DNA of 63,191 bases, the filler included, from Reclinomonas americana ATCC 50394 (taxonomy: Eukaryota), in the NCBI GenBank assembly GCA_048213135.1. It is 12 parts of 12 records of this genome, joined end to end, with 100 filler letters (N's around TTAATTAATTAA, not from the genome) between each part and the next. Parts side by side here need not be neighbours in the genome. Positions count along the whole stretch, not along the records: positions 1 to 4,325 come from AFZH01017377.1; positions 4,426 to 12,030 come from AFZH01017378.1; positions 12,131 to 19,956 come from AFZH01017379.1; positions 20,057 to 21,846 come from AFZH01017382.1; positions 21,947 to 26,382 come from AFZH01017383.1; positions 26,483 to 28,813 come from AFZH01017384.1; positions 28,914 to 31,319 come from AFZH01017385.1; positions 31,420 to 39,415 come from AFZH01017387.1; 4 more parts are not named here. One strand, given 5' to 3'. The translations under genes were made by a program, and so were the position numbers. Below the pieces are notes generated by a model. That model had not been told where the DNA came from. It searched no databases and was given only the letters and a program-made list of their open reading frames with translations. Shown piece by piece: positions 1 through 63,191 of the stretch (positions are counted from its first letter, which is position 1; each line of letters begins with the position of its first letter).

Positions 1-1344
1 GCGTGCATCACTGGTGAAAAACACAAACCAAAGGCCACCACGCGAGAATGTCGAGGCCCGCACCTCGTAGCACGTGTACGGTGCCTGGAAGATCTCCACA
101 AACAGCAAGCCGACAAACAGCATGTGATTTCGCTCACTGACGCAGTTGCCGACAATGGGGCAGTGATCTGCACCGGAACCGATGTGAGAGATTGTGTCGC
201 TGGCGTGTGGCGTGCACGGCAACATCGCAACGGTCGTATCGTGGAACACAATGGCCGCACATGCGGCAGTGCTTGGCACGCATCGGTTTCGGCGCCTCGC
301 AGCGAGAACACGCACCATCCTCTGGATCCACGTCCAACTCGGCCAGCTCTGCGCTCCCTCGCAGTGTTGAGTGAGGGGAATAGAGCCACCACATGCGCGA
401 CACGCGCCCACCTTCGTTGTTGTATGGCCTTCGATTCAGCGAGCAGGAAATGTGAAAGTACATGGTCAGGCCGAACAGAACGAGCTGGATGAGAAGTGGC
501 CAGTAGTCGTTGTGCTTGGTGATGGCCTCGCGCAGCGGCGAGTACGACACCGTGAGCAGCACAATCAAACAGTACGAGTGCGACACCCAAAAGCCCAGTC
601 GTCCAAACAGGTCTGCCACCACACCAGCCACGTCAGTCACCGTCGGTGGAGAATGACAAGCAGATCACGCACCCATCTGTCTTCCAGCCTCGCGCATCCT
701 GCCACAAAGAGAGTGTGTGTGTCAGAGAAAAGGGAGTTGTGGGCGACTTGGCAAGGGTACACTCACATCTGCGACTCGCCGGCCCTCCGCGCCGTGCTGC
801 TGACACTCCAACTCGACGTGCTGTAGCTGGCACCGTTGCCAATGTAGCGCCCATGCTGCACACTGGCTGGCCACTCGCCATTGCCAACACCACCACCACC
901 AGTGCTATCACTGCGATGCACCACGCCCGCCGCTGCACTGTTGCTGGTGGCCGACACCACCGCATTGCTGCGTGGCATCGTCACATCGCTCTCCTCTCTC
1001 CTCATCAGTGGTACACGCGACCCTCTGCCTCGTCGATGCACATCCTCCTCATCACTGCCATCATCATCATCAGCGTGGAAATGTCCATCGACTGCGTCGC
1101 CGTATGGTGCCGTAGAGCTGCCGTTGAGAGAGTACAGTGGAATGCGCACAAACGGGTCATCGTCGTCGCCGTCAGTGTGGTGATGATGGTGATGATGGTG
1201 ATGGTGATGAGTGGTGACTGTGTGCGAGGATGGAGATTCTGCGGACAGCGGTGAAGGCGACAGAGGTGGTGGTGGTGGTGATGATGCCGTGGGAAGTGGT
1301 GATAGCTGCGGGTGCACGAAGGGCGGTGGTGGTGGAGACGCCAT
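1..1344 (-). CDS. DHHC-type palmitoyltransferase (spliced, 3' end outside window)
   Basis: CSRCEAPKPMRAKHCRMCGHCVPRYD joined across an intron to HHCPIVGNCVSERNH gives the DHHC Cys-rich domain; hydrophobic TM segments precede it; His/Asp-rich N-terminus from ATG 1344. Confidence 0.92.
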
Positions 1345-1554
1345 CTTCGCGGTTTGGCGAATGCAACAAAGAAGACTGACACGTGACACGCGTTTCATTT
1401 TCGAACTTCACGGTCTCTTTCTCTTTCTCTCTCACAAGCAGGAGTGTGTTCCTCCTTCTCTCTCTCTTTCTGACTAAATGCTATTCAAGTCTCTGTGCGC
1501 TGGCCTGCACAGCGCGGCTGGTGGATGGCAGCGATGACCGTCAAATCTCTATTT

Positions 1555-2579
1555 TCAGCGATCCACAGCCATCTCTCCGTCGGCATCCTCGCCTTCGCCG
1601 CCGCCAAAGAGCGAAAAGTCGTGAATCTGCAGCGTACGCAACGCAGTGAAAAACACCTGCTCTGCCTCGTTCATGTCGATGGCTGCAAGGGCATGAGCAC
1701 ATCAATGCATGCATGAAGACAACGACGTCGAGCGACACGCACCGCGAAGGCCCTCGGCGATATCACGATCAATGGCCTGGAAGGAGCTGGACTGCGGGTG
1801 GATATACGTCGGTGCATTGAGCGTCACCAGCAGATCGGTGTGATGCTGCACGACAGGAGGCCATTAGAAACGGGACACTCGGAAAAGGAACTGAGGCGCG
1901 CGCACGCAACAGCCGGCAGGCGGATGACGGCCAGAAAGATGCAGACTTTGTTCTTGGCTTCCTCGCGATACTTGCTCACGTGCTGCGAGCCGAGCAAGAT
2001 GAAGACGGGGAATTCACTGCATGCAATCCATCCATCAGCATATATACCGAACACAGAGACAAGTGTGTCAACACGCAACGCAAGATGCGGCGCCTGCTCA
2101 GCAGTGGCCGCCAAGCACGAGATCACTTGCGGCTCCGCATCGTCGTTGGCGTGCGCCAAGTCGCGGAAGTGATGCCTGCACGTGACTGGTGAGTATCTCG
2201 GATGCGATTTGGAGTGAGGCGGCAGAGCACACACGCAACTCGGCAAGTGCAGCAGCAGCTGGCACGTGTGCCTCCATCTCCAGCACCTCCACGATCAGGC
2301 TCTGATCAAGCGACACGTCGCCCCACACTTCCTGCAGAGAGGCTCTCAGCAAATGGACTCTCTCTCGTGTTCATGACATCCTGCAACACACAAACCTGCG
2401 CATCGGGAATCTGACGAAAGTCGCTACATTAGTGGTCACAGCAGTGCGTGAGTGTGTGAGAGGAGGGGCAAGAGAGAAGAGAGACAAAGAGAGAAAGAGA
2501 CTGCAGACCTGTAATCGAGGAATCGAGTGGGCAGAGTGGCGCTGAGCGCACCGCCAAAGAACTCACGACGCTCTTCCAT
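1555..2579 (-). CDS. MOG1: Ran guanine nucleotide release factor Mog1
   Basis: Spliced exons give MEERREFFGGALSATLPTRFLDYSDFRQIPDAQEVW...DQSLIVEVLE...HFRDLAHAND...IFLAVIRLP...TDLLVTLN...LQIHDFSLFG; FGGA, RQIPDxQE, DQSxIxE and DxSLFG are Mog1 motifs. Confidence 0.88.
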
Positions 2580-3933
2580 TGCTATATCAGGTGTTGCTTT
2601 GGTGTGAGGGGTGCGCGTTTGCAGAGAGAGAAGAGCGTGGACAGATGGCGCCGACGTCATCGCTGCAAATGTCCCCACACACATCCACTCTCCATCGTTG
2701 CGCGCGAGAACATGACGACGTGATGCGCCTGTGAGCAATCGTGGATCTTCTGCCACTCACATCTCCCCCTCTCTGTGACATGAGGTGAGTGATGCACGTT
2801 TGCATGTTTTTGTCATCGTGTGCAAACACTCTCCCTTGCACGTCTTGTTTCTCTTTTCTCATGCGTGCATACACGTGCAACTCACCTCGCACTTGCTCGT
2901 CTCTTCTCGTCGGTGTTGTTCTTGTTGCACACATGTGCACATGTCACTCTTCTCTTCTTCTGTCTTTTCTCTCAAAAGGGATCCCACCCCGTGCATCAAC
3001 GCACTCACCACTATTTCGGTGTGAGTGTGGCTTGTTACGACGGGGACAAGGGCAGGAGGGGGAGGGAGAGAAAAGAAAAAAGTGAGAAATGCATATAATA
3101 ATGCGTCTCTCGCTTCTTCTCTTTCTCTCTCTCTCTCTTCCTCCTTTGTCGATGGAGAAGGCTGGTCCTAGATTATGCACTTGGCGCTCTTTGCTCAGAC
3201 CTCGCGGACTTTACACCGTGCTGCACTGTGTCGGAATATGTGCCGTCCATTTTGTTTTCTTACAAAACAAACAAACTTACACAGACACTGGCTGAAGGAG
3301 ACCAACGGACGCCGCTGCAAGACGCGTACGCTGAAATAAGGGTGAGTCTTTTCCTCCTCCGCCCTTCTCTCTTTGCTTCCCTTTTGCTGCCCTCTCGCGG
3401 GTGATTTGCGATTGCTGGAGTCTTTTTATATTGCTCTTCCATGCAACTCCCGGCGTTGTTACACCCGAAGAATGATAATGATGTGTGAAGCCACACTACG
3501 CACGTACGTACGTAGTGTGGGTGAGCATTGCGGAGGTTTCCTGTTGCGGACGCGCTCTTCTCTTCACAGAGTGCGATCTACCGTGTTTCCTCCCGACACT
3601 CTGTATTCTCCAACTCACTTCTCCTTTTCTCCCTTCTCACCTCTTCTTGCATGCCTTCCTCATCTCTCTCCCTCCTCACCTCGCGCCTGCATCCTCCCCT
3701 TTGCTCCGATCGCAATGCTCATTGCATTGTTCTCGATATCAGCTCGCCTCGCGGTCGACGCTGCATGAAGCCACTCGAGATGAGATAAGAGGGCCTCTCC
3801 ACTGTGCTGGCAGAGTTCATCAATGAACCGCTCAGTCCGTCGTCATTAGCTCGTCGCGTCCTGTCCCGATTCACATCCAGTCATTGTCGCCCCCGCGCGC
3901 GCGAGGAACTGCCATTTTTGTTGTGTTGTCGTC

Positions 3934-6900
3934 ATGGGCAGTGCAGGCTCCAGCCAGAAACAGGACCCCCTGGTCATCGACAACGATGGTCCGTCTCTCG
4001 TCTCTCTCGTCTTCTCTCTTCTTCTGTGTGTATTCTCGTACACACAATCTCCGTTCATCATGTCCTCCCAACTGACATGGGTTTTTCGTCACACACGCAC
4101 ACACATTAATCTGTGCTTCCCTCTCCTCTCTCACACACCTCTCACACGCACACGTGTGTGCGATAACTCACCGACATTCTCGAACACGACGACAGAGGAT
4201 CTGTTCGCACGCCTCAGTCACATTGCCGAGTCGTCGTCGCCGGGCGGTGCCCACAGCAAGTCCGCCGCCACCTACCAGGCCCTCCTCGCCAAAACGTGCC
4301 ACATCCAAGCCGCCTACCTGACCGTNNNNNNNNNNNNNNNNNNNNNNNNNNNNNNNNNNNNNNNNNNNNTTAATTAATTAANNNNNNNNNNNNNNNNNNN
4401 NNNNNNNNNNNNNNNNNNNNNNNNNCAATGAGCCCTTGCCGGTGCTGTCCGACACCACGGTGCCAACTGGTGTGTTGGTCATCCTGTACTACACCCCCGG
4501 AACTCCCACTCCTCACTCTCCCCTTGCCATCATACTTGCAGCGTGGACCAGCGAGGATCACAAGACGGCCATGACTGCCGGCCTCGAGTGCATGCGCAAG
4601 GAGTGCGTGTGGCAGATCACAGCTGCGCATTTTGACAGGGCACAGGCCGCAGCCGCCGTGCATTTTGGGCCGGTGGATGAGCGGCGCGTGGAGGCCTTGA
4701 TTGCGCTGGGCGATGTGTTGCTGGTGGCGCGTCGAGTGCGGCCGGATCGTGCGCCGACGGCCTTGACACCGGTGGCGCGGGTCGTGGCCATGCGGCTCAT
4801 GCAGTACACCGATTGTGAGCCGGTCGACAAGGAACGTGTGACCTCGGATGTGTTGTGTGCCCTCGATCGCCTGGCCTACTTTTGGTTTGTGGCGGGCAAG
4901 TTTTTCTGGGCCGATGCGGCCACCGATTTTGTGTACCAGCGGATTCAGAGCATTGCCAGTCCGCTGCGGCGGTTGGATGTCATGGAGACACGCGCACTTG
5001 GTGAGAGAGAGAGAGAGAGAGCAGAGAGTAGAGGGAGGGGGGGGGGGGTGTGCTGTTCATGCCTCCTGCCGTGCTCACTCGATATTGCAGTGTTGTGCGC
5101 ATGCGGCAAGTTTTCCGACGGCTCCGCCATGCAACAGCTGGTGATGAGTGGCCGGCGAACAGAACTCGGCGCCGACCATTTTGCCACCATGCGGTCGGAG
5201 CAGTACTTGGCGCAGTTGCGTGGGTGTGCATGTGCCTCTTTGTGTGTGGCGCGGAAGCTCACGAGGCATGCAAGCAGGGCGTATCTGGAGGATGGACTCT
5301 ACGGCGAGGCTCTTCGTGTTATCGAGCGCAATGTGGAGCATCGTGTGGCTGTGTTTGGTCTCAACCGTCCGACCACACTGCGCGCGCGAGTGGTGCTCGC
5401 TGAGGCCATCTACGCCTTCAAATCCGACGTGCATCGCACCGAGGCGCTGTCACAGGAGACGCTCGAATTGCACTTGGACCTCGACCAGGAGCTGCAGGAT
5501 CCGCTGGCCTTGGCCGACATCAAGTTTGGCTTGGCACACGCGTTCCACGCCTCGCGCTGGTACGAGCGCACGGAAAAACTGCTGGCCGAGGTGATTGTGG
5601 AACGCGGGGCCATTCTCGGCGACGAGCATCCGATGGTGCTGCAGGCGCGCGTGCGACGCTGCATGATGCTCTCGTACACCGGGCTCATTGATGAAGGACT
5701 GGCCACACTGAACGAGGTGCGGCCGCTGCTCAAGGCAGCTGGTCCGCCCAGCACGCAACTGCTGGAGGTGAGCACGTGGTGCCTGGCACTGGTTTTTGAA
5801 GAGTTGTTGTGTTTCATCATTTCTTTGCTGTTGTCGACAGGCGGTCAACAACTTTGGCATTGCGCTGGCCAACGACAGGCGACGAGAGGCTGTTGACGCG
5901 CAACGAGAAGGCTACAAGTTGGCCAAGGCCGTACTGCGCAACTACCATCCACTGCTGCTCGCGATGCAGGTCAACTTGGCCAACTGCCTGCGCGAGAATG
6001 GCGAACTGGACGAGGCGATTGAGTTGTTGACGTGCGTGTGGTCGAAGCGAGAGAGAGAGAGAGAGGAGCGTTTGTCAATTCTCACTGACTGTGTGCATGA
6101 ATGGAACAGTTCGGCGGCCGCGGCATTCGCAAAGACCATTGGCAAAGATCACGACGACACACTGGCCACCAAGGAGATTTGTTGCGTGCATGCGGTGCTC
6201 TGTGCAGCCTTTTTTTGTTAGCTGACATGCTTCTCCTCTTTTATGGACTCGCCAGTGGGACTTGCACTGGTGGTGAGTTTATCTTTCATCGTGCTCGTCC
6301 ATTGCTGCTGGAGGATCCACTCATTTTTTTCGTACACGTTACACAGCAACAACGCGAACGCGAACAAGACGGCATCAGCATGCTGACTGCATGCCTCGCA
6401 TCACGCCGTACGGCCAGCGGCGAAGATCACCCTGTGCGTCACACATGTTCCCTTTTTCCGCATCAGCTGCGCTGAACGGTACTTTGTCGCAGATGGTACA
6501 AACGGCGACGGTGCGCCTCTGCGAGGCATACTACAGCGTGGACCGCCACCGCGAAGCACTGCCACTGCTGCAGTGGGTGCGCGAGAGGAAGCTGGCCACT
6601 CTGGGACCACGATCGCGCGAATACATTTTGCTGCTGCCGTGGTTCGCCGAGGCGTACAGGCGCGACGAGGACTATCAGGGAATGGCCAACTTGCTGATCA
6701 GCCTGGTTCCTCTCGTCGAGGCCTTCGTGATGGACGAGTACACGGTGCGGTACCTGACGGAGCTACTGGATCGCTGCTGCGCCGGTAAGAACATCATCGC
6801 CTCGCCGCGGGAAAACACACTGGAAACGGACAACTCATTCTCCCCGCACACACAGTGCTGCCCGCCGAGTCCGTGGCCGCGATTGGCGAAGCACTGCAGA

Positions 6901-7118
6901 CGAACCGCGCTGTGCTGACGCGGGAAAAGAAGGTCGAGGAGATGCGCACGGAGGTGAAGATGGTGCGATCGGCGGTAGAGTTGCTGGAGACCGCACCGGC
7001 CGGCACAATCCCGCTAATGTGCCGGCAGGTGGCCGAAGTGGTGGCCGAGCACGCCAATTGGGTCGTACTCAGGAAATTGGAGGAGCGGGTGGGCGCCCTG
7101 GTAGAGCGATGGCCATGA
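3934..7118 (+). CDS. TPR-repeat protein (kinesin-light-chain/TPR_12-like repeats) with possible N-myristoylation site
   Basis: Starts MGSAGSS; repeated helical units ending LGADHFAT, FGLNRPTT, LGDEHPMV, LRNYHPLL, IGKDHDDT, SGEDHP, LGPRSRE; spans the linker at 4326-4425. Confidence 0.75.
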
Positions 7119-7207
7119 GAAGAGAGAGAGAGAGAGCGAGGCAATGATGAAAATATGTGAAATATCACGCGCAATTTGGTGACCAAAAAAACACTTACTC
7201 GGCGCGA

Positions 7208-8547
7208 ATGGAGAACAAGTGTTGCGTTTCGCCCACCACGACAACATCGCTTTCACACACACACACACACACGCACATGCGCGTCTCTCGTCTCCAGTCT
7301 CTCTCTCTGCCTGTGCGCGTGTGCGCGTGTGTGTGTGTGAACAAGTGGGACATTGTCACAGTGACTGGACTCCACGCGCACACGTCTGTCTCTCTGTCTG
7401 CTTCTGTGTGTGCCTCTCTGCGCGTGTGTGTGTGTGTCGCGCGACAGACAGAGAGATGATCAGTGCGAGGAATTTGATGAGAGAGATTGTTGTCTGCGCG
7501 ACCTCGATGTGTGGCACACTTGTCACTGACAACATACATCGAAAACACATGTTTGTCGGCGCGCACACAGTGGCCGGAAACGCCTCGTCATCATCCTCCC
7601 CCTCCTCCTCCTCGTCGGTGGCGGCGGCGGCTCCAGCGCCCATTGCAGTGAGCGGAGTCACGCGACTGCTCTCCTGGGAGGATCCCATCACGTCGGCCTT
7701 CTCGCTCGCCTTTGGCACCCTTGTGTACATTCTGTTGACATTTGGTGGCTTCTCGGCGCTGTCGCTGGTGCTGGCGTTCGTGTCGGTGCGCGTGGCCGTC
7801 ACCATTTGCCTCAAGCTCGTCTATCATCTCGTCGGGCAGAGCGCGCAGCGTGTGGCACAAGACGACCAGTTGCGCATTTATGTAGATCGACGACGATCGT
7901 GTGTTGCCTTTTGCTGACTCGAGAGAGTGGTAGAGCGAATACGTTTGCGGCTGATGTGGCGGGCGCGGTGGAGCGACTGGTGCGTGTGGGCGCGGAGAAG
8001 TACCGCCAGGTGACGTCGACCGGCACGAACTGGTCGCAGCTGCTGCAGGTACGTACACCTGTGTGTGCATGAGGGTGTGTTTGAGGAATCGGAATCTCAC
8101 GCACAGCGTTCCTCTGTCTTCGTTGCGGTGTGGCAGGTTCTCGGTGGCTGTGCGCTGCTGAGCCACTTTACCAGCTGCATCAGCACCGTGACGCTGGTCT
8201 TCATCTGTTGCGTGTTTTTTTTTTATTTCTCTTGCTGCGGAGGGAAGCGACGTATTCATCGCACCACCACACCCGCGCACACAGTGTTCGTCATCAGCTT
8301 TGTGTACCCGCTGGTGAGGCGCATTTTCCCAGTGCAGACGCAGCGTCTGTGGACCACGGTCGGCGGTCTCTACGCCCTCGCTCAGGCTCACGTTGTGAAC
8401 GTCGTCTCCAAGGTGATCAGCCGCCGTCTCCTTGTTTTTCCCTCTGTCGTATAGCCGACGCTGACCTCCTCACTCCCTCTCCTCCTCCACCAGGTGCCGT
8501 ACTTGCGTGACCTGGTCGTGCAGGGTGGCCGCGTCCACCAGGAATAG
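7208..8547 (+). CDS. Reticulon-domain ER membrane protein
   Basis: LLSWEDPITSAFSLAFG followed by two long hydrophobic hairpins (…FSALSLVLAF…, …STVTLVFILFVISFVYP…) and a C-terminal KVP-type motif; long microsatellite-rich first intron. Confidence 0.78.
7253..7457. repeat. Intronic CA/GT/CT/GA microsatellite cluster (example of a window-wide feature)
   Basis: (CA)n, (CT)n and (GT)n runs in reticulon intron 1; similar runs occur in many introns and next to several contig breaks. Confidence 0.85.
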
Positions 8548-8739
8548 AGTTCGTCGTTGCGCACGGCTTCCGGGCTGTTGTGTGTGCCTGTGATGAGGAG
8601 TCGAGACGAGTTCTTGGTGCCTTAACAACGAGCCACGCAAGTGTGTGTGAATGTAAAGAGAGAGATCACAAAAACACGGAGTCCTACGTCCCATTAAGTG
8701 GCTACCAATCACATCAAGGCAACGAAGAGCTGCGCCAAC

Positions 8740-9636
8740 ATGTCAAAGGTCACTGTGTTTGAGGACCCCGACGCGCGGTTCATTGCACAGAAGCGAGTTG
8801 CGTGTCCACCTGTTCACCTCGTCACACGCACGCACACTCACACCCCTTATTTAGGATGCCCGTCTCACACGCAAGCGTGGACGCGATGAGGCCAGCGAAG
8901 AGAAGCACGACAGAATCCGAGAGAAGCACATGGCCGACAAGAAGCGCAAGCTGACACAGCAACTGGGTCTCCAAACAGACGACATTCTTGATTTGCGCAT
9001 GCAGCTGGAGGAGGATCATCGCACCAAAAAGGACATGGAGGATGAGCTGTTGAGGCACCTGGGTGCTCAGGTTAGGAGCTCATGTGCGTGTGTTTCTCTC
9101 CACCCCTTCTCTCACGTCCCCCGCTCCGCAGCCAAAGAAGAAGCTGAAGATGCCGACCTACATTCGTCTCGGCATGGTGGATAAGCAGCGCAAGCGAGAG
9201 CGGAAGCGCTTGGAGGAGGTGCGTGTGTGTGTGTGGTCGAGAGGCTTGTGTGTTTTGCGTGTATCCCCTCTTTGACCGCTGCGACGTGCAGCTCCGCGAG
9301 GCTGGCATGCTGGCACCGGGTCAACGAGTGGGTGGCAGTCGCGCCACAAAGCCAACGATAATTGAGAAGGACTCGGCTGGCGAGAGATTCGCCCCGAAGC
9401 CGTCAAAGAGTGCGTACACAACGCTGTGCGATCGTTTCTCCTCCTGTCGTTCTCGTGCTCACACTGCGTGCGTGGCAGACGTGATTGGCCGGGTTCGTGG
9501 ATCGCACATGACGCTGAGCAGAGACGACTTGCATCGCTTGTCGAAGCCCGCCGCGTCCTCGCACCGCTCACCCCCGTCGAAGCCGAAGAAGAAGTCGGGC
9601 GACGGCAAGCAGACCAAGCGACGCATTCGTATGTGA
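8740..9636 (+). CDS. Basic protein resembling Faf1/C1orf131 (DUF4602) SSU-processome factor
   Basis: Spliced LGAQPKKKLKMPTYIRLGMVDKQRKRERKRLEELREAGML resembles the Faf1 LGA-KMP-GM-KQ-RE pattern; Lys-rich C-terminus. Confidence 0.55.
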
Positions 9637-9727
9637 TGATGGAGATCATAGAGGAAGTAAAGAAGGAAAGAGCCATTTGTTTAACAGACAAGTTAAGCGC
9701 AAGAAAAGTTAAAAGAACATGTGGTTG

Positions 9728-12700
9728 TTAGAAGCGGTCGGGTGGCGCCGACAAGGGGCGCCGTTCATCGGAGACCGGCACCGACGAGGGGATGTGCGAC
9801 CGACTGCTGGTCTTCGAGTACGTGTCGTGCGACAGCGTGGACGGCGTGAGGGTGCCTGACTGACGCGACGACGGCCGCCGCTTCAGCGACGACGAGGAAC
9901 CGACACTGGAGGTGCCCAGGCTGCGCGGGGACAGACTCGGCGTGATGGATGCCGGATCAAGGCGGGCGCTCAGCTGCCGGCTGCTGCTGCCCGTGGCCGC
10001 ACTCCTTGCCGTCGTAATGCGGCTGCTGGAGCGCGATGACCGCGACACTGAGGTGGTGTCGTCCTCGGGATGAATGGTGTGCATGATGCGACCGACCGAG
10101 TCGCCAGACAGGTGCTTCGTAATGTTCTCCACGCCGACCGAGCTCTCCTCCCAGATCTCGCGCACGAGCAGTTCCGAGGGCGTGACCGAGTTGTCGGAAA
10201 GGTATGCGTCCGCCTGACCAATGTCGGCCAACGGTCCGCGTGCAGCGCGTCGCAGAGCACGCTCGCTCCGCCCCTGCGACTGCAACTGTTGCTGAGAGCG
10301 AGGGGCAGCGGGCTTGCCTACTGTCGTGCCATCGGCTCCGGCGGCCAGCGAACGCCTGCTGGTCGAGTGTCGCCTGTCCGACTCGAGAGCGCCCTCCGTG
10401 ATGGCCCGAAGCGGCGAGTGCATTGACGGCGTGCCGGTAGCCACACTGGCGGGCATCGAGGCCGCATGTGATGCACCCGACGCCGACGATGGCCGACCAG
10501 CATCCTGCAAACAACGAGCAAACCGGCGCGTGAGTTCTTCTCTTCGCTCTCTCTCTCTCTCTCTCGATAGTGAAAACAATCGCACGCAACTTCATGTCGG
10601 TGGAACTGATGGTGATGGTGCTGATGACCGCGGTGGCTCTCCGGAAATGCCTGCCGACTGCCTCCCACACTGCCCAGCTCATGCAGCCGATCGTTCGAGA
10701 AGGAGCGGTGCAAGTCGAGATCGGCGATGGTCAGTCGTGTCGCCGCCGAGCTCTGTGACGCAACCTCGGTGGCTCGAGGCGAGACGCCCGAGTCGCGAGG
10801 AGAGGCCGAGTCAGGAGTGGTGCTGTTGTGTCGTGAGAATGCCGCAGACATGGGGGCGACGCCGTCGGCAAGTGCAGCCGCCGTCACCGACATGGTCGGC
10901 GTCGAGCGTGCGCTGGTGGCTTGCGATGTCGAGTCGCTGTGCTCGGTGGTGATGGTCGGTAGCGAGGCGACCGCGGTACTCATCGATGCCACAGTGCCGC
11001 GTCGAGTGCTCCTCCAACCGCTCGAGTAGTCCGACCCAAACATGCCAGCTAATGGCTCGTCGCCCACCGAGTGCTGCTGCCGGTGCCGAGAGACGAGGCG
11101 CGGTTGATCCGTCGAGAGCTTTCGAGGACTTCCGCGAAACGACTGCGGCTCCGGTGGCGGCTCGTCCTCCACATCGTGTGCAGAGGTGGTGGATGACCGG
11201 CGGTCGCGACTGTGGTCCGCCGCAGACGACGATGATTTCGCACTGCGCACCGACAACGACGAGTGTTCACGACGAGGTGACCGTGCCAACGACTCGTCCA
11301 CCTTTAGCGACGACGACGAGCGTTCACGTCGAGGCGATGGCGCGTCTTTCAGCGACGATGACGAGCGCTCGCGAGCAATGGACGACGACGACCGCTCCCT
11401 GCGCGGCGACACGTCCTTCACCGAGGCTGACGAGTGCTCTCGTCGAGGCGACCGCGGCGAAGACTCGGCGGCGGCGGGCTTCAGCGACGATGACGATCGC
11501 TCGCGGCGTGGCGACACTGACGACGATTCACGCTTGAGCGAGGCGGAAGAACGCTCTCGCCGTGGCGACACCGGTGGCGACGACGCTGAACGCTCACGAC
11601 GTGGTGACTCGTGCTGCAGCGAGCTGGAGGAACGCTCACGTCGTGGCGAGTGCGACGACTCGCCGCTCCGTACTGACAGTTGTGACTGGTCGCGATCGGC
11701 CGACCGCGATGACGACTCGCGCTGCAACGAGCTGGACGAGCGCTCGCGCCGAGGCGACTCGTGCTTCAGCGAAGACGAGGAACGCTCTCGGCGTGGTGAG
11801 CGCGACGAATCGCTCCGAATCGACGCTGATGAGTGCTCACGACGGGGCGAGGACGCCTCGCGCTTTGCGATCGACGCCGACGACGCGGTGCGGTCGGGCG
11901 CCGGTGCGAGTGAGCGAAGCGAAGACGACGATCGTTCACGGCCTGGCGACTTGACCGAGGCCGCCACGGACGCGGACGAGGCCTCACGACGCGGTGATCG
12001 TGGAACCACGGCAGGTGCCGCCGCCGCCACNNNNNNNNNNNNNNNNNNNNNNNNNNNNNNNNNNNNNNNNNNNNTTAATTAATTAANNNNNNNNNNNNNN
12101 NNNNNNNNNNNNNNNNNNNNNNNNNNNNNNCGTGTCGACACGGAGCGCGCCGAGTGCGTCTTGGACAGGCCCAACGACGAGGACGGCGACACGGAGCGGC
12201 TGCGAGTCAGCGCCGGAGCCGTGGCATGACGCGTCACCATCAGCGAGCTGCTCAAATCGTCCTTGCTCAGCGGCGCTGCTGTGGATCCCGATCCGAGAAT
12301 GGCCGACGAGCGAGATCGTCGCGCGCTGACCGACGACGACGACGACACATGCCGCTTTTCAGTGGCTGCCGAGGGACCGGCGCCGTGCTTGGGAGAGAAC
12401 GGGTGTTCCGAGTCAAGCATGGCCGTGCCAGTGCTGGCGCGCCGACTTCCAGTTGACTGTGGTGGAATAGAGCACGTGAACAACGGGTGCACAGTCCATA
12501 AAGGTGATGCGAGAGGTGGCAGAGAACATGATTACCTTGGAGAGGTGGTGCTTGAGGCGCTTGGTTTCCTCTTCCAGCTTGCGCGCCGTCTCAATACCCT
12601 CCTCGGCCACCTTGCTGTACGATTGCTCCATCAACAGTTGCAGTTGCTGAATCTCCTCGTCCTTCTCGGTCACATGGCTGAGCAGCTGCGACTTTTGCCG

Positions 12701-15700
12701 CCGCTCCTCGTTCAGTTGCTTGTCGCGGTCGCGCAGACTCTTGCGCAGTTCGTCGTACACTGCATGCGCACGAGGGATGGTGAGGCTGCATATCACAAGG
12801 CTGCAGATGGACGATACACACACACACCATCGTCGCGGCTCGACATGCGGCTGCGTCTCCTCGCAATGTCATCCAAGTCACGCTTCCGCTGCTCAATCTC
12901 CAACTCCTTGCGATCAATGCTGGCCTTGGCAACTTCCAGCTCGCCCAGCAGGCGATCGCGCTCCCCAGTCAGCTCGTGTATCTGTGAGACGAAATCAGCT
13001 CGGCTGTGCGCGTGTGATTTCACGCAGGCCACACACCCTCTCCTTCGCGGCCTCCAGGTCTTTCGACATGTTGTCGATGCGTCGGCGGTATCTCGCGCGC
13101 ACCTCGTCAACCTTTCGCTCTTCGCTGGCACTCGAACGGCGGGCGGCGCCGACGGCCACTTCGTCGCGGTATGCTTTTTCAAGCACCTCGACTTCGTGTC
13201 GCAGTGAGCGCAGTTCCTTTTGGTACGGGCGCAAAATCTGCTCGGTAAAAAAACACGTGAACACAGCAGCCTTTGGCACTTGCATCCTCACACAAACGGC
13301 GCTCACCTCCTCCTTTGCAACCTCCTTTAGTAAATCCTTCTCCTTGAGGGCAGCAGCGAGGCTGTTCTCGTACTCTGCACGCGCCGATGTCAAGAGGTGC
13401 TCTGTTCGTGCATCGCATCACAAGTCAGTGAGTCGTCCGAATGGTAACACGCAGGTGTCTTCACCGACGCACCGAATTCCGTGCGCTCGGCAGCCGCACG
13501 CTTGTAGCGTCTCTTTGCGCTCTCCAATTCCTCCCGCAGTTTCTCGAGTTCCTGCTGAAGGATCTGATTGTTGCGCTCCATGGCCGTCAGTTGTCGCTGC
13601 ACGTGTCGGTGAGCAAACGAAAACACTTGCTTCTTTCGCCAGACGAAAACCACAGTCACCTGACTGGTATGCTCGGCCTGCTGTGCTCGGAGTGTCGACT
13701 TGACGGCCTCCTCGAACTTGACCAGCACAGTGCCAAACTGTGTGCTGCGTGGCCTCCTCAGACCGTCCTGTGCAACGCCGAGCGGCAACGGTGAGTGATC
13801 CACTTGGCGACACACCGCAACAAAAAATACAACACGCAAACACACCTGCACGTCTCGCGAGAGATTGAGAATGGAGGCAATGCGCAAGAGCGACTTGCTG
13901 CACTCGTCCACGCGAGTGCTCATGCGTGTGAGCTCCGACTCGTCTTCACTGTCCTTGGCCAGCTCGTTGGTGAGGCGACGGACTCGTCCCTCGAGTGTTT
14001 TTCTTGCCGTCTCCGTGCTCTCCAGTTGCTCACGAGTCTCCGCCTGTGTCCATTACACACTTGCGTGAGTGGCAACATTGCATGCAACACTTGCCAATGT
14101 TCATCTCCGTCCTCACCAGCAACCTCTTGGCGTTGCTCAGCTCGCTCTGCATCGCCTCCATTCCCACAGAACGCGACGCCAGTTCCCTGGTGATTTTCTC
14201 CTGATCGCGTCCAAAGTGGTGCAGCGCCCGCGTTACAGTCTGCTTGGCGTCCGACGCGATGGCTCGCAGCGATGCGACTTCGGCACGAACTGTGGTCGCC
14301 AGCTGCACAAACAAACAAACAAACATCCACCGGTTTTAGGAGAACTGCGGATCAATTCTTGTCATTTGAGCATGTGTAACTAACCCGAGATCGGAGTGCC
14401 TTGGACTTGTGGTCCAACAGCCGACACTTGGTCTCCTGCACATGCTCATGAGTTACAGCTTCCACAAAGGAGACAGTCCCGTCGACTGCCACTCGCTCAC
14501 CAGCTGGTCACGCATGCCGCGTTCACGCTGGAGCTGGTTCTCCAAGTCGGCGACACGGTCGTCAGACTGCGCAGCGTGGTCTCTTGCACTGCGCATAATG
14601 GAGGATGAGCTGCGCCCGCCGTCGCCTTCGCCAGCAGACCGAACTTGACGGATCTCGCGTTCCAATTCCACCACGCGGTCTACGAATGGCGCACAGGAAA
14701 TCAGATGGAGTGCATGCCAGTGACCACTCTGGACGATGATTCATTGACTCGTGCCAGCTAATTATCACCAAGATGTGCCACTGGCACCTTTGTTACTGTG
14801 CAACTCCTTTAGCCTATTGTATGCGGCCTCGATCTGACGGCGTGCCTCCCGTTCTTCTGATAGGACACCTGCCACACACGGCAGAACACAACGACAATCA
14901 ACAACCAGCACGAGAAGAGCAAGGCGGTGCACATTCATCTCTTGCTTACTGTCTGTCTCCACAGCATGCCTCTTCTATAGTTCCCCCTCTGTTTCTCCCC
15001 TCTCCTGCTACGTGTGCTGGTATACTTCCCACATTCACCACCATCGGCCACCACGCACCTTTTAGTCTGCTAATGTTGCGACCGGCCTCGTCCAGGTGTG
15101 TCACTAGCAACTGTCGATTGCGCTCATAGTCCGACAGCTTTTGCTGACTCTCCGTCTCCGACTTTCTCAACTCCACATTGGCCTCGCGCTCGGCAGTCAA
15201 TCGAGCCTCCAAGGCGACCACCTGCGCCAGACAACAAACGGCGTCGATTTGAGATTGTAAAACATACCGAGTGCCATTCACGCGCACACGCAACTCCATC
15301 GCGCAATTGCTGAATCGTGGCCGCAAACTCGTCGTTCTTCCGCTCCTCGGTGGCGCGCAACTGCTCGCGACTCTCCTGCTCGTATCTCTCCAGCAGTTGC
15401 TTGGTCTCATTGAAGAATCGCTGCTCCAGCTCACGAATCTTGCGCTCGTGCGCCTCCTGCGTGATGGTGCCTCGTGTCACTGCCGACAGTCGGTCCTCAA
15501 ACTCGTTGCGAATGCGACTGGTCTCCACGTGCGACAACTGCTGCTGCATGCTGGCAAACGAATTGCGTTCGTGCAGCACGCGCTCTTTTTCTCTGCACGC
15601 GCAAGAGTGAGCAAGATACTCACACAAGGCGCAACAAAGCGACACTCAACTGCTTCTCCGTCCACAACTGCGTCTCCAGCAGCGCCACTCGTTCCTCGTA

Positions 15701-17237
15701 TGTGCTACGCACACGGTCTTCCAGCTCTTTTGTTTTCTCCACCATCATTTGCTGTGGGCGGGAGTGGTGAGTGAAGAATGTGGGCGCGTGAGATCACCGC
15801 AACTCGCACCTTGACTGCCTCCGACACACGTTGTTCCTTGCTGAGCTCCTCCGTCACCTGCGCCTTGCTCTGTCGCTCTTGTTGCAAGATCGACGTCAAG
15901 TCGGCCACCTCCGCCTCGCGCGTCTGCAACTGTGAGCGGTACTTGGACAGCTTGTTCTGTAACACCCCCGACAACAAATGTACAAGTGAGAGGCGAAGAA
16001 GAAAGACAGACGAGTACAACGAGGCGTTGCAGCTTGGTGCCTGACCTTGAGCTGATTGATGAGATCTGCGTGCTGCTCGGCAGTGGCGCGATTTTCTTCG
16101 GCCTCCTGCTTGTAGAACTGGAGGAAGCGCGAAAAGAAGTCCTTGATCGACGAGCGATAGGCCGCGGCGGATTCCACCATGCCAGGCTCGGCGCACAGAA
16201 TCAGAGTGTCGAACAGGGAGTGCCCATTGTCGCCAAACAGTTGGTCCACCATTTGCTCATAGTGCCAGTCGGCGTCCACGCTACCACCGTCAATGTTGAG
16301 CGTGCCCTCCATCTGTGTGTGCAGAGAGAGTCAACGAGATGGTCACTTCTTCTTCTTCTACTTCTTCCTCCCTCTCTCGGTGCTACCTTGGCAAATGCAC
16401 GGTCGATGGTTCCACGAGCCTCGTCGGCCTCGCGCTCCATCTGAGCGGCCTGTGACTTGAGCTCCTTGCGAAGTCGCCGATAGTCGTGCTGTGAGGCCTC
16501 GATCTTTGCCAGCTTCTTGCGCAGCTGAGCCTCCTCCTCCTCGTGCTCCTGCAGCGAACGTCGCATCTTATCCATGGACTTGCGCTCTCTGCACACTCAC
16601 GTGTGAGTCCGGGTAGTCGCCACACGCATCAGCCGCACACAAACTCTCAACTTGTTCAGCAGTGACTCCAGTTCAAAAATGCGCTCCTCTGCCTCTGGCA
16701 CGGAACGCGCTGCCGATTCTGCCTGCTCTCGCACGCGGCGTGTGGTGGCCTCGTGCGCATTCAGACGCGAGTTGAGTGCGGCCAGTTCGTGTTTCAGATT
16801 GAGATTCGTTCGCTCCAACGCAGAGATCTCCTGTTCACGAGTCGCCACCACCAACATCAATCGCTCGCACTCCGCCTCGGCCTCCGACGCCAGCGCTGTG
16901 TCAATAATCTCAAACACTCGCTCCTGACGTCGTCGACACAAAATCAGTGAATGTGACAACACGACGGCGAGGGAAAGAGACGCACCGTCATCTGCGGTGC
17001 CGTCTCGACATCACGTCCCAGCGTGCGCAACAGCTCGTCGTCACGAATCGCCTCAAACACCGACGACATATCCTGCCAAACACAGGTGAGGGTCCACCGC
17101 ACTTACACGACAACAGGGGAGTGTTTTGTGCTGCCCACCTGTACAGCCGACTTTAGCCGCAGCGCAAACTGCGATCGCAGTGTGCTCATCACATCAGTGG
17201 AGCCCGACGACACCCCCGACGGGCCCAGCCGCGACAT
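9728..17237 (-). CDS. Very large coiled-coil protein with Ser/Arg-rich disordered C-terminal half
   Basis: About 20 GT-AG-bounded exons encode continuous heptad-like E/Q/R/L sequence from MSRLGPSG (17237); Ser/Arg-rich exons 9728-12420; spans linker 12031-12130. Confidence 0.7.
11250..12000 (-). repeat. Coding repeat array, about 13 copies of SP(R/G)RE(R/H/A)S(S/A)xS
   Basis: Visible in ORF 10318..12030 (-): SPRRERSSSSL, SPRREHSSAS etc., with synonymous divergence at DNA level. Confidence 0.85.
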
Positions 17238-17330
17238 CTTCTCTCGCCTCTGTCGCGAAAATCGATTGCCAACGGTCTACATGGCTCGCGAGCGCACATC
17301 TGTCCCCTACAAGTTTTTTTTTCGCACAGA

Positions 17331-20197
17331 ATGACCGAGCCAGAACCTCTTGAACTCTCCACCGTGATCGGCTTTGCGGGCACTGTGCCTGCTGGACTGC
17401 GTCTGCATCCTGGTGCGTCTATGCTTCTCTCTCTCACACCCACACTGCGTGTGTGTGTGTGTGTGTGTGCGTTGCGATTTGAGTGTGACGCATCAGCGTC
17501 CGTTGAGAGACCTGTTTGGCCGTTGATGACAATGTCATCTTCTTGTGCTTGTCTCCCGTGCTCTCTGTGCCTGCGTGTGTATGTGCATGCGTGAGTGATA
17601 AGATGGAGAGGAGACTGCACGCTGCGAGTGCGTGCAACAATGGAGGGCTGACGTTGTTTGTTGTTGGCTGGGTGCAGATGGCCAGCATCTTATCTACCCT
17701 CTCGGCTCCACTCTTGTCGTGCGCAGGTGTGTGCGCGCATACGCACAAGTGCACCCCTCTCTCTATGTGTAGGGTCCGCTCACATCAATTTCGTTTCGTG
17801 CTAAGCGTGAGCGACCCGACGCACAAGGAGTTTCTGAGCGGCCACACCGACAAGATCATGTCGGTGGCCGTGTCCAAGTCCGGCCGCTACGTGGCCACTG
17901 GTCAGCGCACTCACATGGGTTACCAGGTGCGAGTGCGCACCCAATCGCACAGCAGCAGCATGCGCAGGCACTGACTTGTTTGCATTGCAGGCTGACTTGA
18001 TCATCTGGGACTTTGAGAGCCGAAGCATCATGCACCGTCTGATTCTGCACAAGGTGGTGGTGCAGGCGCTGTCGTTCTCCCCCGATGAGCAGTTCCTGGC
18101 CTCGGTCGGCGGTCAGGACGATGGGCAGCTGGTCGTGTGGGATGTGGTGCGTCACTCGCTCGCCGGAACTTCTGCATCGCATGGCATCGCATCGCGTTGA
18201 CCCTCTTTGTTTGCAGCTGGAGGGTCGTGCTCTGTGCGGCGCTGTGGCGGCCAATGATACCACCAACGACGTGAGCTTCTTCAACACGCGCAGCGACATG
18301 CTGGTGACCGCCGGTAGTTACAACATTCGTGTGTGGGAGATCGACATGGAGACGCGAAAGCTGCGACCGACCGACGCTGCACTGGGTGGCTTGAGACGAA
18401 TTGTACGTCGGCTTTTCTCTCTCTCTCTCTCTTGCTTTGCCTGCTCACTTGTGTGTGCGTGCGCGCGCGTCGCAGGTCAAGTGTGTGCTGGTGGACTCCA
18501 CCGACGACTACGCCTACTGTGGCACCAACTCGGGAGATGTGTTGCAGATCCAGCTGCGTGGGCCGAAGAACCTCAAGAACAGCGCACCGCAGCGGAAGAA
18601 GTTCCAGCTCGGCGTCTGCTCGCTGTCCCTCTCACCGACGGGCGAGTTGGCGATTGGTGCCGGCGACGGCACGATTGCACTGCTCAACACCGAGTCCTTC
18701 CGCATCGGCAGCACTACGCAGGTGATGGGCGCCGTCACCTCGGTGGCCTTCCACCCCGACGGCTACTTCTTTGTCGGCACCAGCACCTCCACCATCTACA
18801 CTGTGAGCGGTGGAGATCTCACCGCCAGCCCGTTCGCCACTTGCCACTACGAGAAGATCAACGACATTGCCTTCCCACCGTTTCGTGCACGCCGCCACTG
18901 CTGTCACTCACGACGTGATTGTGCGATCAACGCTCACTGCGCGCCGTGCAAAACAGAAACTATTCGGGAGTGTTTGCCACGTGCTCCATTGGTGACGTGC
19001 GTCTGTGGAACTCGCTGAGTGGAGAAGAGCTGCTGCGCATCCAGGTGCCGAATGTGGAGTGCAACTGTGTCACCTTCAGCGTCGACGGCAAGGCCGTCAT
19101 TTCTGGTTTGTACACCACACTTCCAGTTTGCACGCACACGCACATGAACTGTGTGTCGGCTCACCAAACCGCTTGTTGTAGGTTGGAGCGACGGCAAGAT
19201 CCGTGCGTTCGGCCCCAAGAGCGGCAAGCTGTTGTACACGATCAACGACGCGCACAGGATCATGGGTCAGAAGCGCATCTCTGGCAACTCGGTTGGTGTG
19301 ACCGCCATTGCCGTCTGCAACGACGGTGCGCGCATCGTCAGCGGTGGTTCGGATCACCAGGTCCGCGTGTGGCGCATTGGAGCCGGCTCACAAACAATGT
19401 TGGCGTCGCTGAATCAGCACAAGGGTGAGTGTTTACTTCCTCGGTGGCGCTAATGGGGCACGACCACCATCTCATTGTCGTGTCACACAGCCACTGTGAA
19501 TGCCATTCGCGTGCGCCGTGACGATTCGGAAGCTGTGTCGGCATCAGACGATGGATCATGCATTGTGTGGGATCTGGCACGATATGTGCGCGCCAACATC
19601 TTCAACGAGCACACGTACTTCAGAGATGGTGCGTGGCGGTGCCCACATTATGTGTATGTATCTCAGTGACTCAACTCTGTCATTATAGTGTGCTACCTGC
19701 CCGACGAGAGCCAGCTGATCACGGCCGGTACCGACAAGAAGGTTGTCTACTGGGACAGCACCGACTGCAGCCCGATCCGTGAGCTGGAGGCGGCCACGGG
19801 CGAGCTCATGACGTGCGACGTCTCATCGTCAGGGCACTACTTTGCCTCTGGTGGCAACGACTCGCGTGCGAAGGTTTGCTGACCACGCCGCACAACCCCG
19901 GCGTATGCAGTAGTAACTCACTCTGTCTCTCTCTCTCTCTCTCTGTGTTGTTGCGCNNNNNNNNNNNNNNNNNNNNNNNNNNNNNNNNNNNNNNNNNNNN
20001 TTAATTAATTAANNNNNNNNNNNNNNNNNNNNNNNNNNNNNNNNNNNNNNNNNNNNAAGCATCATTCCCAGTGATTTCTTTCGGATGGCTGTCTAACCTC
20101 TCTCTCCTCTCCTCTCCTCTCTCCTTTCCCCATGCACAGCACTGCCAAGCGCGGCGCTCCCGCTGCTGAGGAAGCCAACGATGATGAGGACAACTAA
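17331..20197 (+). CDS. CFAP52: Cilia- and flagella-associated protein 52 (WDR16), WD40 repeats
   Basis: LELSTVIGFAGTVPAGLRLHPDG.HLIYPLG; FLSGHTD; YVATGQRTHMGYQADLIIWD; LHKVVVQALSFSPDEQFLASVGGQDDG; ISGWSDGKIRAFGPKSGKLLYTINDAH. The 3' end lies past linker 19957-20056 and is uncertain. Confidence 0.95.
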
Positions 20198-20372
20198 GCC
20201 TGTGTAGTTCTGCTTGTCAAGCGCCACTCGGAGGGGGTTGCTTGTGTCTTTGCTGTCGCTGAATTGCTGGCGGTGGTGGAGTGCATGCTTTCTCCTTTGC
20301 TGTGATACCTGTCAATCCAGTGAAACGCGAACCATATCTACACTCCTCCTCCCCCTTTGCTGCCTTGCCTTG

Positions 20373-21659
20373 TCACGCCTGTCGAGCGAGGCGCCGACCA
20401 GACTCGAGATCTGGACTGGCGGGAGGTGAGCGGGAGGCCGCCACGGCGACGGCAGTAGCGGACCGCAGGTTCTTCTTCTTTCTCTTCTTGTTCGAGTGCC
20501 CCGTCGTGGCCTTGCGGTGAGGCTCCGGATTGCGTGGCAGTCGGAATATGTGCGGCTCCATGTCCTCCTCCGGCTGCTCATCGCCATCTTCGTCCCGATC
20601 ACCCGCCGCGATCTTGCTGTCGATCAGACGTCGCCGACTGGGTGCCTTGTCCAGCGCGCCTCGATCGAACGTGACGCCGCCCGATGCCGAGGCTGGCGAC
20701 CGACGCAGTCGTCGCAAGCGGCAGCACCGAACGACATCGGTGACGACGGTCCACAAGACGTGCACGCCGACCATTGCAAAGTTGAGGATGAGGAACATGC
20801 TGACGGGATCGCTCGACACGGTCAGCCAGCGATTGTAGGTCCACTGGCCACCGATGCACATGCGGCCGTCGACAGCATCGGCCGTGCCCTCGACGCACAG
20901 CACACACCGATGCTGAATGCAGCGCAGACCCGGACCGCACCAGCCGGAGCTCGTGTCGAAGCCTACATGGGGAGCAGAAGTGAGTACAGGCACCACGCAT
21001 GCTGTGTGCAAGTGTGTGGACCTTGCTCGTAGGGGCACGACTGGCCAAACAGCGGCGACGACAGCGCACTCTGGCACTCGCCGATATCGGTGCAGTAATC
21101 GTTGATGCCACACACACGACCCGAGTCCTCCACGCCACTCGTGCCCGGGATGCACACACCGCACTACGAGAAGAATAATATGAGAGACGGCGCGGATGGA
21201 TGTCGTTTTCGCCACTCACGCACCCGCAAGTCCGACGCCAAGCCATCGCGCTCAAAGGGCACCCGATCGCGTGCACACCCGCGGTTGCTGCTCTCCGCCG
21301 CCGCAATGCGCACCCGTGCACGCTCCGAAGGACCAGCACAGAGTCCGCTGGCCGGCATCGTGCCGCCAGTGGCCACCACGCACGTTGTCGTGGCCGCCTG
21401 TGTCGTGATACGGTCGGATGAGGGAAGAAGCATCAATCGCCAAAAAAAGAAAAAGTACACTCACCGGTGTTGTCGTTGGTGTTGTCGAGTTGGTTCCACG
21501 AGCAGCGACCTCGCTCACCGTCGTGGCTCCGATCCAGGCATCGACCGCACGATCGCGATACCCCACACCCGCAGCATGCGCATGCAGCACGACATGATCG
21601 TGCGCCACCAGCAGCCGGATCAGAAGCACACATGCAACGGCCAGTGCGCGTGACTGCAT
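20373..21659 (-). CDS. Cys-rich single-pass membrane protein of unknown function
   Basis: Signal-like N-terminus MQSRALAVACVLLIRLLV; extracellular CGVCIPG…CGINDYC…GEC…CPYE…WCGPGLRCIQHRCVLC; TM MFLILNFAMVGVHVLW; basic cytoplasmic tail. Confidence 0.65.
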
Positions 21660-21946
21660 CGCCAACAAGAGTCTTTGTGGCAAGAGCAGTTGTCGAGCAC
21701 GAAGACGACGTCCGGTTTTCGCGCACTTTCTCTCATCGCCGGCGGCGACGACGACGAGATAACGATCTCGGCATCGCGCAAGGCAAGCACGCACGCAAGG
21801 TGCACCCACACGCACACGAGAGAAGGAGAAGAGCTGAGAAGGAGGANNNNNNNNNNNNNNNNNNNNNNNNNNNNNNNNNNNNNNNNNNNNTTAATTAATT
21901 AANNNNNNNNNNNNNNNNNNNNNNNNNNNNNNNNNNNNNNNNNNNN

Positions 21947-24900
21947 CCTTCGTCGTCGGTCCCGAAGGACGTTGCTGTTTTCGGAGGATCGCATGGAGCA
22001 ACGCGTCTTCGAGGCCGCTCAGCGACAACTGCGCTGGTCGGCCACTCACACGCGATACACAGCGGTGCTTGACCAGTGGAAGACGGTCACCTACAAAGGC
22101 CGCGGCCTGCGCACTGATGATGTGGGGATATCCTTTTTGTTGTCGCTGTTCTTGTTGCTGGAAAGACCAGCAGTCTTCCTCCGTACACCAAGGAGCTTCC
22201 TTGACTCGTAACTTTTGCTTTCGTGTTGTTGTTGTTGTTGTTGTTTGTTTGTGCGTGTGTGGTGTGTGCGCGCGTGATCGTGCGATGCTCGTGTTATTCC
22301 TCTTTGCGCGCTCTCGCCCCTCTCTTCTCTGTTATGTTTGTGCTTTGTTTCCTCGCGCACGCCATTCAGACCAGTGAGCCGCTTTCGTCGCATTCCGTTG
22401 TGGCATACTTCGAGGTGGAGGTTGTTGACGCAGGTCGCAAAGGGTAAGTCTCTCCTCTCCTCGCCTTTTCCTCTCTATGTGTGTGCGTGTTAGGTTACAG
22501 AACAGGCACTGATGTGTGTGCGTCTGGTGCAGTACCATGTGCGTGGGAGTGTCGAGCCTCGACTTCCACTTGTCGCGGCAAGTGGGGCACGACAAGTTGC
22601 GCGTGGTCTCCCTCTCACTCTCTTTTGTGAGCGTGTGTGTGCTGGTGAGGCATTGTGCTCACTGCGGATGGACCACAGCTCGTACGGGTACTCGGGTGAA
22701 GATGGAACCAAGTGTCATCAAGCGGGGTGAGCAGCACCGCCGAAGAGGGAGATGAGTGAGATGAAAGGATCTCTCATCACTTCTGTTTACATAGTGCTGG
22801 TGAGCCGTATGGTCCTGCGTACTCGACGGGAGCTGTGATTGGGTGTGGAGTGTGCTTTCCGTTCCAGTTCATCTTCTTCACCAAGAATGGAGAGTTTCTC
22901 GGTGCGTTCGTCGTCTCTGGGCCGTGATGTTTCTGCATCTGCTGCTTCTTGCTGATTGCACGCGTTCCCCGCAGACATTGCCTTTGAGAATGTCAATCTG
23001 AGCGAGCCACTCTTCCCCACCGTCAGCATGCACAGTCGAGGCGAGCAGCTGCGGCTACCCAACAACCTCGTGTTCGACATTGAGTCGTTTGCTGCTGTTG
23101 CGTACGTCTTCCCTGCCTCACTATGTGAAGGACGTACTCACCGTGCTGTTGCCGTAGGATGTGAATGACCGCGTGTGGGCGTCAGCGCTGCGGGAGTCGC
23201 TGGTACCGCCAGCCTTGTCGTTGGAGTCGGGCAGCAGCGGCATGGACGTTGGTGGGTCCCCATATTCTTCTCTCTGCCCGTGTTCTGCCTGCATGCACCC
23301 ATCACTGACACTGCAGAAGAGACTCCGCGGTCACCGTCGGCGGGAAAGAATGAGGAGGCAACCATTTTGCGTGAGATGGTCGAAGAGTACCTTCTCCACA
23401 TGGTGCTGTCCCCTCCACACACGTTCTCCAACGCACACACACAGCCCATGTCGCTCACCTCACACTCGGGTGCGCGCAGGGCTTTGCGGGAACCTACGAG
23501 ACACTGACGCGTCGTGCACTGTCGCCGACCGCGCCTTCGTCGTCACGATCCGCCGCCGCTGCTGCCGCCGGCGCCGGGTCCAATGGCGTGCATCCACCGT
23601 CACCGATTCCGCTGACCGGCCTGTCGTACACTGCGGCACTAGAGTCCACACTTCTGTTTAGAAAGCGTGAGTGCGCGTGCGAGGAGCGTTACCCTTTCAC
23701 TTGTGTGTGCTGACCTCGGTGCAGGTATTCGTGAGTTGGTGATGGCGGGGGAGCTGCAGTTGGTGGAACGCGAATGCTCGTGCGTACTACCGGGCCTGAT
23801 GGAGAGCAATGCGATCCTGATTTCGCCGGCGACCCCACTGCGCGCAATCTTGCGGTGTCAGCGAGTTCGTACACACATCGTCGCAATGCGGAGGGAATCG
23901 TCATGTGGACAACTCACACGCGCCGCTCCGTCGCTTGACATGGCATGCAGTTTGTCGATCTGTTTGTACGTGGCGATGCGTTGGAGGCCATTCGGTATGC
24001 GGCGGCCCATTTGCAATCTGTGATTCGGAATCCGGTGGTGCAAGTTGCGTGTTGACCACAACTGTGTGTCGTCTTGTGACAGCATCAACTCACACACACG
24101 GTGGTGTGATTTGCGCAGGAGACGCTCGGTCTGCTGGCGTACACCGATGCGGCGCGCAGCCCGCTGGCCCACCTATTGAAGCCAGAACGGAGAAGTCACT
24201 TGGCCGATCTAATCAACGACACCACCCTCGGTACGAGAAACAGAGTCGTCTGACTGACTTGCTTGTTGTTGTACTCACCAAATAATTCCTGTAATGGCAC
24301 TCGCAGTCTACCTGCACAACCATGCAGGTCGCGGTCGGGCCATTCGTGCACGAGACTCATCGCCCGTCGAACTCGACATTGAGCAGATGATTGTGGATCA
24401 CGATGGAGTGCATCCACCTCACAAGTTGCGCGACATGAACAAGAAGAATAAGTCATGACTCGTTGTATCTCACACGCACGCACGCAAGGCTCTATGCCGA
24501 CGCTTCCGGCGTGTGTCGTCCACAGGCCAGTGCGGCTGGCGACGGTGCGTCGCATGTCAATGGACGCGCGCACCCCGTACCAGTTCCCTCGCCACACAAC
24601 GGTTCGGCTGCATCGTCGGCCTCGTCGGCCGACCACCACGGCGCCAGCCACAGTCCGGAGTCCGAGCGGTTCTTGGTCGGCAGTCAGGCGTGTTTCTTTC
24701 CGTCGCTTGTTGTATTTCCGTCGCCGCTGCTCATCGTGTCGCTCCTTTGCAGCATGATATGGAGGGTGCCGTGGACGAATCATCGGTGGCACTCATGGTC
24801 GACGGAATCGTGGACGGTTTCTGCGAAGACATGGAGAACGGCGAATCGTCCACACGCGGCGGCCGACATACAGGACCCACGCCAGCGGCACAATACTTGT

Positions 24901-25118
24901 CGGTGTGCTCACGGCTGGAGATGGCCACGCGGCAGCTGGTCACCACGCATCACTACCTGAGCGAGTCGTACCAGCACCGCGGTCGCGAGTTCTCCCTGTC
25001 GGGTGTTCCCCTGCTGCACTTGTCTCCGCTACGAACTGCACCACCGCAGCCACCTCCTCCACCACCGCCAGCAGCAGCAGCAACAGTAGTACCGCGCCAT
25101 GCCAACGGCGGCACGTGA
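21947..25118 (+). CDS. RANBP9: RanBPM-like CTLH complex subunit (SPRY-LisH-CTLH-CRA), 5' end in gap
   Basis: SPRY: YFEVEVVDAG, SYGYSGEDG, YGPAYSTGAVIGCG, FFTKNGEFL, LFPTVSMHS; LisH: LREMVEEYLLHMG; CRA: LLAY…SPLAHLL…DLIN, LEMATRQL. Confidence 0.85.
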
Positions 25119-25222
25119 GCCTCTCTGTGAAATATAAAGGCACGCCGTGTACATTCGTGTATCAGGAATATCGAACGTTGATTGGTGCGGAATCAAGCAG
25201 GCGTTTTTCTTGAATCTGTGCA

Positions 25223-26637
25223 ATGGCAGCTGCCGCTGGTTCGTCTCTCTCTTTCTCTCTCTTCTCCCTCTCTCCTCTTCGTGTGTGTGTTTGTTCACTG
25301 ATAGCGTACACAGAGGACGTGGTGGACGACGAGGTCAACAGCGACAAGGAAAACGATGAAGCCGAGGCGCCCGTTGACGAGGACGGAGCAGTCTATGTCA
25401 ACTACTGTCGCGATCGAGTGCGTGAGAGAGAGGGAGAGAAGGCGCACACCACGTGTGTACTGAGTGTGCTGTGCTGTGCGCGCACGCAGGTCATGTACGA
25501 GAAGGGCTACTCGTGGGTGCTTCACACACCGAAAAAGTGTTACCATGCGGCGCATGTGGTGTGGACGGCCGTGTGTGGCATGCGAACTGGAGAACAGGTG
25601 CCTGAGGGACAAGCATGCTTCTGTGGAACCGGCATTGCCAAGGTCACACTCTTTTGCTCACACACTCGAAGATTGGATCACTCACGCTGCTGCGTGCTGC
25701 GTGCTGCTGTGCAGGGCCACTTGTTCTGTCACGGGCGTGTGTCGTTCTCGCCGGGTCACGTGGCAGAGATCCACTCGAAAGAGGCGATGGAGCGAGGCGA
25801 TGGGGCGCTTGTGGATGCACAGTGGCTGCGAGAGCAGTGTGACACGCTGAAACGCGAGGTCAAGAAGGAGCGCGAGGAGGCGGTGCAGGCAAAGAAGTCG
25901 CTGCGTGGAGCCATCGATCAGAAGAATCGCCTGGCGGCGCAGACGAGCGAGGCGGAGAGGAGCATGCGTGATATGAAGGAGCAGGTGCGAGCGAGCGTGT
26001 GTGGCGTGTAAGGAAGGTAGATGGTCGTCGTGTGCTCATCATCGCCTTGTTGTGGCTGATGCAGTTGATGGCGATGGAGGCCGAGGTGGCCGACATGCAG
26101 CAGAAGCTCAAGGCGGCCAAGTCGCAGGCAGTCATGGCTGCGCGGGCGCGCAAGCCGGCGCCTGCACCGACTCCGGAACCTGTGCCGGCCACCATGGTCG
26201 CCATGCAGCCTGCGCCGACCCGGCCACGCAGGAAACGACGACCGCTCTCAGCCCGTCAACTCGAATCGCGAACCAAGACGCTTCTCGATGACGACGACGA
26301 TGACGGTGCTGGTGGTGGTGGTGGTGGTGGTGGTGGTGATGCACGGGATCCGGAGTCGAAAGGAGTTGGTGTGGCGCAGGCGNNNNNNNNNNNNNNNNNN
26401 NNNNNNNNNNNNNNNNNNNNNNNNNNTTAATTAATTAANNNNNNNNNNNNNNNNNNNNNNNNNNNNNNNNNNNNNNNNNNNNCATTACGTGCCGCTGCAA
26501 ATCGGTGGTATGCGACCCAGTGGCTCGATGGCGTACGGCCCGGCCGGTGGCTATCCCACACGATCCGCCGTCATGTTGGGACCGTGGAATTCGGCAAGCG
26601 TCGGCGCGTTGCGAAGATGAGTCGCGGACGCGTATGA
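25223..26637 (+). CDS. Hypothetical protein: acidic N-terminus, Cys/His-rich segment, coiled coil
   Basis: Frame-consistent GT-AG exons from MAAAAAYTEDVV; coiled coil LKREVKKEREEA…; probable final exon …GKRRRVAKMSRGRV* after linker 26383-26482. Confidence 0.55.
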
Positions 26638-26792
26638 TGATTATTAATGATGGTTGTTGTTGTTGTTGTTGTTGTAAAAGAAGTAGTTGGTATTGTCGCC
26701 TGCTGCCAGCGTCCAGATCGTACGTGCCTTCGACAGTCGCAGACGGACAACTGTGTGCGTGTGTGACAACTCGGACACACCGCTTTCGTTGA

Positions 26793-28474
26793 ATGATGGC
26801 CAGCGTGGGTGCACCCGCAGCTCGCCAGTCATGGGAAGCGGCCTCACTGATCCGCTCATATCCACCCGTGTTTCGCACGCGGAACAAGCAGTGGGTGTAC
26901 GAGCGCAGCTCCGAGAGGTTGGGTCGCACTGCATGTTGACATCTGTCTTGCAATCGAGTGGATCTTTGACACACGTCTTTGTGCAACAGTCCATACGAGG
27001 GCGTGGTGACGTATGCACGGTACACAGAGGTTCCGAAGCTCGACGGCCTGCGCATTCCGTCAGAGTCGTCCACCATCATCATGCAGAGGTGAGGATATTT
27101 TCGTCTGCATCGATGATGTTGGCCTCCGTTTTCTGATCCCGTGTGCAGAGAGGATGTGTTTGACTACAAACCTGTGGTGGAGGGTGCCGTGGAGTGGCAT
27201 CTCAACTTTGCGGATCCGTTGCGTCGCTTTTGCGATTGATCCGCATGCGCAGCGCGACTCACTTGGTGCCGCGCAGTGATCTGTTTGGCTACTATTCGGG
27301 CTCGTTGTACGCGCAAGACGAGATGCAAGTGCAGGAGCACCCGATTCTTGGTGAGTTCTGCGGCTGCCTGGCGCGCTTTTCGGTCGTTTCTCATGACTGT
27401 GTGCTCACATCACAGCCTCGGTCCGGGCGGCCGCCATGGAACTCTCCAAGGGCGATCCCGCGTTCACGCCATGGACAGCGGCTGCCCGATCGCCCACGCC
27501 GTGCCTCGTCAGTGGTGTTCAACGGTGCGTCTCGAGTTGGTGTGTCCAGCGACTCAACGCGGACAGCTGATTTGATGGCGGTGCTTGTAGGCGAGTGACG
27601 GTGGACACCAATCCAAACCCCAGCAAAGGCATCATGCGCTCACTGTACGGCAACGCCTTCTCGGCCGCGCCACTCGAGATGATTCAGCGCGCGACCACTG
27701 TCTTCCAGTCGCCGACAGTGAGCAACATTCTGGCCATTGCAGCCCCTGGAGTTGCATGCCGCTGCTGTGCTTCCTCTGCTTGTGACCGCTCGACTCAATC
27801 CACGCGGGTGTGCGCACAGGGTGGCCACGGCGTGTACAGTCGCGATGACGTTCGACGGATCCTCCGCACCGCAGTGGCCGGTGAGCTGCCTGTAGCTTCT
27901 CGGGAGATAATATGATGACTCACGCACTTGGGTGCAGGCTTTGCAGCGGCTGTCGCCGAATCACATACCCTCTGTGTCGAGAAGGGTGTAGGTGCCGTAC
28001 TGTCTGTGCACTCATGCACTACTCCACACCTCACTCATTCCTCTGCGTTGTGTGTCAGACCCTGGACCCGTGGTCATCCACACCGGCAACTGGTACTCCC
28101 TCCTGTTTCCGTACCACTCACCGACACTGACTCACCCTCGTACACAGGGGCTGTGGCGCGTTTGGCGGCAACCTGGCCATCATGGCCACCCTGCAATGCC
28201 TGGCCGCCCATATCACCGGCATCCACACACTCATGTACCACACAGTGCACCGCGAAGGCACGCGAGGATTCGAAGAGGTACTCCACACACGCACACGCCC
28301 TGCTGGCTCCCTCAAAAAGCGCAACGCAACTCACCACTGCCTCTCCTCATCCAGGGCTACACCTTCTACCGCGCGCTCGTGAGCGACCCCAAAGACCGCA
28401 CGCTGAACCTCGACAACATTATCGAGCAAATCGTGCAGAAAGAGTTCACATGGGGCGTCTCCGACGGAAACTAG
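26793..28474 (+). CDS. PARG-like (macrodomain) ADP-ribose glycohydrolase family protein
   Basis: EWHLNFADPDLFGYYSGSLYAQDEMQVQEHPIL resembles the PARG DFAN…QEE catalytic loop; VVIHTGNWGCGAFGGN (across an intron) matches the PARG TGxWGCGAF motif. Confidence 0.75.
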
Positions 28475-28648
28475 AAAGAGAGAAGGAAGAAGAGACACAC
28501 CCGGCGTCTGTCTGTAGAGCTAAAGTAACAAGAAAAAACGCCCGACACACACCAGTCAATTCACTGTGACGTGCGATAGAGAAGCAGGGAATTGCACATG
28601 AATGAATGTCTCCTATGTTGTCGATGTTGTTGTTGTTGTTGTATGACT

Positions 28649-29042
28649 CTATTGTTGTGGCTTGGGCGGCGGTGTGGCAGTGGCGTACAGGTACAGCACA
28701 ATGAAGCTGAATGTTGCCATGCCAAGCAACTGCACAATCACGTATACCTGTGCGATGGTTGTGTGTGTAAGAGAGAGAGGCAAAGGAGGAAGCAGTGCGC
28801 TGTGTGTGGAAGANNNNNNNNNNNNNNNNNNNNNNNNNNNNNNNNNNNNNNNNNNNNTTAATTAATTAANNNNNNNNNNNNNNNNNNNNNNNNNNNNNNN
28901 NNNNNNNNNNNNNGAGAGAGAGCGCGCGGAGAATGCACGCGTGTCGAATGTCTTCTTTCACACACAGTCGCGTGTGCGTTGTGCGTGCGTCTCTCTGCAG
29001 CAACAGCAGCAAGGCAGACGCAACTTGATCGTCGGTAATCAT
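28649..29042 (-). CDS. OST4: Oligosaccharyltransferase subunit OST4 (38 aa, two exons 29042-29025 and 28747-28649)
   Basis: MITDDQ|VYVIVQLLGMATFSFIVLYLYATATPPPKPQQ* matches the OST4 pattern MITDxQL…LG…F.LVVLYH without gaps; the intron crosses linker 28814-28913; absent from the ORF track. Confidence 0.88.
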
Positions 29043-29113
29043 CCTCTCTCTCTCAGCACACACACGCACACACAAAGTCCTGCACGTCCGACAGACCGAC
29101 TCTTCTTCTCTCA

Positions 29114-30623
29114 ATGCTTGCGCAGCAGTTCCGCACTGCGTTTGCCTTTGATGGTACGTGAGAGAGAGAGAGGCACATACACACATGCACTTGTGCATAA
29201 CGTCTCTCACACAGGCGCGGTCAATTGGTTTCCGGGACACATGGTCAGTGCAACGCGCGCCATCGAGCAGCGACTGCGCCACGTGCACTTGCTGATTGAA
29301 GTCCGCGATGCACGAGTTGCATACACACACACTGTCTCTCCCTATATGCTCTCCTCTCTCACACAAGGCGCTCTGCAGATCCCATTCTCGTCGCGGAATC
29401 CGGCACTCGAGGCACTGGCCATCAGTGGGCGACGACCGCGACTGATTGTCTTCACCAAGGCCGATCTGGCCAATCCAAACTTGCAGTCGGTGAGCAGGTG
29501 GAAGAGGGGAGTGTCGTCCTCTTTGCCTTTCGTTATTGTTGCTGTTGCTCAAGAGCACGTGGACGGCAGTCGCTGTCGGAGTATTTCCACGCCAAGCGAC
29601 AACCCGTGTATTTTGTGAGTGCCGAGGCCACGGTTGATATCCGGGCCAAGCGGAAAGGTGAGGAGTATGTGAGGTGAGCGATGCAGGTGACGCTGACGTT
29701 TGGTTGCAGCGGCCAGTGACATTTTGCGATTGGCGGAGACGGCCATGGAGAGTGCGGGGGCGGCGTACAAGAGGTTTCGTACGCTGCCGGCGTCGATCAT
29801 GGTGCTGGGCATGCCGAATGTGGGCAAGTCGTCGCTCATCAACATGCTCCGTGCTGGTTCCGGTGGCGGCAACAGCAGCAGTGGTCCTGCAGCAGGTGCG
29901 CTGACCGTGCACTCGAGCTTTGCTACATTCTTGCTCACCTGCAGTGTGTGCAGCGAATTCATTCAGTGTCGGTGGTGGCGCGCGAGTGAAAACAGGCGCA
30001 CTACCTGGCGTGACAAGAGAAGTGAGCGGCATCCGAATCTCTCGCGATCCACCACTGCTGCTGGTCGACACGCCAGGCATCATGGTTCCGCGAGTGGACG
30101 ACCCGATTGTTGGACTGCGACTGGCGCTGTGTGGTACGGTGCTTCTCGCCTTCTCCCTTCGTGCGGTGCTGTGCTTGACTCGGGGAGGCGTCCACCGCGC
30201 AGCCAATGTAAGACCAGATGCGGTCGCCGCCGATGTTCTCGCCGACTTTCTGCTCTTTACGATGAATCGCCGCCATCGCTTCGAATACACGAAGGTATAT
30301 GGCATGCCACAACCCGTAGACTCCATCGATGACCTGGTGGATGGTGAGTCCACCGCTTTGCCTCTCTTGCCCGACTCAGCCACTGACACACACACCCTCC
30401 GGACTGCCGGTACCCAGCCATCTGTCGAAAGATGAAATGGGGCAGCGGTCCCGTCGGCACCACATCGCTGGTGGAGACACGAGAACGTGCATGTCGGCAC
30501 TTTCTGCGCTGCTTCCGCGAGCTGCGGTTCGGACGCATGACGCTCGACGACATTCCCCGAGCAGGCGAAGACGGCGACAATCCAAACCTCGCCGTCGAAG
30601 TTGTCAGTGAAAACGTCGACTGA
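29114..30623 (+). CDS. MTG1: Mitochondrial ribosome assembly GTPase MTG1 (RbgA/YlqF family)
   Basis: NWFPGHM, EVRDAR|IPFSSRNP, FTKADL, VLGMPNVGKSSLIN, GALPGVTR, LVDTPGI, FRELRFGRMTLD: circularly permuted GTPase. Confidence 0.92.
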
Positions 30624-30632
30624 AATTGGGCG

Positions 30633-30713
30633 GGAGATCACATCACCACGCGAGTCGGAGATCACATCACCAGATCGCAGATCAAGATCACTGCCTCGGA
30701 GATCACATCACCA
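30633..30713. repeat. Three direct copies of GGAGATCACATCACCA between MTG1 and the next gene
   Basis: Exact 16-mers at 30633-30648, 30657-30672 and 30698-30713, with extra AGATC cores between copies 2 and 3. Confidence 0.9.
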
Positions 30714-30811
30714 TTTGTCTGGTACCCTATAGGGTGAGATTTGCAAGGTCGAAGTCGTAGGACACGCAGCTCTCCGCACATATCACTTCCCCCTTGCACC
30801 ACACGCACACC

Positions 30812-31319
30812 ATGTTTGGCGGTGTGTTTGACTTTTCCAGCTACGACGAGACAGCCATTCGCGAGAAGCGACGGCGTCGTCAGCTCGAGGAAGAGGAGCG
30901 ACAGCGGCGAGTGGCAGAAGAACAGGAGCATGCCAAGGTGAATGAGCAACACAGCAAGAAAGAGAGAGAGAGTGAGTGAAGCCGCACAGAGAGGTAGAGA
31001 GAGACAGGGAGTTGTGTGTGTGTGTGAGTGAGAGAGACAGGGAAGAGAAAAGTTCCGAGGGATGGCCATGTCCGGAGCGCACACACACGCACAGTGTGTT
31101 CTCTCAGAGAGTCACATGCTGCTCTCCTGTGTACGAAGACCACACAAGAAACAACAGAGAGAGAGAGAGAGAAAGAGAGAAGAAGAGAATCATGATATTG
31201 TGTTTGTTGTTGATGGTTGTTGGTTAGCTTGTTCACTCACAATGCACACCCACACACAGATTACGGCGACGACGCGCACTCGCAACCGCGTTTTCGAGGA
31301 AACTGCTGTAGTCGCTGCG
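30812..31319 (+). CDS. Hypothetical charged protein, truncated by gap
   Basis: MFGGVFDFSSYDETAIREKRRRRQLEEEERQ…HAK, GT donor, long intron, second exon running into linker 31320. Confidence 0.5.
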
Positions 31320-31449
31320 NNNNNNNNNNNNNNNNNNNNNNNNNNNNNNNNNNNNNNNNNNNNTTAATTAATTAANNNNNNNNNNNNNNNNNNNNNNNNN
31401 NNNNNNNNNNNNNNNNNNNATTGGCGGGAAACCCAACACGATCAGAAAG

Positions 31450-31677
31450 ATGAGTGGAGCAGGGCGCACGCGACGTGCTGTCTTTGCCGACGACCCTGTG
31501 ACAGTGCGTGTGGCCTCGCGCCACGCAAAGTCCTTTGATGGCGGCGATGAGGAGAGTGGCAGCGAAGTCGAACAAGACATCCTTCCTCGTCGCTCCTCCT
31601 CCTCTTCTTCTTCTTCAGCACCAGGACGACCGCTGCCATCATCGTCATCGCTCGCCTCCGCCACCGCCACATTGGCA

Positions 31678-31708
<31 letters not shown>

Positions 31709-34231
31709 ATCTCGCAGCATTGCCGTTACACGAACAGCGAGAGATCTTGCGGATGGCGCATTTGGAGCGCGACGAGATGGAGAACCTGGAGCAGGCGTTG
31801 CACGAGCAGGCCAAGCGACACTGTTGAGTATGTGCTGAGCTGGAAGCGGCTTGCTGATGCACCGAGGGGAGCCTGATCTCGCGTCGTGTGACTGTGGCAG
31901 ATCGGGAGCACTCGGTGGCGAAGCAGGTGGATGAGCTGTTCACGACGAGCGAACGCGTGCAGCGAGCCATGCAGAGACAGGTGGAGGAGCATGGTGTGCA
32001 GGTCGCCGAGGCCGTTGTGCACGAGAAGGTGTGCGGAGGCCGGTCGGAGGGCGAGAGATGAAGTGACTGATTTTGTCGTGCAGGATGTGGATCGTCGCAT
32101 GCGAGCGCAGCGCGAGATGCTGGTGGCTCTCGAGCGAGAGCACGCCGAGTTGCGGCAGTACTGTGCGTCGCTGGAGACGCAGTGGAGCGAGTCGCAGCAG
32201 GCGCAGGCCGATGAGGCTGCGAAGACCTTGTTGCGTCGGTCGTGCTTCGTGCTCAGTGTTTGAGCGATGAGACTCACGTGCCTCGGCCGCAGTGAGTACG
32301 TACAACGACTGGTCGACGAGAATGCGGACTTGGCGATTCGTTTGCGTGCCACGGAAGAGGATGTCACGCATCTGCGAACGCGGTTGCAGGAATCGGTATC
32401 TATCGCTGGTTGTTTCCTTCTCTCTCGCCCGTGAGTTGTCCGACCGCGTTTCCTTGCAGGAGAAGCGCAGACAACAACTGGAGACCATGGTGCTGAGTGA
32501 GGTCGCCACGGCGAAGCTCGAGTCGCACGTCAGCAACGTCGTCTTTCCGGTGGAACGCAAGCTGAATGAACTTGCCGTGCGCGAGATCACACCCAGCATG
32601 GTGCACCGATCGCAGCCGCCTCGCGAGTTGTTGCGTACACGCCAGTCGCCATCTTCGTTCTATCTTTCTCCTCTATAGTTGCTAAAACGACGCGTGACAG
32701 CCTCTCGGATGTACCACCACCGGCAGCCATTGCTGCGGCCGAGATTCGTGATCGTGAGAACCGCCAGCTGCTGGAGGAATTGCGGCGAAAGGAACTCGCT
32801 TTGCAGTTGCGCCGCTTGCTCTCACCCTTTGTACAAAGCAATCAGTCTCCCGCTAATACGGATGAACAGGGAGAGCCGTGATCGGTGTCGCGTGCTCGAG
32901 GAGCGTATGCGTGCCCTCGGTCTCCAGAGCAGGCGGGCGGCGGCAGAGGCCGCACAGCGACTTCTCGGTGCTGCACGGCGCATTCAGTTCCTCCTCACCG
33001 AAAACACCAAGCAGCGCGAGGTACTGGCGCAAAAGGACAAGTATGTGGCGAAGCTCGAGCACAAGGTGCTGCAGCAGTCGAATCAACGCAGTGAGGTGGC
33101 CAAGAAGACCCTGAAGGAGGCCAACACGAGTTTCGTGTGCCTTGTTCCCGTCATTTGTTTTGTCTGCGCTCACAGAGTGTGCTGCATGTGGCGCAGAGGT
33201 CCGACAGCAGATTACCAAACCCGGAAGCGCGCCTCCACAGCCCGACCGCGTTCGACCGAGAACTGCTCCCACTGCGACAACTCGCGTCGCCGCTTCAGCT
33301 GCTGCTGCCGCTGCTGCTTCTGCTACAGCTACCAACACCGCGTCGACAATCACCAGCGGCGCTGCGTCGACGGCAACACATGCGCCACCGCAGCACGCCA
33401 GCAGTTTTGAGCGTGATTACTCGGAGCTGGCACGTCTGTGGGACGAGCAGATGCAGACGATCGCGACGGGCGGACGTAGTGCCGTTGGTGAGTTGGCACT
33501 GGAGTGGTCCCTATCTCTATCATGCTCACCACGACCACAGCGCGTGAAACAGAGGATCGCAGCGAGTTGTCGGTGTTCGAGCTGAGCGCTGCCTCCACAC
33601 CTGCAACCGCAGCTGCCGGGACTCCAGCGGGTGGTGGGATCGGTGGGCGAGCACCCGACGCCTCTCTGCGCGAATCGTCGAGGTCACTGGCCGGTTCGGA
33701 TCGACTGCGCCGTGTGGAGGGCATCTTGGAGCGCCTTGAGATTCAGCAGCGTGACATGGAGAGCGAGTTTGCCGATGTGAGGTCGCCCTCGGTGACCACG
33801 CCGGCGACCACCGCCTCCAATGCCACCACCGTGTTGCAGAGTCCACAGGTTGGTGTCTTTTTTTCTCGTTTGCAATGCTCCCTCGGTCAACAATGCTAAT
33901 CGCACGATTGCCTTGCAAGTCGCGACGATGGGCTGGCGAACGACGCCGACGCGTGGTGGCGCAGCCAGTGTCGCCGTCGCGCTCGGCAAACGGAAGCGTC
34001 AACAGCACTGCAGAGCCAGTGGTAACGATAATGTCCCCGGCGGCCGCAAACACACGCAACCGACGGCGTGTCTCGGAGGAGGATGTGTCGCTGTTTGGCG
34101 ACGCCGATCGTGCCACCCTCCGCTACCTGGCCGACATGCATCGTGGCGCCCCGCAACTGGTCAGAGCGGCCTCGGTCGACGACTCGCTGCTCGGTGCAGT
34201 GGGGGTGGGTCGGAGAGATCGCCGAAGATAG
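31450..34231 (+). CDS. Coiled-coil protein with disordered termini
   Basis: Frame-consistent exons with heptad-like LALQESRDRCRVLEERM…LAQKDKYVAKLEHKVL; Ser/Ala/Thr-rich linkers. Confidence 0.6.
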
Positions 34232-34313
34232 CAGTAGCAGTAGTAATAACACATAATGTCGATACACTTACGACTTGCATTCCGCGGCAGCCAACAAAAA
34301 CAAACGTACACGA

Positions 34314-35402
34314 TCAGCTGACAAACTCGTGCATGAGACTCTCGGTCTTGGTGACATTCTTGTCGGCCATGCGACGCTCGGTGGGTACCGCCACAAGATC
34401 CTCGACTTGGTTCCTGGTGTAGAAGGTGAAGATGTTTTTGCTGTTGCTCCACGTGACTCCACCGTCGCGGGAGACCTGCGGTCGCTCACGTTTACACAAT
34501 CTTTCGACACATACACACTACCACACCCCCACACGCACCTCCACAAACACTGGCCCTGGTGGGTGCGACGGAGCCACGCACTCAATCTCGTGCGCCTGCG
34601 CCGCACGCGGCATCACCAGCAGCTGCCCGAAGCGAATGCTGATGCGATCGGCCGGCGACATGCGCAAGTTCTCGCCAATGATCCGCACACGCACACCACC
34701 TGCCCCCACGCCCATCAGCACACACCAACCAGCCACCCACCTAACCAACCCAACAACAACAACAACAGACACAAACCCTCAGTGAGACACGCATCCGGGG
34801 ACAACTCCATGATCAGCGGTCTCTGCACGTCGCCATCGTCGGCACACGATCCTCCAGCCGCCGCACCGGAACCCTGCGCCTCGCTCTCCATCTGCGTCAT
34901 CACGCCCTGCTCCACCGCCGACACACGATCCTCTCGCGTCGGCGACGACAAGGCACTGGCCTGCAAGCGACGAACAACCTCATCTGTCGTTGTCGTTGTC
35001 GTCGTCGTCGTTGTTGTTGTTGTTGTTGTTGACTCAGACACTGATCGTCGCAACGAGTCGTCAGAGGAGGCAGCAGCCGAGGCCGGTCGTGGCGGCATCG
35101 ACAGCCACACTTGCGAGTCTTCGGTGAGCGCCGCCTGTCGCACCGTGCTCTGACCAACAGTCCACGATGTGCCTAGACACAGAACACATGTGAGCACTTT
35201 CCAACTCGCTCGCTCTCTCTCTCCCACGCACACACACACACGCGCAGAGACCAGAGTGTGTCAACTGCATGCGCGCCAAGGACTGCGCGGCAGCCGAGGT
35301 CGGATCCACATGCAACGCGCGTGCACACAGTGACAAGAGCGGCTCGTCGGCTTCCCTCAGTTGAACCTCAATCGCTGCGCCTCCACCAAAGTGCAACTTC
35401 AT
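34314..35402 (-). CDS. IPT/TIG domain protein
   Basis: PLIMELSPDACLTEGGVRVRIIGENL…SIRFG…IECVAPSHPPGPVFVEV…FTFY is a typical IPT/TIG pattern; preceded by a poly-Thr linker and a small possibly ubiquitin-like N-terminal domain. Confidence 0.8.
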
Positions 35403-35489
35403 GGTTTGCGCGTGCTCACACTGACACAAAGAACGAGAGCGGAGTGTGATCGGAGCTCGAGTGGACGGAAGCTCGTTTTTGCATACAGG

Positions 35490-36438
35490 ATGGCGGCGAT
35501 CAAGGTGCGTCTTGCTGTTGCTGTTGGAGAGTGAGAGAGATGTGTACTTACTGTGGGAGCACAGCTGGAAGACTGCGGTGTGCGACTGGAACCCGTAATG
35601 CAGCGACATCTTGCGCGCATCACTGAGAGCATCATGTTCTCCAAGGAGCAAATGCAACGGTGGATCACGTGGGCTGCCACCTTTAACGGTTTGCGCAGGC
35701 GCTTTGTGTACTTCTCTTATCCCCTTTGCATCGCTGACACACACACACAGGAGAAGAGTCGGGTCTTGCATGGGTGAAACGCGCCACTGATGGGCGAGCA
35801 GCGGGCACTGCATACACGTACGTGATCATTGAGGGTGATCAGGAGGAGGTTGGAGGCGGCAGTGGGTCGGCGGCGATTGGAGGGCGAGTGCTGGGCGCAG
35901 TGGCCTTCTTCTCCATCTGTCCACTCAATCGCAGCGCGTTTGTGGGCTACTGGCTGCGCACGGATTGTGTGGGACGTGGGCTGGCCACGCGTGCCGTGCA
36001 GTGCATGGTCCAGCTGGCGTTTGGGCGTCTCAGTGAGCTGCAGGCGGTCGATTGTGTGGGCGATGACGATGGAACACCGGCGCCGCTGTTGCCGGAGGTG
36101 TCGCTGAATCGACTGGTGTTCGAGGTGCTTTGCCCTTTCTCCCTCTCTGTGCCGTTGTTCGTGCATCGCTCAGTGGCCACCGCCCCGTGTGCAGATTCAC
36201 TGCGATAATCACAAGTCAAAGGGCGTGGCCACGGTTCCGTGCATGTGGGGTTTATTTCTGTGTTCCGTTTTCTGAAGCCTCATGCTGTTGCTGTTGTTTG
36301 TTGCAGCGCGTCGGATGCCTGTTGGAGGGCATTCATCGCGAGGCGTACTATATCGGATCGCAACTCGACGATATGTGGGTGTACGCCATTCTCGCCAAGG
36401 ACATGGATCGCGCTCATCTCATGTGGAAGAAGAAATAA
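35490..36438 (+). CDS. RimJ/RimL-family GNAT N-acetyltransferase
   Basis: VRLEP…WITWA; AFVGYWLRTDCVGRGLATRAV (acetyl-CoA loop); IHCDNHKS; VGCLLEGIHREAYYIG…DMWVYAIL. Confidence 0.88.
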
Positions 36439-36486
36439 TAATGCACCTCGCGCGGTTCACTTTCTGTCACGCACTGCATGCACAGC

Positions 36487-38967
36487 TCAGAGTTCGTCCG
36501 TAGGCGCATGCATCTGCTCGTACTGCTGGTGTTGCTGTGTGGGATCATAGTGCTGCTCCGGCTGCCACTGCTGCTCTTGTGCCTGCGGCCATTCGGGCTC
36601 AGACTCGACCTCTGGCACCGGCTCTGGCACTGGCTCTGGCTCTGGCTCCGGCTCCGGCTCTGCCACTGGTGGTGGTGGCGGTGGTGGTGGTGGTGGCGGA
36701 GTCGGAGGCTGATAGCGCTCGTATTGCTGCTGCACTGGTGGTGGTGGTGGTGGTGGTGGTGGTGGTGGAGGCGGCGGAGGGGGAGCGACAGCAGCTCGCA
36801 GCTTGGCCTCATTCTCGGCCTTGCGCTCGGCGAGGCTCGGGCTGTTCTGCAGCTCTTCGAGGCTGTGCATGAAGCGCACATAGAAGCGCACCTGGCCGGT
36901 ATAGTTCTCAATGTCAATGTGCTCGTTGGCTCTGCACGAGAGCTGTGAGTCTCAGCGACACACACACGAGTCGAACACACAGTCGCCACACGCAACGAGT
37001 GCATCAGCTTGAGGTCGGCGCTGGAGAGCTTGGTCGGCATGAAGCGGAACACATTGGCGCAGACCTTGTGGTAAGAGCGGGCATCGGTGGCGCCCACAGT
37101 GAACGACGGCACGACAAGTGCATCCGAGAACTGCGAGCGAATCTGGCCCGCCAGGTAGAGGAATGCCTGCGAGTCCACGGGCGACATCGCCGGCGGCTCG
37201 TTACTCATGCCTGCAACTCAATCTGGTGAGTCACGGACCCAAAATGAAAAGGAATAAGGAGTCAACATCTCGCAACTCTCCGGCACCAGCTCCACAGTGG
37301 CCGAGGTGAGACCGTAGCGGTCGAGGCTGTGACGAATGTGTGCCAGAGTCGACTTGATGGTCTCTCCCGGCATGGGACGGCAGTTGAAAATCACCTTGCC
37401 CGTCTGCGGCACCACGTTGTACGCGAAGCCACTCTGGATCTGCACCGGCACACAAGTGGTGCGGATCATGGCGTTCAACACACTGTGCACGATTTTTTAC
37501 GTGCGCGTGAGTCGCAACCAGGGCGTCGTCCACCAGCGAGTTGACAAGCACACGCAACTTGTTCTTGGCCAACATGCCACGCACGAGCGGGTCTGTCCAC
37601 CACAGATTGCCCATAATGACACGCTTTGGCAGCGACGACACCATGGCGACCGTGGAGAGGAGCTGCTCCATCAACGGATGCACGGTCGACGGGAACTGAT
37701 CACCGCGCACCGCACGCACAGCCGTGGCCAACATGTCGATGGTGGTCACCGCCTGTGGTTGGGCCGAGTGGCCGCCCTCGGTGACCACCGACACTGCGAC
37801 CGTGACGAATCCCTTTTCCGTGAACGAGACCACTGCAATCGGCTGGCTGACGCCAGGGAACCCATCGGTGGACACCGCACCGCCCTCGTCCAGCACGAGC
37901 TGCACGCGGAGTGAGATCATTGGCGGGGAACATGGTTGTGGATGGCGGAACAGGCAAACCTCAAACTCGATTCCGCGCGACGCGAACAAGTCGGCCATCT
38001 CCTTGGCTCCGGAGCCATTCACTTCCTCGTCGTGACCAAAGGCGAGGTAGATGGTGCGAGCCGGATCGAAGTTTGGCGAGCGGTACAGCAGGTGCTCGAC
38101 GGCCTCCAGCAGACCAATGGCGCTGCCGAGATCGTCCAGCGTGCCTGCGCGACGACAGATGTGAGTGGGGGTGAGAGAGAGTGCGACAAAGAGGAGGAGA
38201 GGCGAATACAACGCACCGCGTCCGTACACCTTGCCATTCTTCACCTCGCCACGCGGCGAGCCCTCCCACTGATGCAGCGTCTCGCTGGCCACCGCGACAG
38301 TGTCCAAGTGCGCAATGAGCAGCACCGGCTTCTTGCCAGCTGCGCAAGCCACAGCAACAACATGAGCCACCACGACCACACACAGGTGCAACGTGAGACA
38401 AGACAACTTGAAAAAACGACCTCCACGAATGCTGTTCCACTTGTAAATCATCGAGTGCTTGCCGCGCAGCGGCAACTCTCGCTGCAGCGTCTGATGCACC
38501 AGCGGGAACGCCTCCTTGATCCACTGCAAGAGACTGTCGAACTTGGCGTCCAGCTCCGGCCCCGGCGCCGAGCTGTCCGTCTGTGCAACACATTTACCAT
38601 CATCATCATCGCACCTCAACTTCGTTTTCCGCAAATCCGACAATGCAGCACACACCTCAAACGAGCACGCCTTGGCCAGTCGCTCCGCCAGTTGCCGACT
38701 GTCGAGTCCATCCAACGGCGCCGACAGTGAGCGCTGCGACACCACCTGTGCAAGCATGTCTCAGACATGACACACACTCGCACGCACGCACACACACGCG
38801 CACGCACACATGGAGAGAGCAGACACTATGAGGCAAGGGAGGGCACACACACACTCAACTGTGTTGTACGCAGGGGGCGAGGCTGTGAGGGCAAAGTACG
38901 TCGACACTCCCAGCAACGCAGTCACGCCCAGAATGATAAGCCACACCAGTGCTTTGACGAGGCCCAT
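36487..38967 (-). CDS. M20 metallopeptidase (Cps1/PM20D1-like) with N-terminal signal anchor and Pro/Glu-rich tail
   Basis: KPVLLIAHLDTV, VYGRGTLDD, LAFGHDEE, VLDEGG, EKG, GGHSAQP, GATDARSY, HSANE; hydrophobic N-terminus MGLVKALVWLIILG. Confidence 0.9.
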
Positions 38968-39121
38968 GATGAGGTTTGGTTGCCACTCAAACACACAGGC
39001 ACACACGATGCTGCGCGCGCGGAACAATGGAAACACACGAAAAAGCGCGCGAAGGCGATGTGGGACAGATGCAATGTGTGCGTGGCTCGCGGTCAGCAGT
39101 TGTGACGCGCAATCATTAATC

Positions 39122-42100
39122 ATGGGCGACTCAGACGACGATGATCATCCCTTCGCGGTGCGCACACTCACACACTCTCTCTATCTCTCGCGCAGAGGTA
39201 CTCATGTTTGCGCGGCACACACAGATGTTCCCCGAGAGGGTGCAAAAGTCGATTGAGAGTCATCTCAATGAGGAGATTGATCGCGTGGTGCTGGATGCAC
39301 GCGAGAAGGTGTGTGCTTCTGTCTCTCTCTCTCTCTCGTGAGTGAGCGAGAGTGTCTGATTGATTTTGAACAACTTGCGTAGAGTGAGGATCTCAAGCGA
39401 CTGGTCGGCACTCGCNNNNNNNNNNNNNNNNNNNNNNNNNNNNNNNNNNNNNNNNNNNNTTAATTAATTAANNNNNNNNNNNNNNNNNNNNNNNNNNNNN
39501 NNNNNNNNNNNNNNNTCGGCGTACAGATACACGGAAGAGTTGGACCGCCTGACGGCCTACCTGGTGCAGCTGGAGAAGCACAATGAGCGTGTGCAGTCGG
39601 AGATTGCTGTGCGCCGTCGTGCCACGTACAAGGCCGAGGAGGAGATGTCGAGTCTGGAGCGACAGAAGCGTGAACAGGATACTCTTATCGACACGTTGCA
39701 GGCTGAGCTGAAGCAGCTGCAGGAGCGCATGGGCTTGTACGAGAGTCAGCTTGCCGCGCAGCGTGGTGAGAAGGACGTCGCGGCACGCACTTTGGCTGAG
39801 GTTTGTGTGACCCCGGGCAACGGTGTGCGGTTTAGTGTCCTGTTTTGGCTGACGACAAGTGTTTTGTGTGTGCGAATAGGCCACGGCAGAGATGGAGGCC
39901 ATTGCATTCGAGAAGCGCCAGCTGCTGCAGCAGTGGAAGAGCTCGCTGATCGGTCTGCAGCGCCGTGACGAGGCCTACAAGGTCACGGAGGATCTCATCA
40001 AGTTGCGTTGTGAGGGAAGTGGCATTTGTACCCTCCGCTTCAACGCCTGACGCTTCTTGTCTTCTTGCGTGTCACAGGAAGCAAAGGGAGGAGGAGCAGT
40101 CGCTGGAGAACGAGCTCCGCGGTCTCTCCAAGGAGACCCAGCGTGAGCACGAGCGCAACAACGAGCTCACCAACTTGCACGAGAAGGTGGTGAACGAGTG
40201 CCAGTACCTGGAGCGCAACATTCAGCAGTACCGCGAGCAGACGCAGGAGGTGCAGGGCAAGTACCGCATGATCAAGCAGAGCCTGGAGACCACCGAGCAG
40301 GAGCTGGAGCGCACCGCATTGGTTTGTCGCTGCCGACAAATCCTTGCTGTCTGATGGAATGGCCCCACTGATTTTTCTCTTTTCTCTCCCGCACAGCATC
40401 GGAAGAAGATGGAGCAGCAAATGGAGGTGCTGGAGAAGGAGACCATGAAGGTTGTGCGCCGCACTCGCGAGATGGAAGACTCGGTGCTGCACATTTTGTC
40501 GGAGGAGACCACGTTGAAGAAGGGCTCGCAGTCCACTCTGCAGCAAATCACCAAGCTCAACAATCAGATTCGCGAAAAGGGTGCGTGGAAAGAAAAAGAG
40601 TCCTTCTCCCCCCGCTGTCGGCTCATGTTTTTTCTTGGTTTACAGACATGGAGGTGCTGGACATTCAGAACGAGTTGGCACGCATTCGCATGGACATTTT
40701 GTCGACGGAGAGCCACAACACGGCTTTGCGAGCGGACCTGCGCGATCTCGAGGTGGAGCTGAGCGACAAGGTTCGTCTCACGTCTGTATGTCTTCTCTTT
40801 GATGCTTGTTGCCTCATCGTGCGTGTCGGCTTGCAGGAGCGAATGGTGGAAAAGATCCAAGTCGAAATCCGCCAGAAGCACGACTCGATTGAGCGCAAGC
40901 AGAAGGATTTGGATCGTCTGAATCGTCGCATGGAGGAGATTATCAAGCAAAAGGGCTCAGTGGAGGAGGCCGAGAACACCGGCCCGCTGGAGATTGCCAT
41001 CTCCGCCCTCAACAAGGCCATCAGCAGCAAGACGCGCGAATCAGACGACCTGCAACGCGAGTGGATTAAGCAGCAGTCGGAGCTCGTGTCGCTGGTCAAC
41101 GAGACCAACGCGCTGAGCGAGGAGTTGCAAGTGGCGCGCAGCGAGCAGACTGTGCTGGAGCAGAAGAAGCGTCGTCTCGACGCACACACTCTCGAGCACC
41201 GTGACGACTGCCGCCGTCTGGATCGCGACATCAACCGCCTGCACTTGGACATGACCAAGATCAACGAGTTGATCTCGCGCAATGCCGCCGCGCAGGAGCG
41301 CCTGCAGGAGAGCAACTTTAACCTGGAGAAGTCGCTGATGAACCGACTGGAGGTGTGTGTGTGTTGGTGGCGAGGGAGACCAGGAGAACACCGCATGGTG
41401 CTTATTCTGCTGTGTGTGTGTGTGTGCGTGTGACAGGAACTCGAACGAGAGGCCTACAGACTGGAGCAGCAGATTGCCGACACGAGCCAGGCCAAGCAGG
41501 ATCTTATTAATCAGGTTGCGTGCGGTGGCTGCGAATGTTGGAGTGTGCTGTGCACTGTGTGCTGACACACGCGTGCNNNNNNNNNNNNNNNNNNNNNNNN
41601 NNNNNNNNNNNNNNNNNNNNTTAATTAATTAANNNNNNNNNNNNNNNNNNNNNNNNNNNNNNNNNNNNNNNNNNNNCGAACTGCCGAGCTGCAAAGAGTG
41701 CAGTCGGAGGCGGCCAAGTACGATCAAGGTTTGTCCACGTCGCCCTCCATGTGTGTGTATGTGTGTGCTTGATGAGGATGCTGACGGTCTGTGCTTTTTT
41801 GTTGCACGCAGACATTCGTGAGGGCTACAGGCTGCAGCGCGAACTCGGCGTGCGCATGCGTGAGCGTGCCAAGGAGGTGGATCAGCTGCGCACCGAGAGC
41901 AAGCGCGAGCGACACGAGTTGATGGAGGTGCAGGCGCTGGTACGTAACAAGAAAAACAAACAAAAACACCTCTTCGTCCCTGCCTGCCTCTCAGACTGAC
42001 GCACACGTGAGCAGAGGACACGTATCATTGATGCCAAGTCACGATCGCAAAAGGTGGCCGAACTGGTGCGTCAGGCCGACGAGGGCGCCTACGAGTACAA

Positions 42101-42375
42101 GACACCAGAGGCGCAGCTGGATCGCGAGTTGGAACGAACAGTTGCGCGATTTTTTCCTGTATCTTTTCCACGCCGGAAAAGCTACTCGTTGCTAACTTGC
42201 TGTCTCCGCGCGTGTGCAGAGAGAACGTCAAGACAGGATGCGACAGTTCTGCCGCGAGCTGGCCGACTCGTACCCGCAAGTGGCCGAGGAGATTTCCCGA
42301 ATTCACGATCTCTATCTCACGCCAACAGAAGACGATCGATACGTGCAGGAGCAGCTGCTTGCACCGGCCATTTGA
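39122..42375 (+). CDS. CCDC40: Axonemal ruler coiled-coil protein CCDC40 (FAP172)
   Basis: SEIAVRRRATYKAEE…KREQDTLIDTLQ; EMEAIAFEKRQLLQQWKSSLIGLQRRDEA; QNELARIRMD; GPLEIAI; WIKQQSELV; spans two linkers. Confidence 0.9.
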
Positions 42376-42496
42376 GGAGCAGTCGGAAGCCACTGTAGCA
42401 CGCCGCAATGTATACATTCAAAGGAAAAAACACCTTGTCCCGCGCGTCGGAGATTCCTCGTCACATACATACGTACGTAGCAATTCAACTCAAAGA

Positions 42497-45400
42497 ATGG
42501 AGGAGCGCAATGCCCGCCAGCTCACTCGCGACTCGATTGCCGCCGACGAGGCAACAGCGTTCCGCGACCAGGTGCCACCGACAGTCGCCGAGCCCGCCAC
42601 CGTGAATGCCTCCAATGAGGTCTCGTATCAGCTGCTGCGCGGCAGCTCGCGCTCCAACTCGCAGTCTCCCGCGCGACAGCGCCCTCTTCTCGTGGCCTCC
42701 TCCACCTCCACACTGGCCCTGGCCGCCGCCAATGCCGCAGCCGCTGCGCATCCGGGAGACGCGCTGCCGCAGACTCTTCACGCGCATGTGCATTCACACT
42801 ACCGACATGAGCACGAGCGCCGAGTGCACCTCTCGCTGCCGCTCTCTGTCAGCAGTGACCACATTGCCTCGGCGGTGTCGGCGGCCGTGACTGCCACGCA
42901 GCTGCCGTCGCCACGCGAGCTGCATCATCCGGAGACCTATGCGCAGTACCGTGCTGCCAGTGGAGGATCGGGACTGCCGTCGGAGTATGCCAGCACGGCG
43001 GTGTATCCGGCTGGTGGCGTTGCTCTGCCCACGCGGCCGCGTCACCGACTGACCAAGATCGTGGCCAGTTGCGCGCTGCTCCTTGTCACTCGAAGAGTTG
43101 TCTCTCCGACTGACTAGTGATGCAGCACTGGGTCCGGCCACCTTCAATCGCGTCGACGAGTTGCTGCTGGCCGGCACCAACGTCATTCGTCTCAACATGT
43201 CGCACACGGACGATCCCACAGTGTTCCACGACCACATTCTCAACATTCGTCAAATGGCCAAGCGACTGGCGGTGCCCGTGGCCATTCTCGGTTTGTGTGT
43301 ATACCAGGCAGTCACATGTATGTACGCCACCGTTGCTGATGGGGTGTGCGTGGCACAGGCGATCTGTGTGGACCAAAGATGCGTACGAATGAGATGATCG
43401 ACCATCAGCCGGTGCCGCTGGAGGTCGGCATGACTGTCGAATTCGCGTTTTCTCGTGAGCACGGTGGTCGTACGGCGGCCGACGCTCCGATCCGTGTGAC
43501 CACGAAACTGCGCGATGTTGTGCGCGATCTTACTGTCGGCCAGGTGCGACAGCAAGCACGCTTTTCAGCCTCTCTCTGTGCTAATCTCGCGTGCCCTCTG
43601 ACAGCGCGTCATGATCGACGACGGCAACATTGTGCTGCGCGTGACGGAGCGTGTCGACGAAACGCTGGTGCGGTGTTTGGTCGTACAGCCGGGAGTGCTG
43701 AAAGATCGCAAGGGCATCAATGGTGCGGTGGAGGAAGTGTTGCTGCCTGCGCTTTTTTTCTCCGAGACTCACTCGCGTCGCAGTGCCCGACATGAAGGTC
43801 GCCATGGCCGCTCTCACAGGTGGGAGTCTCGTGGGAGAAGGGTTTAGAGAAGAAGCAAGTGTCTCACTGTTGAGGTGTGTGTGTGTGAGTGCAGAAAAGG
43901 ACAAGCGCGACGCGGCGTTCCTGCTGCAGTACGACATTGAGTACATTGCGCTGTCGTTTGTGCAGGTGTAGTGGCGGCGCATTCACACCTGGCGCTAGGT
44001 GCACGGCACTCATGATGTGTAACAGGGTCCGGAAGACGTGCAGGATTTGTTGGACTTTATCCAGGAGAAACTGCCGGCCGGGAAGCAGCGGCCGCACATC
44101 ATCTCCAAGATCGAGAAGCCACAGGTGAACGCGTTTCCTCGCAGCGATGCTGCTGCTGCTTGTCACACATAATCGTGCAGGCTCTGGATGTGATTGACGA
44201 AATCATGGCACTGACCGACGGCATCATGGTGGCGCGTGGAGATCTCGGCGTCGAGTGTGCACTCGAGTCGGTGCCAGTGGCGCAAAAGATGCTCATTTCG
44301 CGTGCAAATCGTGCCGGCAAGCCCGTCATTACCGCCACACAGATGCTCGAATCGGTACGCTGAAGCCAGATGCGTGCACTTCATCAGTCGTTTACACGAG
44401 TACTCACTGTGCGCGGCACTCAAGATGATTGAGCACGGATCGCCGACGCGCGCCGAGGTCAGCGATGTGGCAAATGCGGTGCTCGATGGCACCGACGCCG
44501 TCATGTTGTCGGCCGAGTCGGCCACCGGCAAGTTCCCGATTGCTGCCGTCGAAGCGGTTGCGTGCGCAGCACACTCATCAACCACAGCTAGTTTGTGGTG
44601 CACTGACGTGTGCGGCAGATGAATCGCATTGCGCTGGCGGTGGAGGCCAATCTCGACCAGTGGCGCTTGTCTGTGCACAAGATTGAGCCGGTTTGTACAA
44701 AGGAGCGAGATCGCAGTCAGGAGATTGTCACTTTGCTGACTTGCTGACGCGTACAGACGCGCTTTGTGCACCACTCCAGCGACTACTTTCGTGAGAGCAT
44801 CACCCGTGCTGCGTATGCTGCCGCGCATTCGTGAGTCCTTCCTCCAGCTGATGAGTGATTTGTGTCGATTGCTGACAACTCGTGTACGTGGGCCAGCCCG
44901 CCGTGCAACGCGGCCATTGTGTGCTTCTCGGCCAAGGGCGTGACGGCGACGCACTTGTCCAAGCTCAAGCCAACGTGCCCAGTCATTCCGGTGCTGTGCG
45001 ACGAGCATCTCTACAATCGATGTGCTCTGTACTGGTCCCTGTATCCAGGTGAGTACAACAGCAACAACAGTAAGTCATGCCATTTTCTGCTCATTGTCCA
45101 TTCTCCTCGTCGTGATCGTCCAGTGTTGGTGACTCCGAGCACCTCAGTCGACGAGTCGCTCTTCCGTGCCGAGGAGGCCATTCGTGCGCATCACCTGCTA
45201 CAGGAGCAGGATCCGATTGTTTGGTACGCTGCCTCTTGCGTTTGCAACATGAACCCGCATAACTGACTATGTGAAAAAAAAAAGGTGCGCCGGCATCACT
45301 GACTTGGCCGGCCTCAGCAACACGCTGTCGATGTCGTTCTTTGGCGACGCCACTCGCTCACATCACGCCAAGTGCATGTGGACAAAGGCCATCTCGTCGG

Positions 45401-45507
45401 TGCTGAATCACAACCGCGAGCTGCGTGCCTCGCGGACCAACCTCACCGAACTGGCCGCCGCGTCGCCGGTCTCCACGGATGCAGCCGATTCCACCGGCAC
45501 CGAGTGA
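42497..45507 (+). CDS. PYK: Pyruvate kinase with about 180-aa N-terminal extension
   Basis: [96 protein letters not shown]. Confidence 0.96.
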
Positions 45508-45633
45508 GCGAGCGAGACTGCCGATCGATCGATCGCAAGCAGTGTTGTGTTGCACGTGTGAAAAAAGAGAAGAAAAGTGTGTTTACTTGACGAGCGATAG
45601 AGGGAGCGCCGCTGTGAGAAGAGGCAGGTGGTA

Positions 45634-46593
45634 CTAGATCTGCGTCGGCTGCATCGAAGCGTCGCCCGGATTGTACTCGATGGTCGTCCTCGAGTCCTTT
45701 TGTGACTGATACGGGACTGGCTCGCCACCACCCGCCGGGATGGCACGCCAGGCGACAACGCCGAGTGCGCCGGTGGCGGCCTTGATGATTAGATTGATGA
45801 TGGAGATGACCTCGACGAACTGGAAGGTGCGGATGACATTATCCGAGCCCTGTGCATCGCATGCGGTGGGTTCGCCATGAAGACGAACGCGCATGTGGAC
45901 ATAGTACGCGTACCACACACTGCGTCTCGAAGCTGAACGAGCAGCCGTACACAGAGAGCCACGCAATGTCTGCACGAAGGAGGGAGGAGATAAGAATACA
46001 CACAACAGAACTGATTTGATGTCTGCGTCGTCTCACCAAACACCATGTTGCCAAAGAGGAAGCTCCAGAACTGTGATCCCAAGTCAACACACGTGGTCAG
46101 TCAATCGCAGCGAGTGCCAGGTGGCTGAGGGGGAGGGAGTGAGCGAGCGCACCCAAAACATCAGATCCTTGTCTCTGCGCAAGCACACGTGGTCGCAATG
46201 ACGGGGTGAGACTCTTTGGAGAGAGCGTGTGTTATAGTGAGAGGGGTGCAAGAGGGAGAGAGCGTACCGTCGTTTGATGGCCAAGATGCCGACGACGGCA
46301 ATGATGGCAACCGGATCTTATGATCAGAAACGCACATCATCAGTCAACGAATGCTCACCGTGATGCTGCGTCTGTGCGCGTAGACGACAGAGCGCAACAG
46401 AGGCAAGAGAGCGATGGGTGTTAAGGGAGGGAGGGAGGAGTGCGTGCGTGCGTGTTCGGATACGTGTGCGTGCCAGCACGATCTCTGTCACCTCTCTGTG
46501 CGACTCACCGAATCGAGCCAGCGACTCGGCGACCGCAAAGCCGAGGTTGACGTAGGCCAGAATGAGGAGAACGCGAGAGATGCGATCGGTCAT
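45634..46593 (-). CDS. Small multi-pass membrane protein (AGTRAP-like pattern)
   Basis: Exons give three to four TM segments: …DPVAIIAVVGILAIKRR…FWSFLFGNMVFDIAWL…FQFVEVISIINLIIKA; family assignment is tentative. Confidence 0.5.
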
Positions 46594-47168
46594 TGCTGCG
46601 CGAGGAGAGTGACAAGTATAGGGCGGGCGTGACGTCAGATCATCGGTTCAATCAGCGGACCGCGAATATCGGAAGCAACAGCGACGACTCCCCCAGCCCG
46701 TATGGCAGTACTAGCTGCTCTGAGAATGCCACCTCCATGGGGATCCGAGAACAGGAGCCGATCCGATCCGTGTTTGGAGCGAGGAAGGAGAAGAAATTCG
46801 ATGGCCAATATCGATCCCCAAGTCCGTCAGTGGACGTAGGTGAGTTCTGTGCCCGGTCCTTGTGGTCTGACAAGCACGGAAACCAAATAGTCGAATTCTG
46901 GCCGCGATTGCAACTGCCAATCTCGGCTTTGCGATGACTGGACTGCGAAACGGGCACCGTGATCGAATTCGAAGCTTGCGCAGTTTGTGCACGACTTCTC
47001 CCACCAACGCGGAATGCTGGCGATATACGCACCACCGTTGTTTGTTTTTCACCTACAATTGACGCCGGGCGATCCGAGGACTTCGCGACGATTGGTGTCT
47101 CGACCTCGTCCTAGCAATTCTTCCGGATCCGTCGATCGTCCCCAGCAGCACGTCGAGAGAACGCCACC

Positions 47169-48122
47169 ATGTTGCAGTCCACACTCACGGTGGTTGGCAC
47201 GACGCTCTCCGTCACCTCGTTCCTCTCTCCATGGTACGCCACGTGTCGGTGGTTGCTTCTTGTCTGTGTGTGTGTGTGTGTGCTCCGTCCAATCGCGAGA
47301 GCCGTTCCCGCCGGCGCCCCACTCTCTCTCACACACACACCGATCGTCACCACAGTCGCGACATGCAGCAGTGGAGCCAGCATGGTAGGATCGAACAGCG
47401 CACTCCTCTCCTGCCATGGGCCGTGATGCACCTGATGACTCTGCTGTGGACATCGTTTGGGTGAGTGAGTTGGATCGCTCTTCTCTCGTCAAATGCCTCA
47501 ATCTCATGCTTCGACGACAAGTGTGTGGCTGCGCGATCCGGTGGTCATCCTCAGCAACGCCATCGGTGCACTCTCCACCGCCTACTATCTCTACTTGTAC
47601 TGGCGCGGCGCAGAGAGAAAGGTGAAATCCGAGCATCACATCCCCTATTTTCCGATGCCTTACATGCGTCCTTTCGTGTTGTGTGGTGTGCACAGCGACC
47701 CACTGGCGTCGGCGCTATGCTGGTGTGGGCAGTGTGGATTGCGGCACTCGTCGTGGCCAGCTGGCAGGCGAAGCCAACCGCTGCGCTGGGCATGGTGGCC
47801 TCGGCCGTGACACTAGCCCTCAACCTCACGCCGCTCTCACAGCTCGTGCGTCATTTTCCCCACGGCCACCATGCATGCTACTCCTCTCACCTATTTGTGC
47901 GTGGTGCTGCAGCTGGCAATCATTCGCATGCGAGACGCGTCGTCGATCTCACTCACAGGCACCGCCATCAGCCTGGCCGTCAACGCTGTGTGGGGTCTCT
48001 ACGGCACTCTGTACCCCAACTTTTGGATGCAGCTGCCATGCGTGGTCGGTCTGCTTATGTCCAGTGTGCAGGTGGCACTGGTGTATCTGTACCCGGCCGT
48101 TGGCAAGGAGCACGACGAGTGA
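47169..48122 (+). CDS. SWEET (MtN3/saliva) sugar transporter
   Basis: Two MtN3 repeats: FLSP…LPW…LWTSFG…VVILSNAIG and LTPLSQL…IIRMRDASSI…VWGLYG…MQLPCVVG…QVALVYLYP. Confidence 0.85.
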
Positions 48123-48171
48123 AACAACTCACCGCTTGATGTTACACTCTTTTCGCGATCGGCGTGCATCG

Positions 48172-51133
48172 CTACTGTACAGTCACTGGCGCGCCGCCGA
48201 CCGGCTGCACATGCACGGCGTCCTGCAGCACACGGTGCAGCATGCGCGCAGCGCCACCATTCAGCAGTTCCACAATGGCCGCGAGTGGCGCCACCACTTC
48301 GCGGAGACTGACCGACTCCGATTCAGGTCTTCGCCTGCGAGTGGCGTCAGCACAAGCACACCTTTGTGAATAGGGAATGCGCAGAAGAACGACTCACCGC
48401 CTCCGACTCTTGCGTCTCTGTCGATGCGACTCCAGAATCGCGACCGAAAGCATGTTGCGCGACTGCGTGGCCACTTCCTCCGCATCGCGATTGCCTGTTA
48501 TGCGAGTGTGAGGAAGCATCTGGGGGAGTGGGCCGACCTGCCCCTCATACGCACGATTGTCCACAATGTCGCCGTGACAGCCGCACTCGATGAGGACCGA
48601 GAGCAGGCTCGAGGCTCCGGCGGCCGCCGCGAAATGCAGCGCCGTCCACCCTCCACTTGTCTTGTCACACATGCGTGCACCATGTCGCATCAGTTCACAC
48701 ACGGCAGCTGTGTTCTTACTCGCCGCAGCAAACATGAGTGGCGTCACCCCGTCTGCACGTTGCTCCCACCAGGTGAGCCACTAGAAGCAGGCGAGCAAGT
48801 CATGTGTGACGGACCTTCGGAGCCGACACGTACAGCGATGCTGGGATTCGCACCGACCTCCAACAGCACAGGCAGGAGACCTGGGTCACCGTCGACGGGT
48901 GCACACAGGGCGCACACCAGTGGGGTGAGGTTGCCACACTCAACGACAGGGGCGTTGGCCAGCTGCGAGATGAGGGTGTGCCCGTCCGACAGCCTTCGCA
49001 GACGATCGAGCACCGCTGCCATGGCCGAGTACTGTCCCGTGGCGGCGCACCAGTGCAACAGGCTGATATCTGCACGGCAAAACGAGACACTGTGAGGTTG
49101 ATATGACGGGCTGTCGAACAGATCAACTGGTACGCAACTCTCCGTCAAATCAAAGTAGTTGTCTTCGGGACTGGCGGCCAGCATGTCGCCAAAGAGCGAC
49201 GATGGCTGCGGGCCACTGTACGCAATCTCCAGCAGCAACGCGTGGACACCTGAGAAGAAGCCGCCAATTCAGCACCGTGCTCACGCAACCGCAAGGAATA
49301 CACAACGCACCATCGTGATCGACTGCCAATGGATTCGCTCCGGAGCGGAGGAGGCGGGACGCGAGAGTCGCATCGCGCTGCACAATGGCCGTCATGAGCG
49401 GCGTGCGCCCGTGAGAGTCTCCATGCTCCAGATCGGCGCCGTGTCGCAGCAGCTCGTCGCAGGCGACCAGACGACCGGCACGAACCGCCAACAGCAAGGG
49501 ACTCTCGCCTGCCGACAACGCAAAACGCAATGAATAATCACAATAGAACACGCACACGGCTAGGACGCGCAATCACACGCACCAGCCTTGGTGGCAGCCT
49601 CGAGCCGACAGCCGCACTCGACCAAGTATTGGATCTTATCGGCGTGCCCTTCCACCGCGGCAAAGTGCAGTGCCGTGTAGCCGGCCGCATCCAGAGCCAG
49701 CGGGTCGCTGAGGCCCGTGGGCGTCAGCACCGCCTCGGCGAGGGCATGCTGTTGCAGTCCGGGAGCCACCGATTGCAGCAGGCGGGCGAAAACCACCAGT
49801 GACGCTCGCATCTGACACGCACGCAACAGCGGCGTCCAGGTGGCAAACGGAGCGTGTAGGGTGTGCACGGGATTGGCGCCGGCCGAAAGCAGCAGGTGCA
49901 TGACGGAGAAATGGTTGCCACTTGCGGCGTGCATCAGACCTGCCAGTAGCGGCAATTGTTGGGCAGCGATAGAGAGACAGAGAGAGAAAGAGAGAGGGAA
50001 ACGGGCAAGTGAGAAGCGAGCGCACCTGTGGCTCGACCAGGTTTATCGGTGGCCTCGTCGGGGCCAACATGCCGCAACAAAACCTCCACCACATCGGCGT
50101 GACCGTAGCGACAGGCGAGTGAGAATGCCGACTTGGCGGTGCGCATGTCACCCTCCTGCAGACGAAACGGTGGCGTGAGAGACGCGCACTCGATGGCGAG
50201 ATTGCCAGCACAAACCTCGGGAAAACTGTATCCATCACGACGTGCGAGAATGGCGGCCTTGGCGTCCGCGTGGTCGCGCAACACGGTCTCCAAGAAGGCA
50301 GCATCGCCTGTCTGACACGCTGCGTGTACCAGACCGGCCTCCACCACTGCTCCAGCCAGTGAGTGGCGCGCATGAATGAGTGACAGGGGGGAGGAGAGAG
50401 AGAGAACACGCAACACTGTTGCAATGGTCGTGGTGGTGATGCAGAAACCACGTGGTCTCCGATAGCTGCGTGCGCGCGACGAATGAGTGGCTGCACTCAC
50501 ATGCACAAAGCGACAGACAGAGAGAGAGAGGCACGCAACGAGAGAGCGGCGACTGCATTGGCGAGACAACTCGTCGCAAGAACGCGTCCGGCCCATCCCG
50601 ATCCTCCACCGTCAGCGTCAAGAAGCCCGCTGCGGTGGTCGGACTGCTTGAGGAACTCGCCGTGTCGAGTCGCACGGGCAGTGCGGCGACGTCTTGCGAC
50701 GAAACATACACGGGTAGGCGAGGCAGGCCTGACATCTCACAGTCAGTGAGGGATAGGTAGAACACACAACAAAGAGAGCGCAACTTGCTCCGCCCATGCT
50801 CTTGCGCATGGCCAGCTTGGAGGTGGTGGGCGAGCGCACCATGGAGGCGGCACTGCCGGTACCTGTGTTTGCGAGAGTGATCATGAGTGCATGCATGCAA
50901 ACTGACAACACGATGGCACAAACCTGGCGATGAGTGAGTGGGCGATGGCGGTGCCACTGCCTGTGCGAATGCCTCGCGAGAGGCGAGGACCGATGGCACT
51001 CGGCCTTCTGCATGAGTGTGTGCGTGTGTGTGTGCGTGTGAGAACAAGTGTGCAGTGATGCGTGATACGCGGAGTGCAAACCGGGTGATTGCTGCAAGAG
51101 GGAGCGCGGCACTGGTGGCGGCTCCATTATCAT
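48172..51133 (-). CDS. Ankyrin-repeat protein
   Basis: SAFSLACRYGHADVVEVLL, GYTALHFAAVEGHADKIQYLV, GESPLLLAVRAG, GRTPLMTA, TPLMFAAA, GWTALHFAAAAG; frame-consistent 5' exons from ATG 51133. Confidence 0.88.
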
Positions 51134-51685
51134 CTTCCCAGCAGCTGACAGCAGCAGCAGGTGCAGAAGCGTGTGTGGGTGTTGTTGAGTGCGAGAGAAT
51201 CTGTACACACCACTCGCGACCGAACAAATGCGTTTTCAGTGTGGTGTGTGGTTTTCGTGCAAGCTGGCGATTTGTGTGCAGCGGAGGGGAATGAGCTACA
51301 TGCGTACTAGAATGTGGCAGGTCGGTGGAGGCAATGCTGACATGAGTATTTCCGATCACGTGCACGAGATATCAATACTGCAGCTGGGTATTCAAATTTG
51401 CCGTGCTGGAAGGCTTTCCATCGTCTGAGCATGCCTGGCACCACAAGGAAACTGCAACCCGCTCGTGCATCCACCTGCATCCGAGTCTCGCGATCGCGCA
51501 CGGTGGGTTCTATTTTCTGCAATCATGATCATGCATGCACGCTGCGCGTGGTCCCATGACCGTACCGCACGTCTCCACACACACACACACATACTCTTTC
51601 GCCCCCGTATGCACGCCCCGCCGCACGCTAATGTAGACCACCTCCGTTTCCCTCCGCCGTTACAGAGGCCAGAAATAGAGCAGGG

Positions 51686-51745
51686 GGCCGAGAATGGCTC
51701 CTCCGAGGGTATAAATAGCCTGGTTTCGGCCATCATTTCTCATTC
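51686..51745 (+). promoter_or_regulatory. Putative TATA box plus initiator
   Basis: TATAAATA at 51710-51717, TCATTC about 30 nt downstream, pyrimidine-rich leader, ATG at 51851 whose ORF runs into linker 51920. Confidence 0.5.
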
Positions 51746-52578
51746 ACCTCGTTTCTCGAGCAATCGTCATCTCCTACCTCTTTTCTTCAGCAGGAGAACA
51801 CACCCCTTTTCTTAGTTCAGTGTTTGTAGTGCTCTTTTAGAACCGACTCCATGCAGCGCAACCGTGAGAACCGCAACACTGTCATCGCGACGGCCGCAGC
51901 CGAGATGCTGCCGCCCCCGNNNNNNNNNNNNNNNNNNNNNNNNNNNNNNNNNNNNNNNNNNNNTTAATTAATTAANNNNNNNNNNNNNNNNNNNNNNNNN
52001 NNNNNNNNNNNNNNNNNNNCTGTCTCCGACAGCGACGAGGAGCAGTAAGCGCCTTCCGCCGCCTACCACCACCTACAGCGGCTCAACATCCGCCACCCCC
52101 CACGCACGACGTCAACGGCGTCGACGCGATCGAAGACGTGGACGGCATCTTGCAGCGCACGGCTAGAACTGATGCCTGCGCTGGGATCGCTTCTGCAGTC
52201 TCTTTCGCACCCTTCCCCTTCCCTCCCCTCCCGACTACCGCTCGCCTGGCGTTTCGCACACTTTCGCGATCGCCTTTTTCGCGTTGCGCCGTGGTCACCT
52301 TTCTGCATCTTGCTTCCAGTTTTTTCCTTCCCTTCGCATTTTTTTAATCCCCCATTCCCGCGGCCACAACGAGGAGCCTCTCGCTTGCATCCGACTATGC
52401 ATGCAAGCCTTCTCCTTCTCTGACGACTTGTGGATCTTGAGTGAACAAAAGGAGAGTTTCAAAACATGATATGAGTTGTCCTCTTCACTGGCCTTCACTC
52501 TTCACTCTTCACACACAAAGCAAAGACGATCACACCTGGTGGCGATCGAGCAGTCAACCTCACGAACCAGAGACAACA

Positions 52579-53002
52579 ATGGTAACGGCGACAAGTGTCG
52601 CGTCTCTCTTCTTCTTCCCTCACTCTCCTCACCACTCTCTCTCACACACAGGGGATTGAATCGTTCTCCTTCTTCACCTACATGATTGGCCTGCTGGTGG
52701 TGGCCGCCGGCGTTCTCTTCCCCTTCTACATGCTCACCTCGCAGCGACAACACAGCCGCCGCGCTGCCGCCGGCCATCTCCAACATCAGCATCATCAACA
52801 TGCGGCCATGGTGACAGTGGGAACGGCGTCGCCAGGTGGCAAACTGTTGAGTGTCAGCGGAGGTGGTGGAAGCGGTGGTGCAGGTGATTCGGCAGCAGTG
52901 GGCGGTGGACAGGGAGCATCGGCATTGCCGGCTGTGCGTGTGGAGTTGGGCGATGCCGACTCGACTGCGTCGCGTCGATTGCCGCGCAGTCCCATGAGAT
53001 GA
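52579..53002 (+). CDS. Small single-TM protein (start uncertain)
   Basis: ATG|GT intron then GIESFSFFTYMIGLLVVAAGVLFPFYML and a Gly/Ser/His-rich tail ending at TGA 53002. Confidence 0.45.
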
Positions 53003-53192
53003 CGACGGTGGATGAGATGTGGTGGTGGTTGTTGTTGTTGATGCGGTATACTTTTGGTTGTGGATCATCATGATTGAAACAAGATCAAGGGTGGATAATC
53101 AGGGGAAGGGAAAGAGAGCGAGAGGGGAACGAGGTAAAAAATCGTACAACAGGGCGCCGGCTATGCGAAAAAAAGAGTGTGGGTGGCGCTCG

Positions 53193-56100
53193 TTACGTGG
53201 CGCTCCCGTTGCCTTGTGCACGTCGAGCGTCGTCCAAATGCTGCGCCAGCGACTCACGCCATATTGACTGTGAAGCAAGACAGACGGCAATGAGTTTCTT
53301 TTCACAAAAGAGCGAGACTTCTCCCTCCTCCTCCTCTCCTTCCTCCTGTCGACGTCACACTCTTTCTTCTATTTCCTCCCCACCACGCTGGTTTTGGTTG
53401 TCCCGCACTTGTCGCTTCCCCTTCCCATTGCTCTCTCCTCCTCCTCCCGTCTCCCTCCCCACCCGTGGCATGCACGTTCTCACCTCTGTTGGCACGCGAT
53501 AGTTGCCACCTCCACCGACCACACCGGTATCGTACCCGTACACTCCTGGTGGTGCACCGGCAGCTGCGGCCGATCCCATGGCAGGATCGTACGACTGCAG
53601 GCCGAATCCACCGGCACCCGCACCCGCGCCGCCGCTGCCGCCGTCGTACGGTGTGCCGTAGCTCACCGGTTGTCCACCCGACGGCGTCATCCCCGCCGCC
53701 ATCATCGCGTCGTATCCAGAGCCGCCGCCCGCCGACGGCTGCGACGGGTACATGCCGAGCAGCGAGAAATTCTGACCCGAGCGGATGCCCGTGGCAAAAC
53801 TGTTGCCCAACGCCGACGCAAAGCCACCCGGTCCTGACGAGGACGACAGCAGACCGGATCCTGCTGGCCGACTATTGTGCGCGCGTGTTATTGTTTTTTT
53901 CGTACGCAGTGGAGCAAGCAAGAGGGACGGGACGCCTACAACGCAACGATCCACTGGCTCCTCCATCTGCGCCACCTGCACCCTCCTCCACCACCGACAA
54001 CTGACCGGCCACTTTCAGGTCGGCAGCGACATCCAGCTGCGGCCGTGACATGGGTGGCCGTCTCAGTACCTCGGTCCGCGCGGCCGAGTGACGAGTCCAC
54101 GCCTGTTGGTGATTCGTGTGAGTCGCGGAATCACATCGGAAATGAGAGCAGGACCGCAAACGCAACATTCAAAAATTCAAGTGGCGGAAGCATCTTGCGC
54201 TCGTAGTCCAAGAAACCCTCCATCCAGTCCAGCTGCGACAATTGTCGTCGCAGTTCAGCCTCCTCGCCCAGCAACACACTCAACTGCGCACAACTCATCG
54301 TGTTAGCGCACTGGCCGCGATGCATCGCTGGGGGAAAAACAACTGCACACCTTGTTTTGCGTCTTCTCCTGCAACCTCAACATGGCCTCCTGCAGCAAGC
54401 TGTACAACTGTTCTTGCACCTCGGCCGAGTTGCGGTGGATCTGTGTCGCCAGCACGCAAATGAGTCTCGCACACAGTCTCTTTCGCACTTAGTGCTTCTA
54501 CCGACAAACCTGCTCCAGTCGCTCGTCGATCTTGCCCAGGTGTTGCACAATGGCTGTCCGTCTTGTTTCCACACCCGGGTCCTCCTTCTTCGACGTCATG
54601 AGTGCTTGATCGTAGGCTTGCGAGATGGGTATCAGCTTGTGCGTCGCGCCCTCGCCCGACGAGTGCGAGCCGACCATCTTGTCGTACACACAGATCGCCT
54701 GGTTCCACACTGGATCCCAGAACTCTAGCGCCATTTGCGGATGCGACGGGCAGTAGCCGAAGAAGCGAGGCTGCGACGGTGGCGAGCACGTGAGCAACTC
54801 AAGAGAATACGAGACAATATCCGCTGCCCCCAACTCAACTTGCTTGTCACCACCGATGCGAGTCTGCAGCGAGTTTCGCACACGATCGACCGCTTGCCGA
54901 GTGGTGGCGAGCGCCACTTGCGCATTCTCACCCCGCCCGACACTACAGACGAATGAACCATGGTTAGCAGACAGAGAGAGACAACACGCCGGCAACCATC
55001 GAGGGGACGCACCCAAGTCGCGTTTGTTCCACAGATCGCTCCAGGAGACGAATGTCTTCGCGGAGCGCCAGCGCGTCCTCCAGCCGGTCCTCTCGCTTCA
55101 GTGTCTCATACATGCCTCGAGCCACATTCAGCTCATCTTCAATCTACGAGATTCAGCAACAGTTAGCACTTCCATCCCCACTCCACGTGCCCCCCCCCAC
55201 AGGGCGACGTACGACAGACCTTGGTCAACTCATCGGCCAGCGGATCGTACTCAAACATGACATAAAACAGCGGCAGCACTTGTGCATCGTCATACATCGC
55301 GTAGCGGTGATAGTACAACAGTCCATCGGAGGGATAGTGCGAGAGGAACGACGGTACTTTGCTGCCGGCCGAGTCTGCCGCACCGCCACCTCGCGAGATG
55401 CTGCGCACAGCAATCAGCCACACAACGAAACGAGGTCTTTCCCTCTCTCTCTCACTCACCCCGAGCCAGCACCGCGACTCGGTGTGCCATCCGGTGCCGC
55501 AATCGCACTGCTGTCCACCGTCTCCTCCGTCTCACTCGAAAACACATAGACCGAGTCGTACCCGGCCGGTGCTGCACACGGATCCAGGCGTCAGGCACAC
55601 ACACACAGAAGCTTCAGAGATGAGTGCGCGCGCAACGTCGAGTCTCCGCAGTCAACACCGACTGCTCCACTGGGAAGGCACGTCCGACCGCGGCCCGGCA
55701 CACCAGATACTCGTGCCGACCCGATCGTGTGGTGTTGCGCAGCGGCAACTCGCCCACGGGAAAGAGACCACCCTGCGGCGCCAACTTGAAGCCGCGCTCC
55801 ACCACCGTATCCAACGCATTGCCACTGTCACTCAGTGCCGACACCTCCACCAGCGAATCCAGTGTCAGAGCACCCTATGTGCGTGCGGGCCCGATTTCGT
55901 CAGTGCACAGTCCGCACACGATTCGAGCGAGGCACATACACACACACACTGACACTCACTCACTCGATCTCTCACTGTGTGCGTGTGCGTGCGTGTGCGT
56001 GCGTGCGTACCTTTGCACGCTTCTCGAAGCGAGTCAGCAAGTGCGGACCACCAATGGGCACGAGTGCCAATACACGTGCCGATGACGAATGCAGCGCCTG

Positions 56101-56316
56101 TCGCACCAAGTACTCCACATCGAGGAACTCACGCGACTGGCGCGACGCAAAGCCACGGCGTCGCACCGCCGCCGGCAACATGGCCACCACATCGGCCTCA
56201 ACTGACGACCCCGAACCCGCCGACGGGCCTCCGCCTCCGCTTCCGCCGCCACTGCCACCGCCTGAGGCGGATGCTGTGCCAGAGGAGGCACCGTTCCCTG
56301 TCGGAGAAGCGTACAT
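53193..56316 (-). CDS. ADP-ribosyltransferase-like fold + degenerate B-box + coiled-coil protein
   Basis: LTRFEKRA…VVERGF…YLVCRAAVGRA…PAGYDSV…YAMYDDAQVLPLFYVMF resembles a PARP-catalytic-like fold; CPSHPQMALEFWDPVWNQAICVYDKMVGSHS…HKL is B-box-like; then coiled coil EEAELRRQLSQLDWMEGFL. Confidence 0.62.
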
Positions 56317-56496
56317 TTGAGCGATGGTGCTGCGGGAACCGTTGCGTGGGACCGGTCGTGACGTTCGACCTCCCTTCGCAATCAAGCACCTTTGATCACA
56401 GCTACGGGCCGCAAGTACGCATTTACGGCGGATGTACACTTTTTTTGGGGGCATTTGGGAACACGAAACGCGGAGGAAAAAACAACAACATTCTTA

Positions 56497-59400
56497 TCAG
56501 TACCCGCCTCGCCGTCTTGACGCTGCGCCGCTTGGTGTGGTTGATCTGCTATTCGGTTCGCTTCCACCACTGCCACCACCACCATTCGCAACAACTGTAA
56601 TCCCGGCGGCCAGTGGAATGCCGGCGGTCGCTGCTGCGGGACTCGCAGAACCCTTGCGACTGCCGGCAGACGACCGAGAGCTCCGCTTGACACCACTGTG
56701 TGCCGGCCCGGATGAGTTCATTGCGCCCTATTTTCCCATTCTCTATCGTGCTCACCTCGTGGTGGTGGACGAGGCGCTGGTGCGTCGATGGGCTGCCACG
56801 CCGCCGTTGGGCGGTTCCATCATGCCAGCCGACACGGCACCTGCCACACCACCCATGCCACCGACGGTACTACCGCCAGCAGCCGTGCCGGTGGTGCCAG
56901 CGGGTGATGTGGGGGCGGTGGAGAACGGTCGACGGGAGGCGGTAGTGGAGGCCGCGGGTACTGCACGGCGCGTGGTGGCCGTGGCCGTGGCCGTGGAGCT
57001 GACTGTCGCCCCGCGCCTGAGCACAATTAAGGACAAGGTGAGAGAGGGTTGAGCACCGATCGCCCCCTGTTGCAGAGACGTACCCATTGGACGAGGGACG
57101 AGAGCGTCCGGCACTCCGTGGTCGAGAACTGCATCGATGCGGTGTGTGTCAGCCTCGCAGGGGAGATGAAATTCAAAGCGAGCGGTACTCCAGCAACGCA
57201 ACCCTGACACGCCACGCGCTCCTGGTGACGGCGACCTTCCGTACTGGTCACGAGCGTGGTCACGAGTGGCCGGCGACACGGCACGAGTGGCACGTGGTGA
57301 CGGCGCTCGCCCTGTACGCAGTGTGAGCACGTTTCACAGAAAGTGGCGCACTCGCACAGATACACACCAGCCGATCGTGCACGAGGAGTCGTGGAGCGAC
57401 TGTTGGGAGCCGAGGTCTTCTCCCCGCCGCCAACCACATGCACCGGCGAGACACCGCGTGGAGTACGACGACCTTGCGGCGAGACCGACCGTCCCGAGCG
57501 ACCCACAGTGACTTCTGTGTCGACTGGAGCACCGCGTGGTTGCCAGTGACCGTGTGTGCCGACCGATGTCGGTGTCACCGACCGAGCTCCACGTCGTCTG
57601 CATTTCGGCACATTGGTGAGTTTGGACGAAATGCAAACAAAAAAAGCCAGCGACGCAACGGTGCCAGCGGATCGGTGCTGTCGCGGCCCTCACGTCGCGT
57701 ATGCTTGGCCAGTTGTGGTACGTCCTCCCAGTATGGAATCACGCGCGACGGCCGAGTGAACAGACCATGTCCTTGTGGACAAGTAAAGTAGCGGATACCC
57801 TGCACTGTGCCATCGTTCTTGCCATCTGCAAGGAGATAGAAGTGAGTCATTGTCGGCTGCACACACTGAGGTAGCAGAGAAAATGACGCACATGGCTCCT
57901 CGAGTGCCACGCCAACCCACACTCCGGGAGCAAAACGGCTGCGCCCAATGTACCGCACCACGCCAAGATGGTGCTCGTTGGTCACCGTCACGCGATCACC
58001 CACAGCAAACATGACATACACCTCGTCTTCGTCTTGCAAGAAACGCTTGCTCTCCTGAGAAAATCGGCACGAACACGCGCACAGTCAGCGACCGCATCTT
58101 CGGCAGCGGCACGGCGCACACAATAAACAAACGCAACATCCCACACAAGCTTCCGTGCCGACGTGGCCTGACCAGGGACAGGTCGCGGTCCTCCCACGCC
58201 CGCTCCTGCTGACTCACGCGCACCGACACCAGCGCCTGCATCCCGCGGCGACGGCTCCATGTCATCGCCCGCCTCCGACGGTGACTGTAAACACACAACA
58301 CACACACGTCAGTAAACATCTCTTGCCCATTCTTGCATGCCTCACACACCTCGGTGATTCCATCGACGGCATCGGGGCCAGCAAAACTCGACGGCGAGTC
58401 AATGTACTCCTTGCGCACGGGCTGCTGCTGCATCCACACCATGTTGCGATGACTCAGCTCCATCGGTTGCATGCGCATTGGTTTGGCCGTGGCCGTTCCG
58501 GCGCCGGCCGCAGCTGCCACTCCTGCCCCGCTGCCAGCAGCAGCGGCGGAAGATGAGCCGCTGTTGCCGAACTGATCGGCGGAGAGACGCCGAGTCGTCT
58601 GCGTCCGCGAGGAGGAGACACCAAAGCCGCGAGACGGAGGACGATCCACCACGGCCTCTGGTGACACCGCACGTCGTGCACTGCCACTGCTGGCCGGTCG
58701 GCGATTGGCCATCGACCCGGATCCACGTTCGGGTGAATGCGACCGATTGGACAGAGCGGAACTCGACAGTGGAGGTCCTTCAAAGGTTTTCCTCTGCGGT
58801 GCCGCCAGCTGCTGCTGCTGTGGTGTGAGACGCATGGCAGAGGTCGGTAGTGACGCTGGCTTGGCACTGCCCGCTCTGCCACTGCCGCTGTTGCCGCTAT
58901 TGTTGCTGCTGTTGCTGTTATTGGCGACCGAGGACGAGGCCAGCATGGCAGCCATGGGTGGAGGGAGACCACGACGGTAATCCGGCAGCGACATTGACGT
59001 TGGAGCAGACATGGTGCGCGGCTCATCGACGCTCTGCCGTGCAACGACGTTGTTTTCCGTGAGACGGATGAACACGTTGCAGGAATAAAGTGACAGATAT
59101 GCGACTCACCGCCGCCTTTTCGTCCTCGTTATCCTGCTGCAAAATGCGGCTAATCATGCTCTCCAAGTGTCGCATCTGGTCGTTCTGCGATTCGATAGTG
59201 GCCTGCAGCTCCGCAATCACGTGGTCGGGGTCGTCCAGAGCCTCTGCGGCAGCTGCTCGACACGTCAGTACAAACACACACAGATCGCTACTGGGCGTTT
59301 CAAGACGCGCACGAACCGGCACGAGGAGGTGACACGGTGCGCAGCACGCCACGCTGTGAACGGCTGAGTGATTCGTCCAGATTCATGGAGCTAAAGCTCT

Positions 59401-62400
59401 GCATGCTGGCCTCCGGCTCGCTCGTGCGGATTGGAGACAGATCCTTAAAGTCGTCACGAGAACGCTCTGACGGCGCCGGCGACAGTAATCTCAAGTCGCG
59501 AATGTCGGCTGCGGGGTGACAAAGTCAGCAACCGTCACACGTGACGCGACTGCACGGCACACGCAGTGGTGCACTCACGTGAAGCAACCGAGTTGGCGTT
59601 GAGACCATGCACATCGGCTGCGGGAAAAACGCAGTCAGCTACAGACAGAATGCAACACCGACCGCCAAAGCAAGCATCCACAAACGCACGTGATGCACCA
59701 CCGAAACTGTACTCGCGGATTTGCTCGGCTGCAGAGCGATCGGTCAGCAAGCGAGCGAAAACACCAAGACATACCAAGCGAGCAACGCAACGAGAGCGAG
59801 GCACTGTCGGCACAGCACCGATGCGCCCTGGCTTGTCTGGCGACCACGATGACAGACCTGGCACACACAAATGACAGAGAGCGTCGTCAGCCAACCACCG
59901 AGATCATACAACAACCACCCTGTGCATACAAACACACACCAGCTGCCGAATAATCGGCCAGACGGGCGCCGAGTCCTCGGCTACCAGTGGCCACTGGAGC
60001 AGCAGGTGCGCCAGCGCCAGCGGTGGTGGCTGGAACGGTGGTGACCGTGGGCATGGTGGCAGCCAAGGAAAGTGATGCTGGTTTGGCCGCTGTGCTGCCA
60101 TCGCTGGCCGGTCGCAGAGACATTGACAGGACGCGATCGGCAGGCGGCTCGATCCTCATGGCCGCTGCCTTTGGCACCGAGGAGGCCTCGACGGTACTCG
60201 GCGGCGACGTCTCGCGTGCCTGTGCGCGACGTGCCTCGGCGCGACTGAGCACCTCCGCCACGCGGCTGGAGGCACCGTCGACATCCGACGCCGACGCCGA
60301 CGGGGGTCGCCGATTGGACAGCAACCGGCGTCGTGTGTCCTCCGCCGGTTTCACCACCACCGGCTTGGCGGTAGTCGCATCGGCAGCTGCGGCGGCGGAA
60401 CGCGGACTCCACGGCCGTTGTGGCGGCGAGCTGTTACGTGGAACCACCGGCACAGGAATGGCGGTGGCCGCACGCGGGCTTCGCGGTGAGAGCGAGTTGC
60501 GCCACCGAGCACGATCGTCGAGTGCCTCGTCCGGAGGTGGCATGTACGCGCGAACTGCGGGGGCATGCTGCAGCTCGCTCTCCAGTCTTCTGATTTCGGC
60601 GTCTCGGCGCGCGGCAACCACACGTGCCGACGCCAGAGCATCGTCATGTGCAGTCGGCGGCGGTGACAACTGTGCTGTTCGTTCCTCGCGAGACCTATGC
60701 GGTGGCGTTGGCGGCCGAACGATTTCGTCGGCCACCAGATCACGCGCCGCATCGACATCGTCGTCCTCGTTTTCGTCCTCCTCGGGCTGCTGCTACCATG
60801 ATCAGCAACAGAGAAACTCAAAACAAAATTGACTGCAACAATGGCGACGCACCCTTGAGGCTTCCACCTCTGTACTCTCGTCTTCGTCGGCGAGGATTCC
60901 GTCATTGTCAAAGTAGGCCTTGCGTCGAGCGACCACTGGCGATGGAGTGGGTGGTTGCAGGGCGGACGACGCTGCTGCTGACGCTGCTGCCGCTGCAGCA
61001 CCAGAACTGCCGCGACCCACGAAATGCCGTGAGGGCGTGGCCTCGGGTGACATTNNNNNNNNNNNNNNNNNNNNNNNNNNNNNNNNNNNNNNNNNNNNTT
61101 AATTAATTAANNNNNNNNNNNNNNNNNNNNNNNNNNNNNNNNNNNNNNNNNNNNCTTCTGCCTCCACGTACTCCTCGTCGGAGGCCAGCTCTCCGTACTC
61201 GTCCTGATCCTCGTCGTAGCCGACTTGGATAGACGGATCGAATTTGACGCGTCGCGAGCGGCCCGCCACACGAGTCTTGTCGCGACGGAAGCGGAAGTTG
61301 GTGATGGTGGTGGGCACTGGATCGAGTGGGCTCTGCAGTCGAATAGGTTTGTGTCTGTTAATAACAAGAGGCTGGCAGACAAGTAGGCAAACAAGCGAGC
61401 GCGCACCTTGATCTGCTGGCGGAGGGCCGAAATCCAACTGTTGATGCCCGACCCATCGCCCACACGCTCAAACATGACAAACTCGCGACCGAGTTCATCG
61501 CGAATGCACATGCCGTTGCGGAAGTGCGACTCGGAACTCCACAGATCCACACGACAGCGCACCAGCGGAATGGTGCCCTTGTAAATGCCCTGTGTGCACA
61601 AAGTTTCGTGTGGGTAACGACAACAACGACGGTGGTGGTGGTGGAGGTGAAGTCGACGCACCCGCTCATCCTCGTAAAAGTGCAGGTTGCTGCCCATGAG
61701 CACAAACCAGCGATGCAGCCCCGATTCCTTCTTGATAAGGAAGCCCATCTTGAGTGCGGCCAGTGGAACCTCCTCCAGTGACGCAAATCGCTTCATGCGT
61801 TCCTGGTGCTGTTCCTCCGACTCCTGCTCACGAGAGACGCCCACGGTGAGAACGCCGTGCATTCCCTTTTGCAGAAGAAGTGCGCTGAGACAACGCACCA
61901 GTGCCTCCTGCTGGCGCACAATGGCCGTGATCCACTGCTGAATGCCCACATCACTGCGCGAGTCCTCAAACGCATACAGCGGCCGCGTGGGCGACACATG
62001 CACCACCATGCAGTTCGGTCGCACCACTGCCCTCTGCACCGGGCAACCCTGAATGTCCACGAATCCCGACGGCACCGTCGACTGCCACGAATGAAAAGAT
62101 GAGTGACAGAGAGCCGCCAACTCATTACCGCAGTGAACACGTACCGACTGCGACTTGTAATAGGCCAATCGTTCACCACGCAGCACAAACCATCGCTTCT
62201 TCCACTTTTTCGACGAGTGGCCTGTGTGATACCAGCACGAGCGAGCGTGTGTGTGAGAGAGAGAGAGAGCGAGTAAAACGAATTTGAGCGACAGCACTCC
62301 AGCGCACCCTGCTTGATCAGAAAGCCCTGCTTGACCACAGGCACACGCTGCGCAACAACATGCATGTCGCGTTAGCAACATGACGCCTCTCTCTCCCTCC

Positions 62401-62724
62401 CTCACTGTGTGCGTGACTCACCTTCAGATGATCATCTCCCATTGCGGATCCATTCTGCTGCTGTGCATGATGATGATGATGCTGCTGCTGCGCATGATGA
62501 TACTGCTGCTGTTGCTGCTGCTGCCCTCCTGACACAAAGGACGATGGCATGAGGGCGGGCGGGTGGTGCAATCCATGATGGTGGTCCATTGAAGATGATG
62601 AGGAGGGCGGTGGGAGCGCAGGGCTTGCACTGCTCGACTCCTCATCGTCGTCATCATCCTCGTCGCTACTCGACTGATGATGAATGTAGTGCGCAGAGCG
62701 GGGAGGCGCTGGATGGCCGTTCAT
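56497..62724 (-). CDS. Tandem PH domains plus C-terminal CAP-Gly protein (may be two genes; crosses linker 61055-61154)
   Basis: PH1 VKQGFLIKQG…WKKRWFVL…LAYY…WITAI; PH2 KMGFLIKK…RWFVL…LHFY…WISAL; CAP-Gly VGDRV…GVVRYIG…GVWVGVAL…GKNDGTVQGIRYFTCP…GLF; long Ser/Pro/Ala-rich linkers. Confidence 0.75.
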
Positions 62725-63191
62725 CTACCGCAACACACGCACGCACTCGCACGCACTCGGCACTCTCTCTCTTGGCTGTCAATGTCTGTTCGTGTGCACT
62801 GTCTTGCTTGCCACACGCAGCGCGCAATGAAGAAGCAACAGAGTGTGATCGCGCTGTGATCGGTCGGCGGTGGTGTGAGTCACAGCGTCGGTCGTGCAAT
62901 TCGCGCGCGCGCAAACCGTTGTCGAATGCGAAGTTCTTTTGAGTGGAAACGTGCGTGCGCGTGCGAGTTGTCTTTCGGCTCTTCAATTCCCATGTGCCCC
63001 TCCGCTTGCTGCATTCACGCAGCTCGTTGATATATCGATGAAAACGAACGCGCGCTGCGACGTTGCTGACATCGGCACCTGTGCATGCACGCAGGCGCGC
63101 ACCTAATCGCATGTGCCCATTTGCAACTGTGCGCCTTACTGCACTTGCACAGGATGCATGCATGCGCAACGTCGACAAAGGGTCCTGTTCG

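Follow-up and report, generated by a model that had tools for sequence, protein, structure and literature searches.

The window analysed here (63,191 nucleotides of Reclinomonas americana DNA in 12 joined segments, filler included) contains introns that appear to begin with GTTGCG in place of the usual G/GTGCGT, the slash marking the cut. The question is whether these starts form a donor class in their own right, and how such donors would be recognised. The DNA of this protist is intron-dense. Junctions were placed throughout from the DNA, reading frames and homology, and introns with GTTG-type donors are designated class B in the feature rows. A preliminary description had listed 33 sites of the form GTTG(C/A)(G/A) together with two GTTTCGT sites, and position and strand were correct for all 35.

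GTTGCG was the top-ranking donor hexamer in two home-made gene models, one with no donor model (9 of 90 introns) and one after training (28 of 145 introns, or 31 of 145 for GTTGNG as a whole). Family profiles for the pyruvate kinase, M20 and CCDC40 genes resolved 17 junctions by at least 5 bits, five of them GTTGCG; four further junctions in these genes were ambiguous and are outside the 17. Both counts uphold the earlier statement that a large minority of introns have GCGT, the ordinary post-GT motif, displaced downstream by one base, and GTTGCG replaces the usual start in roughly one fifth to one third of short introns. Within 48,270 genic bases GTTGCGT occurred 31 times in sense and 4 times in antisense, and GTTGCG 54 and 21 times, respectively. 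Intron architecture, taken as a branch-like CT[CGA]A[CT] followed by YAG so as to give an intron of 50–95 nt, was present after 33/53 sense GTTGCG versus 1/21 antisense GTTGCG and 754/3530 of all sense GT (Fisher p = 1e-10 and 4e-6). The donor class noticed earlier is confirmed, and on the sequence evidence GTTGCG(T/C) appears to be a real GT-AG donor class, one that is abundant (about 20–30% of introns), belongs to short spliceosomal introns of an otherwise ordinary kind, and which ordinary gene finders are likely to overlook.

Homology pinned eight of the 33 listed sites. In the DHHC palmitoyltransferase gene (168..231, minus strand; donor GTTGCGAT; 64 nt with a branch motif) the exon upstream ends at position 33 of Pfam DHHC and the exon downstream starts at 35, the split codon supplying position 34, the H of DHHC. 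The Mog1 gene behaves likewise at 2176..2239 (minus strand; donor GTTGCGTG; also in the gene model), with Pfam Mog1 matched to 58 upstream and from 60 downstream and the split codon at 59. In the YlqF/MTG1 GTPase gene a variant donor, GTTGCATA, at 29316..29378 (plus strand) separates positions 1–32 of NCBIfam TIGR03596, matched to the last residue of the exon, from 33–65, matched from the first. Two introns with donor GTTGCGTG in the M20 peptidase gene (minus strand) were scored against a profile from 116 homologues: at 36932..36996 positions 461 and 462 adjoin, and the GTTG donor was the best of 28 GT/GC-AG candidates (90.4 vs 84.7 bits), while at 37483..37558 positions 325 and 326 are contiguous and it was the best of 7 (171.7 vs 166.5 bits). 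The CCDC40 intron at 40002..40077 (plus strand; GTTGCGTT; profile from 12 homologues) ranked first of 27 candidates (116.8 vs 110.5 bits). In the pyruvate kinase gene (plus strand) the intron at 43068..43125 (GTTGCGCG) restores TKIVATLGP and ranked first of 17 (56.7 vs 46.7 bits), and that at 44557..44618 (GTTGCGTG) first of 19 (96.3 vs 91.0 bits). The DHHC, VATLGP and MTG1 DAR-IP motifs, which the preliminary description held to be restored across the junctions, were verified.

These junctions support a cut at the first G of GTTGCG, as read from the sequence. It is very improbable that there is no real class and that the sites reflect misplaced junctions (for instance GC-AG introns starting from the GCGTG three bases on), a T inserted by assembly error, or a single mobile intron family. 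The placement of every junction from DNA, frames and homology leaves some room for such an artefact, and by homology alone some shifts of both intron ends differed by less than 1 bit at three of four junctions. Against it, the GC-AG reading scored 5–10 bits lower at all five junctions tested, and at 43068..43125 the conserved T of pyruvate kinase came from the GT..AG frame only (34.1 bits vs ≤30.1 for both-end shifts). An inserted T would have left the exon G at −1, which is not the pattern observed. The GTTG introns were spread over 10 of the 12 segments and showed no greater similarity among themselves than the rest did (mean pairwise score −0.07, maximum 0.23, vs −0.12 and 0.24 for other introns), with a median length of 65 nt vs 67 nt and an equal branch-site distance.

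The self-trained gene model recovered 19 of the 33 listed sites, or 21 in union with those pinned by homology. On the minus strand these include introns with donor GTTGCGTG at 1846..1910 in the Mog1 gene, where the profile match extends into the final residues of the exon before it, at 15222..15294 (also a frame solution) and at 50339..50414 in an ankyrin gene, and one with donor GTTGCGTT at 54103..54166. On the plus strand a TPR gene carries an intron at 6181..6255 (GTTGCGTG) with an ambiguous acceptor, 6221 in the 41 nt solution of the gene model or 6255 in a local 75 nt solution with a branch motif; other acceptors are also possible for the intron at 8797..8854 (GTTGCGTG). The SPRY/CTLH (RanBPM-like) gene holds four, at 22596..22678 (GTTGCGCG), 23097..23157 (GTTGCGTA; also a frame solution), 24044..24118 (GTTGCGTG) and 24425..24488 (GTTGCGCG), and the CTLH profile match begins at residue 2 of the exon that follows the third. 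The intron at 27218..27276 (GTTGCGTC), previously described as restoring a PARG-like NFADP motif, was predicted by the gene model, but a family search of its flanking exons found none. The remaining plus-strand introns are the variant at 31823..31900 (GTTGAGTA) and that at 32806..32869 (GTTGCGCC).

Eleven GTTG donors that had not been listed were added from the gene model, the donor being the first coordinate on the plus strand and the last on the minus strand. The Mog1 gene has one at 2017..2079 (minus; GTTGCGTG), the read-through of which adds about 20 residues absent from the Mog1 profile, and the reticulon gene one at 7869..7933 (plus; GTTGCGCA). Others lie at 13768..13821 and 15752..15803 (both minus; GTTGCGGT), 15593..15650 (minus; variant GTTGAGTG), 32630..32700 (plus; GTTGCGTA), 49070..49138 (minus; GTTGCGTA), 53872..53947 (minus; GTTGCGTT) and 55572..55636 (minus; GTTGCGCG). 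The M20 gene has a probable one at 37211..37276 (minus; GTTGCGAG), for which homology gave 108.2 bits vs 109.9 for a GC..GAG alternative, and the prediction at 49921..50078 (minus; GTTGCGGC), unusually long at 158 nt and taken from the gene model only, is a weak candidate.

Among the other 12 listed sites, seven show a strict branch motif and YAG at 56–83 nt and are candidate introns. Three of these are on the plus strand: 5215..5277 in the TPR gene (GTTGCGTG; CTCAC and CAG at 63 nt), a frame solution that is in frame and free of stops but is not taken by the gene model; 32230..32292 (GTTGCGTC; CTCAC and CAG at 63 nt), which was in the gene model prior to strand resolution; and 42141..42219 (GTTGCGCG; CTAAC and CAG at 79 nt), also a frame solution. 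The four on the minus strand are 50466..50539 (GTTGCGTG; CTCAT and CAG at 74 nt), 50729..50784 (GTTGCGCT; CTCAC and CAG at 56 nt) and, in the CAP-Gly gene, 57598..57659 (GTTGCGTC; CTCAC and CAG at 62 nt) and 58055..58137 (GTTGCGTT; CTGAC and CAG at 83 nt), for the last of which the gene model picks donor 58121 with the same acceptor. Three plus-strand sites have YAG alone, at 69–78 nt: a doubtful one at 7221..7297 (GTTGCGTT; 77 nt), where a search for a branch motif found none and frame support is weak, and candidates at 8207..8284 in the reticulon gene (GTTGCGTG; 78 nt; frame solution) and 27751..27819 (GTTGCATG; 69 nt), at neither of which a strict branch motif was found. Two sites run into an N spacer. 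At 41515..41576 (plus; GTTGCGTG) the CCDC40 profile match extends up to the site, and CTGAC at +47 is followed by the N run; at 29024 (minus; GTTGCGTC), after the OST4-like start MITDDQ, the spacer hides the downstream exon. The two GTTTCGT sites (GTTTCGTG; plus) are candidates as well: a local 77 nt solution at 18880..18956 joins WD40-like exons, the gene model picking 18885, and a local 78 nt solution was obtained at 33130..33207, where it picks 33177.

The two donor classes differ on the exon side. G at −1 was found in 12/12 pinned ordinary donors vs 1/8 pinned GTTG donors (p = 1e-4), in which A was the commonest base, and in 18/25 ordinary vs 0/9 GTTG donors of a donor-blind model (p = 2e-4). 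The modelled donors gave 55/67 ordinary vs 3/45 GTTG, the 67 ordinary donors coming from a model that also scores −3 to −1, which does not apply to the pinned and donor-blind sets. Since G at −1 is rare before non-donor GTTGCG too (7/50), the contrast denotes no selection for G and not a proven depletion. A at −1 was found in 21/45 GTTG donors vs 10/50 non-donor GTTGCG (p = 0.008); no enrichment was found for C at −2, where pairing with U1 G11 would be expected (14/45 vs 13/50). On the intron side the GTTG class is nearly invariant, with C in 93% at +5 and G in 96% at +6, T at +3 and G at +4 being fixed by definition. Intron architecture followed 33/53 GTTGCG as against 0/4 GTAGCG, 5/33 GTCGCG and 9/47 GTGGCG. 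The class is more than GTGCGT with a T inserted. Established to this point are where the cut falls, how abundant the class is, that −1 G is lost, that T alone is used at +3, and that the introns are otherwise ordinary and unrelated.

The bulge put forward in the preliminary description, in which U1 keeps its canonical register (G+1 on C8, U+2 on A7) and one U of +2/+3 is extruded, leaving GCGU paired as it is at ordinary donors, is unlikely in the light of these observations. The class does resemble GTGCGT plus one extra T, and the logos match after a slide of one base (+4 G, +5 C, +6 G, +7 T against ordinary +3 G, +4 C/A, +5 G, +6 T; T amounts to 71% at GTTG +7 and 67% at ordinary +6). According to the accessible text of PMC4856993, a +3 (or +2) bulge also has experimental support as a register in human, where 68 sites of the +2/+3 kind are predicted. 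However, −1 G would still pair with U1 C9 in a bulged helix and should be kept, and it is lost; a bulged base could be any base, and only T is used, the other three being at background rate. In the minimum-energy duplexes of 45 GTTG sites, G+1 lay on C8 in just 4, on C9 in 9, on C4 in 15 and on U2 in 1, and was unpaired in 16.

The strength of pairing bears on a second alternative. The predicted duplex with the 5' end of canonical U1 averaged −2.0 kcal/mol for the 45 GTTG sites, which is very weak, vs −6.9 kcal/mol for the 67 ordinary donors. At +5, opposite the pseudouridine of canonical U1 that would favour A, GTTG donors had 42 C to 2 A, a far stronger dominance of C than at the matching +4 of ordinary donors, which also favours C, at 32 to 20 (p = 6e-5 for the contrast); such dominance may point to another binding partner, for instance a variant U1 or a protein. 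It is thus possible, if somewhat unlikely, that the lineage uses a U1 whose 5' end is altered, say by a G facing the C of GCG, or an additional U1 species complementary to GUUGCGU, with U6 or its spacing perhaps changed accordingly. GTTGCG would in that case count as a perfectly paired site in its own right, as its nearly invariant intron side would suit. A search of the window for snRNA genes found none. Canonical U1 carries ACUUACCU and canonical U6 carries ACAGAGA; the 5' end of U1 is among the most conserved of eukaryotic RNA sequences, and GTGCGT donors are used with canonical U1 in other GC-rich genomes, both of which argue against an altered U1.

We consider it probable, with moderate confidence, that G/GTGCGT and /GTTGCGT represent a single motif for U1 binding, cut at points that differ by one base, in other words a shifted register and not a +3 bulge; the loss of −1 G and the use of T alone at +3 are both consistent with displacement of the entire U1 helix by one base. 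The two classes would share the seven-letter target G-x-U-G-C-G-U, the GTTG class being G/GTGCGT read one base out of step. Because in the GTTG class the second letter of the target is U and not G, the sole GU begins a base sooner, and cleavage would be moved upstream by one base. In this U1 +1 shifted register the intron G+1 would replace the exon G−1 in the helix and pair with C9, U+2 would be mismatched with C8, U+3 would pair with A7, and C4 and A3 would be taken by G+6 and U+7; an A at −1 would be able to pair with U10. Counting against this reading are the very weak duplexes with canonical U1, the small share of individual sites with G+1 on C9 (9 of 45), the dominance of C at +5 and the lack of C enrichment at −2. 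The tri-snRNP would then set the cleavage site at GU, in line with the account in the available part of PMC11162779, where U1 marks the splice site only roughly and the tri-snRNP sets the cut. If the U6 ACAGAGA pairs with G+6/U+7 in the way that it pairs with G+5/U+6 at ordinary donors, room would have to be made for an additional nucleotide, the distance from the cut down to the G:C pair growing from five bases to six. Shifted and +2/+3 bulge registers have both been described for human sites, validated noncanonical registers making up 1.5% of 201,541 sites (PMC4856993, accessible text). An out-of-step donor signal is thus rare in human, where the shifted register is known from few sites, whereas here it is proposed for a large minority of introns. 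When folded against the U1 5' end given in the same portion of PMC4856993, the GTTG consensus adopts exactly the shifted register.

The preliminary description had reported introns that begin GTTGCG(T/C) or a close variant (class B, or GTTG donors) beside ordinary donors of the G|GTGCGT type, and each of the 35 coordinates it listed (33 GTTG-type sites and two GTTTCGT) was found to carry the motif given for it. Three of the protein motifs by which it had placed cuts were likewise restored across the junctions; the OST4 junction is cut off by a spacer, and no family was found for the exons flanking the PARG-like one. At 231 the DHHC motif ran through Pfam position 33, a split codon 34 and position 35; the conserved T of the pyruvate kinase motif TKIVATLGP was restored solely by the GT..AG frame; and at the MTG1 junction at 29316 the match to positions 1-32 of TIGR03596 reached the final residue of the upstream exon, and that to positions 33-65 began with the first residue of the downstream exon. 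The Mog1 junction at 2239 was pinned by Pfam positions 58, 59 and 60, which were contiguous.

An unselected sample of junctions was taken from the M20 peptidase, pyruvate kinase and CCDC40 genes using profiles built from 116 M20 homologues, 42 pyruvate kinases and 12 CCDC40 proteins. Exon matches were located, and each frame-keeping GT/GC...AG pair within about 40 bases was then scored. A margin of at least 5 bits settled 17 of the 21 junctions covered, and five of these 17 start GTTGCG (37558, 36996, 43068, 44557 and 40002). Family-profile coordinates were contiguous across all eight pinned GTTG junctions, and all eight introns have GT..AG ends. The alternative of a GC-AG intron whose start lies three bases further on (GCGTG...) was rejected at all five junctions scored, being lower by 5.2, 5.7, 10.0, 5.3 and 6.3 bits. 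Moving both ends together by 1-3 bases gave at most 30.1 bits at the pyruvate kinase TKIVATLGP junction as against 34.1 unshifted; at the other three junctions the scores were about equal, and GT..AG ends were obtained at zero shift only. A branch-like CT[CGA]A[CT] lies 12-27 nt from the 3' end in 25 of 29 class-B introns, as in other introns. At the level of predicted junctions the GTTG observation is confirmed.

Two special kinds of intron were considered and rejected. Class-B pairs were no more alike than other intron pairs, which speaks against an introner or transposon-derived family; in length, composition, branch distance and pairwise similarity these introns are ordinary and mutually unrelated, and therefore form no mobile intron family. 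U12-type introns are marked by an extended RTATCCTT donor and a TCCTTAAC branch site, and none was seen among 45 donors on direct reading.

Abundance was estimated with a home-made spliced-ORF dynamic programme whose codon scores were trained on family-confirmed ORFs. Run without donor scoring, it called 90 introns, and GTTGCG was the top donor hexamer (9/90). Once first-order models of donors and acceptors had been self-trained and strands resolved at the exon level, 145 introns were called, starting with GTTGCG (28), GTGCGT (18), GTGAGT (10), GTTTGT (7) and GTACGT (5) among others; all GTTGNG donors together made up 31 of the 145. The trained model recovered 19 of the 33 listed GTTG-type sites and added 11 new ones. 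Earlier gene models, in which the intron cost was flat or the codon scores were poorly trained, were discarded because they over-predicted and merged genes, as was a strict seed search (25 open codons on each side) that gave too few introns; in the discarded early models GTTGCG was already at or close to the top.

Because the programme is home-made and partly circular, controls independent of its intron calls were added, with gene strands taken from the gene model and most of them confirmed by family matches. In genic DNA, GTTGCGT occurred 31 times in sense and four times in antisense orientation. Downstream intron architecture followed 33 of 53 sense GTTGCG sites, as compared with one of 21 antisense sites and 21% of all sense GT. 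Class B was present in 10 of the 12 segments and is estimated to provide about 20-30% of introns; it is the commonest single donor here. Class-B donors were also seen clustered by gene, with three consecutive ones in Mog1 (1846-2239, minus strand; 2239, 2079 and 1910) and four in the SPRY/CTLH gene (22596-24488, plus strand; 22596, 23097, 24044 and 24425). Microsatellites of (GA)n and (GT)n/(CA)n are common between genes and within introns (e.g., 5000-5050, 6045-6065, 7110-7140 and 7265-7345), so that raw counts of GTGTGT and GTGCGT are inflated by non-donors.

The class-B logo after GT-T is the ordinary donor logo slid by one base, with G-C-G-T at +4 to +7 matching +3 to +6 of ordinary donors. 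Position +5 holds C in 93% of class-B donors and G in 2%, and the ratio of C to A there is 42:2 as against 32:20 at the matching +4 of ordinary donors. On the exon side the two types differ sharply. Among pinned junctions, G stands at -1 in one of eight GTTG donors (A in five) and in 12 of 12 ordinary donors (p 1e-4; 43291, 43544, 43966, 44125, 44355, 38216, 37959, 39801, 40322, 40581, 40771 and 41353). The corresponding counts were 0/9 versus 18/25 in the donor-blind model and 3/45 versus 55/67 in the trained model. A was found at -1 in 21 of 45 GTTG donors and in 10 of 50 non-donor GTTGCG sites; ordinary donors showed no enrichment of A at -2 (17/67). An assembly error inserting a T, which would leave the exon G at -1 in place, was rejected.

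The intron side of class B is far more fixed than that of ordinary donors, among which GTTTGT, GTGTAG, GTGAAC and GTTCGT were all profile-pinned and GTGTGT also occurs. When the base at +3 was other than T, intron architecture stayed at background (GTAGCG 0/4, GTCGCG 5/33, GTGGCG 9/47), and the trained model called one, three and two such donors, respectively, as compared with 28 GTTGCG. There is thus a trade-off, in which ordinary donors lean on the exon G at -1 and have a loose intron side while GTTGCG donors lack that G and have a near-fixed intron side.

G|GUGCGU and |GUUGCGU may be viewed as one seven-letter motif differing in its second letter, the cut falling just before whichever GU is present. 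U1 would pair one base downstream of normal, and cleavage would be fixed later at the GU. In such a shifted register, with the whole U1 helix moved by one base, G+1 would lie on U1 C9 and U+2 opposite C8, G+6 and U+7 would lie on C4 and A3, and an A at -1 could pair with U10. Pairing of U+3 with A7 would make T obligatory at +3, and G+1, standing in place of the exon G, would remove the requirement for G at -1. Should U6 pair with G+6 and U+7, the distance from cut to pair would be six, and the extra nucleotide would have to be accommodated at the catalytic stage.

The other reading is a bulge register, a kind of 5' splice site reportedly treated by Roca et al. in 2012, in which the canonical helix is kept and the U at +2/+3 is looped out. 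Removing one nucleotide between +2 and +5 does restore the consensus, as a bulge would have it; the canonical exon-side pairing of G-1 with U1 C9 is not kept in class B. A bulge at +3 predicts that C9 is free for the exon G and that any base may be bulged; since both predictions fail, a bulged U1 helix is unlikely. Of what the preliminary description had proposed, the register shift is supported by a motif slid one base and lacking G at +5, and bulged U1 pairing did not hold up against the loss of G-1 and the restriction of +3 to T.

Duplex energies computed with a canonical or human-type U1 5' end fit the shifted register poorly. With the canonical U1 5' end (ACUUACCU) the mean was -2.0 kcal/mol for GTTG donors as against -6.9 kcal/mol for ordinary ones. 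With a human-type U1 5' end, which may differ from that of the organism itself, the class-B consensus took the shifted-register fold at only -1.5 kcal/mol, and only 9 of 45 individual class-B sites did so. The strong bias to C at +5 runs counter to what a pseudouridine partner would favour. Taken together, the weak duplexes, the few shifted folds and the C at +5 may point to a U1 altered at its 5' end, an additional U1 species or a partner that is a protein. A more specific reading, which we consider rather improbable, is a lineage with built-in two-register donor recognition, in which GUUGCGU is matched by a U1 altered at its 5' end or by an additional U1 (with G opposite the near-invariant C) and in a quarter of introns the distance from the cut to the U6 ACAGAGA pairing downstream is routinely six bases, not five. 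A U6 register with six-base spacing is not described in the excerpts of the cited splicing literature.

Noncanonical U1 registers are already known as a mechanism, and the comparisons that follow draw on excerpts of the papers named. A shifted register in human genes, with U1 paired one base downstream and the cut kept at the GU, is ascribed to Roca and Krainer (2009) in PMC4856993 and PMC11162779, and shifted-register U1 pairing is also covered in the review PMC9311317. In these human sites, as in class B, the consensus appears to have moved by one base, and the shifted-register test oligonucleotide excerpted from PMC4856993, ACA/GUCAAGUAU, carries at -1 the A that is the commonest base there in class B. 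The human register is, in the same excerpts, rare among atypical sites, whereas class B is the commonest single donor at about 20-30% of introns; the motif shifted is AAGU in the human sites and GCGU in class B; and the class-B register, which is deduced from sequence, has an obligatory T at +3, unlike the human one.

For the bulge +2/+3 and +3 registers, the part of Tan et al. (2016; PMC4856993) used here gives 68 and 51 predicted cases among 201,541 human sites, as compared with a fifth or more of introns for class B. Bulge sites so described share with class B an apparent one-nucleotide insertion between +2 and +5 and the missing canonical-frame G at +5; unlike them, class B lacks the retained exon-side G-1 pairing and tolerates T as the only extra base. 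Validated noncanonical U1 registers make up 1.5% of human sites according to the same excerpt.

Cleavage is normally five bases upstream of the G paired with U6 C42, and in the STAT3 tandem donor, a single tested site, it is four bases upstream (both from excerpts of PMC11162779). Class B would share with STAT3 a non-standard distance between the cut and this G, the distance being four in the tested STAT3 site and six in what would be a genome-wide class predicted from sequence. Appendicularian tunicates, in the excerpt of PMC13326754, have lineage-wide non-canonical splice sites for which a shifted U1 register was raised as possible. As there, a whole lineage would depart from the usual donor signal; the tunicate introns so described abandon GT/AG, while class B keeps GT-AG, branch site and intron size and changes only the register of the flanking motif.

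No GTTGCG-type donor class was found by full-text search among the matches listed (titles and abstract openings). What looks new is the motif, its lineage-wide scale as the commonest donor and the clean way in which exon G-1 is traded for a fixed intron side. Noncanonical U1 registers are fringe in animals, and an organism that draws its commonest donor from one of them would offer a natural test system for the setting of the cut site once U1 has departed and for the slack in U6 pairing. With a single donor matrix that expects G at +5, gene finders would overlook or wrongly place at least a fifth of the introns, here and in relatives.

The window has a G+C content of 54-62% and contains 11 identical spacers (44 N, TTAATTAATTAA, 44 N) at 4326-4425, 12031-12130, 19957-20056, 21847-21946, 26383-26482, 28814-28913, 31320-31419, 39416-39515, 41577-41676, 51920-52019 and 61055-61154, and therefore consists of 12 separate pieces joined artificially. 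TTAATTAATTAA has a stop codon in each of the six frames. Genes or introns that reach a spacer are truncated, among them the OST4-like start at 29042 and the CCDC40 end at 41515. No Rfam family was found in the window at gathering scores, and no snRNA by Rfam even at E up to 1. The 17 sub-threshold Rfam matches in the window at E up to 1 comprised 16 miRNA families and one C/D snoRNA family, and several overlie low-complexity or hairpin DNA. At 3037-3155 and 7255-7341 several unrelated miRNA-precursor models gave sub-threshold matches on both strands (E from 0.0003 to 0.9). These are best put down to a hairpin or inverted repeat around 3.1 kb and to a tract of (GT)n/(CA)n around 7.3 kb, and not to genuine miRNA genes.

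The DNA is eukaryotic and very intron-dense. Gene families were assigned by family searches of stop-free ORFs and exons, and comprised DHHC palmitoyltransferase, Mog1, TPR protein, reticulon, WD40 protein, SPRY/CTLH protein, YlqF/MTG1, GNAT acetyltransferase, M20 peptidase, CCDC40, pyruvate kinase, and ankyrin, CAP-Gly and PH-domain proteins. Introns are mostly 55-90 nt long, with a CTSAY-like motif 12-30 nt ahead of the YAG. The M20 gene has six introns within about 1.9 kb (36859-38760, minus strand), and 11 were modelled within about 2.2 kb of the pyruvate kinase gene (43025-45300, plus strand). Several introns are in-frame and stop-free and are concealed within long ORFs, such as the 509-residue ORF at 37234-38760.

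Pfam matches to BRE1, ATG16 and Sec2p at 39516-41576 (plus strand) were dismissed as coiled-coil noise; the gene is a homologue of CCDC40, a ciliary ruler protein, whose best named relative is from Andalucia godoyi (38% identity), and its presence suggests a flagellated organism. Among named pyruvate kinases the closest belong to chytrid fungi, the N-terminal part being 45% and the core 68% identical. A 55-residue pyruvate kinase exon had no match among longer proteins; in a metagenome scan the pyruvate kinase exon matched at least 80 loci, and the best identity among the loci kept was 76%, so that no close relative is represented there. An M20 exon had no relatives in the metagenome scan. The closest among 5.8 billion proteins to the M20 (PM20D1-like) peptidase (36487-38760, minus strand) were bacterial-type, with about 33% identity, and its last modelled exon runs on into a long tail that is proline-rich and has Glu-Pro repeats.
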